Notes under the pieces: model-generated
Database searches by the model: none
Seen by the model: the letters and a program-made list of their open reading frames with translations, nothing else
Told to the model about the DNA's origin: nothing
Made by a program: the position numbers and the translations under genes
Virus record (IMG/VR): IMGVR_UViG_3300005836_000049
Coordinates: 4,734-68,733 of that record
Origin: a virus
Strand: one strand, 5' to 3'
Length of the DNA: 64,000 nucleotides
Shown here: positions 1-64,000 of the stretch, in pieces
Numbering within the stretch: the stretch's first letter is position 1
Layout: the number at the start of each line of letters is the position of its first letter

Positions 1-80
1 CGCGCGCCTTCAATGCGAGGGACGCACAGTCTGACGGACCGCTCGATCATCGCATCTGGGCCTCGGGCCGCAAGCAGGGG

Positions 81-1367
81 GTGGAGATCACGTTCAAGGC
101 GATGACCAAGCTCAATGCTGCGGCTGACAGCGCCTACGCCGAGGTGGCCGAGGGGGTGCAGTTCCTGCGGCTCGGCGAGCTCACGAGCGCTCTGACCACT
201 TCGGGGACCGACCCGATCACCATCAACATCACGTGCACCCCGGACTCCCAGACCAGCATCCGTGAGGTCTTCGAGGACTTCCCGGCGGTCGCGACTCTGG
301 GCACGGACCTCAGCCAGCTGATCATGATCGGCAACGAGTTCCTCCTGGTCACCGGGGCGGCTGACAGCGGCGCCACCGTGAACCTCAGCACGGTATACCG
401 GGGTGTCCTGGACTCGACCCGTGAGGCCCACGCAGCGGGAACTCCGGTGTTCATCATCTCCGGAGGCGGTCTCGCGGGTGGCGTCTCTTTCGGCCCCTAC
501 GGACAGACCGATCAGATGGATGTCAAGCTGCGTCCGCGCTCGGGCACGGACACTGTGGCGACGGCGGACGCCAACGAAGAGAGCCTGACACTCAACCGGA
601 GATCGCGGCGCCCCTACCCTCCTGGTCGGGTCTCCATTGGTGGAACGGTCTGGAGCAGCACGGTCGCACTCGAGCAGCTGGGTGGCGGCGCCGAGGCCAC
701 CGGCTTCGCCTCCACTTGGATCCGGCGCGACTACCGGATTGCCGACCTCATCGCCAACGAGATCGATGCGCTGAGCACCGATGCCGGCACGACCTACGCC
801 GATTTCCCTGCTGCCAACACGACCACCTACACGGTGCGCCTGTACAACGACCCGGCGGGAGCCAACACCCTGCTACTCACCTACTCGAGTCTCAGCGCGG
901 TGTCTCAGAACCAGCTGCGCATCGCGATTCTCAAGGCCAACAGCGGGGTGCTGCCCACGACGTTGGCGATCGAGATCGAGGCCTCTCACACCGACGACGG
1001 TGATGTCCTGGCGGCGCGGCACATCCTCCGGCACATCTTCGCGGTGACCTCCGCCCTCACTGGGCAGTTCGCCTTCGGTGCTACCGCAGCCAGCGTAGCA
1101 TCGAACCTCTACACGGCGACGGTCAATGGCACCTACGCTTTCACCTTGTCCTCGGCGTTCACGGTAGGTGCTGTCCAGTACAGCCTGAACGCTGCAGCCT
1201 ACGTTGATCTCATTACGGCGGGGAACACCACTGGCAACATCGCCGGGGTGGTCGCCACCGACACCATCCGGGTCAGGCACAATTCCACCGACACCACGGT
1301 GACAAAGCAGCTTGACATGAACGCACCTGGGGCGGGCCAAGACGGCTTCGCGATTCTCTACACATGA
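81..1367 (+). CDS. Structural protein, fibre/receptor-binding-like (reading frame is open to the 5' window edge, so may be partial)
   Basis: 428-aa ORF rich in T/S/A/G/V beta-strand-like segments. The same frame has no stop upstream to position 3. Sits at the end of the structural module, before the boundary repeat. Confidence 0.5.
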   Translation: MEITFKAMTKLNAAADSAYAEVAEGVQFLRLGELTSALTTSGTDPITINITCTPDSQTSIREVFEDFPAVATLGTDLSQLIMIGNEFLLVTGAADSGATVNLSTVYRGVLDSTREAHAAGTPVFIISGGGLAGGVSFGPYGQTDQMDVKLRPRSGTDTVATADANEESLTLNRRSRRPYPPGRVSIGGTVWSSTVALEQLGGGAEATGFASTWIRRDYRIADLIANEIDALSTDAGTTYADFPAANTTTYTVRLYNDPAGANTLLLTYSSLSAVSQNQLRIAILKANSGVLPTTLAIEIEASHTDDGDVLAARHILRHIFAVTSALTGQFAFGATAASVASNLYTATVNGTYAFTLSSAFTVGAVQYSLNAAAYVDLITAGNTTGNIAGVVATDTIRVRHNSTDTTVTKQLDMNAPGAGQDGFAILYT

Positions 1368-1672
1368 TCAAGGCCGATGAACTTTCCAAGATGGCTCTCA
1401 CCGCGTGCTTGTCCGTCATCTTCACCGGCGCCACAGCGTGGATGGTGTTTGGTCAGGACAAGATCAGCCGGGACGAAGCCAGCGCCATGGTTGCCTCGTC
1501 GATCCTCAGCAACACGAGTGCGCTCGACCTGAGGATCAAGACCAACGAGTCCCTTGGCGCCGAGTTGAAGAGCAACCTCAGTGACCTGGTCAAGGCTCAG
1601 CAGGCGCTCGTCGTGGAGCAGCGGGTGCTGATCGAGCGGGTGAACCAACTGGTGGAACGACTCGGGAAGTGA
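1364..1672 (+). CDS. Small membrane-anchored coiled-coil protein
   Basis: ATGA overlap with the upstream gene. N-terminal hydrophobic helix (LTACLSVIFTGATAWMVF) followed by heptad-like segment. Confidence 0.45.
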   Translation: MIKADELSKMALTACLSVIFTGATAWMVFGQDKISRDEASAMVASSILSNTSALDLRIKTNESLGAELKSNLSDLVKAQQALVVEQRVLIERVNQLVERLGK

Positions 1673-1679
1673 CCCGAAT

Positions 1680-1984
1680 GTTACGGAACCGTTACTCTCT
1701 GGATCGCCATCACCCTCCAGTTCGAGGGTGCGCCCTCCAGATCGCGAGGGAGCCCAAGGACCAACCCAAGTGTGGGTTGCACTCCACTCCCTCCATACCC
1801 TCTCTATTAGGAGAGGGGGTAGTAGGAGAGAAGACTCTGGAGGGGGTTTCCGTCCCGGCACCCGCAACTGAAATCGAATGGAGCGAATGGAGGGTATGGA
1901 GGGTGCGCCCGTAACCTGTTGGGCCAACGAACATTCCGTGCCCTCCATTTCGTGAGGGTCACTCGATGCCCTTTGGAGGGCAAG
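1680..1984. repeat. Boundary inverted repeat copy A. About 305 bp and about 80% identical to the reverse complement of 39184-39490.
   Basis: Aligned by eye against the reverse complement of copy B. Long identical runs, e.g. ttgccctccaaagggca, accctcacgaaatggagggcac, ccagagtcttctct, agagggtatggagggagtggagt. Contains >6 CCCTCC/GGAGGG hairpin stems. Indels destroy any common reading frame. Confidence 0.8.
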
Positions 1985-2215
1985 TGAAAAGCATCCGCTG
2001 ATCAGCAATGGCCAGCGGGATCCTGTGTGAGGTGGGGGCAGCCCCGGTCAGCAATGATCGGGGCTGCTTTTCTCTCCGGCAGCCTAGCGCGAGGGGAGTG
2101 GTTCAGGGTACGCTTCGTTCTCTGGCGGGGATCGCGGGAATGGCTTCCCTCACGATCACCCAGGGGAGCCTGATCTGCGAGCGGTCAGGCTCCCCACTTT
2201 CCTCGAAGGAAGCTG

Positions 2216-3709
2216 TTGGAAGCCATGACCCATCCCTACAAGACCGAACCGTTCCGTCACCAGCGGTCCGAGTTCGATGCGACCAAGGATCGACCCTTCT
2301 GGGGTCTGTGGTGGGAGATGGGGGTCGCCAAGACCAAGGTGCTCATCGACACGGCAGCGCACCTGTGGCTCCACGGCAAGATCGACGGACTGATCATCAT
2401 GGGTCCGGAAGGCGTCCACACGCAGTGGATCGACGACGAGATCCCGTTGCACATGCCGCTGCTCGTCCAGGACAGCCTCGACACCTTCATCTGGCACACA
2501 TCGAAGTCTGGCAACAAGAGCTTCGAGAAGCGCTGGGACGAGTTCCTCGCGCGCGAGCGCTCGCGAGGTCTCAGCGTCATCGCCATGACCTACCACTCGT
2601 TGATGACCGAGAAGGGCGCGCAGTGCCTCAAGAAGTTCATCAAGGGTCGCCGATGCATGCTCGTGCTCGACGAGTCGACCGCCATCAAGACCCCCGGCAC
2701 CAAGACGACCAAGCGAGTTCGCGCCATGGCGAAGCTCGCGCCCTTCCGGCGCCTCGCGAACGGCACGCCGATCTCCGACTCTCCCTTCAACGCCTACTCG
2801 CAGATCCGCGCGCTGAACGAGTCTGCTTGGGCTCACCTGGGCATCACCGACTCCGCCGGGTTCCGCACCTACTTCGGAGTGTTCAAGCGAGTGAACCTCG
2901 ACGAGGGACGCGGGCACTTCGACCAGCTGGTGGCGTACAAGAACCTCGATGAGATGGCCAAGGTGGTCGCTGCCCACGGGTCCAGACTGCTCAAGGCGGA
3001 CGTCTTCCCCGACCTCCCTCCGAAGCTCTACAGTAAGCACTACTTCGAGTTGACGCCCAAGCAGCGCGCAGCGTACAACGACCTCAAGGAGGAGTTCAGA
3101 CACTGGCTCTCCTCAGGCGAACTGGTCACTGCCGAGTTGGCCATCGTGCGCATGACCCGGCTGCAGCAGATCACTTCCGGCTACCTGCCGGCGGACAACG
3201 AGGAAGAGCCCACGTGCTTGGTCGAGCCGGAGGACAACCCGCGCCTGCACCTGCTCCAAGAAGTCCTCGAGGAGGTGCCTGGCAAGGTCATCATCTGGGG
3301 GAAGTACGACATCGACGTCGACCTCATCGCGCGCGTCTGCCGCGAGAAGCTCAAGTGGGATGTTGTGACCTGGGATGGTCGCACCTCGCAGGAGGACAAG
3401 CGGACGGCCAAGTCGCGCTTCCTTGATCCCAAGGGACCGCGCGCCTTCATCAGCAAGGCGTCCTCGTCGGCCGCGCGCGGACTCAACCTCCAGGTGGCCA
3501 ACACGGTCGTCTACTACAACAACTCCTTCGTGCTGGACGATAGGCTTCAGTCCGAGGACAGAGCCCATCGTCCTGGCATCCATCACCCGGTCAAGTACAT
3601 CGACCTGATCGGCAAGGGGACCATCGACACTCACATAGTCGCCACACTCCGCGAGAAGCGTGAGATCGCAGCGAAAGTAACCGGAGATCAATTGGCCTCT
3701 TGGTTGTAG
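2216..3709 (+). CDS. Superfamily-2 helicase, SNF2/DEAD-DEAH-like
   Basis: Motif II LVLDEST. C-terminal helicase motifs (SKASSSAARGLNLQ...VVYYNNSF). 497 aa. SD-like ggaag upstream. Confidence 0.7.
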   Translation: MEAMTHPYKTEPFRHQRSEFDATKDRPFWGLWWEMGVAKTKVLIDTAAHLWLHGKIDGLIIMGPEGVHTQWIDDEIPLHMPLLVQDSLDTFIWHTSKSGNKSFEKRWDEFLARERSRGLSVIAMTYHSLMTEKGAQCLKKFIKGRRCMLVLDESTAIKTPGTKTTKRVRAMAKLAPFRRLANGTPISDSPFNAYSQIRALNESAWAHLGITDSAGFRTYFGVFKRVNLDEGRGHFDQLVAYKNLDEMAKVVAAHGSRLLKADVFPDLPPKLYSKHYFELTPKQRAAYNDLKEEFRHWLSSGELVTAELAIVRMTRLQQITSGYLPADNEEEPTCLVEPEDNPRLHLLQEVLEEVPGKVIIWGKYDIDVDLIARVCREKLKWDVVTWDGRTSQEDKRTAKSRFLDPKGPRAFISKASSSAARGLNLQVANTVVYYNNSFVLDDRLQSEDRAHRPGIHHPVKYIDLIGKGTIDTHIVATLREKREIAAKVTGDQLASWL

Positions 3710-3806
3710 ACAAGGTACGATAGAGGCGCTCCCCAGGATCAACAGCCCGGAGTAGCATAAATGGGACGGCAGGCCTGGTCGCCGTCTTCCACCACCCAGG
3801 AAGCCA

Positions 3807-4385
3807 ATGACAGACGCATCAGACTACGCAGCGTTCGCAGGAGCCGCGCCGACCTCGGAAGCGCTCACCAACCTCGGCAAGGCAGCGAAGCAACTGTTCG
3901 ACGCGGAGACCGAAGTTCTTCGCTGCGAGGCCGAACTCAAGACAGCGCAGAAGCGCGTGGATGATCTTTCGGAGCACATCATCCCGAGTCTCATGACCGA
4001 GGCGGGTCTGAGGGAGATCAAGCTCGCCAACGGCACCAAGCTGAAGGTCACGGACATGCTGACCATCGGCAGCGTGACCAAGAGCCCCGAGGTCCTGGCG
4101 TGGCTCGAGAAGACGAACAACGGCGGCTTGATCAAGCGCAACGTGACCGTGATCCTGGGCAAGGATCCGGAGCGCGAGAAGGCGCTGCTCGCCGAGTTGG
4201 AGTCGGAAGGGTTCAAGGACGTCTCGAGCTTGCGCTGGGTCGAGTCTCAGACGCTCAAGGCACACGTCAAGAAGCTCTTGGAGGCTGGCGCCGAAGTCGA
4301 CATGAACATGCTCGGCGTCCGTCAGTTCAAGAAAGCAGAAATCACCGGGAAGCCCAAGGACGGCTCCTCGGCGTTCGGGGAGTGA
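3807..4385 (+). CDS. Hypothetical coiled-coil protein (Siphovirus Gp157-like placement next to recombination/SSB-like gene)
   Basis: 192 aa, strongly alpha-helical/charged. SD caggaagcc before ATG. Confidence 0.45.
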   Translation: MTDASDYAAFAGAAPTSEALTNLGKAAKQLFDAETEVLRCEAELKTAQKRVDDLSEHIIPSLMTEAGLREIKLANGTKLKVTDMLTIGSVTKSPEVLAWLEKTNNGGLIKRNVTVILGKDPEREKALLAELESEGFKDVSSLRWVESQTLKAHVKKLLEAGAEVDMNMLGVRQFKKAEITGKPKDGSSAFGE

Positions 4386-4453
4386 TCCCCGCGCCCCTTG
4401 GGCTGGAGGGCGTCAAAGTGTCCGGCACCAATCAACGTCACAAGGAAACTCAC

Positions 4454-5281
4454 ATGGCAACGCAGAGGAAGACAACCACGGAAGTGGCCGTGCCCACGAA
4501 GAGCACGGCGATCGCGATCCCCGACTACGGCGCGAAAGCCGGACTCGGCTGGGAGAACACCGACAAGTCGGACTTCCAGATCCCGTTCCTGAACCAACTG
4601 CAGTCGAACAGTCCGCAGTGCACCAAGGGAGAGCCGCAGTACGATGCCAAGTACGACCCCGGCATGTTCCTGAACTCGAGCACGCTGGACTTGTACCCGG
4701 ATGCGGTGTACCTGCTCATCGGGCTCACCAAGCACTCGTACGTCGAGTGGCGTCCGGGTGGCGGCAGCTTCGTCGCAGAGCACGAGGTCCTGTCGGACGT
4801 CGTGACCAAGGCGAAGGAGAAGACCGAGAACCAACTGGAGCTCAAGTCGGAAGCCGGAAACGAACTCCAGGAGACCTACCAGGTGTTCGCCATCCTCTGC
4901 AACGAGGACTTCACCGAGGTCGAAGGTCAGGTCGTGTTCAGCTTCTCGCGCACCAAGATCAAGCGCTACAAGCAGATCATGACGCGTCTGCGCACGTTCA
5001 AGGGGAGCGACAAGATCCCGACGTTCGCGCACCGCATCAAGATGGTCTCGACCTCCGAGAAGAACCCGGAAGGCAAGCCCTACAAGAACGTCTCGCTGAT
5101 CCCGGCGATCAACAACGACGTCGCGCAGAGCCTGCTCCCGGCCGACTCGCCTCTCCTGGAGGTCGCCAACGGTCTCCGTGAAGCGATCATCGGCGGCGCG
5201 GCCAGGGCGAACTTCGAGACGGCGGCTCCGGCTGCCGCAGGCACTTCCGAAGAAGGCGGAGACGGCGTCTTCGCCGACTGA
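4454..5281 (+). CDS. Putative ssDNA-binding / recombination protein with acidic C-terminal tail
   Basis: SD aaggaa 9 nt before ATG 4454. C-terminus EEGGDGVFAD resembles acidic-aromatic tails of phage SSB/annealing proteins. Confidence 0.4.
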   Translation: MATQRKTTTEVAVPTKSTAIAIPDYGAKAGLGWENTDKSDFQIPFLNQLQSNSPQCTKGEPQYDAKYDPGMFLNSSTLDLYPDAVYLLIGLTKHSYVEWRPGGGSFVAEHEVLSDVVTKAKEKTENQLELKSEAGNELQETYQVFAILCNEDFTEVEGQVVFSFSRTKIKRYKQIMTRLRTFKGSDKIPTFAHRIKMVSTSEKNPEGKPYKNVSLIPAINNDVAQSLLPADSPLLEVANGLREAIIGGAARANFETAAPAAAGTSEEGGDGVFAD

Positions 5282-5347
5282 TCTGAACGCAGTGCAGCTG
5301 CCACGGTCAAGGGGACGATAGCTGTACTCTCCAAGAGGGCGATACCT

Positions 5348-5386
5348 GGAACCCGAGGCCTGACCTTGACCCGTGCCTCGGGTTCC
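5348..5386 (+). terminator. 12-bp perfect stem hairpin (ggaacccgaggc / gcctcgggttcc), weakly U-rich tail
   Basis: Inverted repeat read directly. Followed by tcttcaatc. Lies between 4454-5281 and the helicase start at 5399. Confidence 0.3.
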
Positions 5387-5398
5387 TCTTCAATCAAC

Positions 5399-6640
5399 AT
5401 GGAAGCAACTACACTCTCCTGGTCGCCGCAGCAGACCGCAGCGCTTGATGCGGTGCGCGTCTGGCTGGAGAACCGCGCGTGCGGCAGGGACAAGCGCCAG
5501 TGCTTCTACCTCGCAGGGTACGCTGGCTCCGGCAAGACGACCCTCGCGCGCGAGTTCGCGAAGGCGCTCCCTGGGCAGGTCGAATTCGCGGCCTTCACTG
5601 GCAAGGCAGCCAACGTCCTCCGGACGAAGGGTTGCGACCGGGCGCGCACCATCCACTCCCTGATCTACATCCCGGTCAGCAAGTCTCGCGCGCACGCGGA
5701 GGAGCTTCGCAACCTGATCGAGGAGGCGAGAGCCGAAGGCAATCGCGCTGCAGTCGATAGGCTCGAGGTCGATCTCGCCGAGGCGATGGAGCAGCTGCGG
5801 CGCCCGTCCTGGTGCGTCAACCCGGACAGCGACCTGAATGCGGCCGACCTCCTCATCGTCGATGAGGTGTCTATGGTCGACGAGCGCATGGGGGAAGACC
5901 TCTGCTCCTTCGGGATCCCGATCCTCGTGTTGGGCGACCCTGCCCAGCTGCCTCCGGTCGCGGCCAGCCAAGGGTACTTCACCCGCAACGAGCCGGACTT
6001 CATGCTGACCGAGGTTCACCGGCAGGCCCAAGGGTCGCCGGTCCTCAAGCTGGCAACGATCATTCGGAAGGGCGGCACGCTCGACCTGGGCACCTACGGT
6101 TCGTCGGCGGTTGTCGAGCGCAAGACGATCAAGGTCGGCGAGGCGATTGAGAACTTCGACCAGATCATCTGCGGTCGCAACGCAACCCGGCACGCCATCA
6201 ACAAGGCGGTGAGGGAGTTCTGCGGTCAGCAGGGGAAGCTCCCGATGGTCGGAGAGAAGCTGATCTGCTTGCGCAACGATAGGGACTCCGAGTTGCTCAA
6301 CGGATCGTTCTGGGAAGTGTTGAGCGTGCTCGAGGAGGACGATGGCGACACGCTGCGCTTGGTCATCAACTCCCTGGACGAGGGCGGCGCCGGCAATCGG
6401 TTCGTGACCGCCTGGCGCCACCACTTCGAAGGGCGCACAGATCAGTTGTCACCGTGGCGCATTCGCGACCACATGGAGTTCGACTTCGGCTACGCAATCA
6501 CCTGCCACAAGGCGCAGGGATCACAGTGGCCAAGGGTCCTGGTGTACGATGAGTCGGCGATCGCGCGTGCCGACCGGAGCAAATGGCTGTACACAGCCTT
6601 GACGCGCGCCTCCGACTCCGTTACCGTAGTGCAACAATGA
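5399..6640 (+). CDS. RecD/Dda-like SF1 DNA helicase
   Basis: Walker A GYAGSGKTT. LIVDEVSMV (motif II). C-terminal ITCHKAQGSQW typical of RecD/TraA-family helicases. Confidence 0.7.
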   Translation: MEATTLSWSPQQTAALDAVRVWLENRACGRDKRQCFYLAGYAGSGKTTLAREFAKALPGQVEFAAFTGKAANVLRTKGCDRARTIHSLIYIPVSKSRAHAEELRNLIEEARAEGNRAAVDRLEVDLAEAMEQLRRPSWCVNPDSDLNAADLLIVDEVSMVDERMGEDLCSFGIPILVLGDPAQLPPVAASQGYFTRNEPDFMLTEVHRQAQGSPVLKLATIIRKGGTLDLGTYGSSAVVERKTIKVGEAIENFDQIICGRNATRHAINKAVREFCGQQGKLPMVGEKLICLRNDRDSELLNGSFWEVLSVLEEDDGDTLRLVINSLDEGGAGNRFVTAWRHHFEGRTDQLSPWRIRDHMEFDFGYAITCHKAQGSQWPRVLVYDESAIARADRSKWLYTALTRASDSVTVVQQ

Positions 6641-8373
6641 TCGGACCCCAACTCCCGTTCTCGGACCGTCTCCACGCCTCCAAGTACCGCAGCCCGGGGG
6701 AGTCCTTCGGGGAGTCTCAGGACAGAGTGGCTTCGGCCCTCACCACGAACTCTCCGCAGTACCAGGCCACTCGCGAGATCATGCGCGCGATGCGCTTCAT
6801 GGCTGGCGGGCGGGTCCAGAGCGCTGCTGGTGCTCCGAAGCTCGTGACCCCCTACAACTGCTTCGTCTCCGGGACGATCGCAGACTCGTTCGTCCATGGT
6901 GAGGGTTCCATCATGGCGCGAGCCACCGAGGCAGCGGCCACGATGCGGATGGGAGGAGGGATCGGCTACGACTTCAGCACGCTCCGTCCGCGCGGCGCCA
7001 CCATCAAGAAGCTCGGAAGCACGTCATCTGGTCCGGTCGCCTTCATGGACATCTTCAACGCTGTCTGCCACTGCACAGCATCGTCGGGGAACCGGCGCGG
7101 CGCGCAGATGGGCGTGCTGAGAGTGGACCACCCCGACATCGTGGAGTTCATCCAGGCCAAGCAGAACCCCGACCGCCTGACCGGCTTCAACGTCTCGGTC
7201 GCGGTCACAGACGAGTTCATGAAGGCAGTGAGGAACGGCGCCACCTTCGCGCTCCGGTTCGGCGGTGAGGTCTGGGAGGAGATCGAAGCGCGACCGCTCT
7301 GGGAGATGATCATGCGCTCGACCTACCATTGGGCTGAGCCGGGGGTGCTGTTCATCGACCGCATCAACGAGATGAACAACCTCCACTACTGCGAGACGAT
7401 CAGCGCAACCAACCCGTGCGGCGAGCAACCTTTGCCTCCGTTCGGCGCCTGCCTGCTGGGCAGCTTCAACCTGACCAAGTACATGGAGCTTGGTTGTGGC
7501 CCAATGGGATCCGGCCAGTGGACGCGGGACTTCGACATGCTGAAGTTCGGACAGGACATCCCGCTGATCGTGCGAGCGATGGACCGAGTCGTGGACATCG
7601 CGCACTTCCCACTGATGGAGCAGAAGGAGGAGGCGCTGTCGAAGCGGCGCATGGGGTTGGGCATCACGGGCCTCGCCAACGCGGGCGAGGCCATGGGCCT
7701 ACCCTACGGCAGTCCGGAGTTCCTCGAGTTCGAGGCGCTCGTGCTCGGTGTTCTGCGCGACGAAGCGTACCGTGCTTCCGCACTGCTGGCCCAGGACCTC
7801 GGTCCGTTCCCCTTGTTCAAGCGCGATGAGTTCCTCGACGGGAAGTTCGCGGGCACGCTCAGCCCCGACGTCCGTGACCTCATCGCTCAGCATGGCATCC
7901 GGAACTCGCACCTGCTCTCGATCGCTCCGACCGGCACTATCAGTCTCTGCGCGGACAACGTGTCGTCCGGAATCGAGCCGGTCTTCAGCTACAAGACCAA
8001 CCGCATCGTCAAGACCACCGAGGGCGAAGAGACCCACGAGTTGGAGGACTACGGTGTGCGCGTGTTCGGCGTCCACGGCAAGCGCGCGGAGGAGGTCAGC
8101 CCGGCGGAGCACACCAACGTGCTCGCGGTGGCTCAGCAGTACGTCGACAGTTCGGTCTCCAAGACCATCAACCTCCCGAAGGACATCGAGTGGGAGGCGT
8201 TCAAGGACGTCTATATGTCGGCGTGGGACATGAGTTGCAAGGGGTGCACCACCTACCGGCCTGGCAAGCGCGGCGCCGTCCTGACCTCGGCCGACGACGA
8301 CCTCGTCAAGCGCGAGGTCGCTGGCAAGTCCTGCGAGATCGACCCGGTGACCGGAAGGATGAATTGCGAATGA
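6637..8373 (+). CDS. nrdJ: Class II (adenosylcobalamin-dependent) ribonucleotide reductase
   Basis: ATGA overlap with the helicase. Catalytic-site signature SATNPCGEQPL. GGGIGYDFSTLRPRG. PVAFMDIFNAVC. Confidence 0.8.
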   Translation: MIGPQLPFSDRLHASKYRSPGESFGESQDRVASALTTNSPQYQATREIMRAMRFMAGGRVQSAAGAPKLVTPYNCFVSGTIADSFVHGEGSIMARATEAAATMRMGGGIGYDFSTLRPRGATIKKLGSTSSGPVAFMDIFNAVCHCTASSGNRRGAQMGVLRVDHPDIVEFIQAKQNPDRLTGFNVSVAVTDEFMKAVRNGATFALRFGGEVWEEIEARPLWEMIMRSTYHWAEPGVLFIDRINEMNNLHYCETISATNPCGEQPLPPFGACLLGSFNLTKYMELGCGPMGSGQWTRDFDMLKFGQDIPLIVRAMDRVVDIAHFPLMEQKEEALSKRRMGLGITGLANAGEAMGLPYGSPEFLEFEALVLGVLRDEAYRASALLAQDLGPFPLFKRDEFLDGKFAGTLSPDVRDLIAQHGIRNSHLLSIAPTGTISLCADNVSSGIEPVFSYKTNRIVKTTEGEETHELEDYGVRVFGVHGKRAEEVSPAEHTNVLAVAQQYVDSSVSKTINLPKDIEWEAFKDVYMSAWDMSCKGCTTYRPGKRGAVLTSADDDLVKREVAGKSCEIDPVTGRMNCE

Positions 8374-8439
8374 TCAACCCTTCCCTCCGCTAGGAGGGTA
8401 GGATTGATCGCGGGCGCTCGCTGTGCCCTGAAGGAAGCC

Positions 8440-9294
8440 ATGAGACTCGCCTACACTCCGCTCAGCATCGAGGACTTCGGTCGGCATCTGCTGACCTCGC
8501 AGGACCTGGATCCCATCTACGTGGCCTTGGTGGGGGCCAAGTTCGAGCCCAGGGTGCTCCGCCGGTGGCTGATGGTCTACTGGTGCTGCTACGACGCCGG
8601 GGTCAGCTGCTACATTGCAGAGGCGTCCTCCAACGAGGAGTTCTGGCGCCGGATGCTGACCATGGCGGCCAATGGCCTACCCTCTCCCCTCGGTGGGCGC
8701 TGGCGCCGCGCGGCGGAGCGCCGACATTGGCGCGGGGCGAACGCGGCAAGGTCCCTAGCCGACCTAGAGACACGCTACGCCAACGACCCCGAGGCCATGG
8801 CGGACTACTGCGCGCGCGGCGCGGATCTCACCTCAGCATCCTTCCGGGTGCCCTGCGCCGACATCATGAAGCGCGCGCAGGAGCACATCGGGTTCGGCCC
8901 CTGGATCGCCTTCAAGATCGCCGACATGAGCGAGCGGGTGCTCAAGTACCCCACCTCGTTCGACAAGGCCGAGGTCTTCATGTTCAAGGATCCGATGCTC
9001 GCGGCTCGCATGGCGTTCGCAGACCACAACAACACTCATGCCGAGACGACCGAGAAGGCGGTCGCCTGGGCCATCCAGCACCTGGCCAACGAGTTCAAGG
9101 ACATGCCGGCGCCCCCTGGTTGGGACCGCCCGGTCGGGCTGCAGGAGATCGAGACCATCCTGTGCAAGTGGAAGTCGCACGTCAACGGCCACTACCCTCT
9201 CAACAAGGACCTCATCGAGATCCGCCACCATCTGGAACCCTGGAAGCGCTTCTCGTTGTTGGCGCGCGCGTTCGGGAGCGCTCTGCCGGCATGA
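8440..9294 (+). CDS. aGPT-Pplase-like protein 1 (candidate DNA base amino-acid/polyamine transferase)
   Basis: Strong SD gaaggaag before ATG 8440. Shares G-x-[FG]-x-x-A-[FY]-[KQ]-I-x-x-D-[ML] motif (GFGPWIAFKIADM) with the paralog at 13295-14170. Assignment rests on operon context; the pathway is set out under the 8440-16456 finding. Confidence 0.4.
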   Translation: MRLAYTPLSIEDFGRHLLTSQDLDPIYVALVGAKFEPRVLRRWLMVYWCCYDAGVSCYIAEASSNEEFWRRMLTMAANGLPSPLGGRWRRAAERRHWRGANAARSLADLETRYANDPEAMADYCARGADLTSASFRVPCADIMKRAQEHIGFGPWIAFKIADMSERVLKYPTSFDKAEVFMFKDPMLAARMAFADHNNTHAETTEKAVAWAIQHLANEFKDMPAPPGWDRPVGLQEIETILCKWKSHVNGHYPLNKDLIEIRHHLEPWKRFSLLARAFGSALPA

Positions 9295-9779
9295 GGCGCA
9301 TCCTCAAGAATCGGGTCACGACCAAGGTCCGCACCTGGATGTTCTGGTGGTGGATGGAGATCGACGGGCGAAAGCCGGGGGTCAAGTACCTCACGCGGCT
9401 GTACGTGCTCAACACTCCGCTCTTCGGGATCAAGCTCCACTGGTTCCACGCTCCGGATCCCGACGAGCACTGCCACGACCACCCGTGGGCCTTCCTCAGC
9501 CTCATCCTCAAGGGAGGCTACACCGAGCGTCGCGAGTGGTTCTTGCGCGGTGTCCTCATGAGACAGACCGTCAAGACTCGAGGGCGCGGCACGCTTGCCT
9601 TCCGTCGCGCGAATGCGGTGCATCGCATCGAGCACATCCAGTACGGAACCATGACGCTGATCGTCAACGGACCCGTCACACGGGTCTGGGGGTTCTGGAG
9701 CCGTGAGCACGGAATGTCCTTCAAGTTCGTTCCATGGCGCACCTACCTCGGGGTCCCCGAAGTCACGGAGGAAGTGTGA
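9291..9779 (+). CDS. Hypothetical protein with HCHDHPW motif (possible metal-binding/cupin-like)
   Basis: ATGA overlap. 162 aa. His-rich motif HFHAPDPDEHCHDHPW. Confidence 0.4.
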   Translation: MRRILKNRVTTKVRTWMFWWWMEIDGRKPGVKYLTRLYVLNTPLFGIKLHWFHAPDPDEHCHDHPWAFLSLILKGGYTERREWFLRGVLMRQTVKTRGRGTLAFRRANAVHRIEHIQYGTMTLIVNGPVTRVWGFWSREHGMSFKFVPWRTYLGVPEVTEEV

Positions 9780-10618
9780 TCAGCAACCGCGAACTCCTGC
9801 TGATGGACCGCACTCCGGTCGAGGACTACACGAAGGAGTTCGGCCTCTGGGTCAAGCGCGAGGACCTGAGCGCACGCGCGCCGGGTCCGTGCTTCTCCAA
9901 GACTCGAGGGGTGTACGCGCACTTGGCGGCGCGACCTGAGACGATCATCGGGGTGCTCGACACCTACCACTCCCAGGCGGGACACGCGGTCGCCCATGCT
10001 GCCCAACGGCTCGGGAAGCACGTCATCAACTACTACCCGGAGTTCAAGAAGGAACCGGGACCTCGCGAGCCGCAACTGCGCGCTCTCACGCTCGGCGCGA
10101 AGCTGGTTGGGCTGCCCGCTGGTCGCTCCTCGGTTCTGTTCCACCAGGCCAAGAAGCAACTCCGTGAGACCTACCAGGATAGCTACATGATGCCCAATGC
10201 GCTGAAGCTCCGGGAGATGGTGAGCGAGACCGCGCGCGAGGTCGGCTGTCTGGTAGACGAGGGTCACTTCAAGACCGTGATCATTCCGATCTCTTCGGGG
10301 ACGATCGCAGCCGGAGTCATCAGGGGATTCCTCGACTACGATCCGGAGTTCCTCCCGCGCTTCATCCTCCACATGGGGTACGATCGATCAGAGTCACAGA
10401 TCATGACCTACCTCTCTGAGATGGTCGGCTGCGGCTTCCAGGACGCCAAGATCACTCTCGTCAACGAACACTACGGCTACAAGGACAAGGCAACGAACGG
10501 TCCGACTCCTCCGTGGCCGTGCTCCCCGTACTACGATCTCAAGGCGTTCCGCTGGTGGATGCGAGGCGGCGCCCTCGGGATCACCGGCACATACCCTCTC
10601 TTCTGGAACATCGGCTGA
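9776..10618 (+). CDS. PLP-dependent enzyme, fold type II (threonine synthase/dehydratase-like)
   Basis: GTGA overlap start. PLP-lysine motif FSKTRG (compare FKDRG/FKIRG). Glycine-rich ISSGTIAAG loop. Confidence 0.6.
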   Translation: MISNRELLLMDRTPVEDYTKEFGLWVKREDLSARAPGPCFSKTRGVYAHLAARPETIIGVLDTYHSQAGHAVAHAAQRLGKHVINYYPEFKKEPGPREPQLRALTLGAKLVGLPAGRSSVLFHQAKKQLRETYQDSYMMPNALKLREMVSETAREVGCLVDEGHFKTVIIPISSGTIAAGVIRGFLDYDPEFLPRFILHMGYDRSESQIMTYLSEMVGCGFQDAKITLVNEHYGYKDKATNGPTPPWPCSPYYDLKAFRWWMRGGALGITGTYPLFWNIG

Positions 10619-12042
10619 TGGAACAAGACGCAGTGGAAGACGGCGGCGCAGAACACGCCGCATGGCTCAAGGCGCCCGTGGACGGTGAAGACACGCGCGA
10701 GCGCTACCAGTACTACATGCGCCCCGAGCCGCGCGAGAACCTCGGTGAGATCGTCGAGGAGATGGATGAGCTCACCGGCAAGGTGCTGCGCTCTCGCCTC
10801 GTCGGCGTGCCGATGATGCGTGGCGGTGACCGCAAGCCGCTCAAGGTGTACCTCGATCCGTTGCCGCACATCCGCATCCCCGATGCGAAGAAGCTCCAAG
10901 GCTGGTACCAGGCACGTCACTGGAAGGACGAGACCGGATCGAACCTCCGCAAGCGTCCGCGCCCGTGCTACACCGACGCCATGCTGACCGAACCCTACGG
11001 CGGCTACTGCACCGTGGGCTGCGCCTTCTGCTACATCAACTCCGGGTTCAAGGGTTACCGAGGCTCCGGTCTGATCTCGGTGCCCGTCAACTACGGCGCG
11101 CAGATCGAGCGGCAGCTGGCGAAGTTCAAGACGGCCACGGCAGGCTACTTCTCGTCCTTCACGGATCCGTTCCTCCCGCTCGAGGACTTGTACCACAACA
11201 CGCAGTCCGGCGCGATGGCGTTCGATCGCGCTGGGCTGCCGGTCTTCTTCTTGTCCAGGCTCCACTACCCTGGTTGGGCCTTCGACCTGCTCGCGAAGAA
11301 CAAGTACAGCTACATGCAGAAGTCGATCAACGCTCCCGACCAGGAGCGTTGGAAGGCGCTGAGTCCCGGGGCGATCTCGCTTGCGGACCACTGCGCCGAG
11401 ATCGCAGAGGCACGCAAGCGCGGCATCTACGTCTCCATCCAGGTCAACCCGATCATCGCTGGGGTCATCACCCACGACGACGTCGTGGCGACGTTCGAGA
11501 TGCTCGCCAAGGCTGGCGCCAACCACGTCATCATCAAGTTCGTCGAGGCGGGGTTCAATTGGGCGCCGACGATGATCGAGCGCATCCAGAAGCGCTTCCC
11601 AGGCAAGCCTGGCGAGGACTTCGCGGCGCTGTTCACGCAGAACATCGGCGGCCAGCGGACGATCGCTGAAGAGTACCGCATGCAGGGTCACCATCTGTAC
11701 CGTGCTGCCGCGACTCGCTTGGGCATGACCTACGCCACGTGCTACGAGTACAAGTGGGAACGTGATGCCCAAGGGGAGCCGGTGAACAAGATCGGGATCT
11801 CCGTGGGCGGAGACTTCCTCACGGCGGATCAGTGCCACGGACACCGCGTACCGATGTTCACTCGCGAGGCACTCAACGAACCCTTCAAGGAGTTCGTTGC
11901 ATGCCCCCCATCAGGATGCCTCACGTGCGCGTCGGGGACTCCCAAGGCAAGTCCCTGCGGATCCAAGCTCTTCGGTCTCGCCAAGGCACTCGACTACGCT
12001 GACTTCAAGGTCAGCATCCGGGAGGACGCTGCCAGTGAGTGA
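10618..12042 (+). CDS. Radical SAM enzyme
   Basis: CxxxCxxC cluster CTVGCAFCY. 474 aa. Start overlaps the PLP-enzyme stop. Confidence 0.7.
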   Translation: MEQDAVEDGGAEHAAWLKAPVDGEDTRERYQYYMRPEPRENLGEIVEEMDELTGKVLRSRLVGVPMMRGGDRKPLKVYLDPLPHIRIPDAKKLQGWYQARHWKDETGSNLRKRPRPCYTDAMLTEPYGGYCTVGCAFCYINSGFKGYRGSGLISVPVNYGAQIERQLAKFKTATAGYFSSFTDPFLPLEDLYHNTQSGAMAFDRAGLPVFFLSRLHYPGWAFDLLAKNKYSYMQKSINAPDQERWKALSPGAISLADHCAEIAEARKRGIYVSIQVNPIIAGVITHDDVVATFEMLAKAGANHVIIKFVEAGFNWAPTMIERIQKRFPGKPGEDFAALFTQNIGGQRTIAEEYRMQGHHLYRAAATRLGMTYATCYEYKWERDAQGEPVNKIGISVGGDFLTADQCHGHRVPMFTREALNEPFKEFVACPPSGCLTCASGTPKASPCGSKLFGLAKALDYADFKVSIREDAASE

Positions 12043-12418
12043 CCCGAACCCGTTCACGGTGAACCGGCGAATCAAGCTCGCCGACTGGCACGCCGAGGGG
12101 ATCGCTCGTTTCGGCGAGAACCCGCTCAAGTGGAAGTTCGTCTGTCCCAGCTGCGGCATGGTTCAGTCGGCGGAGGACTGGAAGGCTTATGGCATCCCCT
12201 TCCGTGACGTGGACCGCCAGGTGGCGTTCAACTGCCTGGGAAGGCGGATCAAGAGCGTCTGCCCCACCGCTGACGTGGTAGAGTTCGGCGACATGAACAA
12301 GGGATTTGGTTGCAACTACACGGGTGGCGGACTCTTCCGCGTCAACCCGGTCGAGGTCGAGTTCGGCTTCGAACCGAACCTCGAGATCCGTGAAACCTTC
12401 GAGTGGGCACCATCATGA
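12035..12418 (+). CDS. Cys-rich hypothetical protein (zinc-ribbon-like CPSCG...CPT)
   Basis: GTG start overlapping the radical SAM stop. Located within the modification operon. Confidence 0.4.
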   Translation: MSDPNPFTVNRRIKLADWHAEGIARFGENPLKWKFVCPSCGMVQSAEDWKAYGIPFRDVDRQVAFNCLGRRIKSVCPTADVVEFGDMNKGFGCNYTGGGLFRVNPVEVEFGFEPNLEIRETFEWAPS

Positions 12419-13041
12419 TCGTCAACCTGAGAGGCGGCAGTGGAAGTGGCAAGAGCACCGTGGTCAAGGAGATCATGAAGTGCTACGACACGCGCATCCC
12501 GTTCTTCATCGAGGGGCGCAAGCAACCGCTGTGGTACGATCTCAGCGACTCTCAGAACCCGGAAGGCCGGGTTCTGAGAGTCCTCGGTCATTACGAAATC
12601 CCTTGTGGCGGGTGCGACACGATCGGCGCGATCGGTGAGGAGCCTGCGATGAAGGTCATACACCGACTCGTTCGCGAGGCGAACAACGCCAACCTCCATG
12701 TGTTGTACGAAGGCGTCATCCTGACGACTCTCGCCGGTGATCTGATCCAGATGGTTCAGGAGAAGCTCCCCATCGTGGTTGTCAATCTGACCTCGGACCT
12801 CGAGACTTGCTTGCGCGGCATTACCGCGCGGCGCCTCGCGAAGCAAGGCATCACCAACCCGACCGACGAACAGACTGCCGCGATGAAGGCATCCCTCGGC
12901 GAGTCCACGATCAAGAACAACATCGGCAAGCTGAAGAGTGCCTACAAGACTGCCCGTCAACTCAAGGCAGCAGGTGCTTCAGTGTTCGACTGCGACCGCG
13001 AGGAAGCGGTCAACCTCATCAAGGAGACCTTCGACCTATGA
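12415..13041 (+). CDS. P-loop nucleotide/nucleic-acid kinase (candidate 5-hydroxymethyluracil DNA kinase)
   Basis: ATGA overlap. Walker A GGSGSGKST near N-terminus. Context with ThyA-like and aGPT-Pplase-like genes. Confidence 0.55.
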   Translation: MIVNLRGGSGSGKSTVVKEIMKCYDTRIPFFIEGRKQPLWYDLSDSQNPEGRVLRVLGHYEIPCGGCDTIGAIGEEPAMKVIHRLVREANNANLHVLYEGVILTTLAGDLIQMVQEKLPIVVVNLTSDLETCLRGITARRLAKQGITNPTDEQTAAMKASLGESTIKNNIGKLKSAYKTARQLKAAGASVFDCDREEAVNLIKETFDL

Positions 13042-13298
13042 CCGCCATCAAGCTGTTCGAGACCAAGGACCACGCCTTCAACATCAGCTTCGAGGTCAAG
13101 CTCACGCGCCTCCTGCTCGGTGGTGCGTACACCGAGGCTCCCTTCAGTCGTGAGGTGAAGATGCGCATGGTGACCCTCCATCTTCTCGTCCTGTGCCTCT
13201 GCTTCGTCGTCTTCTCGAACAACGAGGCGTCGGCGGAGGAAGTGCGGCGCGAGTTCGAAGCGCGCGGTCGCATCCTCGGCAAGAAGAAGCGCAAGTGA
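13038..13298 (+). CDS. Small membrane protein
   Basis: Overlapping start. Hydrophobic segment LHLLVLCLCFVVF. Basic C-terminus. Confidence 0.35.
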   Translation: MTAIKLFETKDHAFNISFEVKLTRLLLGGAYTEAPFSREVKMRMVTLHLLVLCLCFVVFSNNEASAEEVRREFEARGRILGKKKRK

Positions 13299-14170
13299 AG
13301 GAACTGGCCGACTATCCGAATCGCGGCCTGGGCATGCCAGGCTACTTCGCTTTCCTCAGAGAGCGCTACGAGATTCTGTTGAACCGGAAGCGCGGCCTGT
13401 CCCAACCTTGGACAGCGGATCCCGTCCTCCAGGAGTGGCGCTTCTGCAACGTGCGCCGGGAGGACGACAAGGTCACCATCTGGTTCCGCGAGAACATCCG
13501 GGGACCGCTGCAAGAAGACCCCTCGGTCTTCTTTGCAACGGTCGCCTTCCGTTGGTTCAACACCATCGAGACGGGCGAGGCGATTCGGCCGTGGCTGCTC
13601 GGCCCGTGGGACCGCAAGGAAGTGCTCGCTGTCCTACGCAAGCAGCTGAAGGCAGGGAAGAAGCTCTTCACCGGCGCCTTCGTCGTGAACTCGAAGGGTG
13701 GCAAGCGCAAGCACATCGACGTCCTCGACAACCTGGATTGGGTGCGCAAGCATCTGATACCGTTCCACGACTCGTTTCCCAGGACGAAGGAGTCTGTATT
13801 CCGATACCTCCTCCAAGTCCCTCGCCTGGGCAACTTCGCAGCCTACCAGATCGTCGTCGATCTTCAGTACACCTATCTCCTCCGCGATGCGACGGACCTC
13901 AACACCTTCACGGTGGCTGGCCCAGGGTGCGCGCGCGGGATCGGCCTCATGTGGGAGGACGACGAGAAGCGGTTCTCGTTCACAAGCAAGAAGGATCAGG
14001 ACGACATGCTGTGGATCATGCAGCATGCCCTCACGTGCTCGCGCTCCGAACGCAACTGGCCGAAGGACTGGCCTCCCTTTGTGCTGTCGGACATCGAGAA
14101 CGGATTCTGCGAGTATTCGAAGTGGCGCCAGGGTCACGCTGGTAGTAGGCTCAAACGGAGATTCAGATGA
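13295..14170 (+). CDS. aGPT-Pplase-like protein 2 (paralog of 8440-9294)
   Basis: GTGA overlap. Motif LGNFAAYQIVVDL matches GFGPWIAFKIADM of paralog 1. Confidence 0.4.
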   Translation: MKELADYPNRGLGMPGYFAFLRERYEILLNRKRGLSQPWTADPVLQEWRFCNVRREDDKVTIWFRENIRGPLQEDPSVFFATVAFRWFNTIETGEAIRPWLLGPWDRKEVLAVLRKQLKAGKKLFTGAFVVNSKGGKRKHIDVLDNLDWVRKHLIPFHDSFPRTKESVFRYLLQVPRLGNFAAYQIVVDLQYTYLLRDATDLNTFTVAGPGCARGIGLMWEDDEKRFSFTSKKDQDDMLWIMQHALTCSRSERNWPKDWPPFVLSDIENGFCEYSKWRQGHAGSRLKRRFR

Positions 14171-14922
14171 AGCTGTACATCAAGACGCTCGGACGAGTTC
14201 ACAAGCAACACACCCTTCGTTTCGTTCCCGATGCGACGCTGGTCGTCCAGGCGCACGAGGCCGACGCCTACAAGGCAGCGTGGCCGACCAAGGACGTCCT
14301 CGTATTGCCGGAGTCGGTCAAGACGATCGGTGCCACCGATCGCTACCTGCTCGAGGTTGCAGCGCGGCGCGAGCCCGATATGAAGGTCGTTCTGCTCGAC
14401 GACGATCTGACGTTCTACAGAAGGATCCCGGACAGCACCAAGCTGCGTCTGTGCAACGCGCACGACATGGACATCCTCTGGAACGAGGTCGAGACTCAAC
14501 TGGACGAGTACGTGCACGTGGCAGTCAGCGCGCGCGAGGGCAACAACCGGCTCGACCTCCCCTACGAGTTCAACATCCGCTACATGCGCGTGCGCGCCTA
14601 CAACGCCATGCGCCTCCCGGATGGCCTGGACATCGATCGGATCAACTGCCTGGGCGACTTCGATGTCAACCTACAGCTGCTGGCTGCCGGCCTTCCGAGT
14701 TGCGTGCTGACGGAGTACGCCCAGAATCATCCGGGGACTCAGGCGCCAGGCGGATGTACCACTCAGCGCACCAACGACACGCACAAGGCTGAGACGCAGA
14801 AGCTCGCCGACCTCTGGCCTGGTATCGTCAAGCTGGTCCAGAAGGAGAACAAGGGTGGTGGCGAGTTCGGCCATCGCCAGGAAGTCGTCGTGTCCTGGAA
14901 GAAGGCACTCAAGAAGCAATGA
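14167..14922 (+). CDS. Putative GT-A-like glycosyltransferase / nucleotidyl-sugar transferase (DxD)
   Basis: ATGA overlap. VVLLDDDLTFY DxD-like motif after a beta-strand. 251 aa. Function is an inference. Confidence 0.35.
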   Translation: MKLYIKTLGRVHKQHTLRFVPDATLVVQAHEADAYKAAWPTKDVLVLPESVKTIGATDRYLLEVAARREPDMKVVLLDDDLTFYRRIPDSTKLRLCNAHDMDILWNEVETQLDEYVHVAVSAREGNNRLDLPYEFNIRYMRVRAYNAMRLPDGLDIDRINCLGDFDVNLQLLAAGLPSCVLTEYAQNHPGTQAPGGCTTQRTNDTHKAETQKLADLWPGIVKLVQKENKGGGEFGHRQEVVVSWKKALKKQ

Positions 14923-15941
14923 ACATCATCCAAGCTCGGAACGTCCAGCAGGCACTCGTCGAGGGCTGCTACCAGATGACCCAAGTCGGGGTCGAGCGTG
15001 AGTCTCGCAATGGCAAGGTGCTGGTGATGCCTGGCGTCACTGTGACGGAATACCAGCGCCCGTGGGAACGGGTTCTCGCAGACCCGGATCGTGATGCCAA
15101 CCCCTTCTTCCACTTCTTCGAAGCGCTCTGGATGATCGCCGGGCGCCGCGATGTCGCATGGCCGAAGAAGTTCAATTCGAAGTTCGACGCCTACTCCGAC
15201 GATGGCGTCATCTTCAACGGAGCCTACGGTTGGCGCTGGCGCAATCAGTTCGGCGTCGATCAACTGATCATGATCGTCGAAGCGCTCCGGAAGAATCCGG
15301 ACTGCCGTCGACAGGTGCTGGCGATGTGGGACGGGAACAAGGACCTCGGCAACCCCTCCAAGGACGTTCCCTGTAACCTGCTCGCGACGTTCCAGATCGG
15401 AGCGAAGCGCGAGTTGAACATGGTCGTCACCAACCGCTCCAACGATCTCATCTGGGGAGCCTATGGGGCGAACGCGGTTCACTTCTCGATGCTGCTGGAG
15501 TACATGGCCGCTCACATCGGAGTCGAGAGCGGCACGTACACGCAGGTGTCTTCCAACACGCACATCTACGAACCGCACTGGCCTCTGATGCGCAAGCTCG
15601 CGGACAAGGCACCGATGCCTCCGTCTCGGCGCGAGGACCTGTACAGCATAGGTCTGATGGAACCGTTCCCGATGGTCAACATCCGTCCGACCGAATGGGA
15701 CCGCGAGTTGTACGTGTTCCTCGAGCTTCAGCACCGTGGAGCGTACCAGGATCCGTTCTTCGCCAACGTGGCGGTTCCGATGTTCATGTCCTACGTGGCG
15801 TTCAGCGATCGCGAGAATCCCGAGCGGTTCAACAACGCCAAGAGTCTCTCCATGAGCATCAAGGCGCCTGATTGGCAGGCTGCTTGCCTGGAATGGCTCA
15901 CCAGGAGAGAACGTGCCGCGCTCGAAAAGGCGGCTTCGTGA
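14919..15941 (+). CDS. Thymidylate-synthase-family pyrimidine (dUMP/dCMP) hydroxymethylase
   Basis: ThyA-like motifs RRQVLAMWD (compare RRIIVSAWN) and catalytic VPCNLLATFQ (compare PPCH..FQF). ATGA overlap. Confidence 0.7.
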   Translation: MNIIQARNVQQALVEGCYQMTQVGVERESRNGKVLVMPGVTVTEYQRPWERVLADPDRDANPFFHFFEALWMIAGRRDVAWPKKFNSKFDAYSDDGVIFNGAYGWRWRNQFGVDQLIMIVEALRKNPDCRRQVLAMWDGNKDLGNPSKDVPCNLLATFQIGAKRELNMVVTNRSNDLIWGAYGANAVHFSMLLEYMAAHIGVESGTYTQVSSNTHIYEPHWPLMRKLADKAPMPPSRREDLYSIGLMEPFPMVNIRPTEWDRELYVFLELQHRGAYQDPFFANVAVPMFMSYVAFSDRENPERFNNAKSLSMSIKAPDWQAACLEWLTRRERAALEKAAS

Positions 15942-16456
15942 TGGACAAGCAGATTCTCCGAGTGATCCAGGCACGTGAGTGCTCGGTCGTCGAGCGGGCG
16001 CACACGTTGCCCCACCACGGGTCCTACACCAATGGCCAGCACAGCCACGATGCCGTGTCGCTGTACCTCATCCTCTGCCCTGACCCGCAGCTGGAGGTCG
16101 TCAAGGCGATCCACGTGCACGACTACGGTGAGCGCTGGTGCGGAGATCTCCCGGCTCCGACCAAGTGGGCACAGCCGGAGATCGGGCGCCTCATGCATAA
16201 CCTCGAGATGCACTGTCTCGACCGCATGGGCTTCCACTTCGTCCTCAAGGAGTCGGACATGATCTGGCTCAAGGCGGTCGACTCGCTCGAGCTTTGGCTC
16301 TGGGCTTGGGCTCAGATCGCGATCGGCAACACGAACGCGGTGGCCGTGCTCGGCAACCTCAACGCCTACTTCGAGCGGACGGAACTGCCGCCGGAGGTAG
16401 TACACTTCATCAAGACCTTCAAGTGGACCCGCACGGCGGACATCATCCCAAAATGA
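15941..16456 (+). CDS. HD-domain 5'-deoxynucleotidase (YfbR-like)
   Basis: H..HSHD ... HVHDYGERWCGDLPAPTK matches the YfbR HD motif architecture. Confidence 0.6.
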   Translation: MDKQILRVIQARECSVVERAHTLPHHGSYTNGQHSHDAVSLYLILCPDPQLEVVKAIHVHDYGERWCGDLPAPTKWAQPEIGRLMHNLEMHCLDRMGFHFVLKESDMIWLKAVDSLELWLWAWAQIAIGNTNAVAVLGNLNAYFERTELPPEVVHFIKTFKWTRTADIIPK

Positions 16457-16830
16457 ACATCGACCCCTTCGACCTCAGCACCAACAAGACCCCCTCTACC
16501 TCCGACAACCTCAACCACCTGTCGGACATCTCCAGAGAGGATGTGGATGGCCTCCTCAAGGCGCAGAAGTCCTACGGCGATAGTTGGAAGCGTCGCGGAG
16601 GCGTCGGTGCCTTCATGATGCTCGCGCGCAAGTGGGATCGTCTGGAGGTCGCCATGACCGGCCCGGTCGGATTGGCCGGTCCCTACGACATCTTCTCCCG
16701 CGCTGAGCAGGACAAGCGTGCGGAGGGCCTCATCGACGACATCCGCGATCTTCGGCGCTATCTCCTGTTGGTCGAATCGGAGTTGCGCGCTCGTGGCACC
16801 ATCCACGGCAAGCACCGGGACAACTCGTGA
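16453..16830 (+). CDS. Hypothetical protein
   Basis: ATGA overlap with the HD gene. 125 aa. Confidence 0.4.
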   Translation: MNIDPFDLSTNKTPSTSDNLNHLSDISREDVDGLLKAQKSYGDSWKRRGGVGAFMMLARKWDRLEVAMTGPVGLAGPYDIFSRAEQDKRAEGLIDDIRDLRRYLLLVESELRARGTIHGKHRDNS

Positions 16831-17081
16831 TCCGGGTCACGGTGGAACTCGTCCCACACGGCGACGAGTCGCGCGCGAAAGTTCTCTGCCAGGGCATGAT
16901 CGCCAACGACGGATCAGGTACGCTTCGCAAGGGCAACTACCGATTCCAATTGTCCCAGCAGGGACGGCTGTCGGCGACTGCTCGCAAGGGTGAGGTCAAG
17001 GACTTCCCCCGTCTCTCCAAGAACGTCTGGCACCTGCTCCGGCTCGTGCTCAACACGGCCTTCGGGCCGAAGGAAGCCTGA
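16827..17081 (+). CDS. Hypothetical protein
   Basis: 84-aa ORF, coupled start. Confidence 0.35.
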   Translation: MIRVTVELVPHGDESRAKVLCQGMIANDGSGTLRKGNYRFQLSQQGRLSATARKGEVKDFPRLSKNVWHLLRLVLNTAFGPKEA

Positions 17082-17083
17082 TC

Positions 17084-17512
17084 ATGAACACTGGAAGGAT
17101 AGTCAGAGTCCGAAACCGAGTAGCTCCGAAAGATCTTCCCAAGGATCAAGTTCTGAGGGTCATCCACTGGTACAACAGCTTCGTGGAGATCTGGAACTCA
17201 GCTGAGACTACCTTCCAACAGAAACCGTACAAGAAGGTTCCCAGCCCCACGGAGATCTACGACATCAGTCTGTTCGTCACCTCGTTGTCGTCCGCTCCCA
17301 AGAGAGTCTACATTCGAAGACGGGACACCGGGGATTGCTACGAGATCAATCCTGGTCGGGGTTGGATGTACTACTCGGACAACAAATCGTTGGCCGTTCA
17401 CCGAAGCCTGTTGGACTCCGAGAAGGTGGTTTGGGTTCGCAGGGTAACGCCAGAGTCGGAAGACTCTAGCTTCAAGAGCGAATTCTCTCCGATCGATCAC
17501 AACAACTCTTGA
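17084..17512 (+). CDS. Hypothetical protein
   Basis: 142-aa ORF with lower GC-style codon use (many AT-rich codons). Possibly recently acquired. Confidence 0.4.
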   Translation: MNTGRIVRVRNRVAPKDLPKDQVLRVIHWYNSFVEIWNSAETTFQQKPYKKVPSPTEIYDISLFVTSLSSAPKRVYIRRRDTGDCYEINPGRGWMYYSDNKSLAVHRSLLDSEKVVWVRRVTPESEDSSFKSEFSPIDHNNS

Positions 17513-17515
17513 GCC

Positions 17516-19621
17516 ATGCAGCTTCCCCTCTTCACGCCCAAGTCAACGTGGACCGCTCCGGCGGTTTCCTCGTTGCCCTCCTGGGCAGAGGCGAAGCGCA
17601 TCGCCATCGACATCGAGACCCGTGACCCTCAGCTGAAGAAGCTCGGCCCAGGGGTGCGGCGCGACGGCTACATCACCGGGGTCTCGTTCGCGATCGAGGA
17701 CGGTCCCGCGTTCTACCTGCCGGTGGCGCACGAGGCAGGAGGCAACCTGGACCCCAAGCACGTGTTCGCCTACTTGCGTGACCAGGGTCTTGCCTTCAAG
17801 GGCGACCTGGTCACGGCCAACGGTCAGTACGACCTCGACTACCTCGCGCACAGAGGCGTGAGATTCACGCCTCGCTTCTACCGCGACGTCCAGATCGCGG
17901 ACCCGCTGATCTGTGAGCTCTACCCGAGCTACAGCCTGGACAACATCGCCAAGCGTTGGGAACTCCCCGGCAAGGACGAGGGGATGCTGATCCAGGCGGC
18001 ACGCGCGTTCGGGATCGATCCGAAGGGCGACATGTGGCGGCTCCACGCCAAGTTCGTCGGAGCCTACGCAGAGCAGGATGTGCGACTCCCGCTGCGACTG
18101 ATCCGGCTCCAGGAGACGAAGATCGAGGCGGAGGGACTCCAAGGCATCTACGACCTCGAGAGCAAGCTGATGCCCGTGCTGCTCAAGATGAAGCGCCGAG
18201 GCGTCCGCATCGACCATGACCAACTTGACCGGGTTGAGCGCTGGGCGATCCAGGAAGAGGACAAGGCGCTCTCTGAGATCAACCGGCTGACCGGGTCGAA
18301 GCTAACGAGGACCGAAACCACGTTGACCTCGGCACTGGTCCCGGTTCTGCGCGGGATAGGCATCCAGATCCCAAAGACTCCGACCGGGCGCGACTCGCTG
18401 ACGGCGGACTTCCTCGACACGCTACAAGGCGATGTCGGAGGCCTGATCAACCGCGCGCGCCGGTTCAACAAGCTGCGCAGCACCTTCGTGGACGGGCGCC
18501 GCGAACATGCCATCAACGGACGGGTCCACCCGAGCTTCCACCAGCTGCGGTCAGAGAAGCCCGGGATGGGCGATGACGGGGGCGCGCGCTACGGTCGCCT
18601 CAGCTGCTCTGGGCCCAACCTCCAGCAGGAACCCGCGCGCGACGGGGAGATCGGCCCGGAATGGCGCAAGGTCTACGTGCCGGAGCCCGGCGCCGAGTGG
18701 GCGTGCCTCGACTACTCCCAGCAGGAACCGCGCTGGGCCATCCACTTCGCTGAGATGGTCGAGCGGAGCAATTGGAAGCTGGTGACTAGCCGCAGGACGT
18801 TCTCCGCCGAAGGAGCCTCACTCGCCGGCGACAAGTACCGCAGCGACCCGAAGACCGACAACCACGACATGATGACCAAGCTGATCCACGGTGAGGCAGC
18901 GTGGGACAGCTGGGACAAGGATACGCGCAAGCTCCACCGCTCGCACGCCAAGAACATTTTCCTCGGCCTCTGCTACGGCATGGGCGGAGCGAAGCTGTGC
19001 CGTGACTTGGGCCTTCCGATCGAGTGGATCATGACGACCCGGTGGGCCCAAGAGGGGCGCACCTACGATCAGATGATGGAGGGCATCGAGGACCCCAACC
19101 TGCCCTATGGCAACCACGAGGTCCGGATTCCGATCGCGGGTCCGGAAGGCCAAGCCATCCTGGACCAGTTCAACCGCGCGGTCCCGTGGGTGACCGGCGC
19201 CGCGCGCTGCGCTCAGAATGTCGCTGCTGAGCGCGGCTACGTGAAGACCGTGCTTGGTCGCAAGTGTCACTTCCCCGTGATCGAGCGCAACCGGCGCTCG
19301 GTGGATCCCCGTCGTTGGCGGAACCGTGAGGTCATCTACGACTGGTGCCACAAGGCGTTCAATCGCGCGATCCAAGGCTCGAGTGGTGACCAGGTCAAGG
19401 CAGCGATGATCGGAGCGGACGAGGCGGGTCTCGTGACGGAAGACCTGTCGCGAGACTCCGTCTCACTACAGGTCCACGATGAGTTGGACGGCTCGTTCAA
19501 CGATCGTGAGAACATCAAGGCACTCGCTGAGATCATGCGCACCATCGTGCCTTGCTCTGTGCCTCACCGCATCGACGTCGAGGTCGGACCCAATTGGTCT
19601 GAGATCAAGGCGATGACATGA
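17516..19621 (+). CDS. DNA polymerase I family (family A) with 3'-5' exonuclease domain
   Basis: Exo I IAIDIETRD. Motif B RSHAKNIFLGLCYGMG. Motif C LQVHDELD. 701 aa. Confidence 0.85.
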   Translation: MQLPLFTPKSTWTAPAVSSLPSWAEAKRIAIDIETRDPQLKKLGPGVRRDGYITGVSFAIEDGPAFYLPVAHEAGGNLDPKHVFAYLRDQGLAFKGDLVTANGQYDLDYLAHRGVRFTPRFYRDVQIADPLICELYPSYSLDNIAKRWELPGKDEGMLIQAARAFGIDPKGDMWRLHAKFVGAYAEQDVRLPLRLIRLQETKIEAEGLQGIYDLESKLMPVLLKMKRRGVRIDHDQLDRVERWAIQEEDKALSEINRLTGSKLTRTETTLTSALVPVLRGIGIQIPKTPTGRDSLTADFLDTLQGDVGGLINRARRFNKLRSTFVDGRREHAINGRVHPSFHQLRSEKPGMGDDGGARYGRLSCSGPNLQQEPARDGEIGPEWRKVYVPEPGAEWACLDYSQQEPRWAIHFAEMVERSNWKLVTSRRTFSAEGASLAGDKYRSDPKTDNHDMMTKLIHGEAAWDSWDKDTRKLHRSHAKNIFLGLCYGMGGAKLCRDLGLPIEWIMTTRWAQEGRTYDQMMEGIEDPNLPYGNHEVRIPIAGPEGQAILDQFNRAVPWVTGAARCAQNVAAERGYVKTVLGRKCHFPVIERNRRSVDPRRWRNREVIYDWCHKAFNRAIQGSSGDQVKAAMIGADEAGLVTEDLSRDSVSLQVHDELDGSFNDRENIKALAEIMRTIVPCSVPHRIDVEVGPNWSEIKAMT

Positions 19622-19807
19622 GAGCAGTGATCGAATGGCGTGTCCTCCCGGGCATCAAGCTCGAGCGGTGGGGCTGATGTGCTGCTCCCCACGAGCACTG
19701 GTCAGTGTTCCGAACGTATCGATCAGAGTCCGAGCGGGACAAGGCATTCTCAGGTATGCTACTCAAGCGCTCCAAATGGGAGCAAGTGTTCGAGATAAGG
19801 AAGCCAA

Positions 19808-20290
19808 ATGCTCAGTGATGACCAGCTGACTCGCAAGTGGGACAATCGCTTCATGGCGCTCGCTCGCCACATCGCCATGTGGAGCAAGGATCCGAGCACC
19901 AAGGTAGGCGCCGTGATCGTCGATGAGAAGCGTCGAGTGATCGGGCATGGCTACAACGGATTCCCTCGAGGAGTCGAGGATTCCGACGAACGCTACTCCG
20001 ACCGCGAGGTCAAGTACAAGCACGTGGTCCACGCTGAGCTCAACGCCATCCTCAATTCTCGGGGTGGCGTGGAAGGTTGTACCCTCTACACAACGCTCGA
20101 GCCTTGCACCGAGTGCGCCAAGGCGATCATCCAGAGCGGAATCACGCGCGTGGTCCTCCCCGACCGCGAAGGCGAGACGATCGATGAGCTCAAGGTGCGT
20201 TGGGGCGAGAATCAGACCGTCGCCTACAACATGATGGACGAAGCCAAGCTGGACGTTGGCGACACGGCGTTGGGGGACGACGACCTGTGA
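19808..20290 (+). CDS. dCMP deaminase
   Basis: Zinc motifs HAELNAI and PCTECAKAI (H-x-E / PC-x-x-C). Confidence 0.8.
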   Translation: MLSDDQLTRKWDNRFMALARHIAMWSKDPSTKVGAVIVDEKRRVIGHGYNGFPRGVEDSDERYSDREVKYKHVVHAELNAILNSRGGVEGCTLYTTLEPCTECAKAIIQSGITRVVLPDREGETIDELKVRWGENQTVAYNMMDEAKLDVGDTALGDDDL

Positions 20291-20307
20291 GAGGCTCCGA
20301 GAAGGCG

Positions 20308-20706
20308 ATGCGCAGCAATGTCGTCAAGCTGCTGCGCCATGCTGGCCTGGATGCCCGTCCCGTCGAGAACGCGGTGGACATCGGCTACCCGGACATCGAG
20401 TACATCGGTGGCCTGCTCGAGCTCAAGCAGATCGACGCTTGGCCCAAGCGCATCGAGACTCCGCTCCGCTGCGAGCACTACACGCAGGAGCAGCGCATCT
20501 GGCACGAACGTCGATGGCATGCTGGCGGAGCCATCCATGTACTGCTCCAGGTCGGTCCTGAGTTCCTCTTGTTCACCGGGAGGACTGCCCCGAACCTGCT
20601 TGGGCATGCCTCACGCAAGGTGCTCGTCGCTAACGCCAAGGCGCACTTCCACACGCTCGCTGACCTTGTTGCTCGCCTCCCCGAAGTGCTGAAGGCTCCC
20701 CGATGA
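20308..20706 (+). CDS. Putative PD-(D/E)xK / VRR-NUC-like nuclease
   Basis: D..PDIEY...ELKQ arrangement. SD gagaagg before ATG 20308. Confidence 0.35.
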   Translation: MRSNVVKLLRHAGLDARPVENAVDIGYPDIEYIGGLLELKQIDAWPKRIETPLRCEHYTQEQRIWHERRWHAGGAIHVLLQVGPEFLLFTGRTAPNLLGHASRKVLVANAKAHFHTLADLVARLPEVLKAPR

Positions 20707-23099
20707 TCTCCCCCAACTACCTTGCCTCCGCTGACTTCCTGAAGCAATGGGCCAAGACTGGTCCGTGGGTTCTGGTTGCGCTCGATCCCGACAAGAAGGG
20801 GATCGAGGCCGACACGTTCAGTCCGCTGGACGAGAAGCGGATGATGGACTGGCTGGAGAAGCAGGGCACCAAGCTCAAGCGCAACATCTACTTCACGGTC
20901 AACCCGTGCGTGCGCCCGCTCCAGACCAAGCCCATGCGCGAGCATATTGGTGCGTTGGCGTGGCTCCACGTTGACTTGGACCCGCGCAGCGGGGAACCGA
21001 TCGACGAGGAGCGCAGTAGGATCCTGAAGCTGCTTCAGAATCCTACTGCAAAGGGCATTCCCACCCCCAGCGTCATCGTCTTCAGCGGCGGAGGCTACCA
21101 GGGGTTCTGGCGACTAGCGAACCCGGTCATCCTCTCCGGGAAGCCGGAGGACTTCGAGGAAGCGAAGCGCTGGAACCAGCAACTCGAGTTCGTGTTGGGC
21201 GGAGACGCCTGCCACAACATCGACCGCATCATGCGTCTTCCTGGCACGGTCAACCGGCCCAACGAGCGCAAGCGCAAGGCCGGCAGGACCGAGGCGCTCG
21301 CTGAGGTCATCGAGTTCAACCAGGAGTCGTACGACCTCGCGAAGTTCATCAAGGCGCCGCTCGTCCAAGGCTCTTCCCCGGTTGCTCACTCCAGCACGCT
21401 GGTCAACATCAGCGGTAACATCAAGCGGCTCTCCAGCGTAGACGAGTTGCCCAAGGAGGTCAGTCCCCAGGCGAAGGTCGTCATCGTCCAGGGCACCGAC
21501 CCCGACAACCCCGACAAGTTCGGCTCGTCCCGCTCCGAGTGGTTGTTCTTCGCCTGCTGCGAGATGGTCCGTGGCGGATGCTCTGATGACGTCATCTACA
21601 GCGTCATCACCGATCCGGACTTCGGCATCAGCGCCTCGGTCATCGACAAAGGCTCTGGCGTGCACGCCTACGCTGTCCGCCAGATCGAACAGGCGCGCGA
21701 GCATGCCATAGACCCTGTGCTCTACGAGTTCAACTCCAAGCACGCATTGATCGGCTCGATCGGATCGAAGGGTCTGTGCCGCATCCTCACAGAGGAGATC
21801 GATCCAGTGCTCAAGCGCGAGCGGGTGTCGTACCAAGCACAGAGTGACTTCATGCTGCGCTACAAGAAGCGCACGATCGACTGGATGGTGGAGGGCAAGC
21901 CTGCCTCCAAGCCAGCCGCACTCTGGTGGCTCGAGCATCCCATGGGACGCTACTACGACACCGTCGTGTTCGCTCCTGGGATCGAGACTCCTGGCAATTA
22001 CAACCTCTGGAAGGGGTTCGCCTTCGATGCGGATCCCTCGGGCTCCTGCGAGTTGTACCTCGAGCACGTGCTCAACAACATCTGCAGCGGGAATGAGGAG
22101 TGGAACAGCTACCTTCTTGACTGGATGGCGTGGTGTGTTCAATTCCCCGCCCAACCGGGTCAGGTGGCGGTAGTCCTTCGGGGCGAGCAAGGCGTAGGGA
22201 AGGGAGTCTTCGCTGAGCACTTCGGCAAGCTCTGGGGTGGGCACTTCCTCCATATCACGAGTTCGAAGCACCTGGTCGGCTCGTTCAACGCTCACATGCG
22301 CAATTGCGTGGTCATGTACGCCGATGAAGCGTTCGCGAGCGATGATAAGCAGGCGGAGTCGATGCTCAAGACGCTCGTGACTGAGAGCACCATCGTGACG
22401 GAGGCGAAGGGAGTCGATGCCGAGCCCACCGCCAACTACATCCACTTGATCCTCGCATCGAACCACGAACACGTGGTGACCGCTGCGGAGCACGAGCGCC
22501 GGTTCTTCGCGCTGAAGGTCGCACCCGGCAAGCGCCAGAACGCTATCTATTTCGCAGCGATCGCGCAGCAGATGATTGATGGAGGCTACGGTGCATTGCT
22601 CGCGCTTCTCCTCTCTCGTGACGTGTCAAAGTTCAACGTGCGCAAGATGCCGAAGACCGGCGAGTTGACGCGCCAGAAGGAACAGAGCCTCAAGGTCGAG
22701 GACGAGTGGTGGTACGACAAGCTCCAGGACCGCGAGGTCTTCTCTGGTCGCGGCTGGCCGGAGTACGTGTTCGCCAGTGAGCTCTTGTACAATCTCTCGG
22801 AGCACATCAGACAGCAGCGAACGGGCAAGGCAACCGCGCGGCGCCTGACCAAGTACCTCGAGCTGGTCACAGCCGGAAGGGTGATCCGCACGCAGCTGGA
22901 CCTCAAGACCCCGCTGCTCGTCACCCAAGCGAATGGTGATCAGACTGAGGTGTTGAGACCCTACGTGTTCTTCCTTCCGCCGATCGAGGACTGCCGCAAG
23001 ATCTGGGAGTTGATGGGCAAGCCTGCTGACTGGCAGGCGGTCCACAAGGCTCCAGAGATGGCCGAACCCGAGCCTGGAGAGCAGGAGGCGTTCTCGTGA
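20703..23099 (+). CDS. Bifunctional primase-polymerase (N-terminal) / D5-P4-type SF3 helicase (C-terminal)
   Basis: N-terminal VLVALDPD and VIVFSGGGYQGFW prim-pol-like motifs. C-terminal P-loop LRGEQGVGKGVF plus MYADEAF (Walker B). 798 aa. Confidence 0.65.
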   Translation: MISPNYLASADFLKQWAKTGPWVLVALDPDKKGIEADTFSPLDEKRMMDWLEKQGTKLKRNIYFTVNPCVRPLQTKPMREHIGALAWLHVDLDPRSGEPIDEERSRILKLLQNPTAKGIPTPSVIVFSGGGYQGFWRLANPVILSGKPEDFEEAKRWNQQLEFVLGGDACHNIDRIMRLPGTVNRPNERKRKAGRTEALAEVIEFNQESYDLAKFIKAPLVQGSSPVAHSSTLVNISGNIKRLSSVDELPKEVSPQAKVVIVQGTDPDNPDKFGSSRSEWLFFACCEMVRGGCSDDVIYSVITDPDFGISASVIDKGSGVHAYAVRQIEQAREHAIDPVLYEFNSKHALIGSIGSKGLCRILTEEIDPVLKRERVSYQAQSDFMLRYKKRTIDWMVEGKPASKPAALWWLEHPMGRYYDTVVFAPGIETPGNYNLWKGFAFDADPSGSCELYLEHVLNNICSGNEEWNSYLLDWMAWCVQFPAQPGQVAVVLRGEQGVGKGVFAEHFGKLWGGHFLHITSSKHLVGSFNAHMRNCVVMYADEAFASDDKQAESMLKTLVTESTIVTEAKGVDAEPTANYIHLILASNHEHVVTAAEHERRFFALKVAPGKRQNAIYFAAIAQQMIDGGYGALLALLLSRDVSKFNVRKMPKTGELTRQKEQSLKVEDEWWYDKLQDREVFSGRGWPEYVFASELLYNLSEHIRQQRTGKATARRLTKYLELVTAGRVIRTQLDLKTPLLVTQANGDQTEVLRPYVFFLPPIEDCRKIWELMGKPADWQAVHKAPEMAEPEPGEQEAFS

Positions 23100-23299
23100 C
23101 ACCTGAAGAAGCGATCGAGCGTCACAAGCGCGCCAAGCACGAAGCAGCGGCTCGCCTCATGGAGGTCATGTACAAGGAAGGCACTCCCGAGGCAGTGGTC
23201 GAGGCGTTCGAGATGGTCACGCTCTGGACGCTGGCGATCGAAGGCTACCCCATCGACATCGACACCCTCACCCGGATGATCAAGGCAACCGACCCATGA
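23096..23299 (+). CDS. Small hypothetical early protein
   Basis: Coupled start, 67 aa. Confidence 0.35.
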   Translation: MTPEEAIERHKRAKHEAAARLMEVMYKEGTPEAVVEAFEMVTLWTLAIEGYPIDIDTLTRMIKATDP

Positions 23300-23559
23300 G
23301 CGAGCCCAAGGTCAAGAGTCACGTGTCCTACCCCAAGGAGCTACGCTCTGAGGCGTCGATGAACCTGAAGGGATTGGTGACGGTGCACATCCGGTTTCCG
23401 GATGGGACGGTGATGGAACACCAGCAGGAGGCGGACCTGGACGAGTGCCAATTCGCGAAGTGGGGGGCAGCACTCCTTGGTCGCAAGGATGTGCGGCCCC
23501 TGCCGCTGCTCGAGGACGTCGTGCGTCAGGTCTGTGAGCAGAAGGGCATCACGACATGA
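23296..23559 (+). CDS. Small hypothetical early protein
   Basis: ATGA overlap, 87 aa. Confidence 0.35.
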   Translation: MSEPKVKSHVSYPKELRSEASMNLKGLVTVHIRFPDGTVMEHQQEADLDECQFAKWGAALLGRKDVRPLPLLEDVVRQVCEQKGITT

Positions 23560-23786
23560 ACTGGCAGGACACCGTGCTGACCCTGGGCACCGCTGTGCTG
23601 ACGTCGGCTGCCCTGACCTCGGCCTGGTCCCGAAGTGCCAAGGTCCCCCGGGCCACCAGCCTGCCAACGGCGGTTGTCGTAGGGATGTTCGCCATGGTGC
23701 ACTGGAACCTGGGTCTGTTCTGGACGACCATGGCGGACATCGTCTGCGCTGGCGCCTGGGCCTTCATCGCTTTTCGGCGGTCGTAA
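23556..23786 (+). CDS. Small membrane protein (two hydrophobic helices)
   Basis: 76 aa, LTLGTAVLTSAALTSAW and WAFIAF segments. Confidence 0.4.
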   Translation: MNWQDTVLTLGTAVLTSAALTSAWSRSAKVPRATSLPTAVVVGMFAMVHWNLGLFWTTMADIVCAGAWAFIAFRRS

Positions 23787-23810
23787 GTCCTGGCCCCGGG
23801 TGGGGGTTAG

Positions 23811-23865
23811 TAAGTTTCCCACGGAAGAACCCGTCCTGCGTGCCGGTTCGTCGGTATAGTTGGGC
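23811..23865 (+). promoter_or_regulatory. Composite early promoter P1 (near-palindromic 11-mer TTCCCACGGAA, then CCCGTCCTG, then -10 TATAGT). ATG only 5 nt after the -10, so the mRNA is leaderless.
   Basis: One of five near-identical cassettes (also ~25181, ~27060, 43227-43280 minus, 43950-44005 minus) with fixed internal spacing. Confidence 0.55.
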
Positions 23866-24033
23866 ATGACGAACAGCATCCACTCCTTCGAGACCCTCCG
23901 CGAAGCTCGCAAGTTCCGCCGCAGCCTCAAGGCTATGGGCATCTCGGCCAAGATCTTCATGCACACGCGGACCTACACGGTCCCGTTCAAGGGCATCACG
24001 ACCTCGGTCGAGTACACGGTGGAGGTGCGCTGA
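23866..24033 (+). CDS. Small basic protein (55 aa), probably translated from a leaderless mRNA
   Basis: ATG 5 nt downstream of TATAGT. Not in the ORF track (<60 aa). TGATG coupling to the next gene. Confidence 0.4.
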   Translation: MTNSIHSFETLREARKFRRSLKAMGISAKIFMHTRTYTVPFKGITTSVEYTVEVR

Positions 24034-24230
24034 TGGGCCTCACCCCTCGCAAGGAAGCGATCGCGCGCAAGAAGGCGTGGCAGCTGGCCCTCAAGGAGGG
24101 CCGGGTCCTCCGCGCCACTGACGGAACGCGCCACGTGGCCTTCCCGACCACCAAGGCCAGGGACGAGTACCTGGCCAAGTTGGAACCCGGCATGTACGAG
24201 ATCGTTCGGGTTGAGCCGGAACCCGGCTAG
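24033..24230 (+). CDS. Small hypothetical early protein
   Basis: 65 aa, coupled start. Confidence 0.35.
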   Translation: MGLTPRKEAIARKKAWQLALKEGRVLRATDGTRHVAFPTTKARDEYLAKLEPGMYEIVRVEPEPG

Positions 24231-24239
24231 GACAACACC

Positions 24240-24425
24240 ATGGCTTGCCTCATCCACACCACACCTCAACCGCGCTTCTGCAACGACTGCGAGCGTGCCC
24301 AGCCCACCGTCATCGTCGTCCAGCGCGACAGCACCAAGCTCATCCTGCTGCCCAGCGATCGCGCCAAGTACCAGATCATCCGTCACGCCAACTCCGTCGA
24401 GGTCATCCACAAATGCTCAAGCTGA
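24240..24425 (+). CDS. Small Cys-containing protein (CNDC...)
   Basis: 61 aa. SD ctaggacaacacc before ATG. Confidence 0.35.
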   Translation: MACLIHTTPQPRFCNDCERAQPTVIVVQRDSTKLILLPSDRAKYQIIRHANSVEVIHKCSS

Positions 24426-24793
24426 ATGCCAACCAACTCTTGTGGGTCCAGGAGAAGCTCTCCTCGGTCACCCGTCAACGCCAGACCGTCCTCGACAAGA
24501 TCAACGAGGCGGCCAAGACCCCGGGGTCAGTGTCTCGCATCTTGAGTTGGAACACCACTCATCTCATGTGCCAGGACCTCCTGCTCGCTGACCTGACCAT
24601 GATCATCGGCATGACGACCGACGAGGAGAGCCAGGCCACGCTTGACTCCATGGAGGAGTGGTACACGAAGGAGATCATGCGCTGGTCGCCCCAGCACTCA
24701 ACCAGCCCGTGCTCGAACATCGAAGAGGAGTGCAAGCACGAGGTCCACCAGGAAGTCTTGAAGATGGTCCAGGCCATCAAGGAACGCAAGTGA
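24413..24793 (+). CDS. Hypothetical early protein
   Basis: 126 aa, overlapping start. Confidence 0.4.
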   Translation: MLKLNANQLLWVQEKLSSVTRQRQTVLDKINEAAKTPGSVSRILSWNTTHLMCQDLLLADLTMIIGMTTDEESQATLDSMEEWYTKEIMRWSPQHSTSPCSNIEEECKHEVHQEVLKMVQAIKERK

Positions 24794-25167
24794 AGCAACA
24801 AGTCAAGTCAGGCATCGCACAAACCGAATTCCTCGATCGTCTGCCTCGCTGGGCGAGCGATCACATCCGCATGCTGGAGAGCAACCTCAAGAGCGCTCAA
24901 CTCGAGCGCGAGGAAGTGCTGTCTAACAAGCCCACACGCACCGGCCTGGGCTACTCGTTTCGCCAAGGCGCCATGGGTGCTCCGCGCATCTGGTTGCCTG
25001 ACAACGAGCCCATCAAGTTCCTCTTCCCGGACCGCAACCATCCCGGCGATCGCTTCGTCCAGTGCTCCTACGAGGAGAACCGGAAGCAGCTGAAGGTCAT
25101 GGGGTCCGAGTCCTTCTCGGTCAACCCCTCCTCCTCCAACGTCGTCGACATCACCCTGCGGGACTGA
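24790..25167 (+). CDS. Hypothetical early protein
   Basis: GTGA overlap, 125 aa. Confidence 0.4.
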   Translation: MKQQVKSGIAQTEFLDRLPRWASDHIRMLESNLKSAQLEREEVLSNKPTRTGLGYSFRQGAMGAPRIWLPDNEPIKFLFPDRNHPGDRFVQCSYEENRKQLKVMGSESFSVNPSSSNVVDITLRD

Positions 25168-25180
25168 ACTCTGTCGGAGA

Positions 25181-25274
25181 CCACCACTTAGGATCTTCTG
25201 TGGGAATCTCCCGTCCTGCCACAGACGGGATGGGTATAGTTCCCCGTTCCAGCCAACCAACCAAGGAGACTCTC
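25181..25274 (+). promoter_or_regulatory. Composite early promoter P2 with ~30-nt CA-rich leader and SD AAGGAGA (coordinates ±2)
   Basis: ccaccacttaggatcttctgtgggaatctcccgtcctgcc...ggtatagttccccgttccagccaaccaaccaaggagactctcATG. About 90% identical over ~95 nt to P3 at ~27060. Confidence 0.55.
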
Positions 25275-25535
25275 ATGACCCAACTGCAGGTGAAGCCCAA
25301 CGATCCCTCGCGCAGCGGCAAGCTGGCCTCGCGCAGGTTCCACTTCGGCGAGTTCAATCGGTTCGCGCTCTTCGCGGTCCACACGCGGTTCGACAAGGTG
25401 ACCTGGATGGTCACTGACGCCGAGCAGATCGACGAGGCCACCGGCTTCGCCAAGATCATCCGCCAGTCAGACTCAGCCTCCGAGGCGATGTCCAGCATGG
25501 GACCCCATGCTCCCAACGTGGAGGTGACGCTGTGA
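25275..25535 (+). CDS. Small hypothetical early protein
   Basis: First gene after P2. 86 aa. Confidence 0.45.
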   Translation: MTQLQVKPNDPSRSGKLASRRFHFGEFNRFALFAVHTRFDKVTWMVTDAEQIDEATGFAKIIRQSDSASEAMSSMGPHAPNVEVTL

Positions 25536-26134
25536 GTCGCATGTGGTTCACGCATCGCTTCGAGGGCAAGGACTGCAAGGTGCCCTGCCGCGACAACCAG
25601 AAGTCCAAGCTGTACCTCGCCGAGCGTGCGGCCTTCGGCGCCGAGTTCACCGCACTGATCGGCGACGGATCCATCGAGGCAGCCGAGCGCTACGCCGAGA
25701 GCATCGTCAAGTCGGAGACCTGGATGCGCCTTCGTGCGCGCCACGGTCAGGTCCGCCCCAACGGGACCTGCTGGATCAAGGAGCAGGGCATCGAGGTCAA
25801 GCCCAAGAGTGGCGGAAGGGCGCTCGGCGGAGGTCGCCTCATCCAGCTGCCCGAGTGGGCGCGCACGAAGGCGATCGTCCTGCACGAGCTGACCCACTGC
25901 CTGGTGGGCGGTGGGATGGGCCACAACTGGCCCTTCGCTCGAGCCTACGCCGACCTCTGCGGGATGTTCCTCGGCGATGCCGCGCGCAAGGCGCTCCACG
26001 CTGCCTACAAGGTCCACCGGGTCAAGCACCATCCTCCGCGCTCCATGTCTGCGGAGGCGAAGCGTGCGCTCGCCGAGCGCGGTCGCAAGGCACTCCAGCT
26101 GTACCAGAAGGAGGCTGCCAATGAAACCCGCTGA
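25532..26134 (+). CDS. Putative zinc metallopeptidase (HExxH)
   Basis: IVLHELTHCLVGG motif. 200 aa. ATGA overlap. Confidence 0.45.
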   Translation: MSRMWFTHRFEGKDCKVPCRDNQKSKLYLAERAAFGAEFTALIGDGSIEAAERYAESIVKSETWMRLRARHGQVRPNGTCWIKEQGIEVKPKSGGRALGGGRLIQLPEWARTKAIVLHELTHCLVGGGMGHNWPFARAYADLCGMFLGDAARKALHAAYKVHRVKHHPPRSMSAEAKRALAERGRKALQLYQKEAANETR

Positions 26135-26357
26135 GCTCAAGCCGCTGATCGGCAAGAAGGTCATGGTGTACTGGAACGGTCTTCGGAGCGGGACGGTCAA
26201 GAGCGTCCCGTCCTCAGACGTCCTCTCCGTCCAGTTCCTCTTCCCTCACGGGCGCCACAAGGTGGGACTGGAGACGGTCCAGAGCGTGGTCTGGTACGGG
26301 AAGGAGCGGAAGGTCACGGACTTCCTGGAGCATCACGGCAAGGGGGAGACCAAGTGA
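26121..26357 (+). CDS. Small hypothetical protein
   Basis: 78 aa, overlapping start. Confidence 0.35.
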   Translation: MKPAELKPLIGKKVMVYWNGLRSGTVKSVPSSDVLSVQFLFPHGRHKVGLETVQSVVWYGKERKVTDFLEHHGKGETK

Positions 26358-26557
26358 TCATCAAGGTCGTCGTGGAAATCGAGGCACCGGACGGAGCCAC
26401 CCACTATGAGGGCAACCTCGCGAGCGAGTACGTGGCCTGGTGGAAGTGCAAGCAGATCGGTGCCGGTGGCGACCACTGGTTCATCTGGATCAGGGAGAAG
26501 GGTTGGGTACTCGGCAGGCACTCCGCTCCTCCTGGCCTCAAGGAGATCCCCAAGTGA
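26354..26557 (+). CDS. Small hypothetical protein
   Basis: 67 aa, GTGA overlap. Confidence 0.35.
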   Translation: MIIKVVVEIEAPDGATHYEGNLASEYVAWWKCKQIGAGGDHWFIWIREKGWVLGRHSAPPGLKEIPK

Positions 26558-26817
26558 AACCCTACCACGAGTTGCACATCACCTACATGGGTGGCCCGGC
26601 GCCGGTGTTCGATGGTTGGAGCCAGAGCATGATCCATGGTGACATCATCCTCGGCGAGGGTCCGAAGCGCTACCTGACCCGCCATGCGAGTTCGAAGGTG
26701 CCGCTGGACCTGTTGATCTACGAGATGGAGCAGCTGGCCGGGATCCTCCGCACCTACGGGCGCACGGTCCTCCGCACCAAGGTCGAGCTCGTCCTGTACG
26801 ACAAGCGCACTCCGTGA
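26554..26817 (+). CDS. Small hypothetical protein
   Basis: GTG start overlapping the upstream stop. 87 aa. Confidence 0.35.
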   Translation: MKPYHELHITYMGGPAPVFDGWSQSMIHGDIILGEGPKRYLTRHASSKVPLDLLIYEMEQLAGILRTYGRTVLRTKVELVLYDKRTP

Positions 26818-27059
26818 ACAACCGGATCCACCACATCTGGGAGGCCATCGATGACGCGCAGCTTCGGGAGCAACTGCGCCAGCGCGAGGAGATCCAAGCT
26901 CGAGCGGCTATGCGCCTGATGAAGCGTGAGGACATGAGGCTCAGCATCAGGATCGTCACCCACCCGGACCCTCTCCAGCCTACCGTCCACCACTTCCACA
27001 CTGTCCTGTTCCTGGGCTCCTTCTCCCTCCTCTTGCTGGACTCCTATCGTACAGAGTAG
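26814..27059 (+). CDS. Small hypothetical protein
   Basis: 81 aa. Stop TAG immediately precedes the GCCACCACTTACGA motif. Confidence 0.35.
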   Translation: MNNRIHHIWEAIDDAQLREQLRQREEIQARAAMRLMKREDMRLSIRIVTHPDPLQPTVHHFHTVLFLGSFSLLLLDSYRTE

Positions 27060-27154
27060 GCCACCACTTACGAACTTCTGTGGGAATTACCCGTCCTGCC
27101 ACATCCCGCGTCGGTATAGTTCCCCGTTCGATCCAACCAACCAAGGAGACTCTC
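27060..27154 (+). promoter_or_regulatory. Composite early promoter P3 (near-duplicate of P2, including the leader)
   Basis: ccaccacttacgaacttctgtgggaattacccgtcctgccaca...ggtatagttccccgttcgatccaaccaaccaaggagactctcATG. Confidence 0.55.
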
Positions 27155-27523
27155 ATGACCACCAAGCAAGCCACCTTCCAGGAACTGCTCAACCGCGCCG
27201 AAAAGCTGCGCGACGATGTCTTCACCGCTCGCGAGCCTGGCGACGACGAGATGCGCCGTGTCCAGGGTCTGCTCAGTGAGGTCCGCGACCTCATGCAGGA
27301 AGCTGTCAAGAAGGCTGGTCCCGCTCCCGAGGCTCCGGTCCTCGCCAACGCCAAGAGGGTCATCGCGGCTCTTCGCCACACCGGCGACTCGACAGTCAAC
27401 CAGCTGATCGAGAAGACCGGCCTCAATGGGGTGCCCGTGCGCGAAGCGCTCGATCTCTGCGAGCAGCTGTCGGTCGCTCGCCGCATCGGTCAATTCTGGC
27501 GCGCGACGGAGATCAAGCTGTGA
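27155..27523 (+). CDS. Putative winged-helix DNA-binding protein
   Basis: C-terminal segment STVNQLIEKTGLNGVPVREALDLCEQLSVARRIG resembles a wHTH recognition unit. First gene after P3. Candidate regulator (inference). Confidence 0.35.
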   Translation: MTTKQATFQELLNRAEKLRDDVFTAREPGDDEMRRVQGLLSEVRDLMQEAVKKAGPAPEAPVLANAKRVIAALRHTGDSTVNQLIEKTGLNGVPVREALDLCEQLSVARRIGQFWRATEIKL

Positions 27524-27792
27524 GAATCACCAACCTGATCAAAGGGTACTTCACCTGCGCCATCCGCAACCGTGCCAACAACGTCAGCATCACGCAGGTC
27601 GTCCGCAGCATCGGCTCCCCCTGGATCCGCGTCTGCTACCATCAGCTGGACATCGGGGGTGTCCGCAAGGGCGAGATCATCCTGAGCTTGCAAGAGGCCG
27701 AAGACCTCGGGGACGCTCTCACGCGCCTGGCCATCGCCAACCCCCGGACCGGCATCACTCAGGTGGACTTCGGTCGGAAGGCACCGGCGTGA
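27520..27792 (+). CDS. Small hypothetical protein
   Basis: 90 aa, coupled. Confidence 0.35.
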   Translation: MRITNLIKGYFTCAIRNRANNVSITQVVRSIGSPWIRVCYHQLDIGGVRKGEIILSLQEAEDLGDALTRLAIANPRTGITQVDFGRKAPA

Positions 27793-28016
27793 AGGTCCAC
27801 TCTGAACTGAGGGCCATGGTCCCCACCGTGGGGGACGTCTACCTGTCCAAGGTCTGGATGGGCGAGGACCGGCAGCCACTCGGCCTGAAGGTGACCCGGG
27901 TGGCCCAGGGCACCGTCTACGTGCGCCCCTGGTACGGTCTGCGGGATGATGGCAGCGAGTGGCTGGGTGCGCCCTCCCACTTCCCGGTTGGGGAGGCAAC
28001 CCGCTGGCTGCAATGA
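27789..28016 (+). CDS. Small hypothetical protein
   Basis: GTGA overlap, 75 aa. Confidence 0.35.
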   Translation: MKVHSELRAMVPTVGDVYLSKVWMGEDRQPLGLKVTRVAQGTVYVRPWYGLRDDGSEWLGAPSHFPVGEATRWLQ

Positions 28017-28081
28017 GGATTCCACAGAATCTTCTACGGCCCCTGTGTCGAGTAGCCGAAAGACTACATAGGGAGAACGCC

Positions 28082-28225
28082 ATGAAGAACCTCATCTGCC
28101 TCATCGACCCTCAGACCTACGGCCTGAACCGTGGTGTGCTCATGTTCGGTCTGCTCCTTGGCGGAGCCTTGATCTTCGGCTGCATGAAGCTCCTCGCGGT
28201 CCTGCACGCGGCTGGCATGCCGTGA
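28082..28225 (+). CDS. Small membrane protein (47 aa)
   Basis: SD gggagaac. Hydrophobic GVLMFGLLLGGALIFGCMKLLAVL. Confidence 0.35.
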   Translation: MKNLICLIDPQTYGLNRGVLMFGLLLGGALIFGCMKLLAVLHAAGMP

Positions 28226-28419
28226 GACTCTCCTACAGCAAGGTGCCCTTCAAGAGGGAGGTCCAGGACCGTAACCGGCTGCTGTACTTCCACGGCAAGC
28301 TGGCATGCCGGAGGGCCGAGAAGCACAGCTTCCCCACCCCCACCCTCGAGTGGCACATCTGTAGGGTGTGCCTACGAACACAGGCACAGATTTTCCGGGA
28401 TTCTGAGACCGGCTTCTGA
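28222..28419 (+). CDS. Small Cys/His protein
   Basis: 65 aa, coupled start. Confidence 0.3.
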   Translation: MRLSYSKVPFKREVQDRNRLLYFHGKLACRRAEKHSFPTPTLEWHICRVCLRTQAQIFRDSETGF

Positions 28420-28550
28420 CCACACCCGGCTAGGAACTCCATGGAACAAGACATCCAACCCACCGCGCAAGACATCGCCGACCAGAAGGCACTGATCGCG
28501 TTCCTGGGCAAGACGATGTACATCAACACCCTGACTCTCATGTGTGACCA

Positions 28551-29498
28551 ATGAGCACTCTCATGCGCAGCGACATCCACCGCCCCTCCACCATGGTCCC
28601 GAGCGAGTACACCCTCGCGATCGACTTCGCCATGGCAGTCCCGGAGTTGTTCCAGCCTGACCTCTTCGTGAAGGAGGCCCAGGAGATCTACCGCGAGCAC
28701 GGTGCCCAGATCCACGGCGGCATCTTCAGCTGCGACGTCTGCGGCGCCCGCTACAAGTACGGCAGCCTGTTCCGCCACGAGCCCACTGGGCAGGTCATCA
28801 GCGTCGGCCACGACTGTGCCGAGCGGCTCGAGTTCGCCGGCGACTTCGGGTCCGCCCAGCGCGAGGCCAAGCGACTCGGCCTGCTGGGCATCGAGCGCTT
28901 CGAGCGCTACTGCGGCCTGCGCGCCTTCGCTCGCGCCAATCGCATCGTCCCCAGCCTCATGCGCGACCTCAAGCTCAAGCACCCCATCACACAGGACATC
29001 CGCCGCAAGCTGATCGGCACGGGCGCCCGCTACGGTCTCACCCCCAAGCAGATCTCACTGGTCGTCAAGCTCGCCTACGACGCTCGCCAGCCTGCTGAGA
29101 AGCATGTCCCTGTCCCGATTGTCGATGGTCGCCAGCGCATCGAGGGTGTCGTGGTCGGCACCAAGATCCAGGAGTCCGACTACGGTGACCAGTTGAAGAT
29201 GACCGTCAAGGTCGTCACGCCGGAAGGCAGCTGGCTCGTGTACGGCAGCGTGCCGTCTTCTCTCTCGCAGGCGGCTTCCGAGGTCGATGACAAGCTCTAC
29301 TGCGACTGGTCGGCCTCGATGAACGCCTACCCGCACGAGACCCTTCCGGAATACAAGGCACGCGTGGGCGGTCAGATGCCGCCTGAGCGCAAGGGCATCA
29401 AGGGTCACACGGTCAGCTTCGAGGCCAAGCTGCAGGCCGGTCGCGACCCGCACTTCGCCTTCTTCAGCCGCCCGACCAAGGCGAAGATCATCGGATGA
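28551..29498 (+). CDS. Hypothetical protein with Cys-rich N-terminal (CDVCG...HDC) zinc-binding-like region
   Basis: 315 aa. 3' end converges with and overlaps the protease gene by 11 nt. Confidence 0.5.
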   Translation: MSTLMRSDIHRPSTMVPSEYTLAIDFAMAVPELFQPDLFVKEAQEIYREHGAQIHGGIFSCDVCGARYKYGSLFRHEPTGQVISVGHDCAERLEFAGDFGSAQREAKRLGLLGIERFERYCGLRAFARANRIVPSLMRDLKLKHPITQDIRRKLIGTGARYGLTPKQISLVVKLAYDARQPAEKHVPVPIVDGRQRIEGVVVGTKIQESDYGDQLKMTVKVVTPEGSWLVYGSVPSSLSQAASEVDDKLYCDWSASMNAYPHETLPEYKARVGGQMPPERKGIKGHTVSFEAKLQAGRDPHFAFFSRPTKAKIIG

Positions 29499-30138
29499 GC
29501 AGGCCTCGCTGACCAAGGCGAAGGAGCCAACCCTTCGCCTTGCACAGCGGATGGTAGAGTGCGTGGTGGAACACGTAGACCGGCGGCATGCCGAAGCTCT
29601 CGACGACCTCGATCGCAGCAGCGACTCCGAACACGCGCCCTTGCTCGTCGATCATTGGCCCACCCGAGTCGCCCATGACCGTGGGCACGGTGGCCTTGCC
29701 TCCGCCGCAGGCCAGACCCTCTTGCATCCACCACTCGTCGTTGGGTCCACCGTAGCCTGCGAGGTAGACCTGCTCACCCGGGGCAGGCTCGTCATCGAGG
29801 CGCAAGGTCACGCACTGGATGGGGAACGTGCTCAGCACCCGAACGACTGCGAGGTCCTGCGGGATGTTCCGCTCGAGTACCATGCCATCGCGGATCAGAG
29901 TGCCTTCGCGCTCCACTGCCCATCCTGCTGGTTGCTGATCGATGATGTGGTCAGCGGTCAAGAACAGGACCTCAAATTGAGACGGACCGAGTTCGTTGCA
30001 GCTGATCGGGAAGCAAGTGCCGCGACCGAGCATGCCTTGGAGCTTCCATGCGTTCACCGCTGTGGCGGTCGCTTGCTTGTGCCGAAGCGAGACGCACCCG
30101 ATCAGAACTAGACACAGAACGATCCAGAGTCTCTTCAT
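29488..30138 (-). CDS. Trypsin-like serine protease lipoprotein (opposite-strand moron)
   Basis: Signal peptide with lipobox LIGC. Catalytic triad motifs TADH, DLAVV, GDSGGP. The only minus-strand gene inside a 35-kb + strand block. Confidence 0.7.
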   Translation of the reverse strand: MKRLWIVLCLVLIGCVSLRHKQATATAVNAWKLQGMLGRGTCFPISCNELGPSQFEVLFLTADHIIDQQPAGWAVEREGTLIRDGMVLERNIPQDLAVVRVLSTFPIQCVTLRLDDEPAPGEQVYLAGYGGPNDEWWMQEGLACGGGKATVPTVMGDSGGPMIDEQGRVFGVAAAIEVVESFGMPPVYVFHHALYHPLCKAKGWLLRLGQRGLLIR

Positions 30139-30244
30139 GTCCTGATCGTACTCCTGGAAGGGGGGAAGCGAAAGGCGCACAGATCGGGTAGGATGGCAAA
30201 CAGGGCGCGAGCCCTCCTTGCGAAGGGAGGTGATCGAATCTGAG

Positions 30245-30296
30245 GGGGTGGAAGACCCCCAGCCGGGGAATCCAGGGGGGTTCCCCGGCTTTTCGA
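30245..30296 (+). terminator. Tandem GC hairpins (gggggtggaagaccccc, then gccggggaatccaggggggttccccggc) followed by TTTT
   Basis: Read directly. Located in the protease upstream region / before gene 30323. A third hairpin ccctccttgcgaagggagg lies at 30212-30230. Confidence 0.4.
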
Positions 30297-30322
30297 GGTA
30301 GGCTAGGAACAAGGAAGCCACC

Positions 30323-30589
30323 ATGACCAATTCGGACCTCGACGCTTACCTGGCGTCACCTGAGAAATCGACTCGCTGCCGTACTTGCCAAGAACATCCT
30401 GAACTCCTTGACGTGATCGTAGAGTTCTTGGGTCGCAAGGAGAACGGTGAGCACCACCTGCCCACGCAAGGCAAGAAGTCTCTTCACTCGTTTCTGCAGA
30501 CCAAGGGATTCAAGCTCAAGCCACGATGCTTGATCTACCACATCACCAGCTGCCTGAAGCTCGACCACCGAACGGGGAGAACCCTTTGA
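30323..30589 (+). CDS. Small Cys/His-rich protein (zinc-finger-like)
   Basis: RCRTCQEHPE...HHLP...CLIYHITSC. SD ctaggaacaaggaag. Confidence 0.4.
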   Translation: MTNSDLDAYLASPEKSTRCRTCQEHPELLDVIVEFLGRKENGEHHLPTQGKKSLHSFLQTKGFKLKPRCLIYHITSCLKLDHRTGRTL

Positions 30590-31875
30590 ACAACAAGGAC
30601 GACCTCAACAACTTCCTCGCGGCGCCGGACACGGTGCGCGCCAATGAGACCGAGCGGCGCAAGTACCTGTCGCGCAAGGCGAAGGAGAAGGCTGAGGAGG
30701 AGCGCGAGCGCGCGACCAAGGCGAAGAACAAGCCAACGATCGAGGACATGTTGGCCGACCTCGTGCGCTGCGCCGAAGACCCCGACACGAACCCCTTCCA
30801 CGCCTTCCGCACTCTGAGCCGGAAGCGCTACAAACAGTTCGGGTTCTATCCGATCGAGTTCATCGACGACGAGTTCGGTCAGTTCGAGCACGCCAAGCAA
30901 GTCGCCGGTCTCGAAGATCAGCCCGGCACGCGCGCGAAGAAGGCAGCGCGCGCCGAGCAGTCACGCAAGCAGCACGCGGGTCGCTACATCGAGCGGTACA
31001 TCACGCCGAACGTGTACCGACCAGATGACCGCGAGCACACCGACACGGTGTGCTTGCTGTCCATCAGTGACACCCATGCGACGTTCCTCGATCCGTTCAC
31101 TTGGGCGTGTTTCCTCCGCGCCATCGATCACCTCAAGCCGGACATCATCTACTTCAACGGTGACATCTTGGAAGGCGGGGAGATCAGCCGCTACCCGAAG
31201 ATCCCCGGCTGGACGGTCCCGCTGCAGCTGGAGTTCGACTTCGCGCGCGAGATGATGCGCCAGACCCGCGCACGGGCGCCGGACGCGGACATCATCTGGG
31301 GCGCGGGCAACCACGGACTCGATCGCATCGCCATGTACCTGACGCAGGTCGCGCCAGCCTTCTCCAAGCTGCGCAACCTCCGCTTCGACAAGCTGGCGGG
31401 TGTCGAGGAGTACGGTATCAAGCTCTCGCAGGGCGGAACGATTGCGTCCCCGGCAGGGACCGAGGATGCCCAACCCGGCACGCTCTTCTACGGGTTCTAT
31501 GTGGTCCACCACGGCACTCTGCTCGGCGAGAGTCCGTACCTGAGTGAACTGCGGGTCGCGGGTCGCTCAGGTCAGTCCGGCCACGTTCACCGGGCTGGAC
31601 TGGCCTACTCCTCCAACGAGGTCAACTCCGCGATCTCGTGGATGAGCACGCCGATGGGATGCACTCCGCGTGCTGGACGCTCCTACATGAAGGGTCGGCA
31701 CACTGGTTGGCAGCGCGGCTTCGGTGTCGCCTTCCTGCATCCTGGCGGACGCGTCCACCAGTACCCTGTCGTGACCGAGGGTGGCGTCTGCACCTTCGAA
31801 GGTCTCGTGCTGGAGGACCCCGGCTACAAGGAACCGGATCCGAGCAAGCTCTGGCTCCCGGAGTTCAAGCCTTGA
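30526..31875 (+). CDS. Calcineurin-like metallophosphoesterase (true start possibly TTG 30586, overlapping upstream TGA)
   Basis: Motifs ISDTHA, FNGDILEGG, GAGNHG, HHGTL. 449-aa ORF. Confidence 0.6.
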   Translation: MLDLPHHQLPEARPPNGENPLNNKDDLNNFLAAPDTVRANETERRKYLSRKAKEKAEEERERATKAKNKPTIEDMLADLVRCAEDPDTNPFHAFRTLSRKRYKQFGFYPIEFIDDEFGQFEHAKQVAGLEDQPGTRAKKAARAEQSRKQHAGRYIERYITPNVYRPDDREHTDTVCLLSISDTHATFLDPFTWACFLRAIDHLKPDIIYFNGDILEGGEISRYPKIPGWTVPLQLEFDFAREMMRQTRARAPDADIIWGAGNHGLDRIAMYLTQVAPAFSKLRNLRFDKLAGVEEYGIKLSQGGTIASPAGTEDAQPGTLFYGFYVVHHGTLLGESPYLSELRVAGRSGQSGHVHRAGLAYSSNEVNSAISWMSTPMGCTPRAGRSYMKGRHTGWQRGFGVAFLHPGGRVHQYPVVTEGGVCTFEGLVLEDPGYKEPDPSKLWLPEFKP

Positions 31876-32456
31876 GCTTCGGCGAACTGCTCGCAAACCT
31901 GATGGGCTGGCTGGGCGAGACCATCCAGTGGATCATCTCGTTCGTGCCGCGCTACTTGATCGTGCGCCACAACGAGCGCGCGGTGCTCTACATCGGCGGA
32001 GGAGAGCCGGTCGAGAGGGGTCCAGGACTCCATTGGTACTGGCCTTGGCGCACAGCAACGATCAAGCACCCATCGAGCACGTTCGTCCTCCGAATCCCAG
32101 CAATCTCCATGGAAACGAAGGACGGGATCGCCGTGACCGTGGGCATGGTGGTGGTCGCGCGGATCAACAAGGTCCTCAAGTACGAGGTCGAGAACTTCGA
32201 CCCTGACCAGAACATGGTTGAGTCTGCCCAAGGGGCGCTGCGCAACATCATCTCGGAGTTGACGTGGGAGCGCTTGCGAGGCGACTCGACCGAAGGGTCT
32301 GTGCTCGACAAGATGCTCTCCCTGCGCATGAGCCGGGAGTTGACGCGGTTCGGGGTCGAGGTCCTGACGTGTCGGCCCAACGACCAGGTCCGCATCGGCT
32401 GGACCGGGCGCCTGTTCGGCGTCCATGGGATGGACGAGAAGATAGATCAATTGTAG
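31872..32456 (+). CDS. SPFH/band-7 (stomatin/HflK-C-like) domain protein
   Basis: tTGa start-stop overlap. N-terminal hydrophobic segment, then VLYIGGGEPVERGPGLHWYWPW...METKDGIAVTVGMVV, characteristic of SPFH domains. Confidence 0.5.
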   Translation: MSFGELLANLMGWLGETIQWIISFVPRYLIVRHNERAVLYIGGGEPVERGPGLHWYWPWRTATIKHPSSTFVLRIPAISMETKDGIAVTVGMVVVARINKVLKYEVENFDPDQNMVESAQGALRNIISELTWERLRGDSTEGSVLDKMLSLRMSRELTRFGVEVLTCRPNDQVRIGWTGRLFGVHGMDEKIDQL

Positions 32457-32507
32457 AATCTACCGTCCCCTCGTTGAAGACGAGGGTACGCTAAGCTCAG
32501 GAAGCCA

Positions 32508-32903
32508 ATGTCTGACGTACACGATGACGTGTCTGCCTTCCATCGGAAGTTCGGACACCCTGCTCCGGTAGATCCGCATCTGCCCTCGCTCGAGCTCATG
32601 AGCTTCCGCAAGAAGCTCCTGCGCGAGGAGTGTGAGGAGTTGTGCGCGGCCATCGACGCCAGAGATCCTGGCGCGATCGCTGCCGAGGCGGTCGATCTCG
32701 TGTACGTGGCCGTGGGCACGCTCGTGATGTGTGGCCTGAAGTTCTCCCCCTTCTGGGACCTCGTCCAGGCCGCCAACATGGCGAAGGCGCCGAACCCGAC
32801 CGGAGGCAAGCCGCTCAAGCCTGCTGGCTGGAAGAAGCCGGACTGCGGAGCGCTGATTCCGGTCTGGACAGACGACGAGGTCGACAACATCTGGGACGAC
32901 TGA
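32508..32903 (+). CDS. MazG-like nucleoside triphosphate pyrophosphohydrolase
   Basis: EExxE metal-binding helices (LREECEEL, AAEAVDLVY). 131 aa. SD caggaagcc. Confidence 0.6.
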   Translation: MSDVHDDVSAFHRKFGHPAPVDPHLPSLELMSFRKKLLREECEELCAAIDARDPGAIAAEAVDLVYVAVGTLVMCGLKFSPFWDLVQAANMAKAPNPTGGKPLKPAGWKKPDCGALIPVWTDDEVDNIWDD

Positions 32904-32905
32904 TC

Positions 32906-33103
32906 ATGAACAACCCTCTTCGATTCCTCGCAACCATGCTCGCACTCGGCTCGCCGGACAAGTTCGACGAGTTGGACAACCGCCGGTTCAACTCGGCCGT
33001 GAAGCGTCCCAAGACCCCGGCGCAGATGCGTCGGCGCCGCAAGGGCATCGCCGGGCGCAAGCATCGCAAGCTCGTCCGTCGCATGGAGAGGGCACGCGCG
33101 TGA
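32906..33103 (+). CDS. Small basic protein
   Basis: 65 aa, very Arg/Lys-rich C-terminus. Confidence 0.3.
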   Translation: MNNPLRFLATMLALGSPDKFDELDNRRFNSAVKRPKTPAQMRRRRKGIAGRKHRKLVRRMERARA

Positions 33104-33345
33104 AGTGCGCCTGCGCAGGCATGCGGAAGCGCTTCAAGTACCACACCAAGCATTGGTGCGGTGCCGGCGACGGAGCGAAGCTGCAGCACCGCATTGATCT
33201 CCGCGAGCGCCGGGTGGTGAGAGAGGCTATGCGTGAAGCAGCAGCCTCTCTCGCCCTGGGCATGGACACCGACACTCCGCTATTCAAGGCGTGCGTGTCC
33301 CTCGCGAAGCTGCAGAAGAAGGCGATCCGTGCCGCAAACAAGTGA
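33100..33345 (+). CDS. Small hypothetical protein
   Basis: 81 aa, overlapping start. Confidence 0.3.
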   Translation: MKCACAGMRKRFKYHTKHWCGAGDGAKLQHRIDLRERRVVREAMREAAASLALGMDTDTPLFKACVSLAKLQKKAIRAANK

Positions 33346-33370
33346 TGCTCGTCGGAAGCGCTGGCCTGGG

Positions 33371-33685
33371 ATGGACGGTCAAGCCATCGTGTACTTGGAG
33401 AAGCACGGGTTCGTCCGTGACGAGAACTGGTCGTGGTACTTGCCCAAGCCAGGACACGTGCTGACGCGTCGCGAGCGCGATGCCGTGATCTATCTCCAGG
33501 AAGAGTGGGACTGGGGTGGGGTGAGGACGGTCGCGCTTGCCGAAGACCTCGAGCAGGCGGTCGTCGCTTGGCGCGAGGAGACGAAGGTCAAGCACGTCAA
33601 GGACTGCGGCTGCGAACTCTGCTGTCGGCTCGGGCGCCTCGCCGACTTCCTGATCAGGACCAAGAGCTTGAGGATCAAGGCGTGA
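33371..33685 (+). CDS. Hypothetical protein
   Basis: 104 aa (ATG 33371). Confidence 0.35.
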   Translation: MDGQAIVYLEKHGFVRDENWSWYLPKPGHVLTRRERDAVIYLQEEWDWGGVRTVALAEDLEQAVVAWREETKVKHVKDCGCELCCRLGRLADFLIRTKSLRIKA

Positions 33686-33861
33686 GTCTCGAGGAACATC
33701 GCAAGCTGCTCGAGATCCGGCTGAAGAGCAAGCGCGGAGGGATGCTCACAGATGCGGAGCACATCTTCTGCCGCAACATGTACCTCGACCACCCCGAGGA
33801 GTACAAGGCCATGAACGCAGAAGTGCAGGCCGAGGTCATGAAGGACTTCAACCCATCATGA
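33682..33861 (+). CDS. Small hypothetical protein
   Basis: GTGA overlap, 59 aa. Confidence 0.3.
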   Translation: MSLEEHRKLLEIRLKSKRGGMLTDAEHIFCRNMYLDHPEEYKAMNAEVQAEVMKDFNPS

Positions 33862-34451
33862 CGCTCTTCCTCCTCAATGGTCCGCCCCGGTCCGGCAAGG
33901 ACACGGTGGCGCAGATGATCGATGCGATCCTTCCGAAGACCGCGCACTGGAAGCTCTCCGACCAGCTGAAGGAACGCACGCACGCCTTCTACAAGCTCGT
34001 CACGTATGACGGTCGCCCCCGCAGTGCTGGCGCGTTCGAACACGTCAAGGACGTTCCGTCTCCGTTGTTCTTCGGCCTGACCCCGCGCCAAGCGTACATC
34101 GAGATGCACGAGCGCTACCTCAAGCCGGTCCACGGACCCGCGATTCTTGGGCAGCTACTCGTGTCGTGCATAGCACATCCTCTCGTTGCGCGCTCCAAGC
34201 ACATCGTCGTGTCCGATGCCGGCGATGTCGAGCAGTGTCTTCCACTCGTGAGCCTCTGCGGTGCCGAGAACACCGTGCTGATCCATCTGGATCGAGTAGG
34301 CTGCGAGTGGGACAACAGGGTAAGATTTTCTCTCCCCAACGTCCGGACCGTCCCCCTGGACAACTCATGCGACCTCCCCACCCTCCGAACCCGGGTTCAG
34401 GCGATTCTCTACCGGGAATCACCATTCCCTTCCGATCCCTCCTCCGGCTAG
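33858..34451 (+). CDS. Deoxynucleoside monophosphate kinase (T4 gp1-like)
   Basis: N-terminus MTLFLLNGPPRSGKDT matches the T4 Dnk P-loop (LSGVKRSGKDT). Confidence 0.65.
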   Translation: MTLFLLNGPPRSGKDTVAQMIDAILPKTAHWKLSDQLKERTHAFYKLVTYDGRPRSAGAFEHVKDVPSPLFFGLTPRQAYIEMHERYLKPVHGPAILGQLLVSCIAHPLVARSKHIVVSDAGDVEQCLPLVSLCGAENTVLIHLDRVGCEWDNRVRFSLPNVRTVPLDNSCDLPTLRTRVQAILYRESPFPSDPSSG

Positions 34452-34506
34452 TGCTCGTCAGCATCGGCCTCTGGCTGCTCATCTTCCACTACCTCGGACT
34501 CATCCC

Positions 34507-34995
34507 ATGAAGAACGTTCTGCTGTCTCTGATCTTGCTGCTCGGCCTGACCTCCTGCCTCGCCAACAAGGTGAACAACGACACCTTGATGCCGATGGCGC
34601 GCGACATCTGGCCCAACGTGCGTGTAGACTACTCGCGCGGTCTCGATGACGGTGTGGTCAAGGGGGACTTGAGCACGGAGCAACGCTCCGTTCTCGAGTC
34701 CTACGCTGACCGGCTCGGCACCGCGCTGAAGAACGCCAACGTGGTCGAGCTCATGTCCCTCCCGTGGGACACTGTCATGCGCCCCTGGGCTGACCGAGGC
34801 ATCGCTGCCGAAGTCGCTGCCGGTGAACTCGGCATCAACGGCGCCAAGATTCTCTTTCAACGGGTCGAGAACTTCACCAACGTCATCGTCACCATCCAAG
34901 GCAAGGTCGTCGGCCTCTTCAATCCCCGTGTCGTGACCGACGCACGACTCTCCCAACTCGTGGACCATCGAGTCCGTGTCTGGGCGAACAACTGA
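34507..34995 (+). CDS. Lipoprotein
   Basis: Signal peptide MKNVLLSLILLLGLTSC with lipobox LTSC. Confidence 0.55.
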   Translation: MKNVLLSLILLLGLTSCLANKVNNDTLMPMARDIWPNVRVDYSRGLDDGVVKGDLSTEQRSVLESYADRLGTALKNANVVELMSLPWDTVMRPWADRGIAAEVAAGELGINGAKILFQRVENFTNVIVTIQGKVVGLFNPRVVTDARLSQLVDHRVRVWANN

Positions 34996-35003
34996 GCACT
35001 CCC

Positions 35004-35288
35004 ATGGCCAACCCCAACGAACTCCTCTCCCTCCTCGCCGACTCCGCCAAGGAGACCGGGCGCAACCTCGACCTGTCTCAGCAGAAGCTGCGCGAGGTCG
35101 TCGCCACCCAGATGGCTCAGCTGGCCCTTGCGGTCGGCGAACCCGGCTACGAACGCGCGGTCGTCGCGGCTCGCGACGTCATCGCCTTGGCCGCAGGCCT
35201 CCAGCTGCACGCCAATGCCGCAGCGGCAGACCAACGCATCGTCGGCGTGATCCAGGGTGCCCTCTTCTTCGGAGCCAAGGCTCTGTGA
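35004..35288 (+). CDS. Hypothetical protein
   Basis: 94 aa, Ala-rich. Confidence 0.35.
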   Translation: MANPNELLSLLADSAKETGRNLDLSQQKLREVVATQMAQLALAVGEPGYERAVVAARDVIALAAGLQLHANAAAADQRIVGVIQGALFFGAKAL

Positions 35289-35629
35289 AGCTGGTCTTCA
35301 CCAACCCCCTCGGTCTGTTCGGACGGTTCGCTACGGTACGTCACGTGGCGACCGTGGAACTCCCCGTGCCGAACTCCGATGTCGAACTCTACGACGTCAA
35401 GGGCAACCTGCTCGGCGTCGCGGAGTTCAAGGACGCGTGGATCGGCGACCTCGCCTTGATCCCCGCGTCCCTGTTGGAGATGGACCAGAACCCTCTCCAT
35501 CGCACCTACTCCGGCCTGATCATGGGCCTGCGGACCTCGGGCGAGTACGAGTGGATCGCTCCCGAGACCAAGGTGACCTGTCTGATCCTCGACTTCAAGC
35601 GCACTTCCAAGATCGAACTCCTCCGATGA
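35285..35629 (+). CDS. Hypothetical protein
   Basis: GTGA overlap, 114 aa. Confidence 0.35.
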   Translation: MKLVFTNPLGLFGRFATVRHVATVELPVPNSDVELYDVKGNLLGVAEFKDAWIGDLALIPASLLEMDQNPLHRTYSGLIMGLRTSGEYEWIAPETKVTCLILDFKRTSKIELLR

Positions 35630-36057
35630 GAGTCAACAAACTGTTCTTCTCCGGGCGCCTCTGTCGCGACCCGGAAGTCCGTTTCACCGCCGGCAGCGAC
35701 GCGGTGGTGGGCATCACCCTAGCCCAGGATACCGTCAAGAAGCAGGGCAACGAGTGGATCAAGGGCGAAGCGATCTTCGTCGATGCGACCATCTGGGGCA
35801 AGCGAGGCGAGGCATTCGCTCGCCATCACCAGAAGGGTGACATGGCGCTGATCGAAGGGCGCCTGCGCCTCGACCGCTGGGAGGACTCGAAGACCGGCGA
35901 GAAGCGCCAGAAGCTGAAGATCGACGTCATCGACTGGCACTTCGCGAAGAGCGAGAGTTCGCCGGACAACGAGGGTCCTCCCGGGTCTGCGAGTCATCCC
36001 GGCGGGGACTACCCTCGATCTGCGGTTCCCCCGAACGCGGACGACACGCCGTTCTGA
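35626..36057 (+). CDS. ssb: Single-stranded DNA-binding protein (OB-fold)
   Basis: N-terminal MRVNKLFFSGRLCRDPEVRFTAGSDAVVGITLA. WGKRGE...LIEGRL. Acidic C-terminal tail ...DDTPF (compare DDDIPF). Confidence 0.75.
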   Translation: MRVNKLFFSGRLCRDPEVRFTAGSDAVVGITLAQDTVKKQGNEWIKGEAIFVDATIWGKRGEAFARHHQKGDMALIEGRLRLDRWEDSKTGEKRQKLKIDVIDWHFAKSESSPDNEGPPGSASHPGGDYPRSAVPPNADDTPF

Positions 36058-36089
36058 GACCTGCGAGGTAGGATTCAGCGCTCGCGCGC

Positions 36090-36821
36090 TTGGAAGCCAT
36101 GAAGAAGATCAGCTGGTCGGTGACTCTGAAGGGTCGAGAGGTCGATGGGGGATGCCTCACGGCGGTCTCTGAGCGCGATGCCCTCGAGAAGCTGATGGCC
36201 AGACCGATGAAGGTGAAGGCCACTGAATCGTACGTTGTACGAGTCGGTGGCCTGGTCGCTTCCGCCTACGGTGACGAGTTCGTCGGAGTGTCTGCGGCTT
36301 CCGGTCTGGACGACACGAAGCTCGAGGGTGACCACCTGTTCCGCACCTTGAAGAAAGGCGGAGTCGGGTTCTGTCCCCATAGCTCGATGAACCGCGATTT
36401 CTGGATCGGCAGTCACAAGTACGCTGCCTGCGATGACTGCGACTTCGTGAACCTGGACACGTGCATTGACGTCAGTCTTGATCACGTTGTTCGGATAGAT
36501 TCGGACTCAGACCGCGAGCGCGAGAAGAAGGCGTTGAGGCTCAGCTGTGCGCACAACGATCTTCGGGAGGCGTCGATTGCATTGAACGGCATGTCCACCC
36601 AAGCGTGCCGCGACTGCGGAAAGATCGTCACCTCACTTGCGATAGCGAGCAGCGATCCCCGTACCTGCGGGCATCCCGTGATCCGTCGCTTCGACAACGC
36701 GGCTGGAGTCTCGTGGGATTGCCCTGACTGCAAGAAAATGTACCGTTACCCGACCAAGGTCGTCGGCAAGCTCCTCCGTCGGAGCATTCACCCTATCCAC
36801 ATCCGCCAGAATCTCTCATGA
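36090..36821 (+). CDS. Cys-rich hypothetical protein
   Basis: 243 aa with multiple CxxC pairs (CDDCDF, CRDCG, CPDCKK). Confidence 0.45.
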   Translation: MEAMKKISWSVTLKGREVDGGCLTAVSERDALEKLMARPMKVKATESYVVRVGGLVASAYGDEFVGVSAASGLDDTKLEGDHLFRTLKKGGVGFCPHSSMNRDFWIGSHKYAACDDCDFVNLDTCIDVSLDHVVRIDSDSDREREKKALRLSCAHNDLREASIALNGMSTQACRDCGKIVTSLAIASSDPRTCGHPVIRRFDNAAGVSWDCPDCKKMYRYPTKVVGKLLRRSIHPIHIRQNLS

Positions 36822-37807
36822 TCAAGCTCTCTCACTCGCCCTACTCCAAGTTCAAGGTCGTCACCATGATGGACATGAACAAGCCCAAGGACTACCGGCG
36901 ATGGGAGTTGGACGATAGGGATACCGTCGGCTCCATCTTCTCCAACAGGAACGAGAAGGGTTGCTTCCTGATCGGTCTCGCTGACGACGAGAAGATCGTG
37001 GTCGCCTACCTGAACGACGACTGGCAGCTGGTTGGAACCGGGGACGGAGGAATAGCCCTCGCGGCTCTCTGGCACCTGTACATCATCCCGGGCGAAGTGC
37101 CCGAACCACGGCGCAAGGTCGGGGACCGTGTCTGGATCGCCTCTGTCGAACGCTCTTCCGAGAAGACCGACTGTCCCGATTGCTTGGGCCAACGCACTTG
37201 GCGCGCCATCTCACGAGCCGGATTCGAAACGACGGTCGAATGCCCTCGCTGTCATGGTGGAGGCAAGATCGAAGTGCTCACTTGGATCGGTGTCGCGCGC
37301 GAGTTCAAGATCGGTTCCATCCAAGTCCGGACTGCGATCGACTACCACGGCGGTTGTGTGGCCTACTACGACGGCGACAACTGCTGCGGACACACGCTCC
37401 AGGAGTGGGACGTCTACTCGAACGAGGAGGAGGCGCGCGCTGCTTCGCAGGTTCGCTTGGAGGACTACCTTGCTCGCTTGCCGGAACGGGAGGTCAAGGC
37501 GATGAACCTCGCGCGCGAACTCCGTCTGTATCAGATCAAGGACGCGGAGATCGAGAAGATGCAGTCTGAGCTCTGGGACACCAGCTACCGGCTCAGGCGC
37601 ATGCGCGAGAGGATCCTCGAGCTCGACAGCGGTGGGACGAAGTACGTGGGCAACCATCTCGGGAAGTTCGGTGACGACGAGGGGACCGTGGAAGTGACCG
37701 AAGAACAACTGCGTGCTGTCGCGAACGAGTTGATGTGGATCAACGACGAGGACGCGCAGTGGTTGAACGACGCTCGTGAGGAGCGTGAGAAGGAGTGCAA
37801 GTGCTGA
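36818..37807 (+). CDS. Hypothetical protein with zinc ribbon and C-terminal coiled coil
   Basis: CPDCLG...CPRCHGGG. 329 aa. ATGA overlap. Confidence 0.45.
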   Translation: MIKLSHSPYSKFKVVTMMDMNKPKDYRRWELDDRDTVGSIFSNRNEKGCFLIGLADDEKIVVAYLNDDWQLVGTGDGGIALAALWHLYIIPGEVPEPRRKVGDRVWIASVERSSEKTDCPDCLGQRTWRAISRAGFETTVECPRCHGGGKIEVLTWIGVAREFKIGSIQVRTAIDYHGGCVAYYDGDNCCGHTLQEWDVYSNEEEARAASQVRLEDYLARLPEREVKAMNLARELRLYQIKDAEIEKMQSELWDTSYRLRRMRERILELDSGGTKYVGNHLGKFGDDEGTVEVTEEQLRAVANELMWINDEDAQWLNDAREEREKECKC

Positions 37808-38319
37808 TCGCCTCTCTGTTGCTGGCGCTTGTTCCGTCGTACCCGTGCGAACTGGTTGGGGGTCAGCCGACGCACGTGGGGTACGCTTCGCCGGCGATCT
37901 GGTTGCCTCCGGTGTTCAAGTGTCCGTCGGAGAAGCCCATGTACCTGAGCGAGTGCGCCGCTGAGTGCTTCTGTCTCTGGTGGGATGAGACGAGCGAGGC
38001 GCGTGAGAGTTGGATCGACGCCACGATGGGGTTCGCAGATGCCTACAATGCGACCATCGACAAGGCTTGGGCGGTCGCGCAAGCTGCCGAGAAGGCTGCT
38101 CAGGTAGCCTACGACAACTGCTCGGGGAACGGATGCCGTGATGTCCTCTGCGAAGAGATCGGACGCATCCAGACCGAGGAGTGGGGTGTGATCAGCCGAG
38201 CACAGACGACGTTCGAGCGCGGGATGAACCGTGCCGATGTCGTGTACGAGCGAGCCTGCGAACAGGCCGATGCGAACTACCTGAACTGCCGAATCTCCTG
38301 TTGTGAGAGTCTGAAATGA
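37795..38319 (+). CDS. Secreted Cys-rich protein
   Basis: Signal-like N-terminus VLIASLLLALVPS. About 14 Cys. Confidence 0.4.
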   Translation: MQVLIASLLLALVPSYPCELVGGQPTHVGYASPAIWLPPVFKCPSEKPMYLSECAAECFCLWWDETSEARESWIDATMGFADAYNATIDKAWAVAQAAEKAAQVAYDNCSGNGCRDVLCEEIGRIQTEEWGVISRAQTTFERGMNRADVVYERACEQADANYLNCRISCCESLK

Positions 38320-38573
38320 ACGACCTAGACCAGATGCGCGTGTTGCGTTACGCTCGATCGGAAACCCCCTTCACCGTGACCGCCGACCGGCGGAAGATCG
38401 TCGAGGGACTGGCGAGGAAGGGCATGCTGACTGTGGTCGGCGCCGGGCGATCGGGGACCCTGATGAAGCTGACGAAGAGCGGACTCGAGTTGCTCCAGTC
38501 ACTTGAGAAAGCCAACCCCGGAGTCCAGGACTACGCTCTCAAACAGGCGATCGCGCGGATGGACCGTGCCTAG
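38316..38573 (+). CDS. Small hypothetical protein
   Basis: 85 aa, ATGA overlap. Confidence 0.35.
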   Translation: MNDLDQMRVLRYARSETPFTVTADRRKIVEGLARKGMLTVVGAGRSGTLMKLTKSGLELLQSLEKANPGVQDYALKQAIARMDRA

Positions 38574-38840
38574 ACGGCCTCCGAAATCGCACCTGGCTCG
38601 GTGTATCGCGACCGCGACAGCGTGGGGATCCCGAGTCCCGGCGCAGCGCGAGTTGCGCGCCCTTCTCAAGCTGAAGGACGAGCAGCAGGCAGCGCTCGAG
38701 CGGGATGCGTACAAGGAGCGGCGCCGCGAGATCCCCGCACTCCGACAACGGATCGAGCAGCTGGCCAAGTACGTGCGACACGAGTTGAACTGCCAAGCTG
38801 TCCTACCCCAAGACCCCCGATTCAAGCACCTGAGAGGAGC

Positions 38841-39155
38841 ATGCACATGCGGCCTGACAAAGCTCCTGCACGGTTGACAGACGAGCGGTTGCGCCAGCTA
38901 GGCCAGCTGCACGAGGACGATCACGCCAAGTGGGCTGTCGACGCTCGACCTCTGGACGTCCGGCGCCCCTACCTGCCCATGTCGGTCGCCGAGCTTCGGT
39001 CACTCCTGGCAGAGGTCCAGGGTCTGCGCCGAGTGACAGAGACTCGCATGCCCTTCATCGGGCTGACCCCGGCCTGCACCCTCTGTAGCCTACCGGCTCA
39101 CGTGGGCAGCTGCGAGCGCGCGCGTGTCGCCTGGCACAGGTGGGAATCAACGTAG
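38841..39155 (+). CDS. Hypothetical protein (last early gene before boundary repeat B)
   Basis: ATG 38841 with SD gagaggagc. An overlapping alternative frame (38563-38877) cannot be excluded. Confidence 0.35.
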   Translation: MHMRPDKAPARLTDERLRQLGQLHEDDHAKWAVDARPLDVRRPYLPMSVAELRSLLAEVQGLRRVTETRMPFIGLTPACTLCSLPAHVGSCERARVAWHRWEST

Positions 39156-39183
39156 ATCAAGGCCCGGTTATAGGTTGAGCCGA

Positions 39184-39490
39184 CTTGCCCTCCAAAGGGC
39201 AGTTGCCCACCCTCACGAAATGGAGGGCACGGAATGGCGAGTAGCCCAACACATTAGGACTGCGCCCTCCATACCCTCCATTCGCTTGGGACACTTTCGT
39301 CCCTGGAATAGGAAACCGGGCGCCCTCCAGAGTCTTCTCTCTTACTACCCCCTCTCTAATAGAAGAGGGTATGGAGGGAGTGGAGTTGGGCCCACACAGG
39401 CCCCACACTTTGGCCACCCGCGCGAAATGGAGGGTGACAGCAAGATCTGGAGGGGGATGGCGATCCCAAGTACCTAACGGATCCCTAACG
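39184..39490. repeat. Boundary inverted repeat copy B (partner of 1680-1984, opposite orientation)
   Basis: See copy A. Begins 29 bp after the last early gene. Followed by a further strong hairpin (accgccgaaacggcggt, 39491-39507) and two BamHI palindromes before the terS-like gene. Confidence 0.8.
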
Positions 39491-39561
39491 ACCGCCGAAA
39501 CGGCGGTTACGCCTGCGTAACGAAAGACCTCCGCCGGGATCCCCGACCCACACAACCCGGG

Positions 39562-40395
39562 TTGGATGGGACACTGGGATGTCTGAGGATCGACGTTGGA
39601 TCTCTGAGATGGGAGGGCGCCACGGGATTGGCGATCAGAGAGCTACCGATCTCCATCGTCGACGCTCACCCCAGCGCTAGACACTCCGGAGTGGGGACGT
39701 GGTTTCTCGGTTCATCGCCTCCCACAGAACCCCTTTCGCCCCCACGTCGAATCGGCTATCCTTGGGTCGTGGGCCGTCCCAAGATTCCCGACTCCGTCAA
39801 GCAGGAGAACCTCGCCAAGGGTCTCACCCCCTCAGGCAAGGTCCCGGCTCGGAAGTCCAGACGTCAGCAGTCCGACACGTTCCAGGACAAGGACTACCGG
39901 CGCCAGCACACGCAGTTCACCCCCGAGCGCAAGAACCGCTACCTCAAGGTGCTTGAGGAGACCGGCGAGCGAGCGCTCGCGCGCGCGGACATCGGCATCA
40001 GCAGCACGACGGTCTTCGAGCATCGCTCCAAGGACCCGGCCTTCCGTGATGCCGAGGACGAGACCCTCCGGAAGCACGCAGCTGTCTACAGCACGGAGAT
40101 GAAGCGCCGCGCTGTCGAAGGCTACCAAGAGCCGGTCTACGGCTCGAAGGGCGCCGGCATGGGCATGGCGGTCGTCGGTTGGGTGACCCGCTACAGCGAT
40201 CGCTTGCTGCTCGAGCTTGCGCGCCGCTACGAACCAGAGTACACTCCACGCACGAAGATCGAGTCGGTGTCCACGGTGACGCAAGACTCTCTTGGCCTCC
40301 AAGACCTCTCGCCCGAGTCGCGCGCTGATCTGCGTCGCATCCTGGAGCGCGAGGCTGCGCGGAAGGCGGAGAGTGAAGAACCCCCCGAGGGCTGA
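39562..40395 (+). CDS. Putative terminase small subunit (HTH-containing); start uncertain
   Basis: Segment RYLKVLEETGERALARADIGISSTTVFEHRSKDPAFRDAEDE is the typical TerS-type HTH. Sits immediately upstream of TerL. Confidence 0.5.
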   Translation: MDGTLGCLRIDVGSLRWEGATGLAIRELPISIVDAHPSARHSGVGTWFLGSSPPTEPLSPPRRIGYPWVVGRPKIPDSVKQENLAKGLTPSGKVPARKSRRQQSDTFQDKDYRRQHTQFTPERKNRYLKVLEETGERALARADIGISSTTVFEHRSKDPAFRDAEDETLRKHAAVYSTEMKRRAVEGYQEPVYGSKGAGMGMAVVGWVTRYSDRLLLELARRYEPEYTPRTKIESVSTVTQDSLGLQDLSPESRADLRRILEREAARKAESEEPPEG

Positions 40396-40570
40396 TCATT
40401 GTCTGGAGTGTGGAGTCCCCCTCCGCGAGGTTCCCGCACGTCACATCGTCAGAGTCACTGAAGAAGCCAAGATGTCCCCCCTCAAGTCCAAGGAACTCCT
40501 GCTCGGCAACTACTGTTCGCCGAAGTGCGCGTTCCAAGCCTACGATCGCGGAATCCCGAGACACCTATGA
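40373..40570 (+). CDS. Small zinc-ribbon protein (CLECG...CSPKC)
   Basis: GTG 40373 is the only in-frame start that includes both Cys pairs. Overlaps the terS 3' end. Confidence 0.3.
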   Translation: MKNPPRADHCLECGVPLREVPARHIVRVTEEAKMSPLKSKELLLGNYCSPKCAFQAYDRGIPRHL

Positions 40571-40848
40571 GCGAGCCCCAAGTCATCACGGTCAAGGTCG
40601 AGGTGCCCCAAGCAGCCGACATTCAGTCCGCCCTCGAAGCACAGCGCACAATCCCAGGCATCAACACCTCCGAGTTCAAGTTGTCGATGCTCGCCATCAG
40701 CGCGGGTGTCGTGCTCATCGCGCTCGGCCTCTGGCGTCACGACGAGGCGGTCACGAGCCAAGGCCAGGAGCTCATCAAGTGGGCCGTGGCAGGCTACGCA
40801 GTCAGCCGAGGCATCTCCAAGATCAACACAACCCCGAGCGCACCATGA
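40567..40848 (+). CDS. Small membrane protein
   Basis: ATGA overlap. Transmembrane segment LSMLAISAGVVLIALGLW. Two more tiny TM ORFs follow (40845-40985, ~40984-41062). Confidence 0.4.
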   Translation: MSEPQVITVKVEVPQAADIQSALEAQRTIPGINTSEFKLSMLAISAGVVLIALGLWRHDEAVTSQGQELIKWAVAGYAVSRGISKINTTPSAP

Positions 40849-41058
40849 TGTTCAAGAAGCGTCCCCTCCTCGTCCAGCTGTGGTTGAACGACCGCAAGCT
40901 CCCCCTCGTCCCCTGGTCGATGTCGCTGGCCGAGATGGTCGGGAGCATCGCGGTTCCCGTGATGCTCTACCTTTGGCTGCGGTGAAGTACCTCAAGCGAG
41001 TCCCATGGTGGCTCGTCATCGGGCTCTCCATTGGACCCCTGCTGTACTGGCTCATCGG

Positions 41059-42537
41059 ATGACCAAGCAATCGGAAGCTCTAGACAATGCCCTCGCCGAC
41101 CCTGCGAGGGCATTGTCCGTCCTCCGCAAGCTCGACGCTGAGGACAGCCTCCTCGAGTTCATCAAGCAAGGGTGGCCGACACTCGAGCCTGGGAGGTCGT
41201 TCGTGTCGGGTTGGGCTGTCGATGCGATCTGCGAGCACCTCGAGGCGGTGTCGAAGGGGGAGATCAAGCGTCTGCTGATCAACGTCCCCCCGGGTTGCAC
41301 GAAGTCGATGACCACGAACGTGTTCTGGCCTTCGTGGGAGTGGATCAAGAACCCCCACCTCAAGTACATCAGCGCGAGCTACGCCCAAGACCTCACCACG
41401 CGCGACAACGTGCGAGGGCGCACACTCATCGAGTCCGAGTGGTACCAGGCCAATTGGGGCGCGCGGTTCAAGTTCAAGGGGGACCAGAACGCCAAGCTCC
41501 GGTACGAGAACACGGTGGGAGGGTTCCGCCAAGTGTCGTCGGTCGGCGCCTCCCTCATCGGCCACCGTGGCGACCGCATCATCGTGGACGACCCTCACGA
41601 CGTCCAAGGGGTCGAGTCAGACATCCAGCGCGACGAGTCACTGCGCTGGTTCGCGGAGACGCTGCCGACCCGACTCAATGACCTGGACGAGTCCGCCATC
41701 GTGGTCATCATGCAGAGGGTCCACGAGCGCGACGTCAGTGGCTTGATCCTCAGCAAGGAACTCGGCTACACGCACTTGTGTCTGCCGATGGAGTACGAGC
41801 CCGACCACCCCCACTTGAGCACGAGGTTCAAAGACCCTCGCACCCAAGACGGAGAGTTGCTGTGGCCAGAACGCTTCAGCCGCGAGGCGGTCGACCAGCT
41901 GAAGCTCGTCTTCCGCTCGTGGGGCGGGACCTACGCCGAGGCGGGACAGCTGCAGCAGCGTCCGGCGCCGCGCGCGGGAGGGATGTTCCAGAAGGCCGAC
42001 TTCGTGCACATCGAGCACGCTCCCTCTGGGCTGACCCATGTGACCCGGGGTTGGGACCTCGCGGCCACGAAGGACGGACTCGGCGCGCGGACCGCCGGGG
42101 TCAAGATGGCGCTCTGGCAGGGCAAGGTCGTCATCCTCGACGTCCAGATGGGACGTTGGGGACCCCACGAGGTCGAGCAGCGCATCGTGGCGTGCGCGAA
42201 GGCGGACGGCGGAAGGGTGCGCATCAGCATCCCACAGGACCCGGGTCAGGCTGGCAAGGCCCAGAAGTCCTACTTGGCCCAAGCTCTCGCCGGGTTCGAC
42301 GTCCACTTCAGCCCGGAGTCGGGCTCCAAGGAAGACCGCGCGCGTCCGCTGAGCGCACAGTGTGAGGCCGGCAACGTGTTGCTCGTCCGAGGTCCTTGGG
42401 TCGATGCCTTCATCAACGAGGCAGCGATGTTCCCGACCGGCGAGTTCAAGGACCAGGTCGACGCGGCCACGCGCGCCTACGCCGACCTGCTGAGCTCAGT
42501 CCCTCAGCAGCTTGGCGCGGCGCCGCGCTTGTTCTAG
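41059..42537 (+). CDS. Terminase large subunit
   Basis: ATGA overlap. Walker A-like PPGCTKSMT. Walker B IIVDDPHD. C-terminal nuclease-like region. 492 aa. Confidence 0.75.
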   Translation: MTKQSEALDNALADPARALSVLRKLDAEDSLLEFIKQGWPTLEPGRSFVSGWAVDAICEHLEAVSKGEIKRLLINVPPGCTKSMTTNVFWPSWEWIKNPHLKYISASYAQDLTTRDNVRGRTLIESEWYQANWGARFKFKGDQNAKLRYENTVGGFRQVSSVGASLIGHRGDRIIVDDPHDVQGVESDIQRDESLRWFAETLPTRLNDLDESAIVVIMQRVHERDVSGLILSKELGYTHLCLPMEYEPDHPHLSTRFKDPRTQDGELLWPERFSREAVDQLKLVFRSWGGTYAEAGQLQQRPAPRAGGMFQKADFVHIEHAPSGLTHVTRGWDLAATKDGLGARTAGVKMALWQGKVVILDVQMGRWGPHEVEQRIVACAKADGGRVRISIPQDPGQAGKAQKSYLAQALAGFDVHFSPESGSKEDRARPLSAQCEAGNVLLVRGPWVDAFINEAAMFPTGEFKDQVDAATRAYADLLSSVPQQLGAAPRLF

Positions 42538-42821
42538 CTTTCCTCGAAGGCGATCTTGATGTCGGCCATCTCGCGGTCGATCCAGCGCTTGGTCTTCTTC
42601 TCGTCGAGCGCGCGTAGGACGTTGCCACCGAAGAAGCTCGCGGCATCGGCCAAGTGGCGGCCAGCCTTGCTGTCGAGCAGGTTGCGGATGTCCGCCGGAG
42701 TCGCGCTCGGGTACAGGTCGCCGAGGTAGCTCGAGAGCGCGGACCAGCTGGTCAGGTCCTTGTTGCGCTCGAGTTCGCCAGCGTAACCCCAGGTCGGATT
42801 GTTGGTGGGAAGGATCTTCAT
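42534..42821 (-). CDS. Hypothetical protein (leftward early-type islet)
   Basis: 95 aa. Converges on the TerL stop. ATGA-coupled to the gene above. Confidence 0.4.
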   Translation of the reverse strand: MKILPTNNPTWGYAGELERNKDLTSWSALSSYLGDLYPSATPADIRNLLDSKAGRHLADAASFFGGNVLRALDEKKTKRWIDREMADIKIAFEES

Positions 42822-43015
42822 GAGGGTAGTGCTCCACGGACGGAATTGTCCAGTTCGTTCAGCATGCCACGGAGTTCGTCGATGCCATAGGCGAGGTTCA
42901 TGCGCACTTCTTCGCGCTCCTCGAGCGTGAGGCACTTGGTGGTCGCGCGGAAGTGGATGGCGAGAACGCTCTTCATCGTCTCGCGGATGTCTTGGCGTAT
43001 GGTTGACTTGGGCAT
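42818..43015 (-). CDS. Small hypothetical protein
   Basis: 65 aa. Confidence 0.35.
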   Translation of the reverse strand: MPKSTIRQDIRETMKSVLAIHFRATTKCLTLEEREEVRMNLAYGIDELRGMLNELDNSVRGALPS

Positions 43016-43016
43016 G

Positions 43017-43226
43017 TTACACCTTGCTGACGCGGACGTTGATGTTGACCGAACCGTTGTCGCGCATCGACACGATGGCGAACTCCTCGAGACGGACCGG
43101 GTAGCCGAGCTTGGCGGACGCTTCACGGGTCAGGAACTGGCTGAACGAGTCCATCTCGTTCTGCTTGGCGTGGAAGATGTCCATGACCGACAGGTTGAGA
43201 ACGGTGTTGCGAGTGCTGATCTTCAT
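43017..43226 (-). CDS. Small hypothetical protein, leaderless from P4
   Basis: ATG 5 nt from the -10 (tatcct) of the composite promoter. Confidence 0.4.
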   Translation of the reverse strand: MKISTRNTVLNLSVMDIFHAKQNEMDSFSQFLTREASAKLGYPVRLEEFAIVSMRDNGSVNINVRVSKV

Positions 43227-43280
43227 GCCGAAGGATACCGACGTTTCGGGTCGCAGGACGGGTTTTTCCGTGGAAAGTTT
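43227..43280 (-). promoter_or_regulatory. Composite early promoter P4 (minus strand)
   Basis: Minus-strand reading: tttccacggaaaaacccgtcctgcgacccgaaacgtcggtatccttcggcATG. Confidence 0.5.
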
Positions 43281-43304
43281 TCCTCTTCCCACGTAGGCCA
43301 CCAC

Positions 43305-43949
43305 TTAGGACTTGGCCTTGTGCTTGCGGAGGGGGCTGTACCCACGAGGGCCAGCATAGACCACCTTCTTGCAGTGGGGGCAGCGACGGTAGCGGCTGAA
43401 CCCAGCGGCGCCCTTCGATTCGCCAGCCTTGCCACTGCCGGGGCAGAGCAGAGCGGCCTGGGAGGCTTCTGCAGCCAGGCGCAGCGCCTTGGCAGCGAGG
43501 AAGGCGGGGTGGTTCTGCACAGCGGGGAAGCAGATCGCACAGGCGTTGTCCCCGTGCTCGGCCACCATGGCCAGTTCGTCGCAGCCGCTAAGGGTGGGCA
43601 GCCAGCCGAAAAGGGTGTTCCAGTGGCAGGACGAGCAGTTGCGCTCGCGGTGAACGTGTCCGCCGGGCACCAGGAAGTAGCGCGACCAGCCACCCCGGCG
43701 CACGAACTCGGCGTCGTAGGGGGCGATCAGCGCGCGCTGGGCGGTGATCTTGGCGTGCTGTTCGGCAACCAGAACCTCCAGCTGCTCAACCGTCTTGGCG
43801 CTGTAGTAGCGGTAGCGCTCGGGGAACTGCACTCGGTCCTGGATCTGCTTCTCGAGCGCCGCAAGGTTCTGGCGGAATCCAGCCAGCGGCTCTTCCAGCT
43901 TGGCGATCGTGGTGTCGATCTCGCGCGGGGTCTGCTTGGTGATGTCCAT
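43305..43949 (-). CDS. Cys-rich hypothetical protein
   Basis: 214 aa. CSSCHW, CAICF, CPHCKK motifs. Leaderless from P5. Confidence 0.45.
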   Translation of the reverse strand: MDITKQTPREIDTTIAKLEEPLAGFRQNLAALEKQIQDRVQFPERYRYYSAKTVEQLEVLVAEQHAKITAQRALIAPYDAEFVRRGGWSRYFLVPGGHVHRERNCSSCHWNTLFGWLPTLSGCDELAMVAEHGDNACAICFPAVQNHPAFLAAKALRLAAEASQAALLCPGSGKAGESKGAAGFSRYRRCPHCKKVVYAGPRGYSPLRKHKAKS

Positions 43950-44005
43950 GTAGAACTATATCGACGCCGGGTGGCCCCAGGACGGGTTTTTCCGTGGGAA
44001 AGTTA
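43950..44005 (-). promoter_or_regulatory. Composite early promoter P5 (minus strand)
   Basis: Minus-strand reading: tttcccacggaaaaacccgtcctggggccacccggcgtcgatatagttctacATG. Confidence 0.5.
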
Positions 44006-44039
44006 GAAGACCCCATGCAGGTCCACCACTTACGACTGC

Positions 44040-44084
44040 CAGAAAGAAGAGCGCCCAGGCACAACTTTCGTCATGCCTGGGCGC
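44040..44084 (-). terminator. Rho-independent terminator (11-bp stem gcgcccaggca/tgcctgggcgc followed on the minus strand by UCUUCUUUCUG)
   Basis: Read directly. 90 nt downstream of the minus gene 44175-44453. Confidence 0.5.
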
Positions 44085-44174
44085 CTCGGATGTCAGGCCG
44101 CTAGGGCCAGTTCAGGTTCTTCGACAGGTAATGTCGTTGACACCTGCACAACCAGCAATCACTCTACCGGAATC

Positions 44175-44453
44175 CTACCCGAAGATTCCGACCGGGCGGG
44201 GAGAATCCACGACATCCTTGAACACCGTCAGCTTGAGACCCGTTCCGTGCTGCAGGTAGATGAGGCGGTCCGCGCGCCTGCTCATGAACCGGAAGGGTGT
44301 GCCGTTCCCGAGGTCGGTGCTGATGACCAAGGGACGGTGCGCGGTGGGGATGCCGAGCAGGGACTCCTCGCTGACGAACGAACCGTCCTGGTCCTTGGCC
44401 ACAGATCCGTAGGGGAGATCGACGTCCGCGACGATTCGATAGTGCTTGTCCAT
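44175..44453 (-). CDS. Hypothetical protein
   Basis: 92 aa. Divergent from the portal gene. Confidence 0.4.
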   Translation of the reverse strand: MDKHYRIVADVDLPYGSVAKDQDGSFVSEESLLGIPTAHRPLVISTDLGNGTPFRFMSRRADRLIYLQHGTGLKLTVFKDVVDSPRPVGIFG

Positions 44454-44639
44454 GAGCGAAGTGTAGCGCGGCGCGCGCGCTCGAGCCTCAGAAAAGGCGG
44501 ATCGGCGCAAGTCAGGAGATGAACCCAGCCCTACAGGCTCAACATCGGGGCCCAAGGAGGATTGAACCTCCATCTCCGTTGTGACGGATCCTAGGATTGG
44601 ACGATTGGGAGGATGCGTCCCGACCTGTGCTTGCGCCGA

Positions 44640-44678
44640 TCCGCCAGAAGTATACCCTTGACGCCGAACGCAGACTCA
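44640..44678 (+). promoter_or_regulatory. Sigma70-like promoter candidate (cTTGACG-N17-TAGGCT) upstream of portal gene
   Basis: Hexamers and 17-bp spacer read directly in the divergent intergenic region. Confidence 0.3.
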
Positions 44679-44693
44679 GCTAGGCTGGGTGGG

Positions 44694-46181
44694 ATGGCGC
44701 TGCTCGACCCCCTGCTGGATCTGTTCCGCAAGACTCCCACACCCTACAAATCGCAGGGCGGTCCCGGAGTCGCGGTGTTCGGCGGCTACGTGCAGGACGG
44801 CGAGACAAACGCCAAGGTCGCCGGTCACGAGAAGTACCGCACCTACACGAACCTGCTGGCCAACACGTCAATCGTCGCGGCCAGCGTGCGCTTCTTCTTG
44901 AACCTGCTCGCGAAGGCCGAGTGGCGAGTTCAACCGGCAGACGATTCGGCGGAGGCAGCGGAGATCGCGGAGTTCTTCGAAGAAGCGATCCACGACATGA
45001 CCACTCCGTGGCACCGTGTCGTTCGCAAGGCCGGACTCTTCCGCTACTACGGGTTCAGCATCCAAGAGTGGACGGCCAAGAAGCGCGATGACGGCAAGAT
45101 CGGCCTCCGCGACGTCGAAGCGCGACCGCAGAGCACGATAGAGCAGTGGGCGGTCGACGAGTCCGGCACGGTCAAGGGAGTTGTCCAGCGCTCGCCTCAG
45201 ACATTCAAGGCGATCCCGCTCGACCGCGCGCGACTCGTCTACATCGTCGATGACTCGATCACGGACTCGCCCGAAGGGTTGGGCTTGTTCCGCCACGTGG
45301 TCGAAGCAGTGGAGCGATTGCGTGAGTACGAGCGGCTCGAGGGCATCGGCTTCGAGACGGACTTGCGCGGCATCCCGATCGGCCGCGCGCCGATCAACGA
45401 ACTCGATCAGCAGGTCGCATCGGGAACCATCAGCCAGGATCAGATGAACCTCCAGATCGCGGCGATGGGAGAGTTCCTCACCAAGCACAAGAAGACCGCC
45501 AACCTCGCGATGATGCTCGACTCGAAGGTGTACGCATCGACGGGCGAGAACCGAACGCCGAGCGGAACTCCGCAGTGGTCGCTGGATCTGATCAGCGCCG
45601 GAGCGACGTCAGCCCCTGAATTGGCCTTGGCCATTCAGAGGCTGAACCGTGAGATCGCGCGCGTGCTCGGGACCGAGAACATTCTGCTCGGTGAGTCGGG
45701 CGCCGGTTCGCTCGCCATGTCATCGGACAAGAGCGATCAGTTCGCGCTCGTCGTGGACAGCACGCTCAAGGAGCTTGCTGAGGGATTCCAGGCGGACCTC
45801 ATCAAGCCCATCATGGAGTTGAACGGGTGGGATGAGGAGCTCATGCCCACGCTCGCTCCTGAGAAGATCCAACACCGCGCGGTCACGGAAGTCACCGCTG
45901 CTCTGCGCGACCTCGCGACGGCGGGCGCCGCGCTCGCTCCCGACGATCCGGCCATCAACGAGATCCGACAGATGCTCGGCCTGACCGAGATCGACCTCGA
46001 GAAGGCTGCGGAAGACGCGGCCATCAGCGCCGACCTCGATCGGAAGGCTGCTGAGGCTCAGATCGCGATGACACAGTCCAAGGCAGGCCAACCTCCGGCG
46101 AAGCCGGGTGAAGTGCCTCCCCCGAAACCGGGCGCCAAGCCCAACGAAACTCCTCCCGCGAAGGACACCGAAGAACAATGA
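44694..46181 (+). CDS. Portal protein
   Basis: 495 aa. Position after TerL. Acidic Pro/Ala/Lys-rich C-terminal tail. Overall portal-like composition (no motif-level proof). Confidence 0.55.
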   Translation: MALLDPLLDLFRKTPTPYKSQGGPGVAVFGGYVQDGETNAKVAGHEKYRTYTNLLANTSIVAASVRFFLNLLAKAEWRVQPADDSAEAAEIAEFFEEAIHDMTTPWHRVVRKAGLFRYYGFSIQEWTAKKRDDGKIGLRDVEARPQSTIEQWAVDESGTVKGVVQRSPQTFKAIPLDRARLVYIVDDSITDSPEGLGLFRHVVEAVERLREYERLEGIGFETDLRGIPIGRAPINELDQQVASGTISQDQMNLQIAAMGEFLTKHKKTANLAMMLDSKVYASTGENRTPSGTPQWSLDLISAGATSAPELALAIQRLNREIARVLGTENILLGESGAGSLAMSSDKSDQFALVVDSTLKELAEGFQADLIKPIMELNGWDEELMPTLAPEKIQHRAVTEVTAALRDLATAGAALAPDDPAINEIRQMLGLTEIDLEKAAEDAAISADLDRKAAEAQIAMTQSKAGQPPAKPGEVPPPKPGAKPNETPPAKDTEEQ

Positions 46182-46606
46182 CACTCTCCATCCCCAACTC
46201 CCAGGCCATCATCGCCTGCGACGCCTTCGTCGACGCTTGTGACCTCGGGTCAGGCGTCCCCCAGGCCATCCTCGTCATCTACTCCGGCACACCTCCGGCT
46301 CTCGTGGACTCAGCCCTCTCGGGCAACACGGTCCTCGCGCAGCTGAACATGAGCAATCCGGCCTTCGGCGCCGCTGTGGACATAAACCCCGGTGCGCGTG
46401 CGACAGCCTCCGCCATCTCGGACGACACGGCTGCCGATGCCACGGGCACGGCCACCTTCTTCCGCATCTTCGATCGCGACAGCGTTCCGCGCATCCAGGG
46501 AACGGTCGGGACCAGCGGCACGGAGTTGGTCATGAACAGCGTGGCCATCCAGGTCGGCGCGGCAGTGGTCATCACGAGCCTCACGGTCACGATGCCCGAA
46601 GGCTAG
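46178..46606 (+). CDS. Structural-like beta-rich protein
   Basis: 142 aa, ATGA overlap. Confidence 0.4.
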   Translation: MTLSIPNSQAIIACDAFVDACDLGSGVPQAILVIYSGTPPALVDSALSGNTVLAQLNMSNPAFGAAVDINPGARATASAISDDTAADATGTATFFRIFDRDSVPRIQGTVGTSGTELVMNSVAIQVGAAVVITSLTVTMPEG

Positions 46607-46607
46607 G

Positions 46608-47834
46608 ATGAGTCTCCTCTCTCGATTGGTCGACCCCTCTCCCGGGGAGGTCAAGCTGGCAGTGCACCAGTTCATGGCTGCGCTGGCGGAGTTGAAGCGT
46701 GGCGCCCCAGGGGTCACCGTCGCCTCGATCGTCACAGCCTTCGATCTCTCAGCCGGGGAGCAGACGGAGTTGGAGGGGCTCGTCAACAGCGCCTACCTCG
46801 ACAAGATCGACGGGGTGATGCTCCACGACGTTCTTCTGTTGGGCGAAGGGGGCCAGTACGACCTCGCGGCTGTTCAGGCTCGGATTGTGGATCCTCCCCT
46901 GGTGCTCGACTTCTGGCCCCTCATCACGCAGCGAGCCTTCGAGGTGGTTGCTCGGGGGATCAATGGCTCCAACGTCCTCGCTGGTTGCGCGGTCACAGCC
47001 CAGGGCTCACCCAACATGACCCTCGCGGTCGCCAAGGGTGCGGTCATCACAGGGAACACGCTCCGCGCGGTCACGGCGGGCAACGTCACCTTCAGCGCGG
47101 CGCACGCGACTCTCCCGAGGATCGACCTCTTGGTGATTGCCTCCAATGGGACCAAGACCGCTCGTGCAGGTACTCCCTCCACGAAGCCTCTCCCGGCTGC
47201 ACTCACAGTCGGTGACGTGTGCTTGGCCTTCGTCTACATCCCTCCGGCCGACACCGCCATCACAGCCGATCAGTTCCTGGACACCCGCATGTTCACCAGC
47301 GGGCCAGTCTGCCTCGGGAAGGTCACCACGGCAGTAGTTCGGAACAATTCGAACGCGGCTCAGGCCTTCATCACTCTCACGATCCCCAACGGGCTGTTCC
47401 TCGCGGGACGCTTGATCCGCGTCTCGATGGGTGGCAACATGCTCCTCAATTCGGGGACTCCGACTGTGACGATGGCCATCTCCTACGGCGGGACGACGAT
47501 GTTCCAGGACGTCACGACCTCCGCGACGGCGGACACGGATCGCCTCGCCTGGAGCCTCGACTTCACGCTGGCAGCCCAGGCGGACAACGACCAGTCTCTG
47601 AACGGAGTCCTCAGCAGAGGGCCGGTCTCCGCCAAAACGGCTCCGGCCTCTGGGATCGGGGAAATGCTGTTGCCTGCGGCGGTTGCCAACATCCAAGTCT
47701 CCGCTCCCTTCAATGGTGCTGCTGCCGTGGACTCGAACAGTGCTGACCGAGACCTCGTGGTGAGCTTCACCATGAGTGTTGCCAACGCAGCCAATGAGGT
47801 GGTCATGGAGTACGCCACCGCCGAGCTCATCTGA
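46608..47834 (+). CDS. Structural-like beta-rich protein (fibre/decoration candidate)
   Basis: 408 aa, T/S/A/G/V-rich, similar composition to 81-1367. Confidence 0.45.
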   Translation: MSLLSRLVDPSPGEVKLAVHQFMAALAELKRGAPGVTVASIVTAFDLSAGEQTELEGLVNSAYLDKIDGVMLHDVLLLGEGGQYDLAAVQARIVDPPLVLDFWPLITQRAFEVVARGINGSNVLAGCAVTAQGSPNMTLAVAKGAVITGNTLRAVTAGNVTFSAAHATLPRIDLLVIASNGTKTARAGTPSTKPLPAALTVGDVCLAFVYIPPADTAITADQFLDTRMFTSGPVCLGKVTTAVVRNNSNAAQAFITLTIPNGLFLAGRLIRVSMGGNMLLNSGTPTVTMAISYGGTTMFQDVTTSATADTDRLAWSLDFTLAAQADNDQSLNGVLSRGPVSAKTAPASGIGEMLLPAAVANIQVSAPFNGAAAVDSNSADRDLVVSFTMSVANAANEVVMEYATAELI

Positions 47835-47851
47835 ACCTGTAGGAATCCAAC

Positions 47852-48685
47852 ATGGCAATCACAACGGTTGACGGAATCGTCGCGGGTCTCCTGGCCTCGC
47901 GCACCTTCCAGAAGGCTGCGTTCACGGGCGAGGCGGCTGGCCACTGGGCAAGCCTGAAGGGGCTGGCCGGGATTCCGGGGGCGATCACTCTGGGATCGCC
48001 AGGCTTGAACGGTGCTTCGGTCTCCGCAAACGACCTCGGGGGCAACATCTCCTTCGTCAACCCCTCGACTGGGAACAGCTACCTCGCACGGTTGGCGTTC
48101 ATGGCCGGGGCGAACGTGGTTGGCTTCAAGCTGTACGACCTCCTCTGGTACAACACGGGCATCGGCATCACGACCACGACGAGCCAGTCCATCACCTTCT
48201 CGGGTCTACCCTCGCGCTGCGTTCCGGCATCGGGAAGCACGCCTGACGCCAACGGCGGCGGAGTCGAGGCATGGCTCTGGGCTTCGGCCGCGACCGGGAA
48301 CGGCGGCGCCATCACCAACACGACGTTCGGCTACACGAACCAGGCTGGCACGGCAAGCCGGTCGGCTGGTCTGGTCTACGACTGGCCTGCCACGGCAGCG
48401 ATCGGGACCATGGTGCCCTTCGCGCTCCAGGCGGGCGACTTCGGCGTGCGCAGCATCCAGAGCATCACGCTCGGGACGAGCTACGTGAGCGGCACGGTGA
48501 ACATCATCTGCGTCCGATCGCTCGGCGAGATTCTCCTGCCCGTCGCTTCCTCGGGCATCGGCCTCGACTGGGCAGGGATCGGCCTCCCGCGCGTGTTCGA
48601 CAGCAGCGCCTTGTACGGCGCCGTGATGCTCTCAGGAACCGCAGCCGGTAGCGTGGCTGGTGCGCTCAACCTGACGCAGGGTTGA
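47852..48685 (+). CDS. Structural-like beta-rich protein
   Basis: 277 aa, Gly/Ser/Thr-rich. Confidence 0.45.
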   Translation: MAITTVDGIVAGLLASRTFQKAAFTGEAAGHWASLKGLAGIPGAITLGSPGLNGASVSANDLGGNISFVNPSTGNSYLARLAFMAGANVVGFKLYDLLWYNTGIGITTTTSQSITFSGLPSRCVPASGSTPDANGGGVEAWLWASAATGNGGAITNTTFGYTNQAGTASRSAGLVYDWPATAAIGTMVPFALQAGDFGVRSIQSITLGTSYVSGTVNIICVRSLGEILLPVASSGIGLDWAGIGLPRVFDSSALYGAVMLSGTAAGSVAGALNLTQG

Positions 48686-50877
48686 CCATGAGGAGAGGAA
48701 TCGGTGCCTCTCCGCTCGCAACCTACTCAGCTGGTCTGATCAGCCGGAACTCCCAGGCATCTGGCTTGGGCAACCGAGTCTGGGTCGAGTCCTTCAACCG
48801 GGACAGTCCGTTCAGCACCGACTCTCCGCAGGTCGCGTCTGACTTCTTCTTCGATCAGATGCCGGAGGTGGCGGCAGCCGCTGGCTGGCGTGTCGTCCAC
48901 GGTGTTGCGATTGCAGGCGAGCTGGAGCAGGACTTCACGGTCCCCGGCATTGGCACTCCCCTCGCTGCGATAGTCATTGCGACGGCCTCGACTAGTACAA
49001 CCGGCACGCCTGCCTCGGGAAAGTACATCTCGATTGGTCTCGCAATCAGCGGGTATCAGGGTGGAATCGCGGGTTACAGCAGAGACAACACAGCCCGATG
49101 CGACTCTGCCAACATCGGGTTCCAGGGCGAGATCGTTCACCTACTGAAGACAGCCACGACTCTTCATATGGCGGGAGATGTCTCGTTCATCCCGGACGGC
49201 ATCATCATCTCCTGGAGCACTATTCCGATAGTGAATCACACCGTGGATGTGATTCTCTTCTACGGGCCGGATCTTCAAGTTGCGGCGGGTCACGTCACTC
49301 CAGCAGGCGCCGCTCTCGTCAACACCACCTTCGCTCCAGATCTGGTCTTCGCGATCAGTAGCGTAGATCCCGTGGACGACACTGTCCGCGATACGTTCGA
49401 CCTACAGACGTGGCTTGGAGTTCGAGCTGGTGGAGCCAACTATCCGTACTGGACGAGATCGCAGGACAATGACGCCACATCAATGGCGGCACTGACGACC
49501 AATCAGCTGAGTGCGATCTGCGGTGTCTGGTCGGAGGGTTCGCCCTCAGCTTCTATTCCGACTGAGTTTGTTTCGTGGGCATCGAACGGATTCAACATCA
49601 CGGGTACGGGAACTCCTCAGTTCCAGTACCTGGCGTTGAACTTCGGTGGCAAGCAGGTCTTCGCCTCGATCCTGGACACTCCGGCTGCTACAGGAAACGT
49701 GGACTATGCAGGGTCCGGCATGACCCCGGCGTTCGCAATGACGTTGATGTCGCGGATGGTGGCTTGGCCCAGCACGGTCTTCGACTCTACGGCAGGACCA
49801 TACGGCTTCTCGGCCTTCACCGCGTCCGGTGAGCAGTTCGCTATGTCTGTTGTCGAGCAAGACAACCAGGCCACGATGAACACGGCCTCGATCTCGAATG
49901 ACAAAGCCTACTACCTGACGACGGACGCTCAAGCTGCGGAGAACACGGCCAGTCTGGTCTCGTTCGCTCCCAACAAGTTCACGCTGAACTTCACGGCTCA
50001 ATCGTCAGGGAAGAAGTTCATGACGTTGCTCCTGGAGCGCGACACTCATGTCGCCTCGGGCTCGGGCAACTTCCCTCTCGCGACGGGCGCGGGAGTCGCC
50101 AAGCTCGAGTTCCGCGCGACTGGCTCCGGCAACTTCCCGCTCGCGCAAGGAGCCGGGGTAGCCGAGCTAGAGTTCCGCGCAACCGGGGCAGGGACGTTCC
50201 CGCTCGCGACTGGCGCAGCGGTTGCCGAGCTAGAATTCCGCGCGACGGGCGCGGGCACCTTCCCACTTGCTCAGGGCGCAGCGGTCGGCAGTCTCGTCTT
50301 CACCGCGACAGGCGCAGGGGATTTCCCGCTCGCGCAGGGGGCGGGAGTCGCTGAGCTCGAGTTCCGCGCGACGGGCGCAGGGGATTTCCCTCTTGCAACG
50401 GGCGCCGGAGTCGGGATCCTTGCCTTCCGTGCGACGGGCGCAGGAGACTTCCCCCTTGCCCAAGGGGCGGGAGTTGGCTTGCTCGTCTTCATCTGCACAG
50501 AGGATGGGACGTTCCCCCTTCCGACCTGCGCAGGTACTGGCAGTACGCAGGAAGTCTTCTCAGGGACAGGGTCTGGAACATTCCCGCTCGCCGAAGGATC
50601 CGGACTCGGCATCCTGCTCTTCGTGGCCACCGGGGCCGGTATGTTCCCGCTCCCCCTGGCCAGCGGATCAGCCCACACTGGGGAGTTCCTTGGGTGCGAG
50701 ACCGATCTGGATGCGTCCTTCGGCGTCAATGCAGACCTGGAAGGGTCCTCCAAGGCGATCGCGGTCCTAGAGGGTTCGTACACTGTGGTTTCTCAGCTGG
50801 ACGCCACATACAGGCTTGACGCGGACCTGGAAGCAAGGTACGATCTCGGGACCGACTTTGACGGAAGCGAGTGTTGA
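48682..50877 (+). CDS. Large repeat-containing structural protein (~10 tandem 20-aa repeats, G-x-G-x-F-P-L-A-x-G-A-G-V-A-E-L-E-F-R-A-T)
   Basis: 731 aa. Repeat block is encoded by 60-bp tandem repeats. Confidence 0.55.
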   Translation: MTMRRGIGASPLATYSAGLISRNSQASGLGNRVWVESFNRDSPFSTDSPQVASDFFFDQMPEVAAAAGWRVVHGVAIAGELEQDFTVPGIGTPLAAIVIATASTSTTGTPASGKYISIGLAISGYQGGIAGYSRDNTARCDSANIGFQGEIVHLLKTATTLHMAGDVSFIPDGIIISWSTIPIVNHTVDVILFYGPDLQVAAGHVTPAGAALVNTTFAPDLVFAISSVDPVDDTVRDTFDLQTWLGVRAGGANYPYWTRSQDNDATSMAALTTNQLSAICGVWSEGSPSASIPTEFVSWASNGFNITGTGTPQFQYLALNFGGKQVFASILDTPAATGNVDYAGSGMTPAFAMTLMSRMVAWPSTVFDSTAGPYGFSAFTASGEQFAMSVVEQDNQATMNTASISNDKAYYLTTDAQAAENTASLVSFAPNKFTLNFTAQSSGKKFMTLLLERDTHVASGSGNFPLATGAGVAKLEFRATGSGNFPLAQGAGVAELEFRATGAGTFPLATGAAVAELEFRATGAGTFPLAQGAAVGSLVFTATGAGDFPLAQGAGVAELEFRATGAGDFPLATGAGVGILAFRATGAGDFPLAQGAGVGLLVFICTEDGTFPLPTCAGTGSTQEVFSGTGSGTFPLAEGSGLGILLFVATGAGMFPLPLASGSAHTGEFLGCETDLDASFGVNADLEGSSKAIAVLEGSYTVVSQLDATYRLDADLEARYDLGTDFDGSEC
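50050..50700 (+). repeat. Tandem 60-bp coding repeats (~10-11 copies)
   Basis: Units such as ggcaacttccc(g/t)ctcgcg...ggagtcgccgagctcgagttccgcgcgacgggcgc recur with small variations. Confidence 0.7.
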
Positions 50878-51272
50878 TGGCAGTCGAAAACCAAACAGAC
50901 GAGATGTTCGCCAACAACCGTCACGTGATGCGTTGGGCGGGGATTCTGGATGGTGACGGACCGGCAATCCTGGACCTCACAGGCCGAATCGTCAAGTTCA
51001 GCCTCACACGCATCGGACCGACCGGGTCGCCTCTGTTGACACCGACTCTCGACTTCGCTTCGGATGACGTCAGCCCTCGAGTGACCATCCCGAATCCGGT
51101 CACAGGCAATCAACACGTGGTGGTCGAACTTCTACCGGCTGACACAGCGTCCCTCGCTCCTATCACCACAACGTACTACTGCGAACTGGAAGTGTTCGAG
51201 GCGGGCAACCTGCTTCCCGTGGTCGTGGCGACCGTCCTCTTGACCATCAAGCCCAACGTGGTGAATGCCTGA
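50877..51272 (+). CDS. Hypothetical structural protein
   Basis: 131 aa, ATGA overlap. Confidence 0.4.
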   Translation: MAVENQTDEMFANNRHVMRWAGILDGDGPAILDLTGRIVKFSLTRIGPTGSPLLTPTLDFASDDVSPRVTIPNPVTGNQHVVVELLPADTASLAPITTTYYCELEVFEAGNLLPVVVATVLLTIKPNVVNA

Positions 51273-51832
51273 TGCCCAGCGCACTCGTAGTCGGAACGAA
51301 CACCTACGTGTCGCTGGCTGACGCCACGACCTACCTGGACGACTCGATCAACTCGACCGCCTGGGCCTTCCTCGATCCGGACTCGCAGACACGCGCGCTC
51401 ATCTCGAGCTTCCGCATCCTGGAGAAGCAGCGGTGGCAAGGATCGAAGACGGATCCTCTGCAAACTGCCGAGTGGCCTCGCACCGGAGTCGTGGACTGCG
51501 AGGGAACTGCAGTGGATTCCGCGGTAGTTCCCGACGACATCGTCTCCGCGCAGATCGAGTTGGCGTACTACCTGAGCCAGAACCCGACCTTCGAGGCGGA
51601 TGGCACAACGGGCAGCAACATCCGCTCGCTCCACGCGGGCGCCGCGAGCATCGACTACTTCTCCCCGAACGACTTGACCTCGGGCAACGCGGCGTCGCGC
51701 TTCCCGGCGAACATCCAAGAACTCATCCGCTGCTTCGTGGGCGGGAGTTCTACCGGCGGCGCGACCGCCTTCGGCACCAGCTGTCCGGAGACGTTCGACA
51801 CGGACGGCTACGACCGGACCCTGCCCTTCTGA
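51272..51832 (+). CDS. Hypothetical structural protein
   Basis: 186 aa. Confidence 0.4.
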   Translation: MPSALVVGTNTYVSLADATTYLDDSINSTAWAFLDPDSQTRALISSFRILEKQRWQGSKTDPLQTAEWPRTGVVDCEGTAVDSAVVPDDIVSAQIELAYYLSQNPTFEADGTTGSNIRSLHAGAASIDYFSPNDLTSGNAASRFPANIQELIRCFVGGSSTGGATAFGTSCPETFDTDGYDRTLPF

Positions 51833-51835
51833 CCC

Positions 51836-52213
51836 ATGGGCAACAACCTCTTCAACGCCGACATCGCAGGGAAGCTCGCCAAGGCGCTCGGGCCGAAGCT
51901 CCTGCCGTTCGTGCTGCGCAAAGTGACTCCAGGAACCCGTTCCACATCAGATCCGAGCGCGGGAACCAATCCCACGACTCGAAACTACCCTTGTCGGGGC
52001 ATTCTGGAATCCTACCGTGACTCTCAGTTCGACGGCACCATCATCCAACGCGGCGACAGGAAAGCTCTCCTCTTGGGGGGCACCTTGCCGACGGGAACCT
52101 TCCCGACTTCAGGTGATGTCGTCGTGGCTGAGGGTTCCGAGTTCAAGGTGGTCGCGGTCGACCGCGATCCGGACGCCGCAACGTACAGTTGCCAAATCAG
52201 AGGAGCATCATGA
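51836..52213 (+). CDS. Hypothetical protein
   Basis: 125 aa. Confidence 0.35.
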   Translation: MGNNLFNADIAGKLAKALGPKLLPFVLRKVTPGTRSTSDPSAGTNPTTRNYPCRGILESYRDSQFDGTIIQRGDRKALLLGGTLPTGTFPTSGDVVVAEGSEFKVVAVDRDPDAATYSCQIRGAS

Positions 52214-52452
52214 ACACGAAGAGAATGAATCAGCCCTTCACCCACGCGGCAGCGGTCACTCGCAGTGACAGCGTGGACCTGCCCAGCCCCTGCCGAGCGC
52301 TCTACATCGGGGCGAGCGGCACCTTGCGGGTGAACATCGGCGGAGTCACCGTCGATTTCGCGGCAGTGACCGCCGGTGATATCATCCCGATGGTCGTGTC
52401 GCGAGTCCACTTGACCGGAACCAGCGCCACAGGAATCGTCGCCCTCAACTGA
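52210..52452 (+). CDS. Small hypothetical protein
   Basis: 80 aa, ATGA overlap. Confidence 0.35.
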   Translation: MNTKRMNQPFTHAAAVTRSDSVDLPSPCRALYIGASGTLRVNIGGVTVDFAAVTAGDIIPMVVSRVHLTGTSATGIVALN

Positions 52453-53450
52453 TGCCGTCCTTCAACGACCCCGCGAGCCGCCTGAACGAACTGGTGGCGA
52501 AGATGGAACCGCGCTTCCGCAAGCGGTTCCTCGAGGTCGTTGCGTCAATCAAGTCTCAGATGGACTTGGAGAGCATCGCGCGGTTGCTCCAGAACGGCCA
52601 GATTGAGGAAGCACTGGTCACAGCCGAAGTTGCGGCGCTGCGCGTGTCCGGAGTGTTCAACCAGGGGTTCATCCTCGCCGGCGACGACACGGCGAAGTAC
52701 CTGTCACAGGCACTCGACGTCATCGTGGACTTCAACCACCTCAACGAGAGTGCGCTCGACGTCATGACTCGCAACCAGTTGCGACTGGTGACCGGCTTCA
52801 TGGACGAGCAGCGCAAGGCGACGCACGAGGCACTCGTGGACGGAGTGCGGCGCGGTCTCAACCCGATCGAGCAGGCTCGCAATTTCCGCGAGTCTATCGG
52901 CCTGACCGAGTACCAGCAGCAGATCGTGAACAACTACCGGCGCCAGCTGAACACGCTTGACCGGGGTCTCTTCGATCGCGAACTGCGCGATCGCCGGTTC
53001 GACTCCACCGTTCTTCGCGCCATCGAGGAGAACCGCAACCTCTCTCAGGTCGAGATCGAGCGCATGGTCCAACGCTACACCGAGCGCTGGATCAAGTACC
53101 GCAGCGAGGTCATCGCGCGCACGGAGTCTCTCTCCTCGGTCCACGCTGGGAGCAACGAGTCGTACAAGCAGGCCATCGCATCGGGAGACCTCGACGCGGA
53201 GGACCTGGTTCAGGAATGGGTGACCTCCGGGTTGCCCACAGTGCGCGATTCGCACCTCTCGATGGAAGGCCAACAGCGCGGGATCGGTGAGATGTTCGTC
53301 TCCGGCCTGGGCAACGAGTTGGAGTTCCCGGGCGACACGCGCGCGCCCATCGAAGACACGGCACAGTGCGCCTGTACAGTCACTGTCCGCTACACGGCAT
53401 CAGCGAAGGCGAAAGCCAAGCAAGATCTCATCACCATCAACAACCCGTAG
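52452..53450 (+). CDS. Head morphogenesis protein (Mu F / SPP1 gp7 family)
   Basis: 332 aa. Conserved-type segment EVIARTESLSSVHAGS and C-terminal Cys pair. Position between portal and scaffold-region genes. Confidence 0.5.
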   Translation: MPSFNDPASRLNELVAKMEPRFRKRFLEVVASIKSQMDLESIARLLQNGQIEEALVTAEVAALRVSGVFNQGFILAGDDTAKYLSQALDVIVDFNHLNESALDVMTRNQLRLVTGFMDEQRKATHEALVDGVRRGLNPIEQARNFRESIGLTEYQQQIVNNYRRQLNTLDRGLFDRELRDRRFDSTVLRAIEENRNLSQVEIERMVQRYTERWIKYRSEVIARTESLSSVHAGSNESYKQAIASGDLDAEDLVQEWVTSGLPTVRDSHLSMEGQQRGIGEMFVSGLGNELEFPGDTRAPIEDTAQCACTVTVRYTASAKAKAKQDLITINNP

Positions 53451-53458
53451 GAGAAACC

Positions 53459-54007
53459 ATGGTTCACAAGTCCAAGACCCCGACCCTTCTTCCCAATGCC
53501 AAGGTGGACAATGCTCTCCTGGGCGCTGGTCGTCACCTCACCCCCAACTCGGCCTCCGGCATCCTGGCGTCTCAGAAGGCGCTGCTGCCGCGCAAGGCCG
53601 TCTTCAAGATCGACACCACGATCACCGTCACAGCGGCGCTGGACTACGGTTCGGTCAAGCTGTGTGACCTGCCGACCGGAACGAGCCTCATCCTCGGCGC
53701 CCGTTGCAACGGTGTCGTGACCGGCACCGGCACCGGCTTCGTCCCGGAGAACGTCGACGTTGCCGTGGGCACGGCGGCTGCCTCCAACGTGGCTCTCACG
53801 AGCACGATGGCGAACGTCCTGTCCCAGCTGAACGGAACGGCGGTCACTGGCGTGGTCCAGGGCGCCAACTCGGCGGCTCTGGAAGTCGAGGGCACCACCC
53901 CCGACCTGTTCCTGAACGCCTCCGTGGCCCTCTCGACCGACGGCACGGTGCGCTTCGTGGGCACCATCGAGGTCATGTACCTGGACCTGGGCGACCCGAC
54001 CGCCTGA
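53459..54007 (+). CDS. Hypothetical structural protein
   Basis: 182 aa, beta-rich. Confidence 0.4.
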   Translation: MVHKSKTPTLLPNAKVDNALLGAGRHLTPNSASGILASQKALLPRKAVFKIDTTITVTAALDYGSVKLCDLPTGTSLILGARCNGVVTGTGTGFVPENVDVAVGTAAASNVALTSTMANVLSQLNGTAVTGVVQGANSAALEVEGTTPDLFLNASVALSTDGTVRFVGTIEVMYLDLGDPTA

Positions 54008-54125
54008 TCCTCTGGGGCTCCCGGGGTGAGCCAACTTGCTCACCCCGGGTGGCCACTATTCTTCGAGACACAGAACAACCCCTTGACGCGCGCACTCAGA
54101 ACCAGTATCGTGGGGACCTGAACGC

Positions 54126-54524
54126 ATGAGCGAGGTCCGCACCAACATCAACATCACCAAGGTCGATGCCTCACTTGGCCTCGTCTTGGGATGGGCTGTC
54201 ATCTCGAAGATGGACGGCAACGACTACTTCGATCTGCAGGGTGACCACATCCCTGAGGACGTCATGCTCAAGGCAGCGACGGACTTCATGGCGAACTCGC
54301 GCTCGGCGAAGGCAATGCACGCGGGTCCGGATCGCGGCAGCATCCTGTTCGCCTTCCCGATGACAACCGAGATCGCGAAAGCCTTCGGCATCGACACGCA
54401 CGGCAAGACTGGCCTGATGGTCGCAGCGAAGTTCGATGCTGACGTGCTCGCGAAGTTCCAGGACGGCAGCTACACCGGGTTCAGCATCGGCGGCTTCTAC
54501 GGCGAGTTCGAGGAGGTCGGCTGA
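54126..54524 (+). CDS. XkdF-like putative prohead protease/scaffold-associated protein
   Basis: DYFDLQGDHIPEDVMLKAATDFMANSR resembles the XkdF (S78-like) N-terminal signature. Confidence 0.45.
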   Translation: MSEVRTNINITKVDASLGLVLGWAVISKMDGNDYFDLQGDHIPEDVMLKAATDFMANSRSAKAMHAGPDRGSILFAFPMTTEIAKAFGIDTHGKTGLMVAAKFDADVLAKFQDGSYTGFSIGGFYGEFEEVG

Positions 54525-56020
54525 TGGCAAGACGCAAGAACCGGATCCTCCGCTCGCTCACGATCAACGAGATCAGCGGGGTCGACAAGGCAGCCCAAGT
54601 CCCGGCGGAGGCGCTGCTGATGAAGCGCGACGACGTCGAGAAGTTCAACCCCAACCACGACGAGAAGGGTCTCTTCTCCTCGGGCGGGAGTGGTGGAGGC
54701 AAGAGCAGCAACGCCAGCCTCGGCCGCATGCACAACGAGGCAAACCGGAACGCTGCGCGCATCGCAGACCTCACGGGCAAGCCCAAGGGGGAGCATCAGC
54801 GCGAGATCGGTCAGCTGCAGCAGCGCAATCGCGAGCTCAAGACCCTCATCGAGCACGAGCGCTCGAAGGGCGCCGGTCAGGTTGTCCACGTCGCCTCCTA
54901 CGGTCGGAAAGGAAGCGGTGATGGGTTCCGTCGAGAGTTCTCGACCTCGGGCGCGCGCGACAATCACTCTCGCAGAGTGGCCGCGCATCCGGACTATCAG
55001 CCCAACACGCTGTCGCACACTTCGTACACCAAGAACGAAGGCGACGAGGCGATCAACAAGATGTTCGTCGATCTCGAGAAGAACATGTTCGGCAGCGACG
55101 TGGATGATATGGCGCGCCCCATCATGACGACGGAAAACGAAGGCCACCAGCATGTCTTCGATGACGCTGGGCTGGCCGGTGAAACAACCTGCGCGATGTC
55201 GCCAGGTGAGCAGTACGGGCACATGCACTCGTGGGTGCGTGGGCTTGACAACATGGTGGTCCTCGCGGCCACCGATGGGCACACCCACGAACCCCTTTCC
55301 ACAACCAAGTCCGCCACTGGCGGTGAAGAAGATACCATGACCGAGCAGAAGAACGAAGCTGCCGCCATCGCCGAAGCGGCACAGAAGTCCCTCAACGAGA
55401 TGACCAAGCGCGCGGAGCGTGCCGAAGCCATCACCAAGCTCAACAGCGAAGAGCGTTCGCTGTTCGACACCCTGGGTGCGGACGCGGATGCGTTCCTCGC
55501 CAAGACCGTCGAAGAGCGTGCCGCGCTGGTCAAGGGGTCGAAGGACTCCAACCGCGTGGTCTTCAAGGCGCTCGACGGCACGGAGTATCGCGCAAGCGAC
55601 GACTCCCGCCTGATCGCGCTCGCCAAGAAGGCGGATGCGGACAGCAAGGCCACCGCCGAAGCGATCGCGAAGGCGGAACGCATCGGTCTCGAGAAGCGCG
55701 CGAACGAAGAGATCGCGCACATCCCGGGCACCGTCGAAGTCCGCGCGGGGATCCTCAAGGCGCTGGAAGGCGTCGCGGGCGCTCCCGAGTTCCTGAAGGC
55801 GGCGGAAGCTGCCTTGGCCAAGGCGTTCGTCTCCCAGGGCACGAGCACCGGAGCCGACCTGAGCAAGGCCGAGGACAAGCTCGAGACCATGGCCAAGGCA
55901 TACGCCGAAGCCAACAAGTGCTCGATCGAAAAGGCGCACGCGGAGGTCATGCAGACCCCCGAAGGCGCCAAGCTCTACGCCGAGATGGACGCTCAGAAGG
56001 CTCCCGCCCCGGTCGCCTGA
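54524..56020 (+). CDS. Scaffolding protein
   Basis: 498 aa. Extremely A/E/K-rich coiled coil. Immediately upstream of decoration and capsid genes. Confidence 0.55.
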   Translation: MARRKNRILRSLTINEISGVDKAAQVPAEALLMKRDDVEKFNPNHDEKGLFSSGGSGGGKSSNASLGRMHNEANRNAARIADLTGKPKGEHQREIGQLQQRNRELKTLIEHERSKGAGQVVHVASYGRKGSGDGFRREFSTSGARDNHSRRVAAHPDYQPNTLSHTSYTKNEGDEAINKMFVDLEKNMFGSDVDDMARPIMTTENEGHQHVFDDAGLAGETTCAMSPGEQYGHMHSWVRGLDNMVVLAATDGHTHEPLSTTKSATGGEEDTMTEQKNEAAAIAEAAQKSLNEMTKRAERAEAITKLNSEERSLFDTLGADADAFLAKTVEERAALVKGSKDSNRVVFKALDGTEYRASDDSRLIALAKKADADSKATAEAIAKAERIGLEKRANEEIAHIPGTVEVRAGILKALEGVAGAPEFLKAAEAALAKAFVSQGTSTGADLSKAEDKLETMAKAYAEANKCSIEKAHAEVMQTPEGAKLYAEMDAQKAPAPVA

Positions 56021-56074
56021 TCCCCAGAACCAACCCAACAACCTAGACAACAACCAAGAAGGAACACAAGACAC

Positions 56075-56452
56075 ATGGCACTCCACGAACAAGTCCGGAG
56101 CCTGAGCCTCCCCGCCAACGCGGACCTCAGCGCTTCCCAGTTCTGCTTCGTCGCGGTGAACTCCAGCGGCAACATCGCTCTCCCCTCGGCGGGCGGTGAC
56201 TGCGTGGGCGTTCTCCAGGACAAGCCCGATGCGGCTGGCCGCATGGGCGAAGTCGGCATGCTCAACATGAGCGGTCGCCTCAAGGTGATCGCGGGCGCGA
56301 CCGTCGCGCCTGGCGACAAGGTCCAGTCCGACGCCTCGGGTCACGCCATCGGTGCGCTGACCGGCGACCACGTGCTGGGCACCGTCCTCGTCGGCGCAGC
56401 TTCCGGCGAACTCTGCGAAATCGCACCCGGCAGCCGCATGCTGCTCCCGTGA
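56075..56452 (+). CDS. Head decoration protein (DUF2190/gpD-position)
   Basis: 125 aa. Gly/Ala/Val-rich. Directly upstream of the major capsid gene. Confidence 0.5.
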   Translation: MALHEQVRSLSLPANADLSASQFCFVAVNSSGNIALPSAGGDCVGVLQDKPDAAGRMGEVGMLNMSGRLKVIAGATVAPGDKVQSDASGHAIGALTGDHVLGTVLVGAASGELCEIAPGSRMLLP

Positions 56453-56508
56453 TCTGACGAAGATCTCTCTCCAACAACCCTAGACCAACAGAACAAGGAC
56501 CAATTCCA

Positions 56509-57498
56509 ATGACGCAACCGACGCGGGGTGACGTGCATGTCAACAAGCCCCTCACCAACATCTCCATCGCCTTCATGCAGGAGGCGACCAACTTCATCGC
56601 GGACACGGTGTTCCCCAACATCCCCGTCCAGATGCAATCCGACCGCTACTACACCTACGATCGCGGATACTTCAACCGCGACGAGATGAAGGAGCGCGCA
56701 CCGGGGACCGAGTCCCAGGGCAGCGGCTACTCCCTGGACAACACGCCCACGTACTACGCGCGCGTGTACGCCTTCCACCACGACGTTCCGGACCAGATCC
56801 GCGCGAATGCGGACAGCGTCATCTCCCTCGACTCGGACGCGACCAAGCTGGTCAGCCAGAAGGCGCTGCTGAAGCGGGAGAAGCTGTGGGTGGCGGCCTA
56901 CTTCGCGGGCGGCATCTGGACGTTCGACTACGACGGTGTCGCAGCGGCTCCGATCGCCAACCAGGTGCTCCAGTGGAACGACGCCAACTCGACTCCGATC
57001 GAAGACGTCGCTGCCGCCATGGACATCGTGCTCCAGGAGACCGGCTTCCTCTGCAACAAGCTGGTGCTCGGTCGCCAGGTCTGGACGGCTCTCAAGAACC
57101 ACCCGGACATCATCGACCGCGTGAAGTACGGCCAGACGGCTCCGGGCACGGCCAAGATCAGCGTTCAGGCGCTGGCTGACCTGTTCGAAGTCGAGCAGAT
57201 CGTGATCATGCAGTCCATCGAGAACACCGCCAAGGAAGGTGCCGCGAACGTGCACGCCTTCATCGGCGGCAAGAAGGCTCTGCTGTGCTACGCTGCTCCG
57301 TCTCCGGGTCTCCAGGTTCCGACCGCCGGTTACACCTTCTCGTGGACGGGCCTCCTGGGCTCGGGCGCGATGGGTGGCCGCATCAGCAAGTTCCGCATGG
57401 AACACCTGAAGTCGGACCGCATCGAGATCGAGATGGCCTTCGAGCAGAAGAAGGTCAGCGCCGACCTCGGCTTCTTCTGGGACACGGTCGTCGCCTGA
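56509..57498 (+). CDS. Major capsid protein
   Basis: 329 aa. Follows scaffold and decoration genes. Strong CA-rich leader with SD. Confidence 0.65.
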   Translation: MTQPTRGDVHVNKPLTNISIAFMQEATNFIADTVFPNIPVQMQSDRYYTYDRGYFNRDEMKERAPGTESQGSGYSLDNTPTYYARVYAFHHDVPDQIRANADSVISLDSDATKLVSQKALLKREKLWVAAYFAGGIWTFDYDGVAAAPIANQVLQWNDANSTPIEDVAAAMDIVLQETGFLCNKLVLGRQVWTALKNHPDIIDRVKYGQTAPGTAKISVQALADLFEVEQIVIMQSIENTAKEGAANVHAFIGGKKALLCYAAPSPGLQVPTAGYTFSWTGLLGSGAMGGRISKFRMEHLKSDRIEIEMAFEQKKVSADLGFFWDTVVA

Positions 57499-57500
57499 TC

Positions 57501-57535
57501 GGATTCTTCAAGGAACACCTCACCATGAAGAATCC
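57501..57535 (+). promoter_or_regulatory. 10-bp perfect hairpin (ggattcttca ... tgaagaatcc) sequestering SD and AUG of the next gene
   Basis: Read directly. The loop contains aggaac. ATG 57525 starts the 3' stem arm. Confidence 0.45.
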
Positions 57536-57776
57536 CAGACGACCCGCGTTCGACGCAACCAACGGCTTCGTCGCTCGCAAGGCGTTCGTCTACGCAGGGG
57601 AGATCTACGCCGCAGGCGCGGAGTTCCCCTTCAAGAAGAACGGCTGCGACGACCGCAAGCTGCGACAGCTGTGGGACAACGGCTTCCTTCTCCCCCTCGG
57701 CGGGGAGAAGGGGGCGCGTCCCGTCCCGACAGAAGTGACCGCCACCGACAAGCGCCGGAAGGCCAAGCAGGCCTGA
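57525..57776 (+). CDS. Small hypothetical head-tail region protein
   Basis: 83 aa. Confidence 0.4.
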   Translation: MKNPRRPAFDATNGFVARKAFVYAGEIYAAGAEFPFKKNGCDDRKLRQLWDNGFLLPLGGEKGARPVPTEVTATDKRRKAKQA

Positions 57777-58189
57777 TGCCCAGCGAGGGCGATCTCCAGT
57801 TCGTCATCGGGGTCCTCAACAAGTTCGTCGAGAAGCACGTGAAGATCATCACGCTGGATGCGACTGCGAACTTGATTGAGGACACCCCGGTGAAGACTGG
57901 TTGGGCACGCTCCAATTGGGTCCCTGCCATCGGTTCAGCAGCAGCACCCGATGTCTCAGTCAAGGAACCAGTGGCCGCTGACGTCGCCGGGCGCCGCGCA
58001 GAACAACAGGCGGGACTCGCGGAAGTCGTGAACGGCTACCAGCTGCCCGCTCCAGTCTTCATCTCGAACAACGTGCCCTACATCAACCGACTGAACGACG
58101 GACACTCGCAGCAGGCGCCCACTGGCTTTGTCCAGTCGGCCGTCTTGCGCGCAGTCCGAGATGCGTTCGCGGAAGGCGTCCAAGAGTGA
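57776..58189 (+). CDS. Head-tail joining protein (HK97 gp10-like)
   Basis: DTPVKTGWARSNW motif. 137 aa. ATGA overlap. Confidence 0.5.
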   Translation: MPSEGDLQFVIGVLNKFVEKHVKIITLDATANLIEDTPVKTGWARSNWVPAIGSAAAPDVSVKEPVAADVAGRRAEQQAGLAEVVNGYQLPAPVFISNNVPYINRLNDGHSQQAPTGFVQSAVLRAVRDAFAEGVQE

Positions 58190-58626
58190 CCAACCTCATC
58201 GAAGCAACGGACCTCGTCTTCAAGGACTGGCTGGCCTACATGGCTGCCAATTCTCTCGAAGAGGTCACGTTGTTCGGCAACGAGGATGGCGTGGGCGGGG
58301 TCAGACCCGATGCCGGCACGGACCCTTGGTACAGGGTCAGCTACCGCGAGGCCTCGGGCGGGCGCGCGAATCTGAACGGAGTCGTTGGTACACGCAGCTA
58401 CGAGCGCGTGGGCTTCCTCTCCATTCAATGCTTCGATCTCGTGAACAAGGGAGTGCGAGACGTCATCACGATGGCGGAGAACGCGCGCACCTACTTCGAG
58501 GATCGACGCAACACCACGGACACGAACATCATCTATCTCAACGCCGACATCCGACCTCAGCAGCCCGACGGGAAATGGTTTCCCGTGTTGCTAGAGATCC
58601 GGGTCGAGGTGTCGGACACCAAGTGA
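58186..58626 (+). CDS. Putative tail completion/terminator protein
   Basis: 146 aa. Position between adaptor and major tail protein. Confidence 0.35.
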   Translation: MTNLIEATDLVFKDWLAYMAANSLEEVTLFGNEDGVGGVRPDAGTDPWYRVSYREASGGRANLNGVVGTRSYERVGFLSIQCFDLVNKGVRDVITMAENARTYFEDRRNTTDTNIIYLNADIRPQQPDGKWFPVLLEIRVEVSDTK

Positions 58627-58636
58627 AGGAACCCTC

Positions 58637-60169
58637 ATGAGCCTCGTCAAAACCAATCAGATCAGCCTGTCGGCGGCCATCGAAGCCTCCCTGGCCGTCC
58701 TCCCCGGTTCTCCGGCTTGGGTCCTTCAGGAGCCCAACACGGTCAACAAGTTCGGCGCGACCATCACCAAGGTCGCCCGTTCTCCCATCTCGCGACTGCG
58801 CCAGCGCCGCAAGGGCACGACGACCGACCTCGAGTCGAGCGTCGAGTTCGAGTGCGACTTCACGGGCAGCGCATTCAAGTATTTCGCGCGCGGTCTCGTC
58901 GAGGCTGACTGGACCGCGACTCCCTACGCCATCCAGGCCGGAGCGCTGTATCAGGATCTCCGTGCGGAAACCACGGGCAGTCAGTACGAGCACGACGCTC
59001 TGACGGCTGCGATCCCGGTCGGTCGCCTCGTCTTCGCGCGCGGCTTCTCGACCGCCGGCAACAACGGCTTGAGCGTGGTCTCGGGTTCGCCCACGACCAC
59101 GGTCACGCCGGTTACCGGACTGACCCTGACCGACGAAACTCCGGGCAACACTTCAGGCGCTCTGCTCGAAGTCGCCGGGGTCCGCTCGGCGGTCGGTGAC
59201 GTGGACATCACCGTGACGGGCACCACCGGCACCCTGACCTCTACCGTGCTGGACTTCACCACGCTGGGCATCATGGAAGGGCAGCTGATCTACATCGGCG
59301 GTCTGACGAGCACGAACCGCTTCGCCTCCGGACGCCACGGCGCGGCGCGAGTCGTCTCCGTCGCGGCCAACGCCATCGCGCTGGACAAGATCCGCACGAC
59401 CCCGGCTGCGACCGCACTCGCGACCGAGGCCAACACCACGATCGCGCTGGACATCCTCTTCGGACGGTTCCTCCGCAACGTGGATGTGGAACATGCCAGC
59501 TACCTGCTGCAGTCGTTCCAGTTCGAACTCGCCTACCCGGATCTGAACGGGTTGGGCTCGGACGGCTACGAGTACGCTGAAGGCAACTACGGCGACACGA
59601 TGTCCATCAACATGCCCGGCCAGGACAAGGCCACGGTCACGTTCGGGTTCATCGGAACCGATTGCGATGCGGCGACGACCTCGCGCGCGAGCGGAGCGAG
59701 CACGCCGGTCAACCCGGTCGAGACCGAAGCCATGAACACGTCCTCGGACGTGGCGCGACTCCGGATCGAGAACGTGGACCACGACGGCCTGAGCACCTGC
59801 TTCAAGTCGATGACGGTCACTCTGGCCAACGGCGTGACGCGCGAGAAGTGCCTCGGCTCGTTGGGTGCCCTCGGCCTGAACACGGGCAACTTCCTGATCG
59901 ACATCGAGGCCAAGGCGACCTTCGACAACATCGAAGTCACCGAGGCGATCCGCAACAACGAGACGGTCTCGTTGGATTGGGTGCTCAGCAACGGTGACGG
60001 CGCGGTCGGCTTCGACCTCCCCGCGCTGACCCTGGGCGACGGCGCCAAGGAGTTCCCGGTGGGTGAGACGGTGCTGATCAGCCTCAAGGGCGAGGTCTTC
60101 GCGGACCCCATCCTCGGCACCAGCATCGGCATCAGCCTGTTCCCGGTGTTCCCCAGCGACCCGAACTGA
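58637..60169 (+). CDS. Major tail protein
   Basis: 510 aa, beta-rich. Immediately upstream of the G/GT chaperone pair and tape measure. Confidence 0.55.
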   Translation: MSLVKTNQISLSAAIEASLAVLPGSPAWVLQEPNTVNKFGATITKVARSPISRLRQRRKGTTTDLESSVEFECDFTGSAFKYFARGLVEADWTATPYAIQAGALYQDLRAETTGSQYEHDALTAAIPVGRLVFARGFSTAGNNGLSVVSGSPTTTVTPVTGLTLTDETPGNTSGALLEVAGVRSAVGDVDITVTGTTGTLTSTVLDFTTLGIMEGQLIYIGGLTSTNRFASGRHGAARVVSVAANAIALDKIRTTPAATALATEANTTIALDILFGRFLRNVDVEHASYLLQSFQFELAYPDLNGLGSDGYEYAEGNYGDTMSINMPGQDKATVTFGFIGTDCDAATTSRASGASTPVNPVETEAMNTSSDVARLRIENVDHDGLSTCFKSMTVTLANGVTREKCLGSLGALGLNTGNFLIDIEAKATFDNIEVTEAIRNNETVSLDWVLSNGDGAVGFDLPALTLGDGAKEFPVGETVLISLKGEVFADPILGTSIGISLFPVFPSDPN

Positions 60170-60273
60170 GCCTCGCCCCTTTCGTTCAGCCACCTGGGGC
60201 GGGTAAGATGTACCCACTCCAGGTGGCTGTGTAATGCAGCCACCTTCCCACACACCACTAGGAAACCACACAC

Positions 60274-60747
60274 ATGTCCTTCGATTTCTCGAACGTCGCG
60301 GCTCAGCAGGTCCCTTCGGACCGCACCGCACTGTTCACGTTCTATCGTCTCGAGGGGAATCCCTCGCTCACCGTTCGTCCTGCGACCGAAGCCAACCCGG
60401 CCTACCTGCGCGCCATGCTCAAGGATGCGCGCGAGTCGATCCGGCGCTTGAAGTCGGGTTCGGTCAGTCCCGAAATCCTCGTGGAGAACCGCGAGAAGGA
60501 CAAGCGTCTCTTCCCGAAGTACATCGTCACCGGCTGGCCCAAGGCGCCGGTCGATGCCTCAGGCAAGGAAGTTCCCTTCTCTCCGGAAGCGTGCGCTGCC
60601 TTCCTCGCGGCGCTGCCCTACGACATGTTCAACGAACTGCGGGACTTCTGCAGTTCGATGGACAACTTCCGTCCGCAGGTGGACGAGGGCGGGCACGACG
60701 ACGGCGAACTCACGGCAGCCGAGTCGGAAGACCTCGCGGGAAACTGA
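60274..60747 (+). CDS. Tail assembly chaperone G
   Basis: 157 aa, acidic C-terminus. Directly upstream of tape measure. Confidence 0.6.
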   Translation: MSFDFSNVAAQQVPSDRTALFTFYRLEGNPSLTVRPATEANPAYLRAMLKDARESIRRLKSGSVSPEILVENREKDKRLFPKYIVTGWPKAPVDASGKEVPFSPEACAAFLAALPYDMFNELRDFCSSMDNFRPQVDEGGHDDGELTAAESEDLAGN

Positions 60748-61088
60748 CTGAGCGGCTCAAATGGGAGCTCAGGCTGGACGAGCAACGGTATGTGATCGAG
60801 ACCAAGATGGCTCGAGAACAACCGTTGCCGGACTGGTTCCTGAACGAGCCGCCACTGCTTCCGCTCTCCGAGTTCTTCCTGCGGCACTTCTGGGTCTTGG
60901 ACACGGAGCGTCCCGTGGGCATGACCCAAGGCAGGATTCCGGAGTCCAAGATCGCAGGGTACGCCATCCGAAAGGGACTCCCTTCGGACCTGGTCGATCT
61001 CTTCATCACCGTGATCCTTGCCTTGGATCGGACCTTCCTGCAGTGGTGTCAAGAGCAGATTGACAAGAAGAAGCCACCGCAAGCATGA
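60274..61088 (+). CDS. Tail assembly chaperone GT (programmed -1 frameshift product)
   Basis: Slippery heptamer G_GGA_AAC at 60738-60744, 1 codon before the G stop. The -1 frame stays open to 61088 (ending ATGA into tape measure). Confidence 0.55.
60738..60744 (+). promoter_or_regulatory. -1 ribosomal frameshift slippery site GGGAAAC
   Basis: Canonical X_XXY_YYZ heptamer in the zero frame of G. Confidence 0.55.
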
Positions 61089-64000
61089 CCGACTTCAAGA
61101 TCAGAGTGATCATCGACCCGGCTCCCGCTGTCCAAGGCGGGAAGGAAGTCGAGAATCAACTCAAGAAGACCGAGGGCGCCGCTGACAAACTTCATCGTTC
61201 GTTGCTGACGGCGTTCGGCGCTCTCGGTCTCACGGTCGGGATTGCCCAGTCGGTTCACTTGCTCTCGGAGTTCAGCACCGAGATGGCCAAGGTCGCGATC
61301 GTTACGGGCGCGACCGGGGCGGATCTCGATGCGCTGAGCAAGTCCGCCCAGCAGGTCGGACTGACGACTAGTCAGAGCGCGACGGAGGCGGCTGCCTCGC
61401 TCGTGATTCTCGCGCGCGCGGGATTCACTGCGAACCAGTCGATGGAACTCCTCAAGGAGACCACCGAACTCGCGGAGGCAGCGGACATCGGCCTCAACGA
61501 GGCGACCCAGGTCACCACCGGCGTGCTTCGTCAGTTCAAGCTCGGCGCGGACGAGGGCGGTCGTGTCGTGGACGTTCTCGCGAAGGCATCGATCATCGGA
61601 GGCGAGTCGGTCGGTGAGTTGGGCGACTCGCTCCGCTCAATCGCACCCATCGCTGCCGGCCTGAACGTCTCGCTCGAGGAGACTGCCTCTCTCCTGAGCG
61701 TGCTCGCGCAGTCGATGATCAAGGGTCAGGCAGGCGGCGCGGCTCTTCGCAAGATCATCAGTGAACTCGAGACGCCGAGCGACGCTGTCACGGCTACGTT
61801 GAAGCGATTCGGCCTCTCCGCGGACAAGGTGAAGATCAGCCAGGTTGGACTCACGGGCGCCTTGGCTAACCTCAAGGCAGCGGGCATCGACACTGCCGGC
61901 GCCCTCGAGTTGTTCGGCGATCGCGCTGGTCCGGCTTTCAACGTCCTCATCTCGAACCTCCCGAAGATCGAGGATTTCAACGGCAAGCTCAAGAACGCGG
62001 GAGGCACTGCCAAGGAGGCTGCGGACACGATGGACAAGAGCCTCGGCGAGGCTCTCAAGCGAGTCGGGACCGCGTTTCAAGGCCTGATCCTCTCGGTCGG
62101 GGACTCGGGCGCATTCACCGCACTCACCGTCTCCGCTGACGCGGTCTCTGCGAGCATCGCCTTCCTCGCAACGAACATCGACTCGCTCGCTCCCGCGCTC
62201 GTGGTCCTGGGTGTTGGGCTGCTCCTGACCAACACGGCTCTCGTGGCGACTACGGTTGCAGCCTACAACGCTGCGGCAGCCTACCTCGCTCACCTGGCGG
62301 CTTCCGTTGCCTTGACGTTCGCGCTCGGCGGGGTCCAAGCGGTCGCGGCAGGCGCCGCTCGGTCGCTGCTGGCACTCAGCTTCAACCCGTTCATCCTGGT
62401 CATTGCCGGAGCGGCTGCGGCCTTCGTCATCATCCAGAAGCTGACCCAGGGGATCGAAGAGTACAACGCTGCGCTCAAGATCTCCGAGGGCGGGACTCTC
62501 GGGGGTCTCACCGGGTTTGGCCAAGCGGGCGAGAACATAATCCGCATCACGAAGCTCATCAAGGGTTACGACCAGCAGTTGGCTGCTGGCAAGCTCACCC
62601 AGACGCAGTATGATCAAGTCACGGTCCACCTCAAGGAGCAGCTGGTCAAGTACCACGATGCCCAGGAGAAGGCGAAGAACTCGACCAAGGAGCACCAGGC
62701 TGCGGTTGCTGCTGCCGCGAAGGCCCAGAGCGACTTCGACCTCGCACTCCAGAGTTCGGTCAAGGGTCTGAACGACGAAGCTCGCCTGCTTGGGCTGGGC
62801 AATGCCGAGCGCGCGGTTCAGGCCTCGCTCCTCAAGGAGATCGGCGCCATCGAGCAGGAGGGCGGACCCAAGCTGAGCGACGAGCAGAAGGGCGAACTCG
62901 AGGCTCTCATCCGACGCAACGAGGTTCTGAAGAATCAGTCGGAAGCGCTGGAGAGTGTGAAGGGTCCGCAGGAGGACTTCATTCGGCGTCTCGAGGCGCT
63001 CCAGCAGGTGCTCGATCAGGGCAAGATCAGCACCGAAGAGTTCGACAAGGCGGTCCAGGACCTCGCGCGCAGCGCGTCAGACAAGGTGGACTTGACCAAG
63101 CTCAAGCTCCCGGAAGACCTGAGCAGCAAGGTAGATCTCAAGGGTCAGCTGGATCAGATCAAAGCAATGATCGAGGCGGAGAAAGCGCGCCAGGCCATCG
63201 AGTCTCAGCGCGCGAAGATCGTTGCGGATCTCACCACTCCGCTCGAGACGCTCATCAGCTACGAGGAGCAGTTGCGTGACGCCTACGAGGCGGGCGCGAT
63301 CGCGCAGGACAAGTTCAACGTGGGGATGGCGGAGACCGAGGAGAAGATCAACCTCCTCAATCCGCAGTATGCTCTTCAGAAGCAGCTGCTCCAGGACATC
63401 AACGGTCCCGCCGAGGAAGTCTACAACAAGCAGCAGGCGCTGGCCGTTCTCTTCGATCAGGGCAAGATCACCCTCGAGCAGTACAACAAGGAACTCGACA
63501 AGCTCAAGGATCCGACGCCGATCATCACGTTCTCGGACGGTGCCTCAGATGCCTTCAGCAAGTTGCAGGCCAAGGTCAAGACGACCGGCGAAGTCGTCTC
63601 AGACATCCTCACCACGAGCTTCGACAGCGCCTCTCAGGCGCTCGCCGACTTCGCCACCACTGGCAAGCTCAACTTCGCGGACTTCGCGCGCTCGCTCCTC
63701 GCGGACATCGCCAAGATCATCGCACAGCAACTCCTGCTCTCCGCCCTCGGCATCAACCTGCCTGGCCTGGGTGGCGGCGGGGCTGTTGGGCGTGCTGCTG
63801 GTGGGGAGTTCGAGGCCAACCGAACGATGCTGGTGGGCGAGAAGGGTCCTGAGATGGTCACCTTCGGCCAGCCTGGCTCCGTCACTCCCGCTAATCAGAC
63901 CCAGCAGGCGCTCGCGCAGACGGGCAGCGGAGGTGGCCAGGCGGCACCCCAGGTCAACGTGGCCCCGGCCCAAGTCAAGCTGCAGGTCGTCAACGTGCAA
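61085..64000 (+). CDS. Tape measure protein (5' part; continues beyond window)
   Basis: In-frame ORF from ATG 61085 to the window end (972 codons). Long hydrophobic/Ala-rich segments, then coiled-coil-rich region. Confidence 0.7.
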   Translation, partial: MTDFKIRVIIDPAPAVQGGKEVENQLKKTEGAADKLHRSLLTAFGALGLTVGIAQSVHLLSEFSTEMAKVAIVTGATGADLDALSKSAQQVGLTTSQSATEAAASLVILARAGFTANQSMELLKETTELAEAADIGLNEATQVTTGVLRQFKLGADEGGRVVDVLAKASIIGGESVGELGDSLRSIAPIAAGLNVSLEETASLLSVLAQSMIKGQAGGAALRKIISELETPSDAVTATLKRFGLSADKVKISQVGLTGALANLKAAGIDTAGALELFGDRAGPAFNVLISNLPKIEDFNGKLKNAGGTAKEAADTMDKSLGEALKRVGTAFQGLILSVGDSGAFTALTVSADAVSASIAFLATNIDSLAPALVVLGVGLLLTNTALVATTVAAYNAAAAYLAHLAASVALTFALGGVQAVAAGAARSLLALSFNPFILVIAGAAAAFVIIQKLTQGIEEYNAALKISEGGTLGGLTGFGQAGENIIRITKLIKGYDQQLAAGKLTQTQYDQVTVHLKEQLVKYHDAQEKAKNSTKEHQAAVAAAAKAQSDFDLALQSSVKGLNDEARLLGLGNAERAVQASLLKEIGAIEQEGGPKLSDEQKGELEALIRRNEVLKNQSEALESVKGPQEDFIRRLEALQQVLDQGKISTEEFDKAVQDLARSASDKVDLTKLKLPEDLSSKVDLKGQLDQIKAMIEAEKARQAIESQRAKIVADLTTPLETLISYEEQLRDAYEAGAIAQDKFNVGMAETEEKINLLNPQYALQKQLLQDINGPAEEVYNKQQALAVLFDQGKITLEQYNKELDKLKDPTPIITFSDGASDAFSKLQAKVKTTGEVVSDILTTSFDSASQALADFATTGKLNFADFARSLLADIAKIIAQQLLLSALGINLPGLGGGGAVGRAAGGEFEANRTMLVGEKGPEMVTFGQPGSVTPANQTQQALAQTGSGGGQAAPQVNVAPAQVKLQVVNVQ

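What the first reader, a model, noticed from the sequence alone, without database searches (positions are those of the whole stretch)
1680..39490. Pair of ~305-bp divergent inverted repeats exactly at the two early/late module boundaries
Copy A (1680-1984) and copy B (39184-39490) are ~80% identical in opposite orientation. They lie in the only two intergenic gaps that separate the structural (late) genes from the ~37-kb replication/modification/early block. Both are built from serial CCCTCC...GGAGGG hairpins, including directly repeated aTGGAGGGtATGGAGGG units. Indels break any shared reading frame, so they act as DNA or RNA elements rather than protein. Plausible roles: a structured regulatory RNA made in both orientations; a bidirectional insulator/terminator or antitermination site; a protein-binding iteron array (an origin, or a partition- or packaging-related site, given copy B abuts terS); or recombination sites able to invert or exchange the whole early module. 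I do not recognise this as any characterised phage element.
Basis: seen in the sequence. Interest (0 to 1): 0.85.

Follow-up and report, generated by a model that had tools for sequence, protein, structure and literature searches.

The report
Paired iteron arrays flanking replication module
The two ~305-bp repeats are real, and they are two copies of a conserved but unannotated DNA element that brackets the replication genes in a large group of phages; each looks like a replication origin, but no experiment has tested this.

Summary
Copy A (1680-1985) and copy B (39183-39489, opposite strand) are the only long inverted repeat in the window. They are 72-74% identical overall, with two ~75-nt blocks at 83-85%. 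Each carries eight TGGAGGG/CCCTCCA heptamers, four per orientation, around a short palindrome and a purine tract.

The pair is not unique to this phage. It sits at the same two places (late-operon end/SNF2 helicase, and upstream of terS) in Pseudomonas phages Ab18, PaMx11 and Epa5 (inverted), and in Pam3 and Rhizobium phage RHph_TM26 (direct). YuA shares only a 57-bp direct repeat. The core is conserved, but the short repeat differs from phage to phage.

The pair accompanies the replication module (primase-helicase 43-45% identical), not the terminase (no detectable similarity). The primase-helicase has a P4-alpha-type layout, with a C-terminal winged helix resembling the P4 origin-binding domain. 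Arrays of the same heptamer also lie directly beside unrelated SF3 primase-helicase genes in two other metagenomic contigs.

Best reading (about 0.5): two copies of an iteron origin, or an origin plus an accessory site as in SPP1 oriL/oriR. Rivals are operator arrays, pac site, RNA and inversion sites. Relative orientation varies between lineages, so inversion-based roles are unlikely. Nothing has been tested experimentally.

The parts
1680..1985 (+). Copy A of the paired element, between the last late gene and the SNF2 helicase gene
   Evidence: Self-BLAST and alignments. Syntenic homologues in L017, L020, L028, L030, L032, Ab18, PaMx11, Epa5, Pam3 and TM26.
39183..39489 (-). Copy B of the paired element, inverted relative to A, about 280 bp upstream of the probable terS start
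   Evidence: Syntenic homologues upstream of terS in L001, Ab18, PaMx11, Epa5, Pam3 and TM26.
1713..1795 (-). Left iteron set of A: CCCTCCA on the + strand at 1713, 1733 and 1789. The last is part of a 9-bp-spaced triple, CTCCACT/CCCTCCATA/CCCTCTC.
   Evidence: sequence.
1838..1980 (+). Right iteron set of A: TGGAGGG at 1838, 1888, 1897 (a 9-bp tandem preceded by a degenerate TGGAGCG) and 1974, plus one reversed copy at 1941
   Evidence: sequence.
1797..1835 (+). Core of A: palindrome CCCTCTC-TATTAG-GAGAGGG followed by the purine tract GGGGGTAGTAGGAGAGAAGA. This is the least G+C-rich part of the element (0.50-0.57 against 0.62 for the genome).
   Evidence: The core is conserved in relatives whose iterons differ.
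39188..39454 (.). The eight heptamers of B (39188-, 39221+, 39265-, 39274-, 39323-, 39372+, 39428+, 39448+), a mirror image of the pattern in A
39330..39369 (-). Core of B: palindrome (39350-39369) and adjoining purine/pyrimidine tract, G+C 0.47-0.50
2038..2073 (+). Rho-independent-type terminator (GCAGCCCCG ... CGGGGCTGC TTTTCT) just after A, preceded by a conserved GATCCTGTG(T)GAGGTGG box. It would end the late transcript, so A lies in the 3' untranslated part of that transcript.
   Evidence: Sequence. The same arrangement is seen in L017, L020 and L030. The consensus scanner missed it because the loop is 12 nt.
2109..2114 (+). Candidate -10 of the early promoter (gggTACGCTtcg). Relatives have gggTATACTtcg or gggTATCCTtcg at the same place.
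   Evidence: Comparison. Inferred, not tested.
20703..23099 (+). Primase-helicase (798 aa), the proposed initiator: RepB-primase-like N-terminus, DUF5906/VapE SF3 helicase, C-terminal winged helix (about nt 22773-23012)
2216..3709 (+). SNF2-family helicase, first gene of the early module, directly downstream of A
   Evidence: Pfam; homologues.
39769..40395 (+). terS (small terminase), first gene of the late module, downstream of B. The start is inferred from alignment with L001.
   Evidence: PHROG 4044; alignment.

Best explanation
A and B are two copies of an iteron-type replication element. Each has two opposed sets of a phage-specific 7-9-bp repeat (here TGGAGGG, partly in 9-bp tandems). 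These flank a conserved, less G+C-rich palindromic and purine-rich core.

The proposed binding protein is the phage's own P4-alpha-like primase-helicase (20703-23099), acting through its C-terminal winged-helix domain. Bound at the arrays, it would assemble on and open the core and prime synthesis.

Having two copies at the borders of the replication module resembles SPP1, where the same origin-binding protein binds oriL and oriR. There, one site fires and the other is proposed to stall the fork and trigger the switch to concatemer synthesis. From memory, it also resembles P4 ori plus crr.

Shown here: the architecture, the conservation at both sites, inheritance together with the replication module, the domain structure of the initiator, and the association of identical heptamer arrays with SF3 primase-helicase genes elsewhere. 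Inferred: that the primase-helicase binds the heptamers, that replication starts here, and what the second copy does.
For: (1) Architecture. Opposed repeat sets surround a conserved palindromic core in the window and in at least 12 relatives. The core is kept, while the repeat changes completely between phages: TGGAGGG; TCAAAG; GTCTAAGGG; CGTACTCGAC; CTAAGTCGC; CCCAAGCGC; CGTCTTAGG; GAACTGCA. Within a genome both copies always use the same repeat. This is what one fast-evolving sequence-specific binding protein would produce. [quoted passage not shown]

(2) The pair travels with the replication module. The primase-helicase is 43-45% identical across the window, Ab18, PaMx11, Epa5, YuA and TM26. 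In contrast, TerL and TerS of the window show no BLASTP similarity to those of Ab18 or TM26.

(3) The initiator has the P4-alpha/pRN1 ORF904 layout of primase, SF3 helicase and C-terminal winged helix (layout described in PMC2777425). The winged-helix segment is the most variable part of the protein.

(4) Independent association. A metagenome scan for the tandem heptamer found mixed-orientation TGGAGGG arrays in three independent elements (L047, L084, and L078 with L046). In L047 (32% G+C) and L084 (52% G+C) the array lies immediately 3' of an SF3 primase-helicase gene.

(5) A and B are the only non-coding short-repeat clusters in the window, so no other origin candidate is visible.

(6) There is a precedent for two similar origin copies bound by one protein: SPP1 oriL/oriR (PMC6316719; PMC3485210).

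(7) Site patterns between Ab18 and PaMx11 show 32 copy-specific, 19 genome-specific and 3 crossed sites. Both copies are therefore old and separately maintained, yet they partly co-evolve within a genome.
Against: No binding or replication data exist. The copies lie 16-19 kb from the primase-helicase gene, whereas in PICIs and pRN1, and in L047 and L084, the origin abuts that gene.

The core is only modestly less G+C-rich than the genome (0.47-0.57 against 0.62), so it is not an obvious unwinding element.

The winged-helix domains of the window, L047 and L084 proteins show no sequence similarity although their arrays use the same heptamer. That association therefore does not by itself identify the reader of the motif.

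Some relatives with the same primase-helicase family (L031, L033) have no array at the A site, and no array lies within 10 kb of the primase gene in L091.

Confidence: 0.5

Rival explanations
1. The arrays are operator or enhancer-like sites for a phage transcription regulator. This regulator would co-ordinate the two promoters that start the replication-module operon (helicase ...) and the packaging-module operon (terS, terL, portal).
For: Each copy lies 100-280 bp upstream of a conserved GGG-TAnnCT -10-like box that precedes the first gene of a module. The YuA record annotates sigma70 promoters of 'medium activity (1000 MU)' inside both regions, and the -35 hexamer overlaps a repeat copy. 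Working in either orientation and at variable distance is typical of upstream regulatory arrays.
Against: No candidate regulator was found. Pfam scans of the small early proteins found no DNA-binding domain. This reading does not explain why identical heptamer arrays abut SF3 primase-helicase genes in unrelated contigs. The opposed repeat sets around a melt-prone core match an origin layout. The two readings are not exclusive, since origins often overlap promoters.
Confidence: 0.2
2. The elements are packaging (pac-type) sites. TerS would bind the repeats on both sides of a central cleavage region, as in P1 or SPP1 pac, and A would be a second or accessory site.
For: B lies directly upstream of terS in every genome examined. 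The family is regarded as circularly permuted with headful packaging (PMC11946847). TerS diverges faster than TerL between the window and L001 (48% against 83%), while the repeat differs. From memory, the layout of repeats, centre and repeats resembles P1 and SPP1 pac.
Against: The same architecture persists with three terminase systems that have no detectable similarity. A is not near any packaging gene. Ab18 reads showed 'no abnormal peaks' (PMC4482731). No second pac site in inverted or direct orientation is known in phages.
Confidence: 0.07
3. The elements act as homology blocks for recombination. They would either allow inversion of the 37.5-kb early block or serve as boundary sequences that let whole modules be exchanged between phages.
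For: The pair exactly brackets the module that is shared between siphoviruses (window, Ab18, YuA) and myoviruses (Pam3, TM26) with unrelated late modules. Relative orientation differs between lineages, so at least one flip occurred.
Against: No recombinase gene was found; the 'integrase' annotations in relatives refer to the primase-helicase. At 72-86% identity within a genome the copies are poor substrates for homologous recombination. All genes stay on one strand in every genome seen, so inverted isomers are not observed. This reading does not explain the phage-specific repeat arrays. Module exchange may be a by-product rather than the function.
Confidence: 0.05
4. The elements are structured RNAs. 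A is transcribed as the 3' end of the late operon and B as the 5' leader of the late operon, so the two RNAs would be complementary to each other.
For: No terminator separates the last late gene from A. Both strands fold better than shuffled controls: z = -4.8 for A(+) and -4.0 for B(+).
Against: There is no Rfam hit. The good folding follows from the opposed repeat sets. In the Ab18/PaMx11/Epa5 alignment the covariation term is only -0.65 kcal/mol. All putative helices would use one and the same heptamer, and directly repeated copies co-vary too, which pairing cannot explain. Copies are in direct orientation in other lineages, so the complementarity is not conserved. One local hairpin of A is absent from B.
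Confidence: 0.04
5. The two copies are a miniature transposable element (MITE or IS remnant) present twice.
For: They are two similar non-coding copies with CCCTCCA ... TGGAGGG near both ends.
Against: There are exactly two copies, always at the same two syntenic sites, across phages whose helicases are only 40% identical. No target-site duplication is seen and there are no other copies in the window. No hit was found in the phage collection by DNA.
Confidence: 0.01

Closest known systems
SPP1 oriL / oriR (Bacillus phage SPP1)
   Same: Two distant copies of a similar element, each built from repeats plus an A+T-richer segment, lie in one phage genome that is transcribed in one direction. Both are bound by the phage's origin-binding protein. 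One copy lies in an intergenic gap of the late region. The second copy is proposed to stall the fork and trigger the theta-to-concatemer switch (PMC6316719, PMC3485210).
   Different: In SPP1 the initiator is gp38 working with a DnaB-type helicase, not an SF3 primase-helicase. oriL lies inside the initiator gene. The SPP1 repeats are direct. Here both copies are intergenic at module borders, the repeat sets are opposed, and binding has not been tested.
pri-rep-ori modules of PICIs/SaPIs, and P4 alpha with ori (and crr)
   Same: The initiator combines a primase, an SF3 helicase and a C-terminal DNA-binding domain. The origin consists of two sets of element-specific iterons flanking a melt-prone region (PMC6092414 Fig. 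2 legend; PMC2777425). L047 and L084, which use the very same heptamer, have exactly this layout. From memory, P4 also needs a second, distant iteron-bearing site (crr) in cis.
   Different: In those systems the origin abuts the initiator gene and is single, apart from P4 crr. Here there are two copies 16-19 kb from the gene. The core is conserved across phages, which has not been described for PICI origins. The window protein's primase domain is RepB/AEP-like, not DnaG-like as in P4 alpha.
P1 / SPP1 pac sites
   Same: Size is about 160-300 bp, short repeats sit on both sides of a central region, and the position is next to terS (from memory).
   Different: The element here is duplicated, one copy is far from the packaging genes, and it is independent of the terminase family.
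Lambda OL / OR operator pair
   Same: Two paralogous arrays of sites for one protein, in inverted orientation, flank a block of early genes.
   Different: The lambda operators overlap divergent promoters 2.4 kb apart. Here all genes run one way, the copies are 37.5 kb apart, and their relative orientation varies between lineages.

Membership tests
Iteron origin served by an SF3 primase-helicase (P4 / PICI / pRN1 type) | Two sets of short element-specific repeats flanking an A+T-richer, melt-prone segment | tested here: met
   Each copy has 4 + 4 heptamers around a core with G+C 0.47-0.57 against 0.62 for the genome. The drop in G+C is modest. It is much clearer in the low-GC analogues L047 and L084.
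Iteron origin served by an SF3 primase-helicase (P4 / PICI / pRN1 type) | The genome encodes an initiator with primase, SF3 helicase and C-terminal winged-helix DNA-binding domains | tested here: met
Iteron origin served by an SF3 primase-helicase (P4 / PICI / pRN1 type) | The origin lies immediately beside the initiator gene | tested here: not met
   A is 18.7 kb upstream and B is 16 kb downstream of gene 20703-23099. No array lies next to the gene.
Iteron origin served by an SF3 primase-helicase (P4 / PICI / pRN1 type) | The initiator binds the iterons specifically and the region supports initiator-dependent replication | not testable with these tools
   Needs EMSA or footprinting, a plasmid replication assay, or origin mapping.
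SPP1-type two-origin system | Two distant, similar copies with repeats and a less stable segment | tested here: met
   Conserved as a pair in Ab18, PaMx11, Epa5, Pam3 and TM26.
SPP1-type two-origin system | Both copies are bound by one origin-binding protein, and the second copy arrests forks | not testable with these tools
   Indirect support only: both copies of a genome always share the same repeat while repeats differ between genomes.
SPP1-type two-origin system | gp38-type initiator with one origin inside its gene | tested here: not met
   The initiator candidate is an SF3 primase-helicase, and both copies are intergenic.
pac site recognised by small terminase | The element co-occurs and co-evolves with a particular terminase | tested here: not met
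   TerL and TerS of the window show no BLASTP similarity (E about 1) to those of Ab18 and TM26, yet the element and its position are conserved.
pac site recognised by small terminase | It is the site of the first packaging cut | not testable with these tools
   Only the literature bears on this: Ab18 reads formed a circle with no abnormal peaks (PMC4482731).
MITE / IS | Terminal inverted repeats with target-site duplication, and copies at non-homologous sites | tested here: not met
   There are two copies only, at syntenic sites across distant phages.
Invertible segment (Gin/Hin/Cin type) | A site-specific recombinase gene and sites always in inverted orientation | tested here: not met
   No recombinase was found among the roughly 50 of 70 proteins scanned against Pfam or PHROGs. 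Copies are direct in Pam3, TM26 and YuA.
Known RNA families (Rfam 15) | A match at or above the family's gathering score | tested here: not met
   No match anywhere in the window.

The most novel reading that the evidence does not exclude
The pair is a two-site replication control device. The same initiator-bound element is placed at both borders of the replication module. One copy fires, while the other acts as a fork barrier or loop anchor that sets the switch to concatemer synthesis. The fast-changing iterons around a fixed core would work as a replicon 'identity code', keeping co-infecting relatives from using each other's initiator. The fixed cores would mark the seams at which whole late modules (siphovirus or myovirus) are swapped.
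Probability: 0.15. Interest if true: 0.7.

Novelty: new variant of a known kind. Interest (0 to 1): 0.5.

Why it matters
If correct, this locates the previously unmapped replication origins of a widespread phage group. That group includes Mesyanzhinovviridae such as Ab18, PaMx11 and YuA, which are being considered for therapy against Pseudomonas aeruginosa, and also cyanophage Pam3 and Rhizobium phages.

It would also give a testable example of origin duplication outside SPP1, and explain where the early and late modules of these mosaic genomes are joined. The phage-specific repeats would be a direct read-out of initiator specificity, useful for engineering and for predicting cross-replication between relatives.

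If instead the arrays are regulatory, they mark the master control regions of both operons. Either way, a 300-400-bp conserved element that is unannotated in dozens of public genomes deserves an annotation.

Tried and rejected
- **DNA searches for copy A.** Distant BLASTN against the phage collection found nothing. Exact 24-mer scans of the viral and genome collections found nothing.
- **Rfam.** No match in the window.
- **Consensus promoter and terminator scans.** Nothing was found around either copy; the real terminator has too long a loop for the scanner.
- **Look-up of the window's own contig.** TerL and helicase were not on record, so the 6.9 kb of the 70.9-kb source contig outside the window was not seen.
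- **Homologue search with the C-terminal fragment alone.** No hits; the full-length protein was needed.
- **P4 cnr-like test.** The small ORF upstream of the primase-helicase shows no similarity to that protein's C-terminus, and looks nuclease-like.
- **DnaA-domain-IV-like small protein.** The one annotated in TM26 and Pam3 was not found in the window.
- **Shewanella phage S0112.** It has the closest cultured TerL but a different genome plan and no pair.
- **Correlating repeat sequence with the winged-helix recognition helix.** This had too little power. Every well-separated genome has both a different repeat and a different helix. The only pairs sharing a repeat are close relatives (Ab18, PaMx11, Epa5) or lack the primase gene on the contig (L001, L017).
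- **Literature.** The YuA paper (PMC2238194) is not held. Searches of the held literature for a description of these repeats found none.
- **Chromosomal TGGAGGG hits.** L040 and L068 have only four same-strand copies in ordinary bacterial gene contexts and were set aside.

Full report
**1. The observation**

Copy A (1680-1985, + strand) and copy B (39183-39489, - strand) align over their whole length. A self-BLAST of the window gives 74% identity over 316 columns with E = 2e-47. This is the only long inverted repeat in the 64 kb. MAFFT gives 72% over 301 ungapped columns, with two indels of 2 nt and 1 nt, so no reading frame is shared. Two ungapped blocks of about 75 nt reach 83-85%.

The heptamer TGGAGGG/CCCTCCA occurs eight times in each copy, four per orientation. 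That is 16 of the 24 sites in the window, where shuffles give 12.3 +/- 3.3 for the whole window. With 7-mers these are the two strongest short-repeat clusters in the window, and the only non-coding ones. Each copy has a left set of CCCTCCA and a right set of TGGAGGG, including a 9-bp tandem. Between them lie a 7-bp-stem palindrome and a purine tract (GGGGGTAGTA[G/A]GAGAGAAGA). This centre is the least G+C-rich part, at 0.47-0.57 against 0.62 for the genome.

**2. Genome context**

GC3 analysis shows nearly all genes on the + strand. Upstream of A are a tail protein and a small membrane protein. Downstream lies the early module:

- SNF2 helicase and DUF7307
- Dda-like helicase and ribonucleotide reductase
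- a thymidine-hypermodification cluster
- family A DNA polymerase and dCMP deaminase
- a 798-aa primase-helicase
- SSB

 B is followed by terS, TerL and a Mu-type portal. Alignment with a relative places the real terS start at GTG 39769.

A is followed by a conserved box, a terminator (2038-2073) and a conserved -10-like box. A therefore lies at the 3' end of the late transcript and upstream of the early promoter.

**3. The pair is a conserved family feature**

The window is syntenic with Pseudomonas phage Ab18 (Mesyanzhinovviridae). The same two positions carry paired copies in several cultured phages and related contigs:

| Genome | Copies compared | Identity | Relative orientation |
|---|---|---|---|
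| Window | 1680-1985 / 39489-39183 | 74% | inverted |
| Ab18 | 84-388 / 31598-31294 | 86% | inverted |
| PaMx11 | 350-715 / 28605-28241 | 76% | inverted |
| Epa5 | 5755-5962 / 39577-39371 (locus coordinates) | 79% | inverted |
| RHph_TM26 (Rhizobium myovirus) | 232 bp | 79% | direct |
| Pam3 (cyanophage) | 225 bp | 91.6% | direct |
| YuA | 57-bp central segment | 84% | direct |

YuA also shares CCCAAGCGC repeats between its two regions. Eighteen Pseudomonas phage records hold the element, all but one of them at two or more places, and none annotates it.

Metagenomic relatives have the element at the A site (L017, L020, L028, L030, L032) or the B site (L001). L031 and L033 lack it at A.

Across these genomes the core is recognisably conserved, for example TTACTACCCCCTTCTATAATAGAAGGGGATAGAAGTAA in L001 and CCCCCTCTATCTATAGTAGGGGTTAGTA in L032. 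The flanking short repeat is different in almost every lineage. Within a genome both copies always use the same repeat.

Between Ab18 and PaMx11, 32 variable sites are copy-specific, 19 are genome-specific and 3 are crossed. The two copies are therefore old and separately maintained, and they also partly co-evolve.

I found no description of these repeats in the papers I could search. These included the Ab18 paper and a 2025 analysis of the family. The YuA paper is not held.

**4. Which readings the comparisons weaken or exclude**

- **Mobile element.** Excluded by the strict synteny.
- **Roles that need the inverted relationship.** Orientation is direct in three other lineages. No recombinase gene was found; the 'integrase' annotations in relatives refer to the primase-helicase.
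- **Structured RNA.**
  - There is no Rfam match.
  - Both strands fold better than shuffles (z = -4.8 and -4.0), but that follows from the opposed repeat sets.
  - The covariation term of the consensus fold is only -0.65 kcal/mol.
  - All putative helices would use the same heptamer.
  - Directly repeated copies change in step too, which pairing cannot explain.
  - One local hairpin of A is missing from B.
- **pac site.** The window's TerL and TerS have no detectable similarity to those of Ab18 or TM26, yet element and position are conserved. Copy A is far from any packaging gene. Ab18 reads showed no peaks.

**5. Evidence for a replication element**

The protein that is conserved wherever the pair occurs is the primase-helicase, 43-45% identical across all six genomes. 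It combines a RepB-type primase region and a DUF5906/VapE SF3 helicase. Its C-terminal domain is the most variable part of the alignment.

An independent line came from a metagenome scan for AATGGAGGGTATGGAGGG. Among 57 loci, three independent elements carry dense mixed-orientation TGGAGGG arrays (L047; L084; L078 with L046). In L047 (32% G+C) and L084 (52% G+C) the array lies immediately 3' of an SF3 primase-helicase gene. There the arrays flank a clearly A+T-rich centre. [quoted passage not shown]

The C-terminal domains of the three proteins are not similar in sequence. Why they share one heptamer is unexplained, and the association does not prove which protein reads the motif.

SPP1 provides a precedent for two copies. 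oriL and oriR have a similar organisation and are both bound by gp38. The fork is proposed to stall at gp38 bound to oriR, triggering the switch to concatemers (PMC6316719, PMC3485210).

**6. What remains open**

- The copies lie 16-19 kb from the initiator gene, unlike PICI or pRN1 origins.
- The core is only mildly A+T-enriched.
- Some relatives lack the A copy.
- In YuA both regions contain promoters scored as active in the record's annotation, with a repeat overlapping the -35. A regulatory role is therefore a serious rival and may coexist with an origin role.

I put about 0.5 on the origin or iteron reading, 0.2 on operator arrays, and less than 0.1 on each of the others.

**7. Verdict**

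The repeats are real and clearly not chance. The window's element is one member of a conserved, apparently undescribed pair of cis-elements that brackets the replication module of a broad phage group. Its closest known analogues are iteron origins of SF3 primase-helicase replicons and the SPP1 oriL/oriR pair. It differs from these in position, duplication, the conserved core and variable relative orientation. I rate it a new variant of a known kind, of moderate interest. It is directly testable in cultured relatives.

Noticed in passing
window ~23800-23870(+), 25178-25280(+), 27058-27160(+), 43214-43276(-), 43954-44060(-): A repeated promoter-like box, TTCCCACGGAA(A/G)AACCCGTCCTG - about 16 nt - GGTATAGTT, stands directly upstream of genes. 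It probably corresponds to the repeats annotated in YuA as 'putative sigma70 promoter requiring phage-encoded cofactor' (middle promoters).
   Followed up: partly
window 42534-44573: Four minus-strand ORFs are inserted between TerL and the portal gene in an otherwise one-directional genome, with local reversal of AT and GC skew. Two of the promoter-like boxes above point into this cluster. One ORF matches PHROG 2433 (unknown function).
   Followed up: partly
window 50052-50555: About eight tandem copies of a 63-nt (21-aa) unit, 64-72% alike, lie inside the 731-aa late ORF 48682-50877.
   Followed up: no
window 9734-15941: A thymidine-hypermodification gene set: PLP enzyme ('threonine dehydratase'), radical-SAM/'photolyase'-like protein, split 5-hmdU DNA kinase, TET-associated glycosyltransferase, and a ThyA-like dUMP hydroxymethylase. 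The virion DNA is probably hypermodified.
   Followed up: partly
window 39757-39771; L001 ~4585-4600: The probable terS start (GTG 39769) lies 6 nt after a -10-like TATCCT. L001 has TAGGAT 7 nt before its GTG. The terS message may therefore be leaderless.
   Followed up: no
L047 477-910; L084 1016-1216; L078 482-720: Unrelated contigs (32-59% G+C) carry arrays of the very same TGGAGGG(TA) unit, including the CCCTCCATACCCTCCATT tandem. Two of them sit beside SF3 primase-helicase genes whose C-terminal domains share no sequence similarity with the window's. Why the same heptamer recurs is unexplained.
   Followed up: partly
L005 1-351; L008/L009 171-418; L010 338-1004: More distant TerL relatives have dense arrays of other short units upstream of terS: GGGATCGTGTC in about 25 tandem copies, GGTAGG/CCTACC, ATGGTTAT, and AAGCCCC. 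L008 and L009, from different samples, end at the same base. This fits either an assembly break at a repeated element or a real genome end.
   Followed up: no
Ab18 (L022) ~171-230, 381-408 and 31263-31322: A 28-bp hairpin-like sub-element (GCAAACCCGCGC ... ACAGGGCTTGC) occurs twice per copy. Its second occurrence is flipped in B relative to A, which is a local inversion within the larger repeat.
   Followed up: no
window 39490-39560 (- strand: cgttacgcaggcgtaaccgccgtttcggcggtcgttagggatccgttagg) and 1684-1700: GTTA(C/G)GG-type short repeats and two small hairpins sit at the outer edge of both copies. A 22-nt match to this edge occurs in L011 (E 0.01).
   Followed up: no

What the first reader, a model, noticed from the sequence alone, without database searches (positions are those of the whole stretch)
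8440..16456. Translationally coupled operon resembling a thymidine hypermodification pathway
Twelve genes chained by ATGA/GTGA overlaps encode: two paralogous aGPT-Pplase-like proteins, a metal-binding (cupin-like) protein, a fold-type-II PLP enzyme (FSKTRG), a radical SAM enzyme (CTVGCAFC), a Cys-rich protein, a P-loop kinase (GGSGSGKST), a small membrane protein, a ThyA-family hydroxymethylase and an HD 5'-nucleotidase (with a GT-A-like protein as a twelfth member, treated separately below). Upstream in the same transcriptional direction sit class II RNR; dCMP deaminase, dNMP kinase and MazG lie elsewhere in the genome. This is the established logic of phage 5-hydroxymethyl-dU to hypermodified-thymine pathways: kinase activates 5-hmdU in DNA, aGPT-Pplase transfers an amino acid or polyamine, PLP and radical SAM enzymes tailor it. 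The exact enzyme set here differs from every described pathway I recall, which points to a distinct final base. This is the best candidate for the functional system in the window.
Basis: partly seen in the sequence, partly recalled or inferred. Interest (0 to 1): 0.8.

Follow-up and report, generated by a model that had tools for sequence, protein, structure and literature searches.

The report
M6-type thymidine hypermodification operon plus glycosyltransferase
This is a phage operon that matches, enzyme for enzyme, the already characterised pathway that phage M6 uses to turn thymine into 5-(2-aminoethyl)uracil, with one unusual extra: a DNA sugar-transferase gene that normally belongs to a separate kind of thymine-modification module.

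Summary
Window 8440-16456 (+) carries 11 real genes, not 12, packed by start/stop overlaps. The chain continues through two more genes to 17081.

The enzyme set is not unprecedented, though. g1 (AADT), g3 (PLP), g4 (radical SAM), g6 (P-loop kinase), g10 (dUMP-type ThyA homolog) and g11 (HD) are syntenic orthologs of Pseudomonas phage M6 gp51, gp52, gp53, gp54, gp58 and gp59. That is the reconstituted 5-NedU pathway, and the catalytic residues are all conserved.

What differs from M6:
- a small cupin (g2);
- a CxxC VVA0879-family protein (g5);
- an 86-aa protein (g7);
- a TAGT/GT-A DNA glycosyltransferase (g9), which sits where M6 has Nmad5.

Among the roughly 150 radical-SAM loci fetched (some occur in both collections), none has the glycosyltransferase. 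Among 80 glycosyltransferase loci, none has AADT, PLP or radical SAM. Only this window and one sister contig (L080) combine the two; a 1.65-kb fragment (L251) has the local g8-GT-ThyA arrangement.

Best reading: an M6-type 5-NedU pathway, plus probable glycosylation of remaining 5-hmdU. This is a new variant of a known kind, of moderate interest.

The parts
6583..8373 (+). g0: class II (B12-type) ribonucleotide reductase, immediately upstream. Context gene, not part of the modification chemistry.
   Evidence: Pfam Ribonuc_red_lgC 3e-105. 59-63% identical to the RNRs of M6, Pam3 and PhiJL001 at the syntenic position.
8440..9294 (+). g1: amino acid:DNA transferase (AADT, aGPT-Pplase clade 2). 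Ortholog of M6 gp51 and PaMx11 gp46 (glycine:5-PmdU transferase).
   Evidence: Pfam ADDT 8e-22. PDB 25qc_A 1e-80 and 8z2m_A (PUGT) 3e-78. Conserved: QEIETILCKWKSH (Glu/Cys dyad), FGPW, RRHWR and FMFKDP. 49% identical to M6 gp51. GAAGGAAG Shine-Dalgarno before the ATG at 8440.
9291..9779 (+). g2: small cupin with a His/His/Glu/His metal site. Role in the pathway unknown. Absent from M6.
   Evidence: phrog_4786 7e-32. AF2 model pLDDT 86.5. Foldseek top hits are ergothioneine and cysteine dioxygenases and other cupins, E about 1e-6. H62, H64, E79 and H111 are invariant. The family also occurs in phages with no hypermodification genes in the stretches inspected.
9776..10618 (+). g3: fold-type II PLP enzyme. 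Ortholog of M6 gp52, the C-alpha-GlyT decarboxylase.
   Evidence: Pfam PALP 7e-11 and phrog_7093 4e-65. 48% identical to M6 gp52 and 54% to the Pam3 homolog. Lys42 in FSKTRG aligns with M6 gp52 K36, the predicted Schiff-base lysine.
10618..12042 (+). g4: radical SAM enzyme. Ortholog of M6 gp53, the N-alpha-GlyT to C-alpha-GlyT isomerase.
   Evidence: phrog_9252 1e-192. 59-61% identical to the M6, MW2 and Pam3 homologs. CTVGCAFC is identical to the M6 gp53 cluster motif. Six further invariant Cys residues could carry a second cluster.
12035..12418 (+). g5: CxxC VVA0879-family protein, function unknown. Absent from M6. The start codon is uncertain (12035 or 12059).
   Evidence: NCBIfam NF041591 CxxC_VVA0879 2.4e-24, above cut-off. 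Conserved after the rSAM gene in the closest lineage. A VVA0879-family gene also sits upstream of HMUDK_hel in L081 and L253, which lack rSAM.
12415..13041 (+). g6: P-loop kinase. Syntenic ortholog of M6 gp54, the 5-hmdU DNA kinase (5-HMUDK).
   Evidence: Walker A GGSGSGKST. Full-length alignment with M6 gp54, MW2 gp14 and Pam3 gp49 at 26-30% identity. Pfam HMUDK_HMUD1 gives only E 0.0017, below cut-off. Orthologs 56-60% identical to g6 (L246, L250) carry PF18748.
13038..13298 (+). g7: 86-aa protein of unknown function with one hydrophobic stretch. Membrane location is not established.
   Evidence: No family hit. 72% identical in L080 and 44-49% in L169 and L170. Kyte-Doolittle 19-residue maximum is 2.16 here but only about 1.2 in L169 and L170.
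13295..14170 (+). g8: stand-alone HMUDK_hel protein (aGPT-Pplase clade 1). Ortholog of M6 gp55 and a distant paralog of the AADT. Function not determined experimentally.
14167..14922 (+). g9: TAGT-family GT-A DNA glycosyltransferase, occupying the slot where M6 has Nmad5.
   Evidence: Pfam TAGT 6e-18 and phrog_842 9e-39. R10, D78-D80 and D164-F165 are conserved, matching the R...DDD...EDY/F motifs of phage GT-A DNA glycosyltransferases. 36% identical to PhiJL001 gp22. 79% identical in L080.
14919..15941 (+). g10: ThyA-family enzyme with uracil-type specificity. Predicted dUMP hydroxymethylase and ortholog of M6 gp58.
   Evidence: Pfam Thymidylat_synt 4e-24 and phrog_5131 9e-118. 51% identical to M6 gp58. 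The catalytic Cys152 is present. Asn185 aligns with E. coli ThyA N177, where the cytosine-specific MilA has Asp.
15938..16456 (+). g11: HD-domain protein, YfbR-like putative 5'-deoxynucleotidase. Ortholog of M6 gp59.
   Evidence: Pfam YfbR-like 3e-5, at 24.1 bits just under the 25.9 cut-off. phrog_6047 6e-45. 40-46% identical to M6 gp59 and MW2 gp18.
16453..17081 (+). g12 (16453-16830) and g13 (16827-17081): two further overlap-coupled small genes of unknown function that continue the chain.
   Evidence: ATGA and GTGA overlaps. g12 is 50% identical to Pam3 gp54 and co-occurs with the GT module in 70 of 80 loci. g13 matches phrog_8231.
19808..20290 (+). dCMP deaminase, a dUMP supply gene downstream of DNA polymerase A (17516-19621).
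   Evidence: Pfam dCMP_cyt_deam_1 2.5e-26. DNA_pol_A 1.9e-39.

Best explanation
The operon is an ortholog of the Pseudomonas phage M6 thymidine hypermodification cluster, carried by an uncultured tailed phage at about 63% GC.

INFERRED MECHANISM (by orthology with enzymes reconstituted in vitro for M6)
1. dCMP deaminase supplies dUMP.
2. g10 hydroxymethylates dUMP. The HD protein g11 and the MazG-like protein plausibly shape the nucleotide pool.
3. The phage PolA incorporates 5-hmdU in place of some T.
4. After replication, the kinase g6 phosphorylates 5-hmdU in DNA to 5-PmdU.
5. The AADT g1 forms a Cys-C6 adduct, expels phosphate and adds glycine, giving N-alpha-glycinylthymine.
6. The radical SAM enzyme g4 shifts the glycine from N- to C-linkage.
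7. The PLP enzyme g3 decarboxylates it to 5-(2-aminoethyl)-dU (5-NedU).

THE ADDITION
g9 is a TAGT/GT-A DNA glycosyltransferase. Together with g8 (stand-alone HMUDK_hel) and g10, it reproduces a second module that is widespread and has no kinase. It most likely glycosylates 5-hmdU residues that the kinase route does not consume. The virion DNA would then carry two thymine derivatives.

UNASSIGNED
g2 (cupin), g5 (VVA0879) and g7 are lineage-specific passengers or accessory factors with no assignable step.

SHOWN VERSUS INFERRED
Shown here: family memberships, catalytic residues, synteny and co-occurrence statistics. Inferred: every chemical step, the choice of glycine, and the acceptor of the glycosyltransferase.
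For: CORE PATHWAY
- Synteny and identity with M6 gp51-gp59.
- Functions of M6 gp51, gp52, gp53 and gp54 were established biochemically (PMC8989533).
- g1 matches the solved glycinyltransferase at 3e-78 with the Glu/Cys dyad, FGPW, the Arg-rich loop and the FxD motif conserved.
- The g3 lysine aligns with M6 gp52 K36.
- The g4 CTVGCAFC motif is identical to M6 gp53, and further invariant Cys residues are present.
- The g6 Walker A motif and full-length alignment match M6 gp54.
- g10 has Asn at the uracil-selecting position.

GLYCOSYLTRANSFERASE
- Pfam TAGT above cut-off, with the R/DDD/DF motifs.
- In all 80 IMG/VR loci with a g9-like GT there is a ThyA homolog carrying Asn and the catalytic Cys.
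- 75 of those 80 loci have a g8-like protein, and none has AADT, PLP or rSAM.
- None of the 74 IMG/VR and 80 metagenome rSAM loci has the GT.
- The hybrid arrangement is conserved in sister contig L080 (GT 79% identical). The local g8-GT-ThyA arrangement recurs in fragment L251.
Against: - No chemistry was measured. Identities to the M6 enzymes are only 24-59%, so substrate choice could differ (glycine, or the acceptor of the GT).
- The kinase match to Pfam HMUDK_HMUD1 is below threshold.
- A ThyA homolog with Asn could in principle be an ordinary thymidylate synthase.
- The kinase and the GT would compete for the same hydroxyl. Nothing shows both are active, or on which fraction of sites.
- g2, g5 and g7 are retained inside the cluster in all complete close relatives. 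That could mean they do take part in the chemistry.
Confidence: 0.72

Rival explanations
1. Distinct final base. The extra genes (cupin g2, CxxC protein g5, g7 and the glycosyltransferase g9) act in series with the M6-type enzymes. The end product would then be not 5-NedU but an oxidised and/or glycosylated derivative of it or of a glycinyl-thymine intermediate.
For: - g2, g5 and g7 keep their positions inside the cluster in every complete close relative: L080, L169, L246, L247, L248 and L250.
- g2 has a dioxygenase-like cupin metal site.
- The closest relatives swap tailoring enzymes (aldo-keto reductase plus FAD oxidoreductase instead of PLP in L008 and L246), so this lineage does vary its end product.
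Against: - The g2 family is common in the replication regions of phages; the stretches inspected in AH2, Estes and Brevundimonas Delta show no hypermodification genes.
- g2 and g5 homologs sit next to each other in L081, and a VVA0879-family gene is in L253. Both loci lack AADT, PLP and rSAM, so these genes are not tied to those enzymes.
- The GT is absent from five of the six complete close relatives, so it is not an integral step.
- GT-A DNA glycosyltransferases are known to act on hydroxymethyl groups or on sugars, not on amines.
Confidence: 0.17
2. 5-NedU only. The glycosyltransferase is irrelevant to thymine modification: inactive, acting on 5-hmC or on a non-DNA acceptor, or a recently acquired passenger. 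The phage would then be chemically equivalent to M6.
For: - The GT is an insertion found in only two full-length relatives.
- The third GT-A motif reads GDF rather than EDF.
- Characterised TAGT members act on 5-hmC or on glucosyl-5-hmC.
Against: - The GT is overlap-coupled on both sides (ATGA) to g8 and g10 and is 79% conserved in L080.
- All 80 related GT loci pair it with a uracil-type ThyA homolog.
- MW202897 carries SDF at the same motif position, so Glu is not required in this clade.
- No cytosine methyltransferase, TET or dCMP hydroxymethylase was seen in the operon.
Confidence: 0.08
3. The AADT g1 transfers an amino acid or amine other than glycine. The downstream rSAM and PLP steps would then yield a homolog of 5-NedU with a different side chain.
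For: - g1 is only 49-51% identical to the two proven glycine transferases.
- Other clade 2 members use serine (ViI gp247) or putrescine (PhiW-14 gp109).
Against: - g1 matches the glycinyltransferase structures end to end at 1e-80 and 3e-78, with the catalytic-pocket motifs conserved.
- It sits in the M6/PaMx11 PHROG family (phrog_6364, 1e-88).
- It is followed by orthologs of the two enzymes that act specifically on glycinyl-thymine.
Confidence: 0.03

Closest known systems
Pseudomonas phage M6 / YuA-like (Yuavirus, Mesyanzhinovviridae) 5-NedU thymidine hypermodification cluster, gp51-gp59 (Lee et al. 2018 PNAS; Lee et al. 2022 NAR)
   Same: - Same gene order: RNR, AADT, PLP, rSAM, P-loop kinase, HMUDK_hel paralog, ThyA homolog, HD protein, PolA, dCMP deaminase.
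- Identities of 24-59%.
- Identical rSAM CTVGCAFC motif. Conserved AADT Glu/Cys dyad, PLP lysine and Walker A motif.
   Different: - The window has g2 (cupin) between AADT and PLP, g5 (VVA0879) after rSAM, and g7 after the kinase.
- It has a TAGT glycosyltransferase where M6, MW2 and Pam3 have an Nmad5 protein.
- There is no nucleotide-level similarity to any deposited phage.
Alphaproteobacteria phage PhiJL001 (Keylargovirus) gp19-gp25 and the metagenomic 'HMUDK_hel + GT-A + ThyA' module
   Same: - Stand-alone HMUDK_hel (36% identical), TAGT glycosyltransferase (36%), uracil-type ThyA homolog (43%), HD protein, then PolA, in the same order.
- The same trio occurs in 75 of 80 IMG/VR loci.
   Different: - Those loci have no AADT, PLP or rSAM (0 of 80). 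No kinase was seen in the two loci checked.
- PhiJL001 also keeps Nmad5.
- The DNA modification of these phages has not, to my knowledge, been determined.
Pseudomonas phage PaMx11 / Ab18-type 5-AcNmdU cluster (gp46-gp49), with solved structures of gp46/PUGT and gp47/NGTO
   Same: Shares the kinase and the glycine:DNA transferase. g1 matches PUGT (8z2m) at 3e-78.
   Different: PaMx11 tailors N-alpha-GlyT with an FAD lyase and an acetyltransferase. The window uses rSAM and PLP.
TET-associated / T-even TAGT GT-A DNA glycosyltransferases (Pfam PF20691) and the trypanosome base J glucosyltransferase
   Same: g9 is a member by Pfam score and carries the R / DDD / (x)DF motifs.
   Different: - Characterised phage members glycosylate 5-hmC or extend glucosyl-5-hmC.
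- Here the partner hydroxymethylase is uracil-type, so the inferred acceptor is 5-hmU, as in base J. That has not been tested.

Membership tests
M6-type 5-NedU thymidine hypermodification pathway | ThyA-family dUMP hydroxymethylase supplying 5-hmdUMP | tested here: inconclusive
   ThyA family, catalytic Cys152 and uracil-selecting Asn185 are all present, and g10 is 51% identical to M6 gp58. Hydroxymethylase cannot be separated from methylase activity by sequence here.
M6-type 5-NedU thymidine hypermodification pathway | P-loop 5-hmdU DNA kinase (5-HMUDK; M6 gp54) | tested here: met
   Syntenic position, Walker A motif and full-length alignment at 26-30% identity. Orthologs in L246 and L250 carry PF18748. 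Caveat: g6's own Pfam hit is below cut-off (E 0.0017).
M6-type 5-NedU thymidine hypermodification pathway | Clade 2 aGPT-Pplase / AADT with the essential Glu and Cys | tested here: met
   Pfam ADDT 8e-22. E238 and C242 lie in QEIETILCKWKSH, aligned to the solved glycinyltransferase. FGPW, RRHWR and FMFKDP are conserved.
M6-type 5-NedU thymidine hypermodification pathway | Radical SAM isomerase with CxxxCxxC and a second Cys set (M6 gp53) | tested here: met
   59% identical to M6 gp53. CTVGCAFC is identical. C375, C406, C429, C434, C437 and C447 are invariant.
M6-type 5-NedU thymidine hypermodification pathway | PLP-dependent decarboxylase with the Schiff-base lysine (M6 gp52 K36) | tested here: met
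   PALP 7e-11. 48% identical to gp52. K42 aligns with K36.
M6-type 5-NedU thymidine hypermodification pathway | 5-NedU replaces part of T in virion DNA | not testable with these tools
   Requires nucleoside LC-MS/MS of virion DNA.
aGPT-Pplase clade 1 / HMUDK_hel (Pfam PF18723) | Profile match, and the HhH-glycosylase-like helical fold shared with AADT | tested here: met
TAGT / phage GT-A DNA glycosyltransferases (Pfam PF20691) | Profile match above the gathering score, and the R...DDD...EDY/F active-site motifs | tested here: met
   66 bits against a cut-off of 27.5. R10, D78-D80 and D164-F165 are invariant among relatives. The first residue of the third motif is Gly here, Glu in PhiJL001 and Ser in MW202897.
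TAGT / phage GT-A DNA glycosyltransferases (Pfam PF20691) | Acceptor is a hydroxymethyl-pyrimidine in DNA | not testable with these tools
   Only indirect evidence: 80 of 80 related loci carry a uracil-type ThyA homolog.
Cupin superfamily (thiol-dioxygenase-like) | Beta-barrel fold with His/His/Glu/His metal ligands | tested here: met
   AF2 pLDDT 86.5. Foldseek hits ergothioneine and cysteine dioxygenases at E about 1e-6 and TM about 0.57. H62, H64, E79 and H111 are invariant. No Pfam hit. Substrate unknown.
VVA0879 CxxC family (NCBIfam NF041591) | Profile match above cut-off | tested here: met
   85.3 bits against a cut-off of 37, E 2.4e-24. The function of the family is unknown.

The most novel reading that the evidence does not exclude
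This phage and its sister L080 make DNA with two chemically different thymine replacements drawn from one 5-hmdU pool. One is 5-NedU, made by the kinase/AADT/rSAM/PLP route. The other is a glycosylated 5-hydroxymethyluracil, a bacteriophage counterpart of base J, made by the TAGT enzyme g9. The stand-alone HMUDK_hel protein g8 retains the AADT-like Glu-x3-Cys motif and may act as a catalytic or base-flipping partner of the glycosyltransferase rather than of the kinase. The same kinase-less trio (g8-like, GT and uracil-type ThyA) in 75 of 80 metagenomic loci would then mark a widespread, uncharacterised glycosyl-5-hmU modification in environmental phages.
Probability: 0.35. Interest if true: 0.65.

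Novelty: new variant of a known kind. Interest (0 to 1): 0.45.

Why it matters
The core adds nothing to the known chemistry. It is one more M6-type cluster, of a sort already reported from metaviromes.

The value lies in three other points.
- It is a natural fusion of two thymine-modification modules that are otherwise mutually exclusive in the roughly 230 loci examined. That gives a defined system for asking how a kinase route and a glycosyl route share one 5-hmdU pool, and whether doubly modified DNA evades more host nucleases.
- It points to a function for the stand-alone HMUDK_hel/aGPT-Pplase-1 proteins. No role has been shown for these since M6 gp55 proved dispensable in vitro. They track with the glycosyltransferase and the ThyA homolog rather than with the kinase.
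- The relatives show that the slot between RNR and HMUDK_hel is a swappable cassette: PLP/rSAM, aldo-keto reductase/FAD oxidoreductase/rSAM, inositol-phosphate synthase/RNA ligase, or GT alone. That makes it a useful place to look for new DNA bases.

Tried and rejected
- Megablast of the whole operon against 50,697 phage records: no match. Relatives are detectable only at protein level.
- Exact-sequence look-up of the rSAM protein: not on record. The source contig (JGI, 70,898 bp) surfaced only through g2, g8 and g9.
- Single-protein scan of viral contigs with g4 returned two loci. An alignment query was needed.
- PDB sequence searches for g2 and g9, and a profile search for the g8 family, found nothing meaningful. 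Fold comparison was required for g2 and g8.
- Promoter and terminator scans gave nothing above chance. There are no tRNAs in the window.
- I considered g2 as a pathway dioxygenase and judged this less likely, because its family is common in phages whose inspected regions show no such pathway.
- I considered g7 as a membrane protein and left it open, because the hydrophobic stretch is not conserved in strength.
- I considered a cytosine (5-hmC) target for g10 and g9 and rejected it because of the Asn at the N177-equivalent position in all 135 ThyA homologs examined.

Full report
1. WHAT IS IN THE SEQUENCE

The window is 62-64% GC throughout. Reading-frame GC3 (0.78-0.88) picks out one unbroken series of + strand genes:
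- g1 8440-9294
- g2 9291-9779
- g3 9776-10618
- g4 10618-12042
- g5 12035/12059-12418
- g6 12415-13041
- g7 13038-13298
- g8 13295-14170
- g9 14167-14922
- g10 14919-15941
- g11 15938-16456

Eight of the ten internal junctions are ATGA or GTGA 4-nt overlaps. g3/g4 share one base. The g5 start is uncertain. Two more overlap-coupled genes follow, g12 16453-16830 and g13 16827-17081. After them come g14 and DNA polymerase A at 17516-19621.

The interval therefore holds 11 genes, not 12. A GAAGGAAG ribosome-binding site precedes the ATG at 8440. Promoter- and terminator-like sites are no more frequent than chance between 5 and 21 kb.

The window is phage DNA. It encodes a large terminase, a portal protein, a major head protein and a minor tail protein. 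The same proteins occur on a 70,898-bp JGI metagenome contig.

2. WHAT THE GENES ARE

Pfam, PHROGs and NCBIfam give these assignments:

| Gene | Assignment |
|---|---|
| g1 | ADDT (amino acid:DNA transferase), 8e-22 |
| g2 | phrog_4786, no Pfam hit |
| g3 | PALP, 7e-11 |
| g4 | Radical_SAM (weak) and phrog_9252, 1e-192 |
| g5 | CxxC_VVA0879, 2.4e-24 |
| g6 | P-loop NTPase with a sub-threshold HMUDK_HMUD1 hit |
| g7 | nothing |
| g8 | HMUDK_hel, 8e-50 |
| g9 | TAGT, 6e-18 |
| g10 | Thymidylat_synt, 4e-24 |
| g11 | YfbR-like HD, 3e-5, just under cut-off |

Upstream is a class II RNR. Downstream are a dCMP deaminase at 19808-20290 and a MazG-like protein at 32478-32903. I did not find a dNMP kinase.

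3. IT IS THE M6 PATHWAY

There is no nucleotide-level match to any deposited phage. At protein level the radical SAM and AADT genes find Pseudomonas phages M6 and YuA, Bordetella phages MW2 and CN1, and Pseudanabaena phage Pam3.

The annotated M6 region runs: RNR, gp51, gp52, gp53, gp54, gp55, gp56, gp57, gp58 (thymidylate synthase homolog), gp59 (HD), PolA, dCMP deaminase. Window genes match as follows:

| Window gene | M6 gene | Identity |
|---|---|---|
| g1 | gp51 | 49% |
| g3 | gp52 | 48% |
| g4 | gp53 | 59% |
| g6 | gp54 | 24% |
| g8 | gp55 | 31% |
| g10 | gp58 | 51% |
| g11 | gp59 | 40% |

Lee et al. (PMC8989533) established the M6 functions biochemically:
- gp54 is the 5-hmdU DNA kinase.
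- gp51 is a glycine:DNA transferase that makes N-alpha-glycinylthymidine.
- gp53 is a radical SAM isomerase to C-alpha-GlyT.
- gp52 is a PLP decarboxylase that gives 5-NedU.
- gp55 was not needed.

The defining residues are all present in the window.
- The g4 cluster motif CTVGCAFC is letter-for-letter that of M6 gp53. Six further Cys residues are invariant.
- g3 K42 aligns with M6 gp52 K36.
- g1 aligns end to end with the solved glycinyltransferase PUGT (8z2m, 3e-78) and with 25qc (1e-80). It keeps the essential Glu and Cys (QEIETILCKWKSH), the FGPW helix, the Arg-rich loop and the FxD wedge.
- g6 keeps the Walker A motif and aligns over its whole length with gp54. Its closer orthologs carry PF18748.
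- g10 has the catalytic Cys and an Asn where E. coli ThyA has N177. The cytosine-specific CMP hydroxymethylase MilA has Asp there. That Asn selects uracil and Asp selects cytosine is established knowledge of the ThyA family. g10 is therefore dUMP-directed.

The same paper already reports metagenomic contigs 'identical or nearly identical' to M6, and a combinatorial pool of tailoring genes.

4. THE TWO 'aGPT-PPLASE-LIKE' PROTEINS

Lee et al. 2018 list both M6 gp51 and gp55 as aG/PT-PPlases.

Sequence evidence for a g1-g8 relationship is thin. hhalign gives a probability of 18%, although it lines up GFGPW with LGxFxAY and the Glu-x3-Cys motifs.

Structural evidence is clear.
- The g8 model is very confident (pLDDT 96).
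- Foldseek's top three hits are also PUGT.
- In 51 g8 homologs, C272 is invariant and E268 is at least 90% conserved.

So g8 is a distant paralog of the AADT that keeps a candidate catalytic dyad. Its function is not known.

5. WHAT DIFFERS FROM M6

g2, g5, g7 and g9 have no counterpart in M6, MW2 or Pam3.

g2. It folds as a cupin (pLDDT 86.5). Its Foldseek top hits are ergothioneine and cysteine dioxygenases, and it has invariant His/His/Glu/His ligands. Its family is scattered through the replication regions of mycobacteriophages and of Gordonia, Burkholderia and Brevundimonas phages. The stretches I inspected there show no hypermodification genes.

Lineage conservation of g2, g5 and g7. These three hold their places in every complete close relative: L080, L169, L246, L247, L248 and L250. 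However, g2 and g5 homologs lie side by side in L081, and a VVA0879-family gene is present in L253. Both loci lack AADT, PLP and rSAM. I read these genes as features of the lineage, not as steps of the 5-NedU chemistry, though that is not excluded.

g7. It has a hydrophobic stretch that is strong only here and in L080.

g9. It carries the R / DDD / (x)DF motifs of phage GT-A DNA glycosyltransferases. It sits exactly where M6, MW2 and Pam3 have an Nmad5 protein.

6. THE GLYCOSYLTRANSFERASE BELONGS TO A SECOND MODULE

Its best relatives among deposited phages are PhiJL001 gp22 and a Manatee Spring virus (36%).
- PhiJL001 has HMUDK_hel, GT, Nmad5, ThyA homolog, HD and PolA, but no AADT, PLP or rSAM.
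- MW202897 has GT, hydroxymethylase and HD.

Co-occurrence in the 80 IMG/VR loci that encode a g9-like GT:

| Feature | Loci |
|---|---|
| ThyA homolog (all with Asn and the catalytic Cys) | 80 |
| PolA | 78 |
| g8-like protein | 75 |
| g12-like protein | 70 |
| AADT, PLP or rSAM | 0 |

Two of these loci were inspected in detail. Both have a stand-alone HMUDK_hel and no kinase nearby.

The converse also holds. None of the 74 IMG/VR loci or the 80 metagenome loci with the rSAM gene has the GT. The two sets overlap to some extent.

Within the window's own lineage (rSAM 73-91% identical), L169, L246, L247, L248 and L250 join g8 directly to the ThyA homolog. Only L080 has the GT (79% identical). 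A 1.65-kb fragment, L251, shows the same g8-GT-ThyA overlaps. L253 belongs to the same phage group and has a GT-only cassette.

The window is thus a rare hybrid of two modules that are otherwise mutually exclusive.

7. MECHANISM I COMMIT TO

Inferred by orthology:
1. dCMP deaminase makes dUMP.
2. g10 makes 5-hmdUMP.
3. PolA incorporates it into DNA.
4. g6 phosphorylates 5-hmdU in DNA.
5. g1 replaces the phosphate with glycine through a Cys-C6 adduct.
6. g4 isomerises the glycine linkage.
7. g3 decarboxylates the product to 5-NedU.

Inferred from co-occurrence: g9 glycosylates 5-hmdU that escapes the kinase. In M6 only about 30% of T becomes 5-NedU, so a second fate for the 5-hmdU pool is plausible.

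Confidence is about 0.85 that the core is an M6-type pathway. It is about 0.35-0.4 that the DNA carries a glycosylated 5-hmU as well.

8. VERDICT

It is wrong in claiming that no precedent exists.
- The finding is a new variant of a known kind.
- Interest is moderate. The hybrid, the g8 association and the swappable cassette are worth a specialist's attention, but the chemistry of the core is already solved.

Noticed in passing
L081 3490-9756 (JGI 3300022723 contig, 69.6 kb); also L082: A relative of the same phage group fills the slot between RNR and HMUDK_hel with a myo-inositol-1-phosphate synthase homolog, a DSPc phosphatase, an HMUDK-type kinase and an RNA-ligase-family protein. It has no AADT, PLP or rSAM there. 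This may be an undescribed thymidine modification.
   Followed up: no
L008 5680-8000 (= L168); L246 3252-4977: The closest relatives replace the PLP decarboxylase with an aldo-keto reductase plus a DAO-type FAD oxidoreductase, while keeping AADT, the radical SAM enzyme and the kinase. Their end product is probably different from 5-NedU.
   Followed up: partly
L086-L165 (80 IMG/VR loci), e.g. L103 6367-9795: A widespread module with no visible kinase: stand-alone HMUDK_hel, TAGT glycosyltransferase, uracil-type ThyA homolog, g12-like protein and PolA. No AADT, PLP or rSAM. It predicts a common, uncharacterised glycosyl-5-hmU DNA modification in environmental phages.
   Followed up: partly
L253 8430-12698 (GCA_024449935.1 contig, 60 kb): The same phage group (SNF2, DUF7307, Pam3_Gp34, helicase and RNR backbone) with a GT-only cassette: a TAGT gene right after RNR, then DUF6915, VVA0879 and HMUDK_hel. 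This shows that the cassette is exchanged as a unit.
   Followed up: no
L249 7001-7894 (JGI 3300037310 contig, 70 kb): A g8-like HMUDK_hel protein (51% identical) lies beside Eco57I-type and BsuBI/PstI-type restriction genes and a Prok-E2/ThiF/JAB gene. The neighbourhood does not look like a phage replication module.
   Followed up: no
window 8383-8398: A perfect 6-bp hairpin (CCCTCC GCTA GGAGGG) sits 10 nt after the RNR stop codon, in the only sizeable intergenic gap (66 nt) before the operon. No T-run follows it.
   Followed up: no
window 17084-17512 (g14): The last small gene before PolA has atypical composition (GC at codon positions 0.45/0.41/0.69, against about 0.6/0.4/0.83 for its neighbours) and no family hit. 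L080 carries an HNH-domain gene at that position. It is likely a recent insertion.
   Followed up: no
L080 14917-15337: The sister contig has a 420-bp gap between its g8 and GT genes. The gap translates to a GIY-YIG-like fragment (GVYEIR...GSYVGAS), suggesting a homing-endonuclease remnant at the junction where the GT sits.
   Followed up: no
window 3756-5281: There are homologs of Pam3 gp33 (DUF7307) and Pam3 gp34. Together with the Pam3 gp59-like protein at 33221-33685, they link this phage's backbone to the cyanophage Pam3 as much as to the Mesyanzhinovviridae.
   Followed up: no

What the first reader, a model, noticed from the sequence alone, without database searches (positions are those of the whole stretch)
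23811..44005. Five copies of a composite early promoter cassette with a near-palindromic 11-mer, three of them leaderless
At 23811-23865 (+), ~25181 (+), ~27060 (+), 43227-43280 (-) and 43950-44005 (-) the same module recurs: TTCCCAC(G/A)GAA (palindromic TTCC-N3-GGAA, present in either orientation), then 1-2 nt, then CCCGTCCTG, then N16-17, then a TATAGT-like -10. In three copies the ATG sits 5 nt after the -10, implying leaderless mRNAs. The other two share an identical 30-nt CA-rich leader with SD AAGGAGA. The fixed spacing and the palindromic upstream element suggest a dimeric activator or repressor operator at about -50 (class-I-like position) controlling an early regulon. One candidate is the winged-helix protein encoded directly behind P3.
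Basis: seen in the sequence. Interest (0 to 1): 0.7.

Follow-up and report, generated by a model that had tools for sequence, protein, structure and literature searches.

The report
Repeated phage promoter cassette, often leaderless
An uncultured relative of Pseudomonas phage YuA carries five near-identical promoter-like cassettes with a normal -10 box but an odd, strictly conserved -35 region; three sit so close to the ATG that the mRNA would have no leader, and related phages share the design, so it is a new variant of a known kind of phage-specific promoter.

Summary
Five cassettes lie in intergenic DNA, each pointing the same way as its downstream gene. The order of boxes is:
- TAAGTGGTGG (either orientation)
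- TTCCCACRGAA (either orientation)
- 3 nt
- CCCGTCCTG
- 16-17 nt
- (CGTC)GGTATAGT (TATCCT in one copy)

A composite pattern matches 4 times against 0.1 expected. The clade pattern CG[AT]CCT-N16-18-TAnnnT hits only these five sites in 64 kb.

In three copies the ATG starts 5 nt after the -10 hexamer. The other two share a 29-nt leader with a GGAGA ribosome-binding site.

The window is a novel phage syntenic with Pseudomonas phage YuA. YuA's record annotates repeated "sigma70 promoters requiring a phage-encoded cofactor", one of them also just after the primase.

Eight metagenomic relatives carry the same architecture:
GGAWT(C)-N3-4-CGWCCT-N17-TAYNNT-N5-purine.
It is often leaderless there too. 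The closest relative keeps all boxes while the spacers drift.

Best reading: a phage-specific promoter class read by host RNA polymerase, with a -35 region that is not TTGACA-like and probably needs an unidentified factor.

"Early" is unsupported. The proposed regulator gp27155-27523 is unlikely, because the closest relative keeps the boxes but lacks that gene, and no helix-turn-helix could be confirmed.

New variant of a known kind; moderate interest.

The parts
23784..23865 (+). Cassette P1. Boxes: A' TAAGTCCTGG 23784-23793 (its TAA is the stop of the upstream gene); B TTCCCACGGAA 23816-23826; C CCCGTCCTG 23830-23838; -10 TATAGT 23855-23860. The predicted +1 is the A of ATG 23866, so the mRNA is leaderless.
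   Evidence: ortholog in L013 at 13091-13171
23866..24033 (+). g1, 55 aa, the first gene behind P1. The TAG inside TATAGT is an in-frame stop, so the ORF cannot extend upstream.
   Evidence: GC3 0.93; the homolog in L016 (787-957) also starts 5 nt after a -10 hexamer
25181..25274 (+). Cassette P2. Boxes: A CCACCACTTA 25181-25190; B TTCTGTGGGAA 25196-25206; C 25210-25218; -10 TATAGT 25235-25240. Predicted +1 is G 25246. A 29-nt CA-rich leader carries GGAGA, followed by ATG 25275.
   Evidence: ortholog at L013 14570-14674
25275..25535 (+). g2, 86 aa, the first gene behind P2. It is conserved in L010, L012, L013 and L015, and sits behind a cassette there too.
27061..27154 (+). Cassette P3. Boxes: A CCACCACTTA 27061-27070; B TTCTGTGGGAA 27076-27086; C 27090-27098; -10 TATAGT 27115-27120. 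Predicted +1 is G 27126, followed by a leader and ATG 27155.
   Evidence: ortholog at L013 16252-16316, where it is leaderless
The N-terminal ~55 aa are conserved in 3 homologs; the C-terminal half is not. The gene is absent from L013.
43227..43307 (-). Cassette P4. Boxes: A TAAGTGGTGG 43307-43298 (its TAA is the stop of g5); B TTTCCACGGAA 43276-43266; C 43262-43254; -10 TATCCT 43237-43232. ATG 43226 follows, so the mRNA is leaderless.
43017..43226 (-). g4, 69 aa, the first gene behind P4. It is followed by 43015-42818 and 42821-42534 on the same strand.
43950..44032 (-). Cassette P5. Boxes: A TAAGTGGTGG 44032-44023; B TTCCCACGGAA 44000-43990; C 43986-43978; 17-nt spacer; -10 TATAGT 43960-43955. 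ATG 43949 follows, so the mRNA is leaderless.
43305..43949 (-). g5, 214 aa (phrog_2433, function unknown). The N-terminus MDITKQTPREID matches the L016 homolog MKPITEQTPSEID, which supports the annotated start.
44050..44085 (-). Intrinsic-terminator-like hairpin (16 pairs followed by a T-rich tail) ending the upstream 92-aa gene, directly before P5.
44454..44510 (-). Possible degenerate member P6: TTTTCTGAGGCT...TACACT (44465-44460), 6 nt, then the ATG at 44453 of a 92-aa gene. This would be leaderless.
   Evidence: the L016 homolog has CCCGTCTC-N17-TATGGT-N6-ATG
39719..39768 (+). Possible degenerate member P7, in front of the small terminase gene: CTCCCACAGAA (39719-39729), 3 nt, CTTTCGCCC, 15 nt, TATCCT (39757-39762), 6 nt, then GTG at 39769.

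Best explanation
The five cassettes are promoters of a phage-specific class.

Proposed mechanism:
- Host RNA polymerase, through its primary sigma factor, uses the near-consensus -10 hexamer (TATAGT or TATCCT).
- Transcription starts at the purine 6 nt downstream of that hexamer.
- In P1, P4 and P5 this purine is the A of the ATG, so those mRNAs are leaderless.
- In P2 and P3 it is a G, which opens a conserved 29-nt leader with a strong GGAGA ribosome-binding site.
- The -35 position holds CGTCCT (inside CCCGTCCTG) instead of a TTGACA-like hexamer. It is preceded at a fixed distance by GGAA(T), the 3' end of the 11-mer.
- This -50 to -28 block is recognised by an unidentified trans-acting factor. 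That factor is probably phage-encoded and either replaces or assists sigma region 4, as in activator-dependent or sigma-appropriation promoters.
- The cassettes head successive transcription units of small accessory genes: three rightward after the primase, and two leftward between the large terminase and the portal.

Shown here: sequence, spacing, orientation, statistics, and conservation across relatives.

Inferred: promoter activity, the start sites, leaderless translation, dependence on a factor, and which polymerase reads them.
For: 1. Non-random, intergenic and co-oriented with the downstream gene on both strands.

2. Selection acts on the boxes, not the spacers.
- Within the genome the 16-17-nt spacers differ while the boxes are identical.
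- In L013 (primase 84% identical) the three orthologous cassettes keep A, C and D and the GTGGGA/TCCCAC core of B. The differences fall mainly in the -35/-10 spacer and other inter-box stretches.

3. The architecture is clade-wide. Nineteen sites on nine contigs fit GGAWT(C)-N3-4-C(G/A)NCCT-N17-TAYNNT-N5-purine. At least nine of them are leaderless.

4. The start geometry is consistent.
- The purine falls at the 6th nt after the hexamer in 14 of the 19 sites, leaderless and leadered alike; in the other five it falls at the 7th or 9th nt.
- An in-frame TAG inside TATAGT blocks any longer ORF at P1 and P5.
- Homolog N-termini agree with the annotated starts.

5. YuA gives a precedent.
- The window is syntenic with phage YuA. 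YuA's record annotates five 28-bp repeats as 'putative sigma70 promoter requiring phage-encoded cofactor', one just after the primase, where P1 also lies.
- Nine YuA transcription start sites share that motif, and earlier reporter assays saw no activity without the phage (PMC10914365).

6. The -35 region is not host-like.
- A consensus scan finds none of the cassettes.
- The window does contain three TTGACG-N17-TAnnnT sites in front of other genes.
- No RNA polymerase or sigma gene is present in the window.
Against: - There are no transcription data. The phage is uncultured and its host is unknown.
- No candidate factor was identified. No gene in the window matches a transcription-regulator family.
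- The -35-region hexamer varies little across the clade (CGTCCT, CGACCT, CAGCCT). That would also fit recognition by a conserved host factor or an alternative host sigma.
- A near-consensus -10 may allow weak factor-independent initiation.
- P7 would need a leaderless GTG start, which E. coli-type ribosomes use poorly (my own knowledge).
- The function of the TAAGTGGTGG box, which occurs in either orientation and at variable distance, is unexplained.
Confidence: 0.6

Rival explanations
1. These are ordinary host-sigma70 early promoters driven mainly by the strong -10. The conserved upstream boxes (11-mer, CCCGTCCTG, TAAGTGGTGG) are operators for a phage repressor that shuts these units off later.
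For: - The -10 is near consensus, with an invariant G at -14 in all five copies.
- The genes behind the cassettes are small accessory ORFs, typical of early 'host takeover' genes.
- The 11-mer is nearly palindromic.
Against: - There is no TTGACA-like -35 and no TGn extended -10, so unaided activity should be weak.
- Operators that only repress usually overlap the -10 or +1, yet the -35/-10 spacer is the least conserved part.
- The palindrome is not kept in relatives.
- The YuA repeats were inactive without the phage.
Confidence: 0.22
2. The cassettes are read by an alternative sigma factor, either a host one or a phage one. CGWCCT would be its -35 element and (CGTC)GGTATAGT its -10 element.
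For: - Relatives L011 and L015 encode a Sigma70_r2/r4 protein between the metallophosphoesterase and Band_7 genes.
- The -35-like hexamer is conserved across the clade at the canonical 17-nt spacing.
Against: - The window and L013 have the cassette but no sigma gene at that position, and tblastn with the L011 sigma finds nothing in the window.
- ECF-type spacing (GGAAC-N16-17-CGTC) does not fit: the distance is 18-19 nt, and P2 lacks CGTC.
- A start after CGTC would give short leaders with no ribosome-binding site, instead of the exact -10/ATG register that is seen.
Confidence: 0.12
3. These are not primarily promoters. They are junction sequences of mobile gene cassettes (recombination hot spots), or RNA-level elements on read-through transcripts such as a processing or antitermination hairpin.
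For: - Gene content directly behind the cassettes is shuffled between relatives. g3 is absent from L013. In L016 the g1 homolog sits with the g5 homolog.
- The 5-nt arms flanking CCCGTCCTG are complementary in both subtypes, with the arms swapped: CCACG..CGTGG against TGTGG..CCACA. 75.6% of cells pair, and 0 of 500 shuffles reach this.
Against: - Predicted folds are no more stable than shuffled sequence (z from -0.6 to +1.7).
- The arm pairing fails in P4, P5 and L016, and rests on essentially two lineages.
- No Rfam family matches.
- The strict orientation and the -10/ATG register are not explained by this reading.
- Shuffling behind promoters is what moron-like modules are expected to show, so it is compatible with promoter function.
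Confidence: 0.06

Closest known systems
Repeated phage-specific promoters of Pseudomonas phage YuA (Yuavirus). The GenBank record NC_010116 annotates them as 'putative sigma70 promoter requiring phage-encoded cofactor'. Putzeys et al. 2024 (PMC10914365) report nine transcription start sites with this motif.
   Same: - The genomes are syntenic, with the same run of helicase, ribonucleotide reductase, thymidine-hypermodification genes, DNA polymerase A and primase.
- Both carry several near-identical intergenic repeats co-oriented with the genes.
- In both, one repeat lies just after the primase.
- Both have a sigma70-like -10 (TATACT in YuA, TATAGT here).

   Different: - The sequences are unrelated. 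YuA has CTTTACTTCTTCGGA-N6-7-CACTATACT with a TTTACT -35; this motif has 0 matches in the window at up to 3 mismatches.
- Here the -35 position is CGTCCT, and there are two extra upstream boxes.
- The YuA repeats are followed by leaders of about 20-80 nt rather than leaderless starts.
- YuA has none on the opposite strand.
Phage T4 middle promoters (MotA/AsiA sigma appropriation)
   Same: [quoted passage not shown] In T4 the box is recognised by a phage activator while sigma region 4 is remodelled (PMC7403470). This matches the architecture seen here.
   Different: - The MotA box, (a/t)(a/t)(a/t)TGCTT(t/c)A centred at -30, is not present.
- No MotA or AsiA homolog was detected by PHROGs or Pfam.
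- The box here is centred at about -32 and lies 16-17 nt from the -10.
Middle and late promoters of Thermus phage P23-45 (Berdygulova et al. 2011; leaderless detail recalled from memory, not verified here)
   Same: A phage promoter class that does not depend on a -35 element while phage proteins alter sigma region 4 (gp39; PMC7403470). As I recall, many of the transcripts are leaderless.
   Different: - The P23-45 promoters are of the extended -10 (TG) class. Here the TG motif is absent and a conserved -35-region box is present.
- The phage lineage is unrelated.
Sigma70-like promoters of roseophage RDJL Phi 1 (Xiamenvirus)
   Same: - It is the closest cultured relative by major capsid protein (55%).
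- It has the same layout of large terminase, leftward small-gene block, then portal.
- Its promoters have a TATCCT -10 and a CA-rich leader ending in GGAGAC.

   Different: Its -35 is TTTACA, which is host-like. It has no CGWCCT or GGAWT boxes, and no leaderless junctions were seen in the intergenic regions inspected.

Membership tests
Canonical sigma70 promoter (-35 TTGACA, 17±1 nt, -10 TATAAT) | -10 hexamer close to TATAAT, with A at position 2 and T at position 6 | tested here: met
   TATAGT (5/6) in four copies and TATCCT (4/6) in P4
Canonical sigma70 promoter (-35 TTGACA, 17±1 nt, -10 TATAAT) | -35 hexamer close to TTGACA, 16-18 nt upstream of the -10 | tested here: not met
   The hexamer at 17 nt is CGTCCT, with no position matching TTGACA (0/6). 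The consensus scan reports none of the five sites.
Canonical sigma70 promoter (-35 TTGACA, 17±1 nt, -10 TATAAT) | Experimentally mapped transcription start | not testable with these tools
   Uncultured metagenomic phage; no RNA data
Extended -10 promoter (TGnTATAAT) | T at -15 and G at -14 directly upstream of the -10 | tested here: not met
   The upstream bases are CGG, GGG or CGA. Only the G at -14 is present in the window, and it is not kept in relatives.
YuA-type phage-specific repeat promoters | Several near-identical intergenic copies, co-oriented with genes, in a YuA-syntenic genome, including one after the primase | tested here: met
YuA-type phage-specific repeat promoters | The YuA motif CTTTACTTCTTCGGA...CACTATACT | tested here: not met
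   0 matches with up to 3 mismatches
YuA-type phage-specific repeat promoters | Inactive without phage-encoded factor(s), active in infection | not testable with these tools
   Known for YuA only from PMC10914365
T4 MotA/AsiA middle promoters | MotA box at -30, plus motA and asiA genes | tested here: not met
   No MotA-box sequence, and no MotA or AsiA family hit in PHROGs or Pfam
ECF-sigma promoter (GGAAC-N16-17-CGTC) | AAC and CGT motifs 16-17 nt apart, plus a cognate ECF sigma gene | tested here: not met
   The distance is 18-19 nt and P2 lacks CGTC. There is no sigma gene in the window.
Leaderless mRNA genes (-10 TANNNT, 5-7 nt, start codon at +1) | The start codon begins 5-7 nt after a TANNNT hexamer, with no ribosome-binding site and no longer ORF possible | tested here: met
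   P1, P4 and P5 have 5 nt. At P1 and P5 an in-frame TAG inside TATAGT blocks extension. The homolog starts agree.
Leaderless mRNA genes (-10 TANNNT, 5-7 nt, start codon at +1) | The 5' end of the mRNA is mapped at the start codon, and the mRNA is translated | not testable with these tools
   No RNA or proteome data
Winged-helix DNA-binding protein (claim for gp27155-27523) | A significant match to an HTH or winged-helix family, or such a fold | tested here: inconclusive
   Pfam HTH_9 at E=0.036, 14.6 bits against a cut-off of 23.4. AlphaFold2 pLDDT is 61, lower still in the C-terminal part. No PDB sequence relative.

The most novel reading that the evidence does not exclude
A whole clade of YuA/RDJL-like phages of Gram-negative hosts may have replaced the -35 element by a bipartite box, GGAWT-N3-4-CGWCCT. 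This box would be read by an undiscovered phage-encoded sigma-region-4 substitute or activator (a MotA/AsiA analogue with no sequence similarity). The clade would couple this class to systematic leaderless expression, including a GTG-initiated small terminase. That implies the phage also relies on, or promotes, leaderless translation in its host.
Probability: 0.25. Interest if true: 0.65.

Novelty: new variant of a known kind. Interest (0 to 1): 0.42.

Why it matters
Repeated phage-specific promoters mark the points where a phage takes over or re-programs host transcription. The factors that read them (T4 MotA/AsiA, P23-45 gp39, Xp10 p7) have taught much about RNA polymerase. For YuA-like phages the factor is still unknown.

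This clade offers a sharply defined, comparatively validated promoter consensus: 19 sites on 9 contigs. That consensus can be used in three ways:
- to search for the factor,
- to annotate transcription units in uncultured relatives,
- to test leaderless expression in a phage of a probably Gram-negative host.

It is not a new principle, and everything beyond the sequence pattern is inference.

Tried and rejected
1. Exact-motif scans with GGAA-N3-CCCGTCCTG-N15-18-TATAGT.
- IMG/VR gave 0 hits.
- GTDB genomes gave 3 single hits in unrelated taxa.
- JGI metagenomes gave 2 single hits. Three of the five single hits were read (L003, L006, L007) and are in AT-rich or unrelated contexts.
- All are chance matches, so relatives had to be found through proteins.

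2. Megablast of 23-28 kb against phage genomes found nothing.

3. Exact-protein look-up of the source contig failed. The 70,898-bp JGI contig is only known to exist.

4. g3 as regulator. Pfam, AlphaFold2 and the PDB search were all uninformative. The fold search was not run because the model was too poor. The gene's absence from L013 argues against the idea.

5. An RNA or DNA hairpin spanning the -35 box. The covariation count is suggestive, but the folds have z-scores near 0, so it was rejected as a stable structure.

6. A phage sigma factor. One is present in relatives L011 and L015 but not in the window.

7. ECF-type and sigma54-type readings. The spacing and motifs do not fit.

8. Rfam and tRNA scans found nothing.

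9. Host identification remains unresolved.
- The best protein matches are phages of Pseudomonas, Roseobacter, Rhizobium, Shewanella and Xanthomonas.
- Relative L014 carries an OMP beta-barrel gene.
- A Gram-negative, possibly alphaproteobacterial, host is likely but unproven.

10. Related-locus searches in IMG/VR with g5 and with the g3 alignment found no relatives.

Full report
**1. The observation**

All five sites are present as described. Anchoring on the exact 9-mer CCCGTCCTG gives six occurrences in the 64-kb window. Five are at 23830(+), 25210(+), 27090(+), 43262(-) and 43986(-). The sixth (5803) lies inside a helicase gene and has none of the other boxes.

Aligned, the cassette reads as follows:
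- box A, TAAGTGGTGG
- 5 or 22 nt
- box B, TTCCCACGGAA or TTCTGTGGGAA
- 3 nt
- box C, CCCGTCCTG
- 16 nt (17 in P5)
- box D, (CGTC)GGTATAGTT, with TATCCT in P4

Single short boxes allowed 1-2 mismatches are no commoner than chance. The exact and composite forms are strongly non-random:
- GGTATAGT occurs 3 times and TATAGTT 4 times in the whole window, always in a cassette.
- TAAGTGGTGG occurs 4 times exactly, always in a cassette.
- A composite pattern gives 4 matches against 0.10 expected.
- CG[AT]CCT-N16-18-TAnnnT matches only the five cassettes on both strands.

Small corrections to the finding:
- The B-C gap is 3 nt, not 1-2.
- P4 has a 1-nt deletion in B.
- The two leaders are 32/34 identical rather than identical. 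P2 and P3 share 103 nt at 87%.

**2. Context**

A codon-usage gene call places every cassette in an intergenic gap, pointing the same way as the next gene.
- P1, P2 and P3 head three successive rightward units of small ORFs after the primase (20703-23099).
- P5 and P4 head leftward units in a small opposite-strand block between the large terminase (41059-42537) and the portal (44694-46181).
- P5 is directly preceded by a 16-pair terminator-like hairpin.

The window is a novel phage. It has no nucleotide match to 50,697 phage records. Its gene order follows Pseudomonas phage YuA: helicases, ribonucleotide reductase, a thymidine-hypermodification-like gene set, DNA polymerase A, dCMP deaminase, primase, small ORFs, terminase, structural genes.

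The major capsid protein is closest to roseophage RDJL Phi 1 (55%). That phage also has the large-terminase / leftward-block / portal layout.

No RNA polymerase gene, sigma factor or recognised transcription regulator was found in the window.

**3. Leaderless geometry**

In P1, P4 and P5 the ATG begins 5 nt after the -10 hexamer.
- At P1 and P5 the TAG inside TATAGT is an in-frame stop, so no longer ORF is possible.
- g5's N-terminus matches that of its 69%-identical homolog in L016.
- The g1 homolog in L016 again starts 5 nt after a -10-like hexamer.

In P2 and P3 the 6th base after the hexamer is a G. It is followed by a 29-nt CA-rich leader ending in AAGGAGACTCTC-ATG. Across 19 related sites the 6th base after the hexamer is a purine in 14, whether or not it is the start codon; in the other five the purine falls at the 7th or 9th base. 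This is the expected signature of a fixed transcription start.

Two further starts in the window have the same geometry:
- a 92-aa gene (TACACT-N6-ATG at 44453, minus strand; its L016 homolog has TATGGT-N6-ATG),
- the small terminase (TATCCT-N6-GTG at 39769, preceded by CTCCCACAGAA).

I list these as possible degenerate members, P6 and P7.

**4. Relatives**

The exact motif is absent from IMG/VR, GTDB genomes and JGI metagenomes. Only single hits turned up, consistent with chance (those read are in unrelated contexts). Protein-guided searches found eight related contigs.

L013 (primase 84% identical) has three orthologous cassettes. They carry the same C and D boxes and the same A box at all three sites, while most of the differences fall in the -35/-10 spacer and other inter-box stretches. 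This pattern indicates purifying selection on the boxes.

More distant relatives (L010-L012, L014-L016, L001; primase 57-66%) have the same architecture with variant boxes. An example is GATTCCCGGATTC-CTG-CGACCT-N17-TATCCT-N6-ATG. The clade consensus is:

GGA(A/T)T(C) - N3-4 - C(G/A)NCCT - N17 - TA(T/C)N(C/G/T)T - N5 - purine.

At least nine of the 19 sites are leaderless. The leadered ones share the GGAGACTCT-N-ATG ribosome-binding module.

**5.

The cassette is very probably a promoter, and the leaderless inference is reasonable. Three points do not hold.

(a) "Early" has no basis.
- The hexamer at the -35 position (CGTCCT) has no similarity to TTGACA.
- The consensus scan finds none of the cassettes.
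- Three TTGACG-N17-TAnnnT sites exist elsewhere in the window.
- In YuA, the similarly placed repeats are annotated as needing a phage cofactor. They were reported inactive outside infection, although nine transcription start sites use them.

(b) The palindrome is only partly conserved.
- Only GGA(A/T)T keeps its register to the -35 box.
- The left half is lost in L013 P2'.
- The half-site spacing varies from 2 to 5 nt across the clade.

(c) gp27155-27523 is an unlikely regulator.
- L013 keeps the cassette but lacks the gene. There the P3 ortholog drives, leaderless, the homolog of window 27789-28016.
- Only the N-terminal 55 residues are conserved among its three homologs.
- Helix-turn-helix evidence is below threshold.

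**6. Mechanism proposed**

Host RNA polymerase with its primary sigma recognises the -10. The -50 to -28 block (GGAAT plus CGTCCT) is read by an unidentified factor, probably phage-encoded, that substitutes for or assists sigma region 4. This works like activator-dependent or sigma-appropriation promoters (T4 MotA/AsiA; PMC7403470). It is not a member of that family: there is no MotA box and there are no homologs.

Rivals are host-sigma70-only promoters with repressor operators, an alternative sigma, or a non-promoter element. A sigma70-family gene is present in L011 and L015 but absent from the window and L013.

A swapped-arm inverted repeat flanks the -35 box: CCACG..CGTGG in P1-type copies and TGTGG..CCACA in P2/P3-type copies. 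It shows apparent covariation. However, it rests on two lineages, fails in three copies, and gives no stable fold. I leave it unexplained.

The role of box A, which flips orientation together with the core of box B and lies at 5, 16 or 22 nt from B, is also unexplained.

**7. Verdict**

This is a new sequence variant, with added upstream boxes and frequent leaderless junctions, of a known kind: the repeated phage-specific promoters of YuA-like siphoviruses. Interest is moderate.

Noticed in passing
window 1701-1980 and 39188-39466: A long inverted repeat of about 260-280 nt, 75-85% complementary. It lies in the two largest intergenic gaps, upstream of the first helicase and upstream of the small terminase. 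Each arm carries 8 copies of CCCTCCA/TGGAGGG, so 16 of the 24 copies in the window fall here, against 12 expected in total. It could be an array of protein-binding sites such as an origin, a pac site or regulatory sites. YuA has its two consensus sigma70 promoters at the corresponding positions.
   Followed up: partly
window 8404-16456: A gene set resembling the thymidine-hypermodification clusters of YuA/M6-type phages. It includes a PLP enzyme ('threonine dehydratase'), a radical-SAM protein ('photolyase'), kinase-like proteins hitting phrog_800, a glucosyltransferase-like protein, a thymidylate-synthase homolog and an HD-domain protein. The homologs in L013 carry HMUDK_hel and TAGT domains. 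The phage DNA is probably modified.
   Followed up: partly
window 6599-6627, 44658-44686, 54083-54111 (all +): Three TTGACG-N17-TAnnnT sites lie directly in front of the ribonucleotide reductase, portal and 54126 genes, with only 7-14 nt to the ATG. This may be a second, host-like promoter class, also with very short or no leaders.
   Followed up: no
L011 2926-3591; L015 18184-18699: Relatives encode a Sigma70_r2/r4 protein inserted between the metallophosphoesterase and Band_7 genes. The window (30586-31875, then 31872-32456) and L013 lack it.
   Followed up: partly
window 27155-27523 and homologs P0002-P0004: g3 has a highly conserved N-terminal 55-residue helical part (…FTAREPGDDEMRR.QGLLSEVRDL…) joined to a C-terminal half that is not alignable between the window and its relatives. 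This looks like a domain swap. The function is unknown.
   Followed up: partly
window 50052-50555: Six or more tandem 63-nt (21-aa) repeats, 64-72% identical, inside a 703-aa ORF (48766-50877) in the head-gene region. The ORF has no PHROG match.
   Followed up: no
window 42534-44453 (minus strand): A leftward block of five small genes sits between the large terminase and the portal. Roseophage RDJL Phi 1 has the same arrangement (gp64-66). In L016 the 92-aa gene, a g1 homolog and the g5 homolog are linked in a different order, which suggests cassette-wise shuffling of promoter-plus-gene modules.
   Followed up: partly
window 2038-2075 (+): A strong terminator-like hairpin, GCAGCCCCG-N-CGGGGCTGC followed by TTTTCTCT, lies in the gap upstream of the first helicase gene. 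The consensus scan did not list it.
   Followed up: no
window 29488-30180 (minus strand): An isolated opposite-strand gene encodes a trypsin-like serine protease (Trypsin_2, E=1e-13). It is conserved in L013.
   Followed up: no
L014 16779-17360: A relative with 60% primase identity carries a gene with an OMP beta-barrel domain (PF13505). This hints that the clade infects diderm (Gram-negative) hosts.
   Followed up: no
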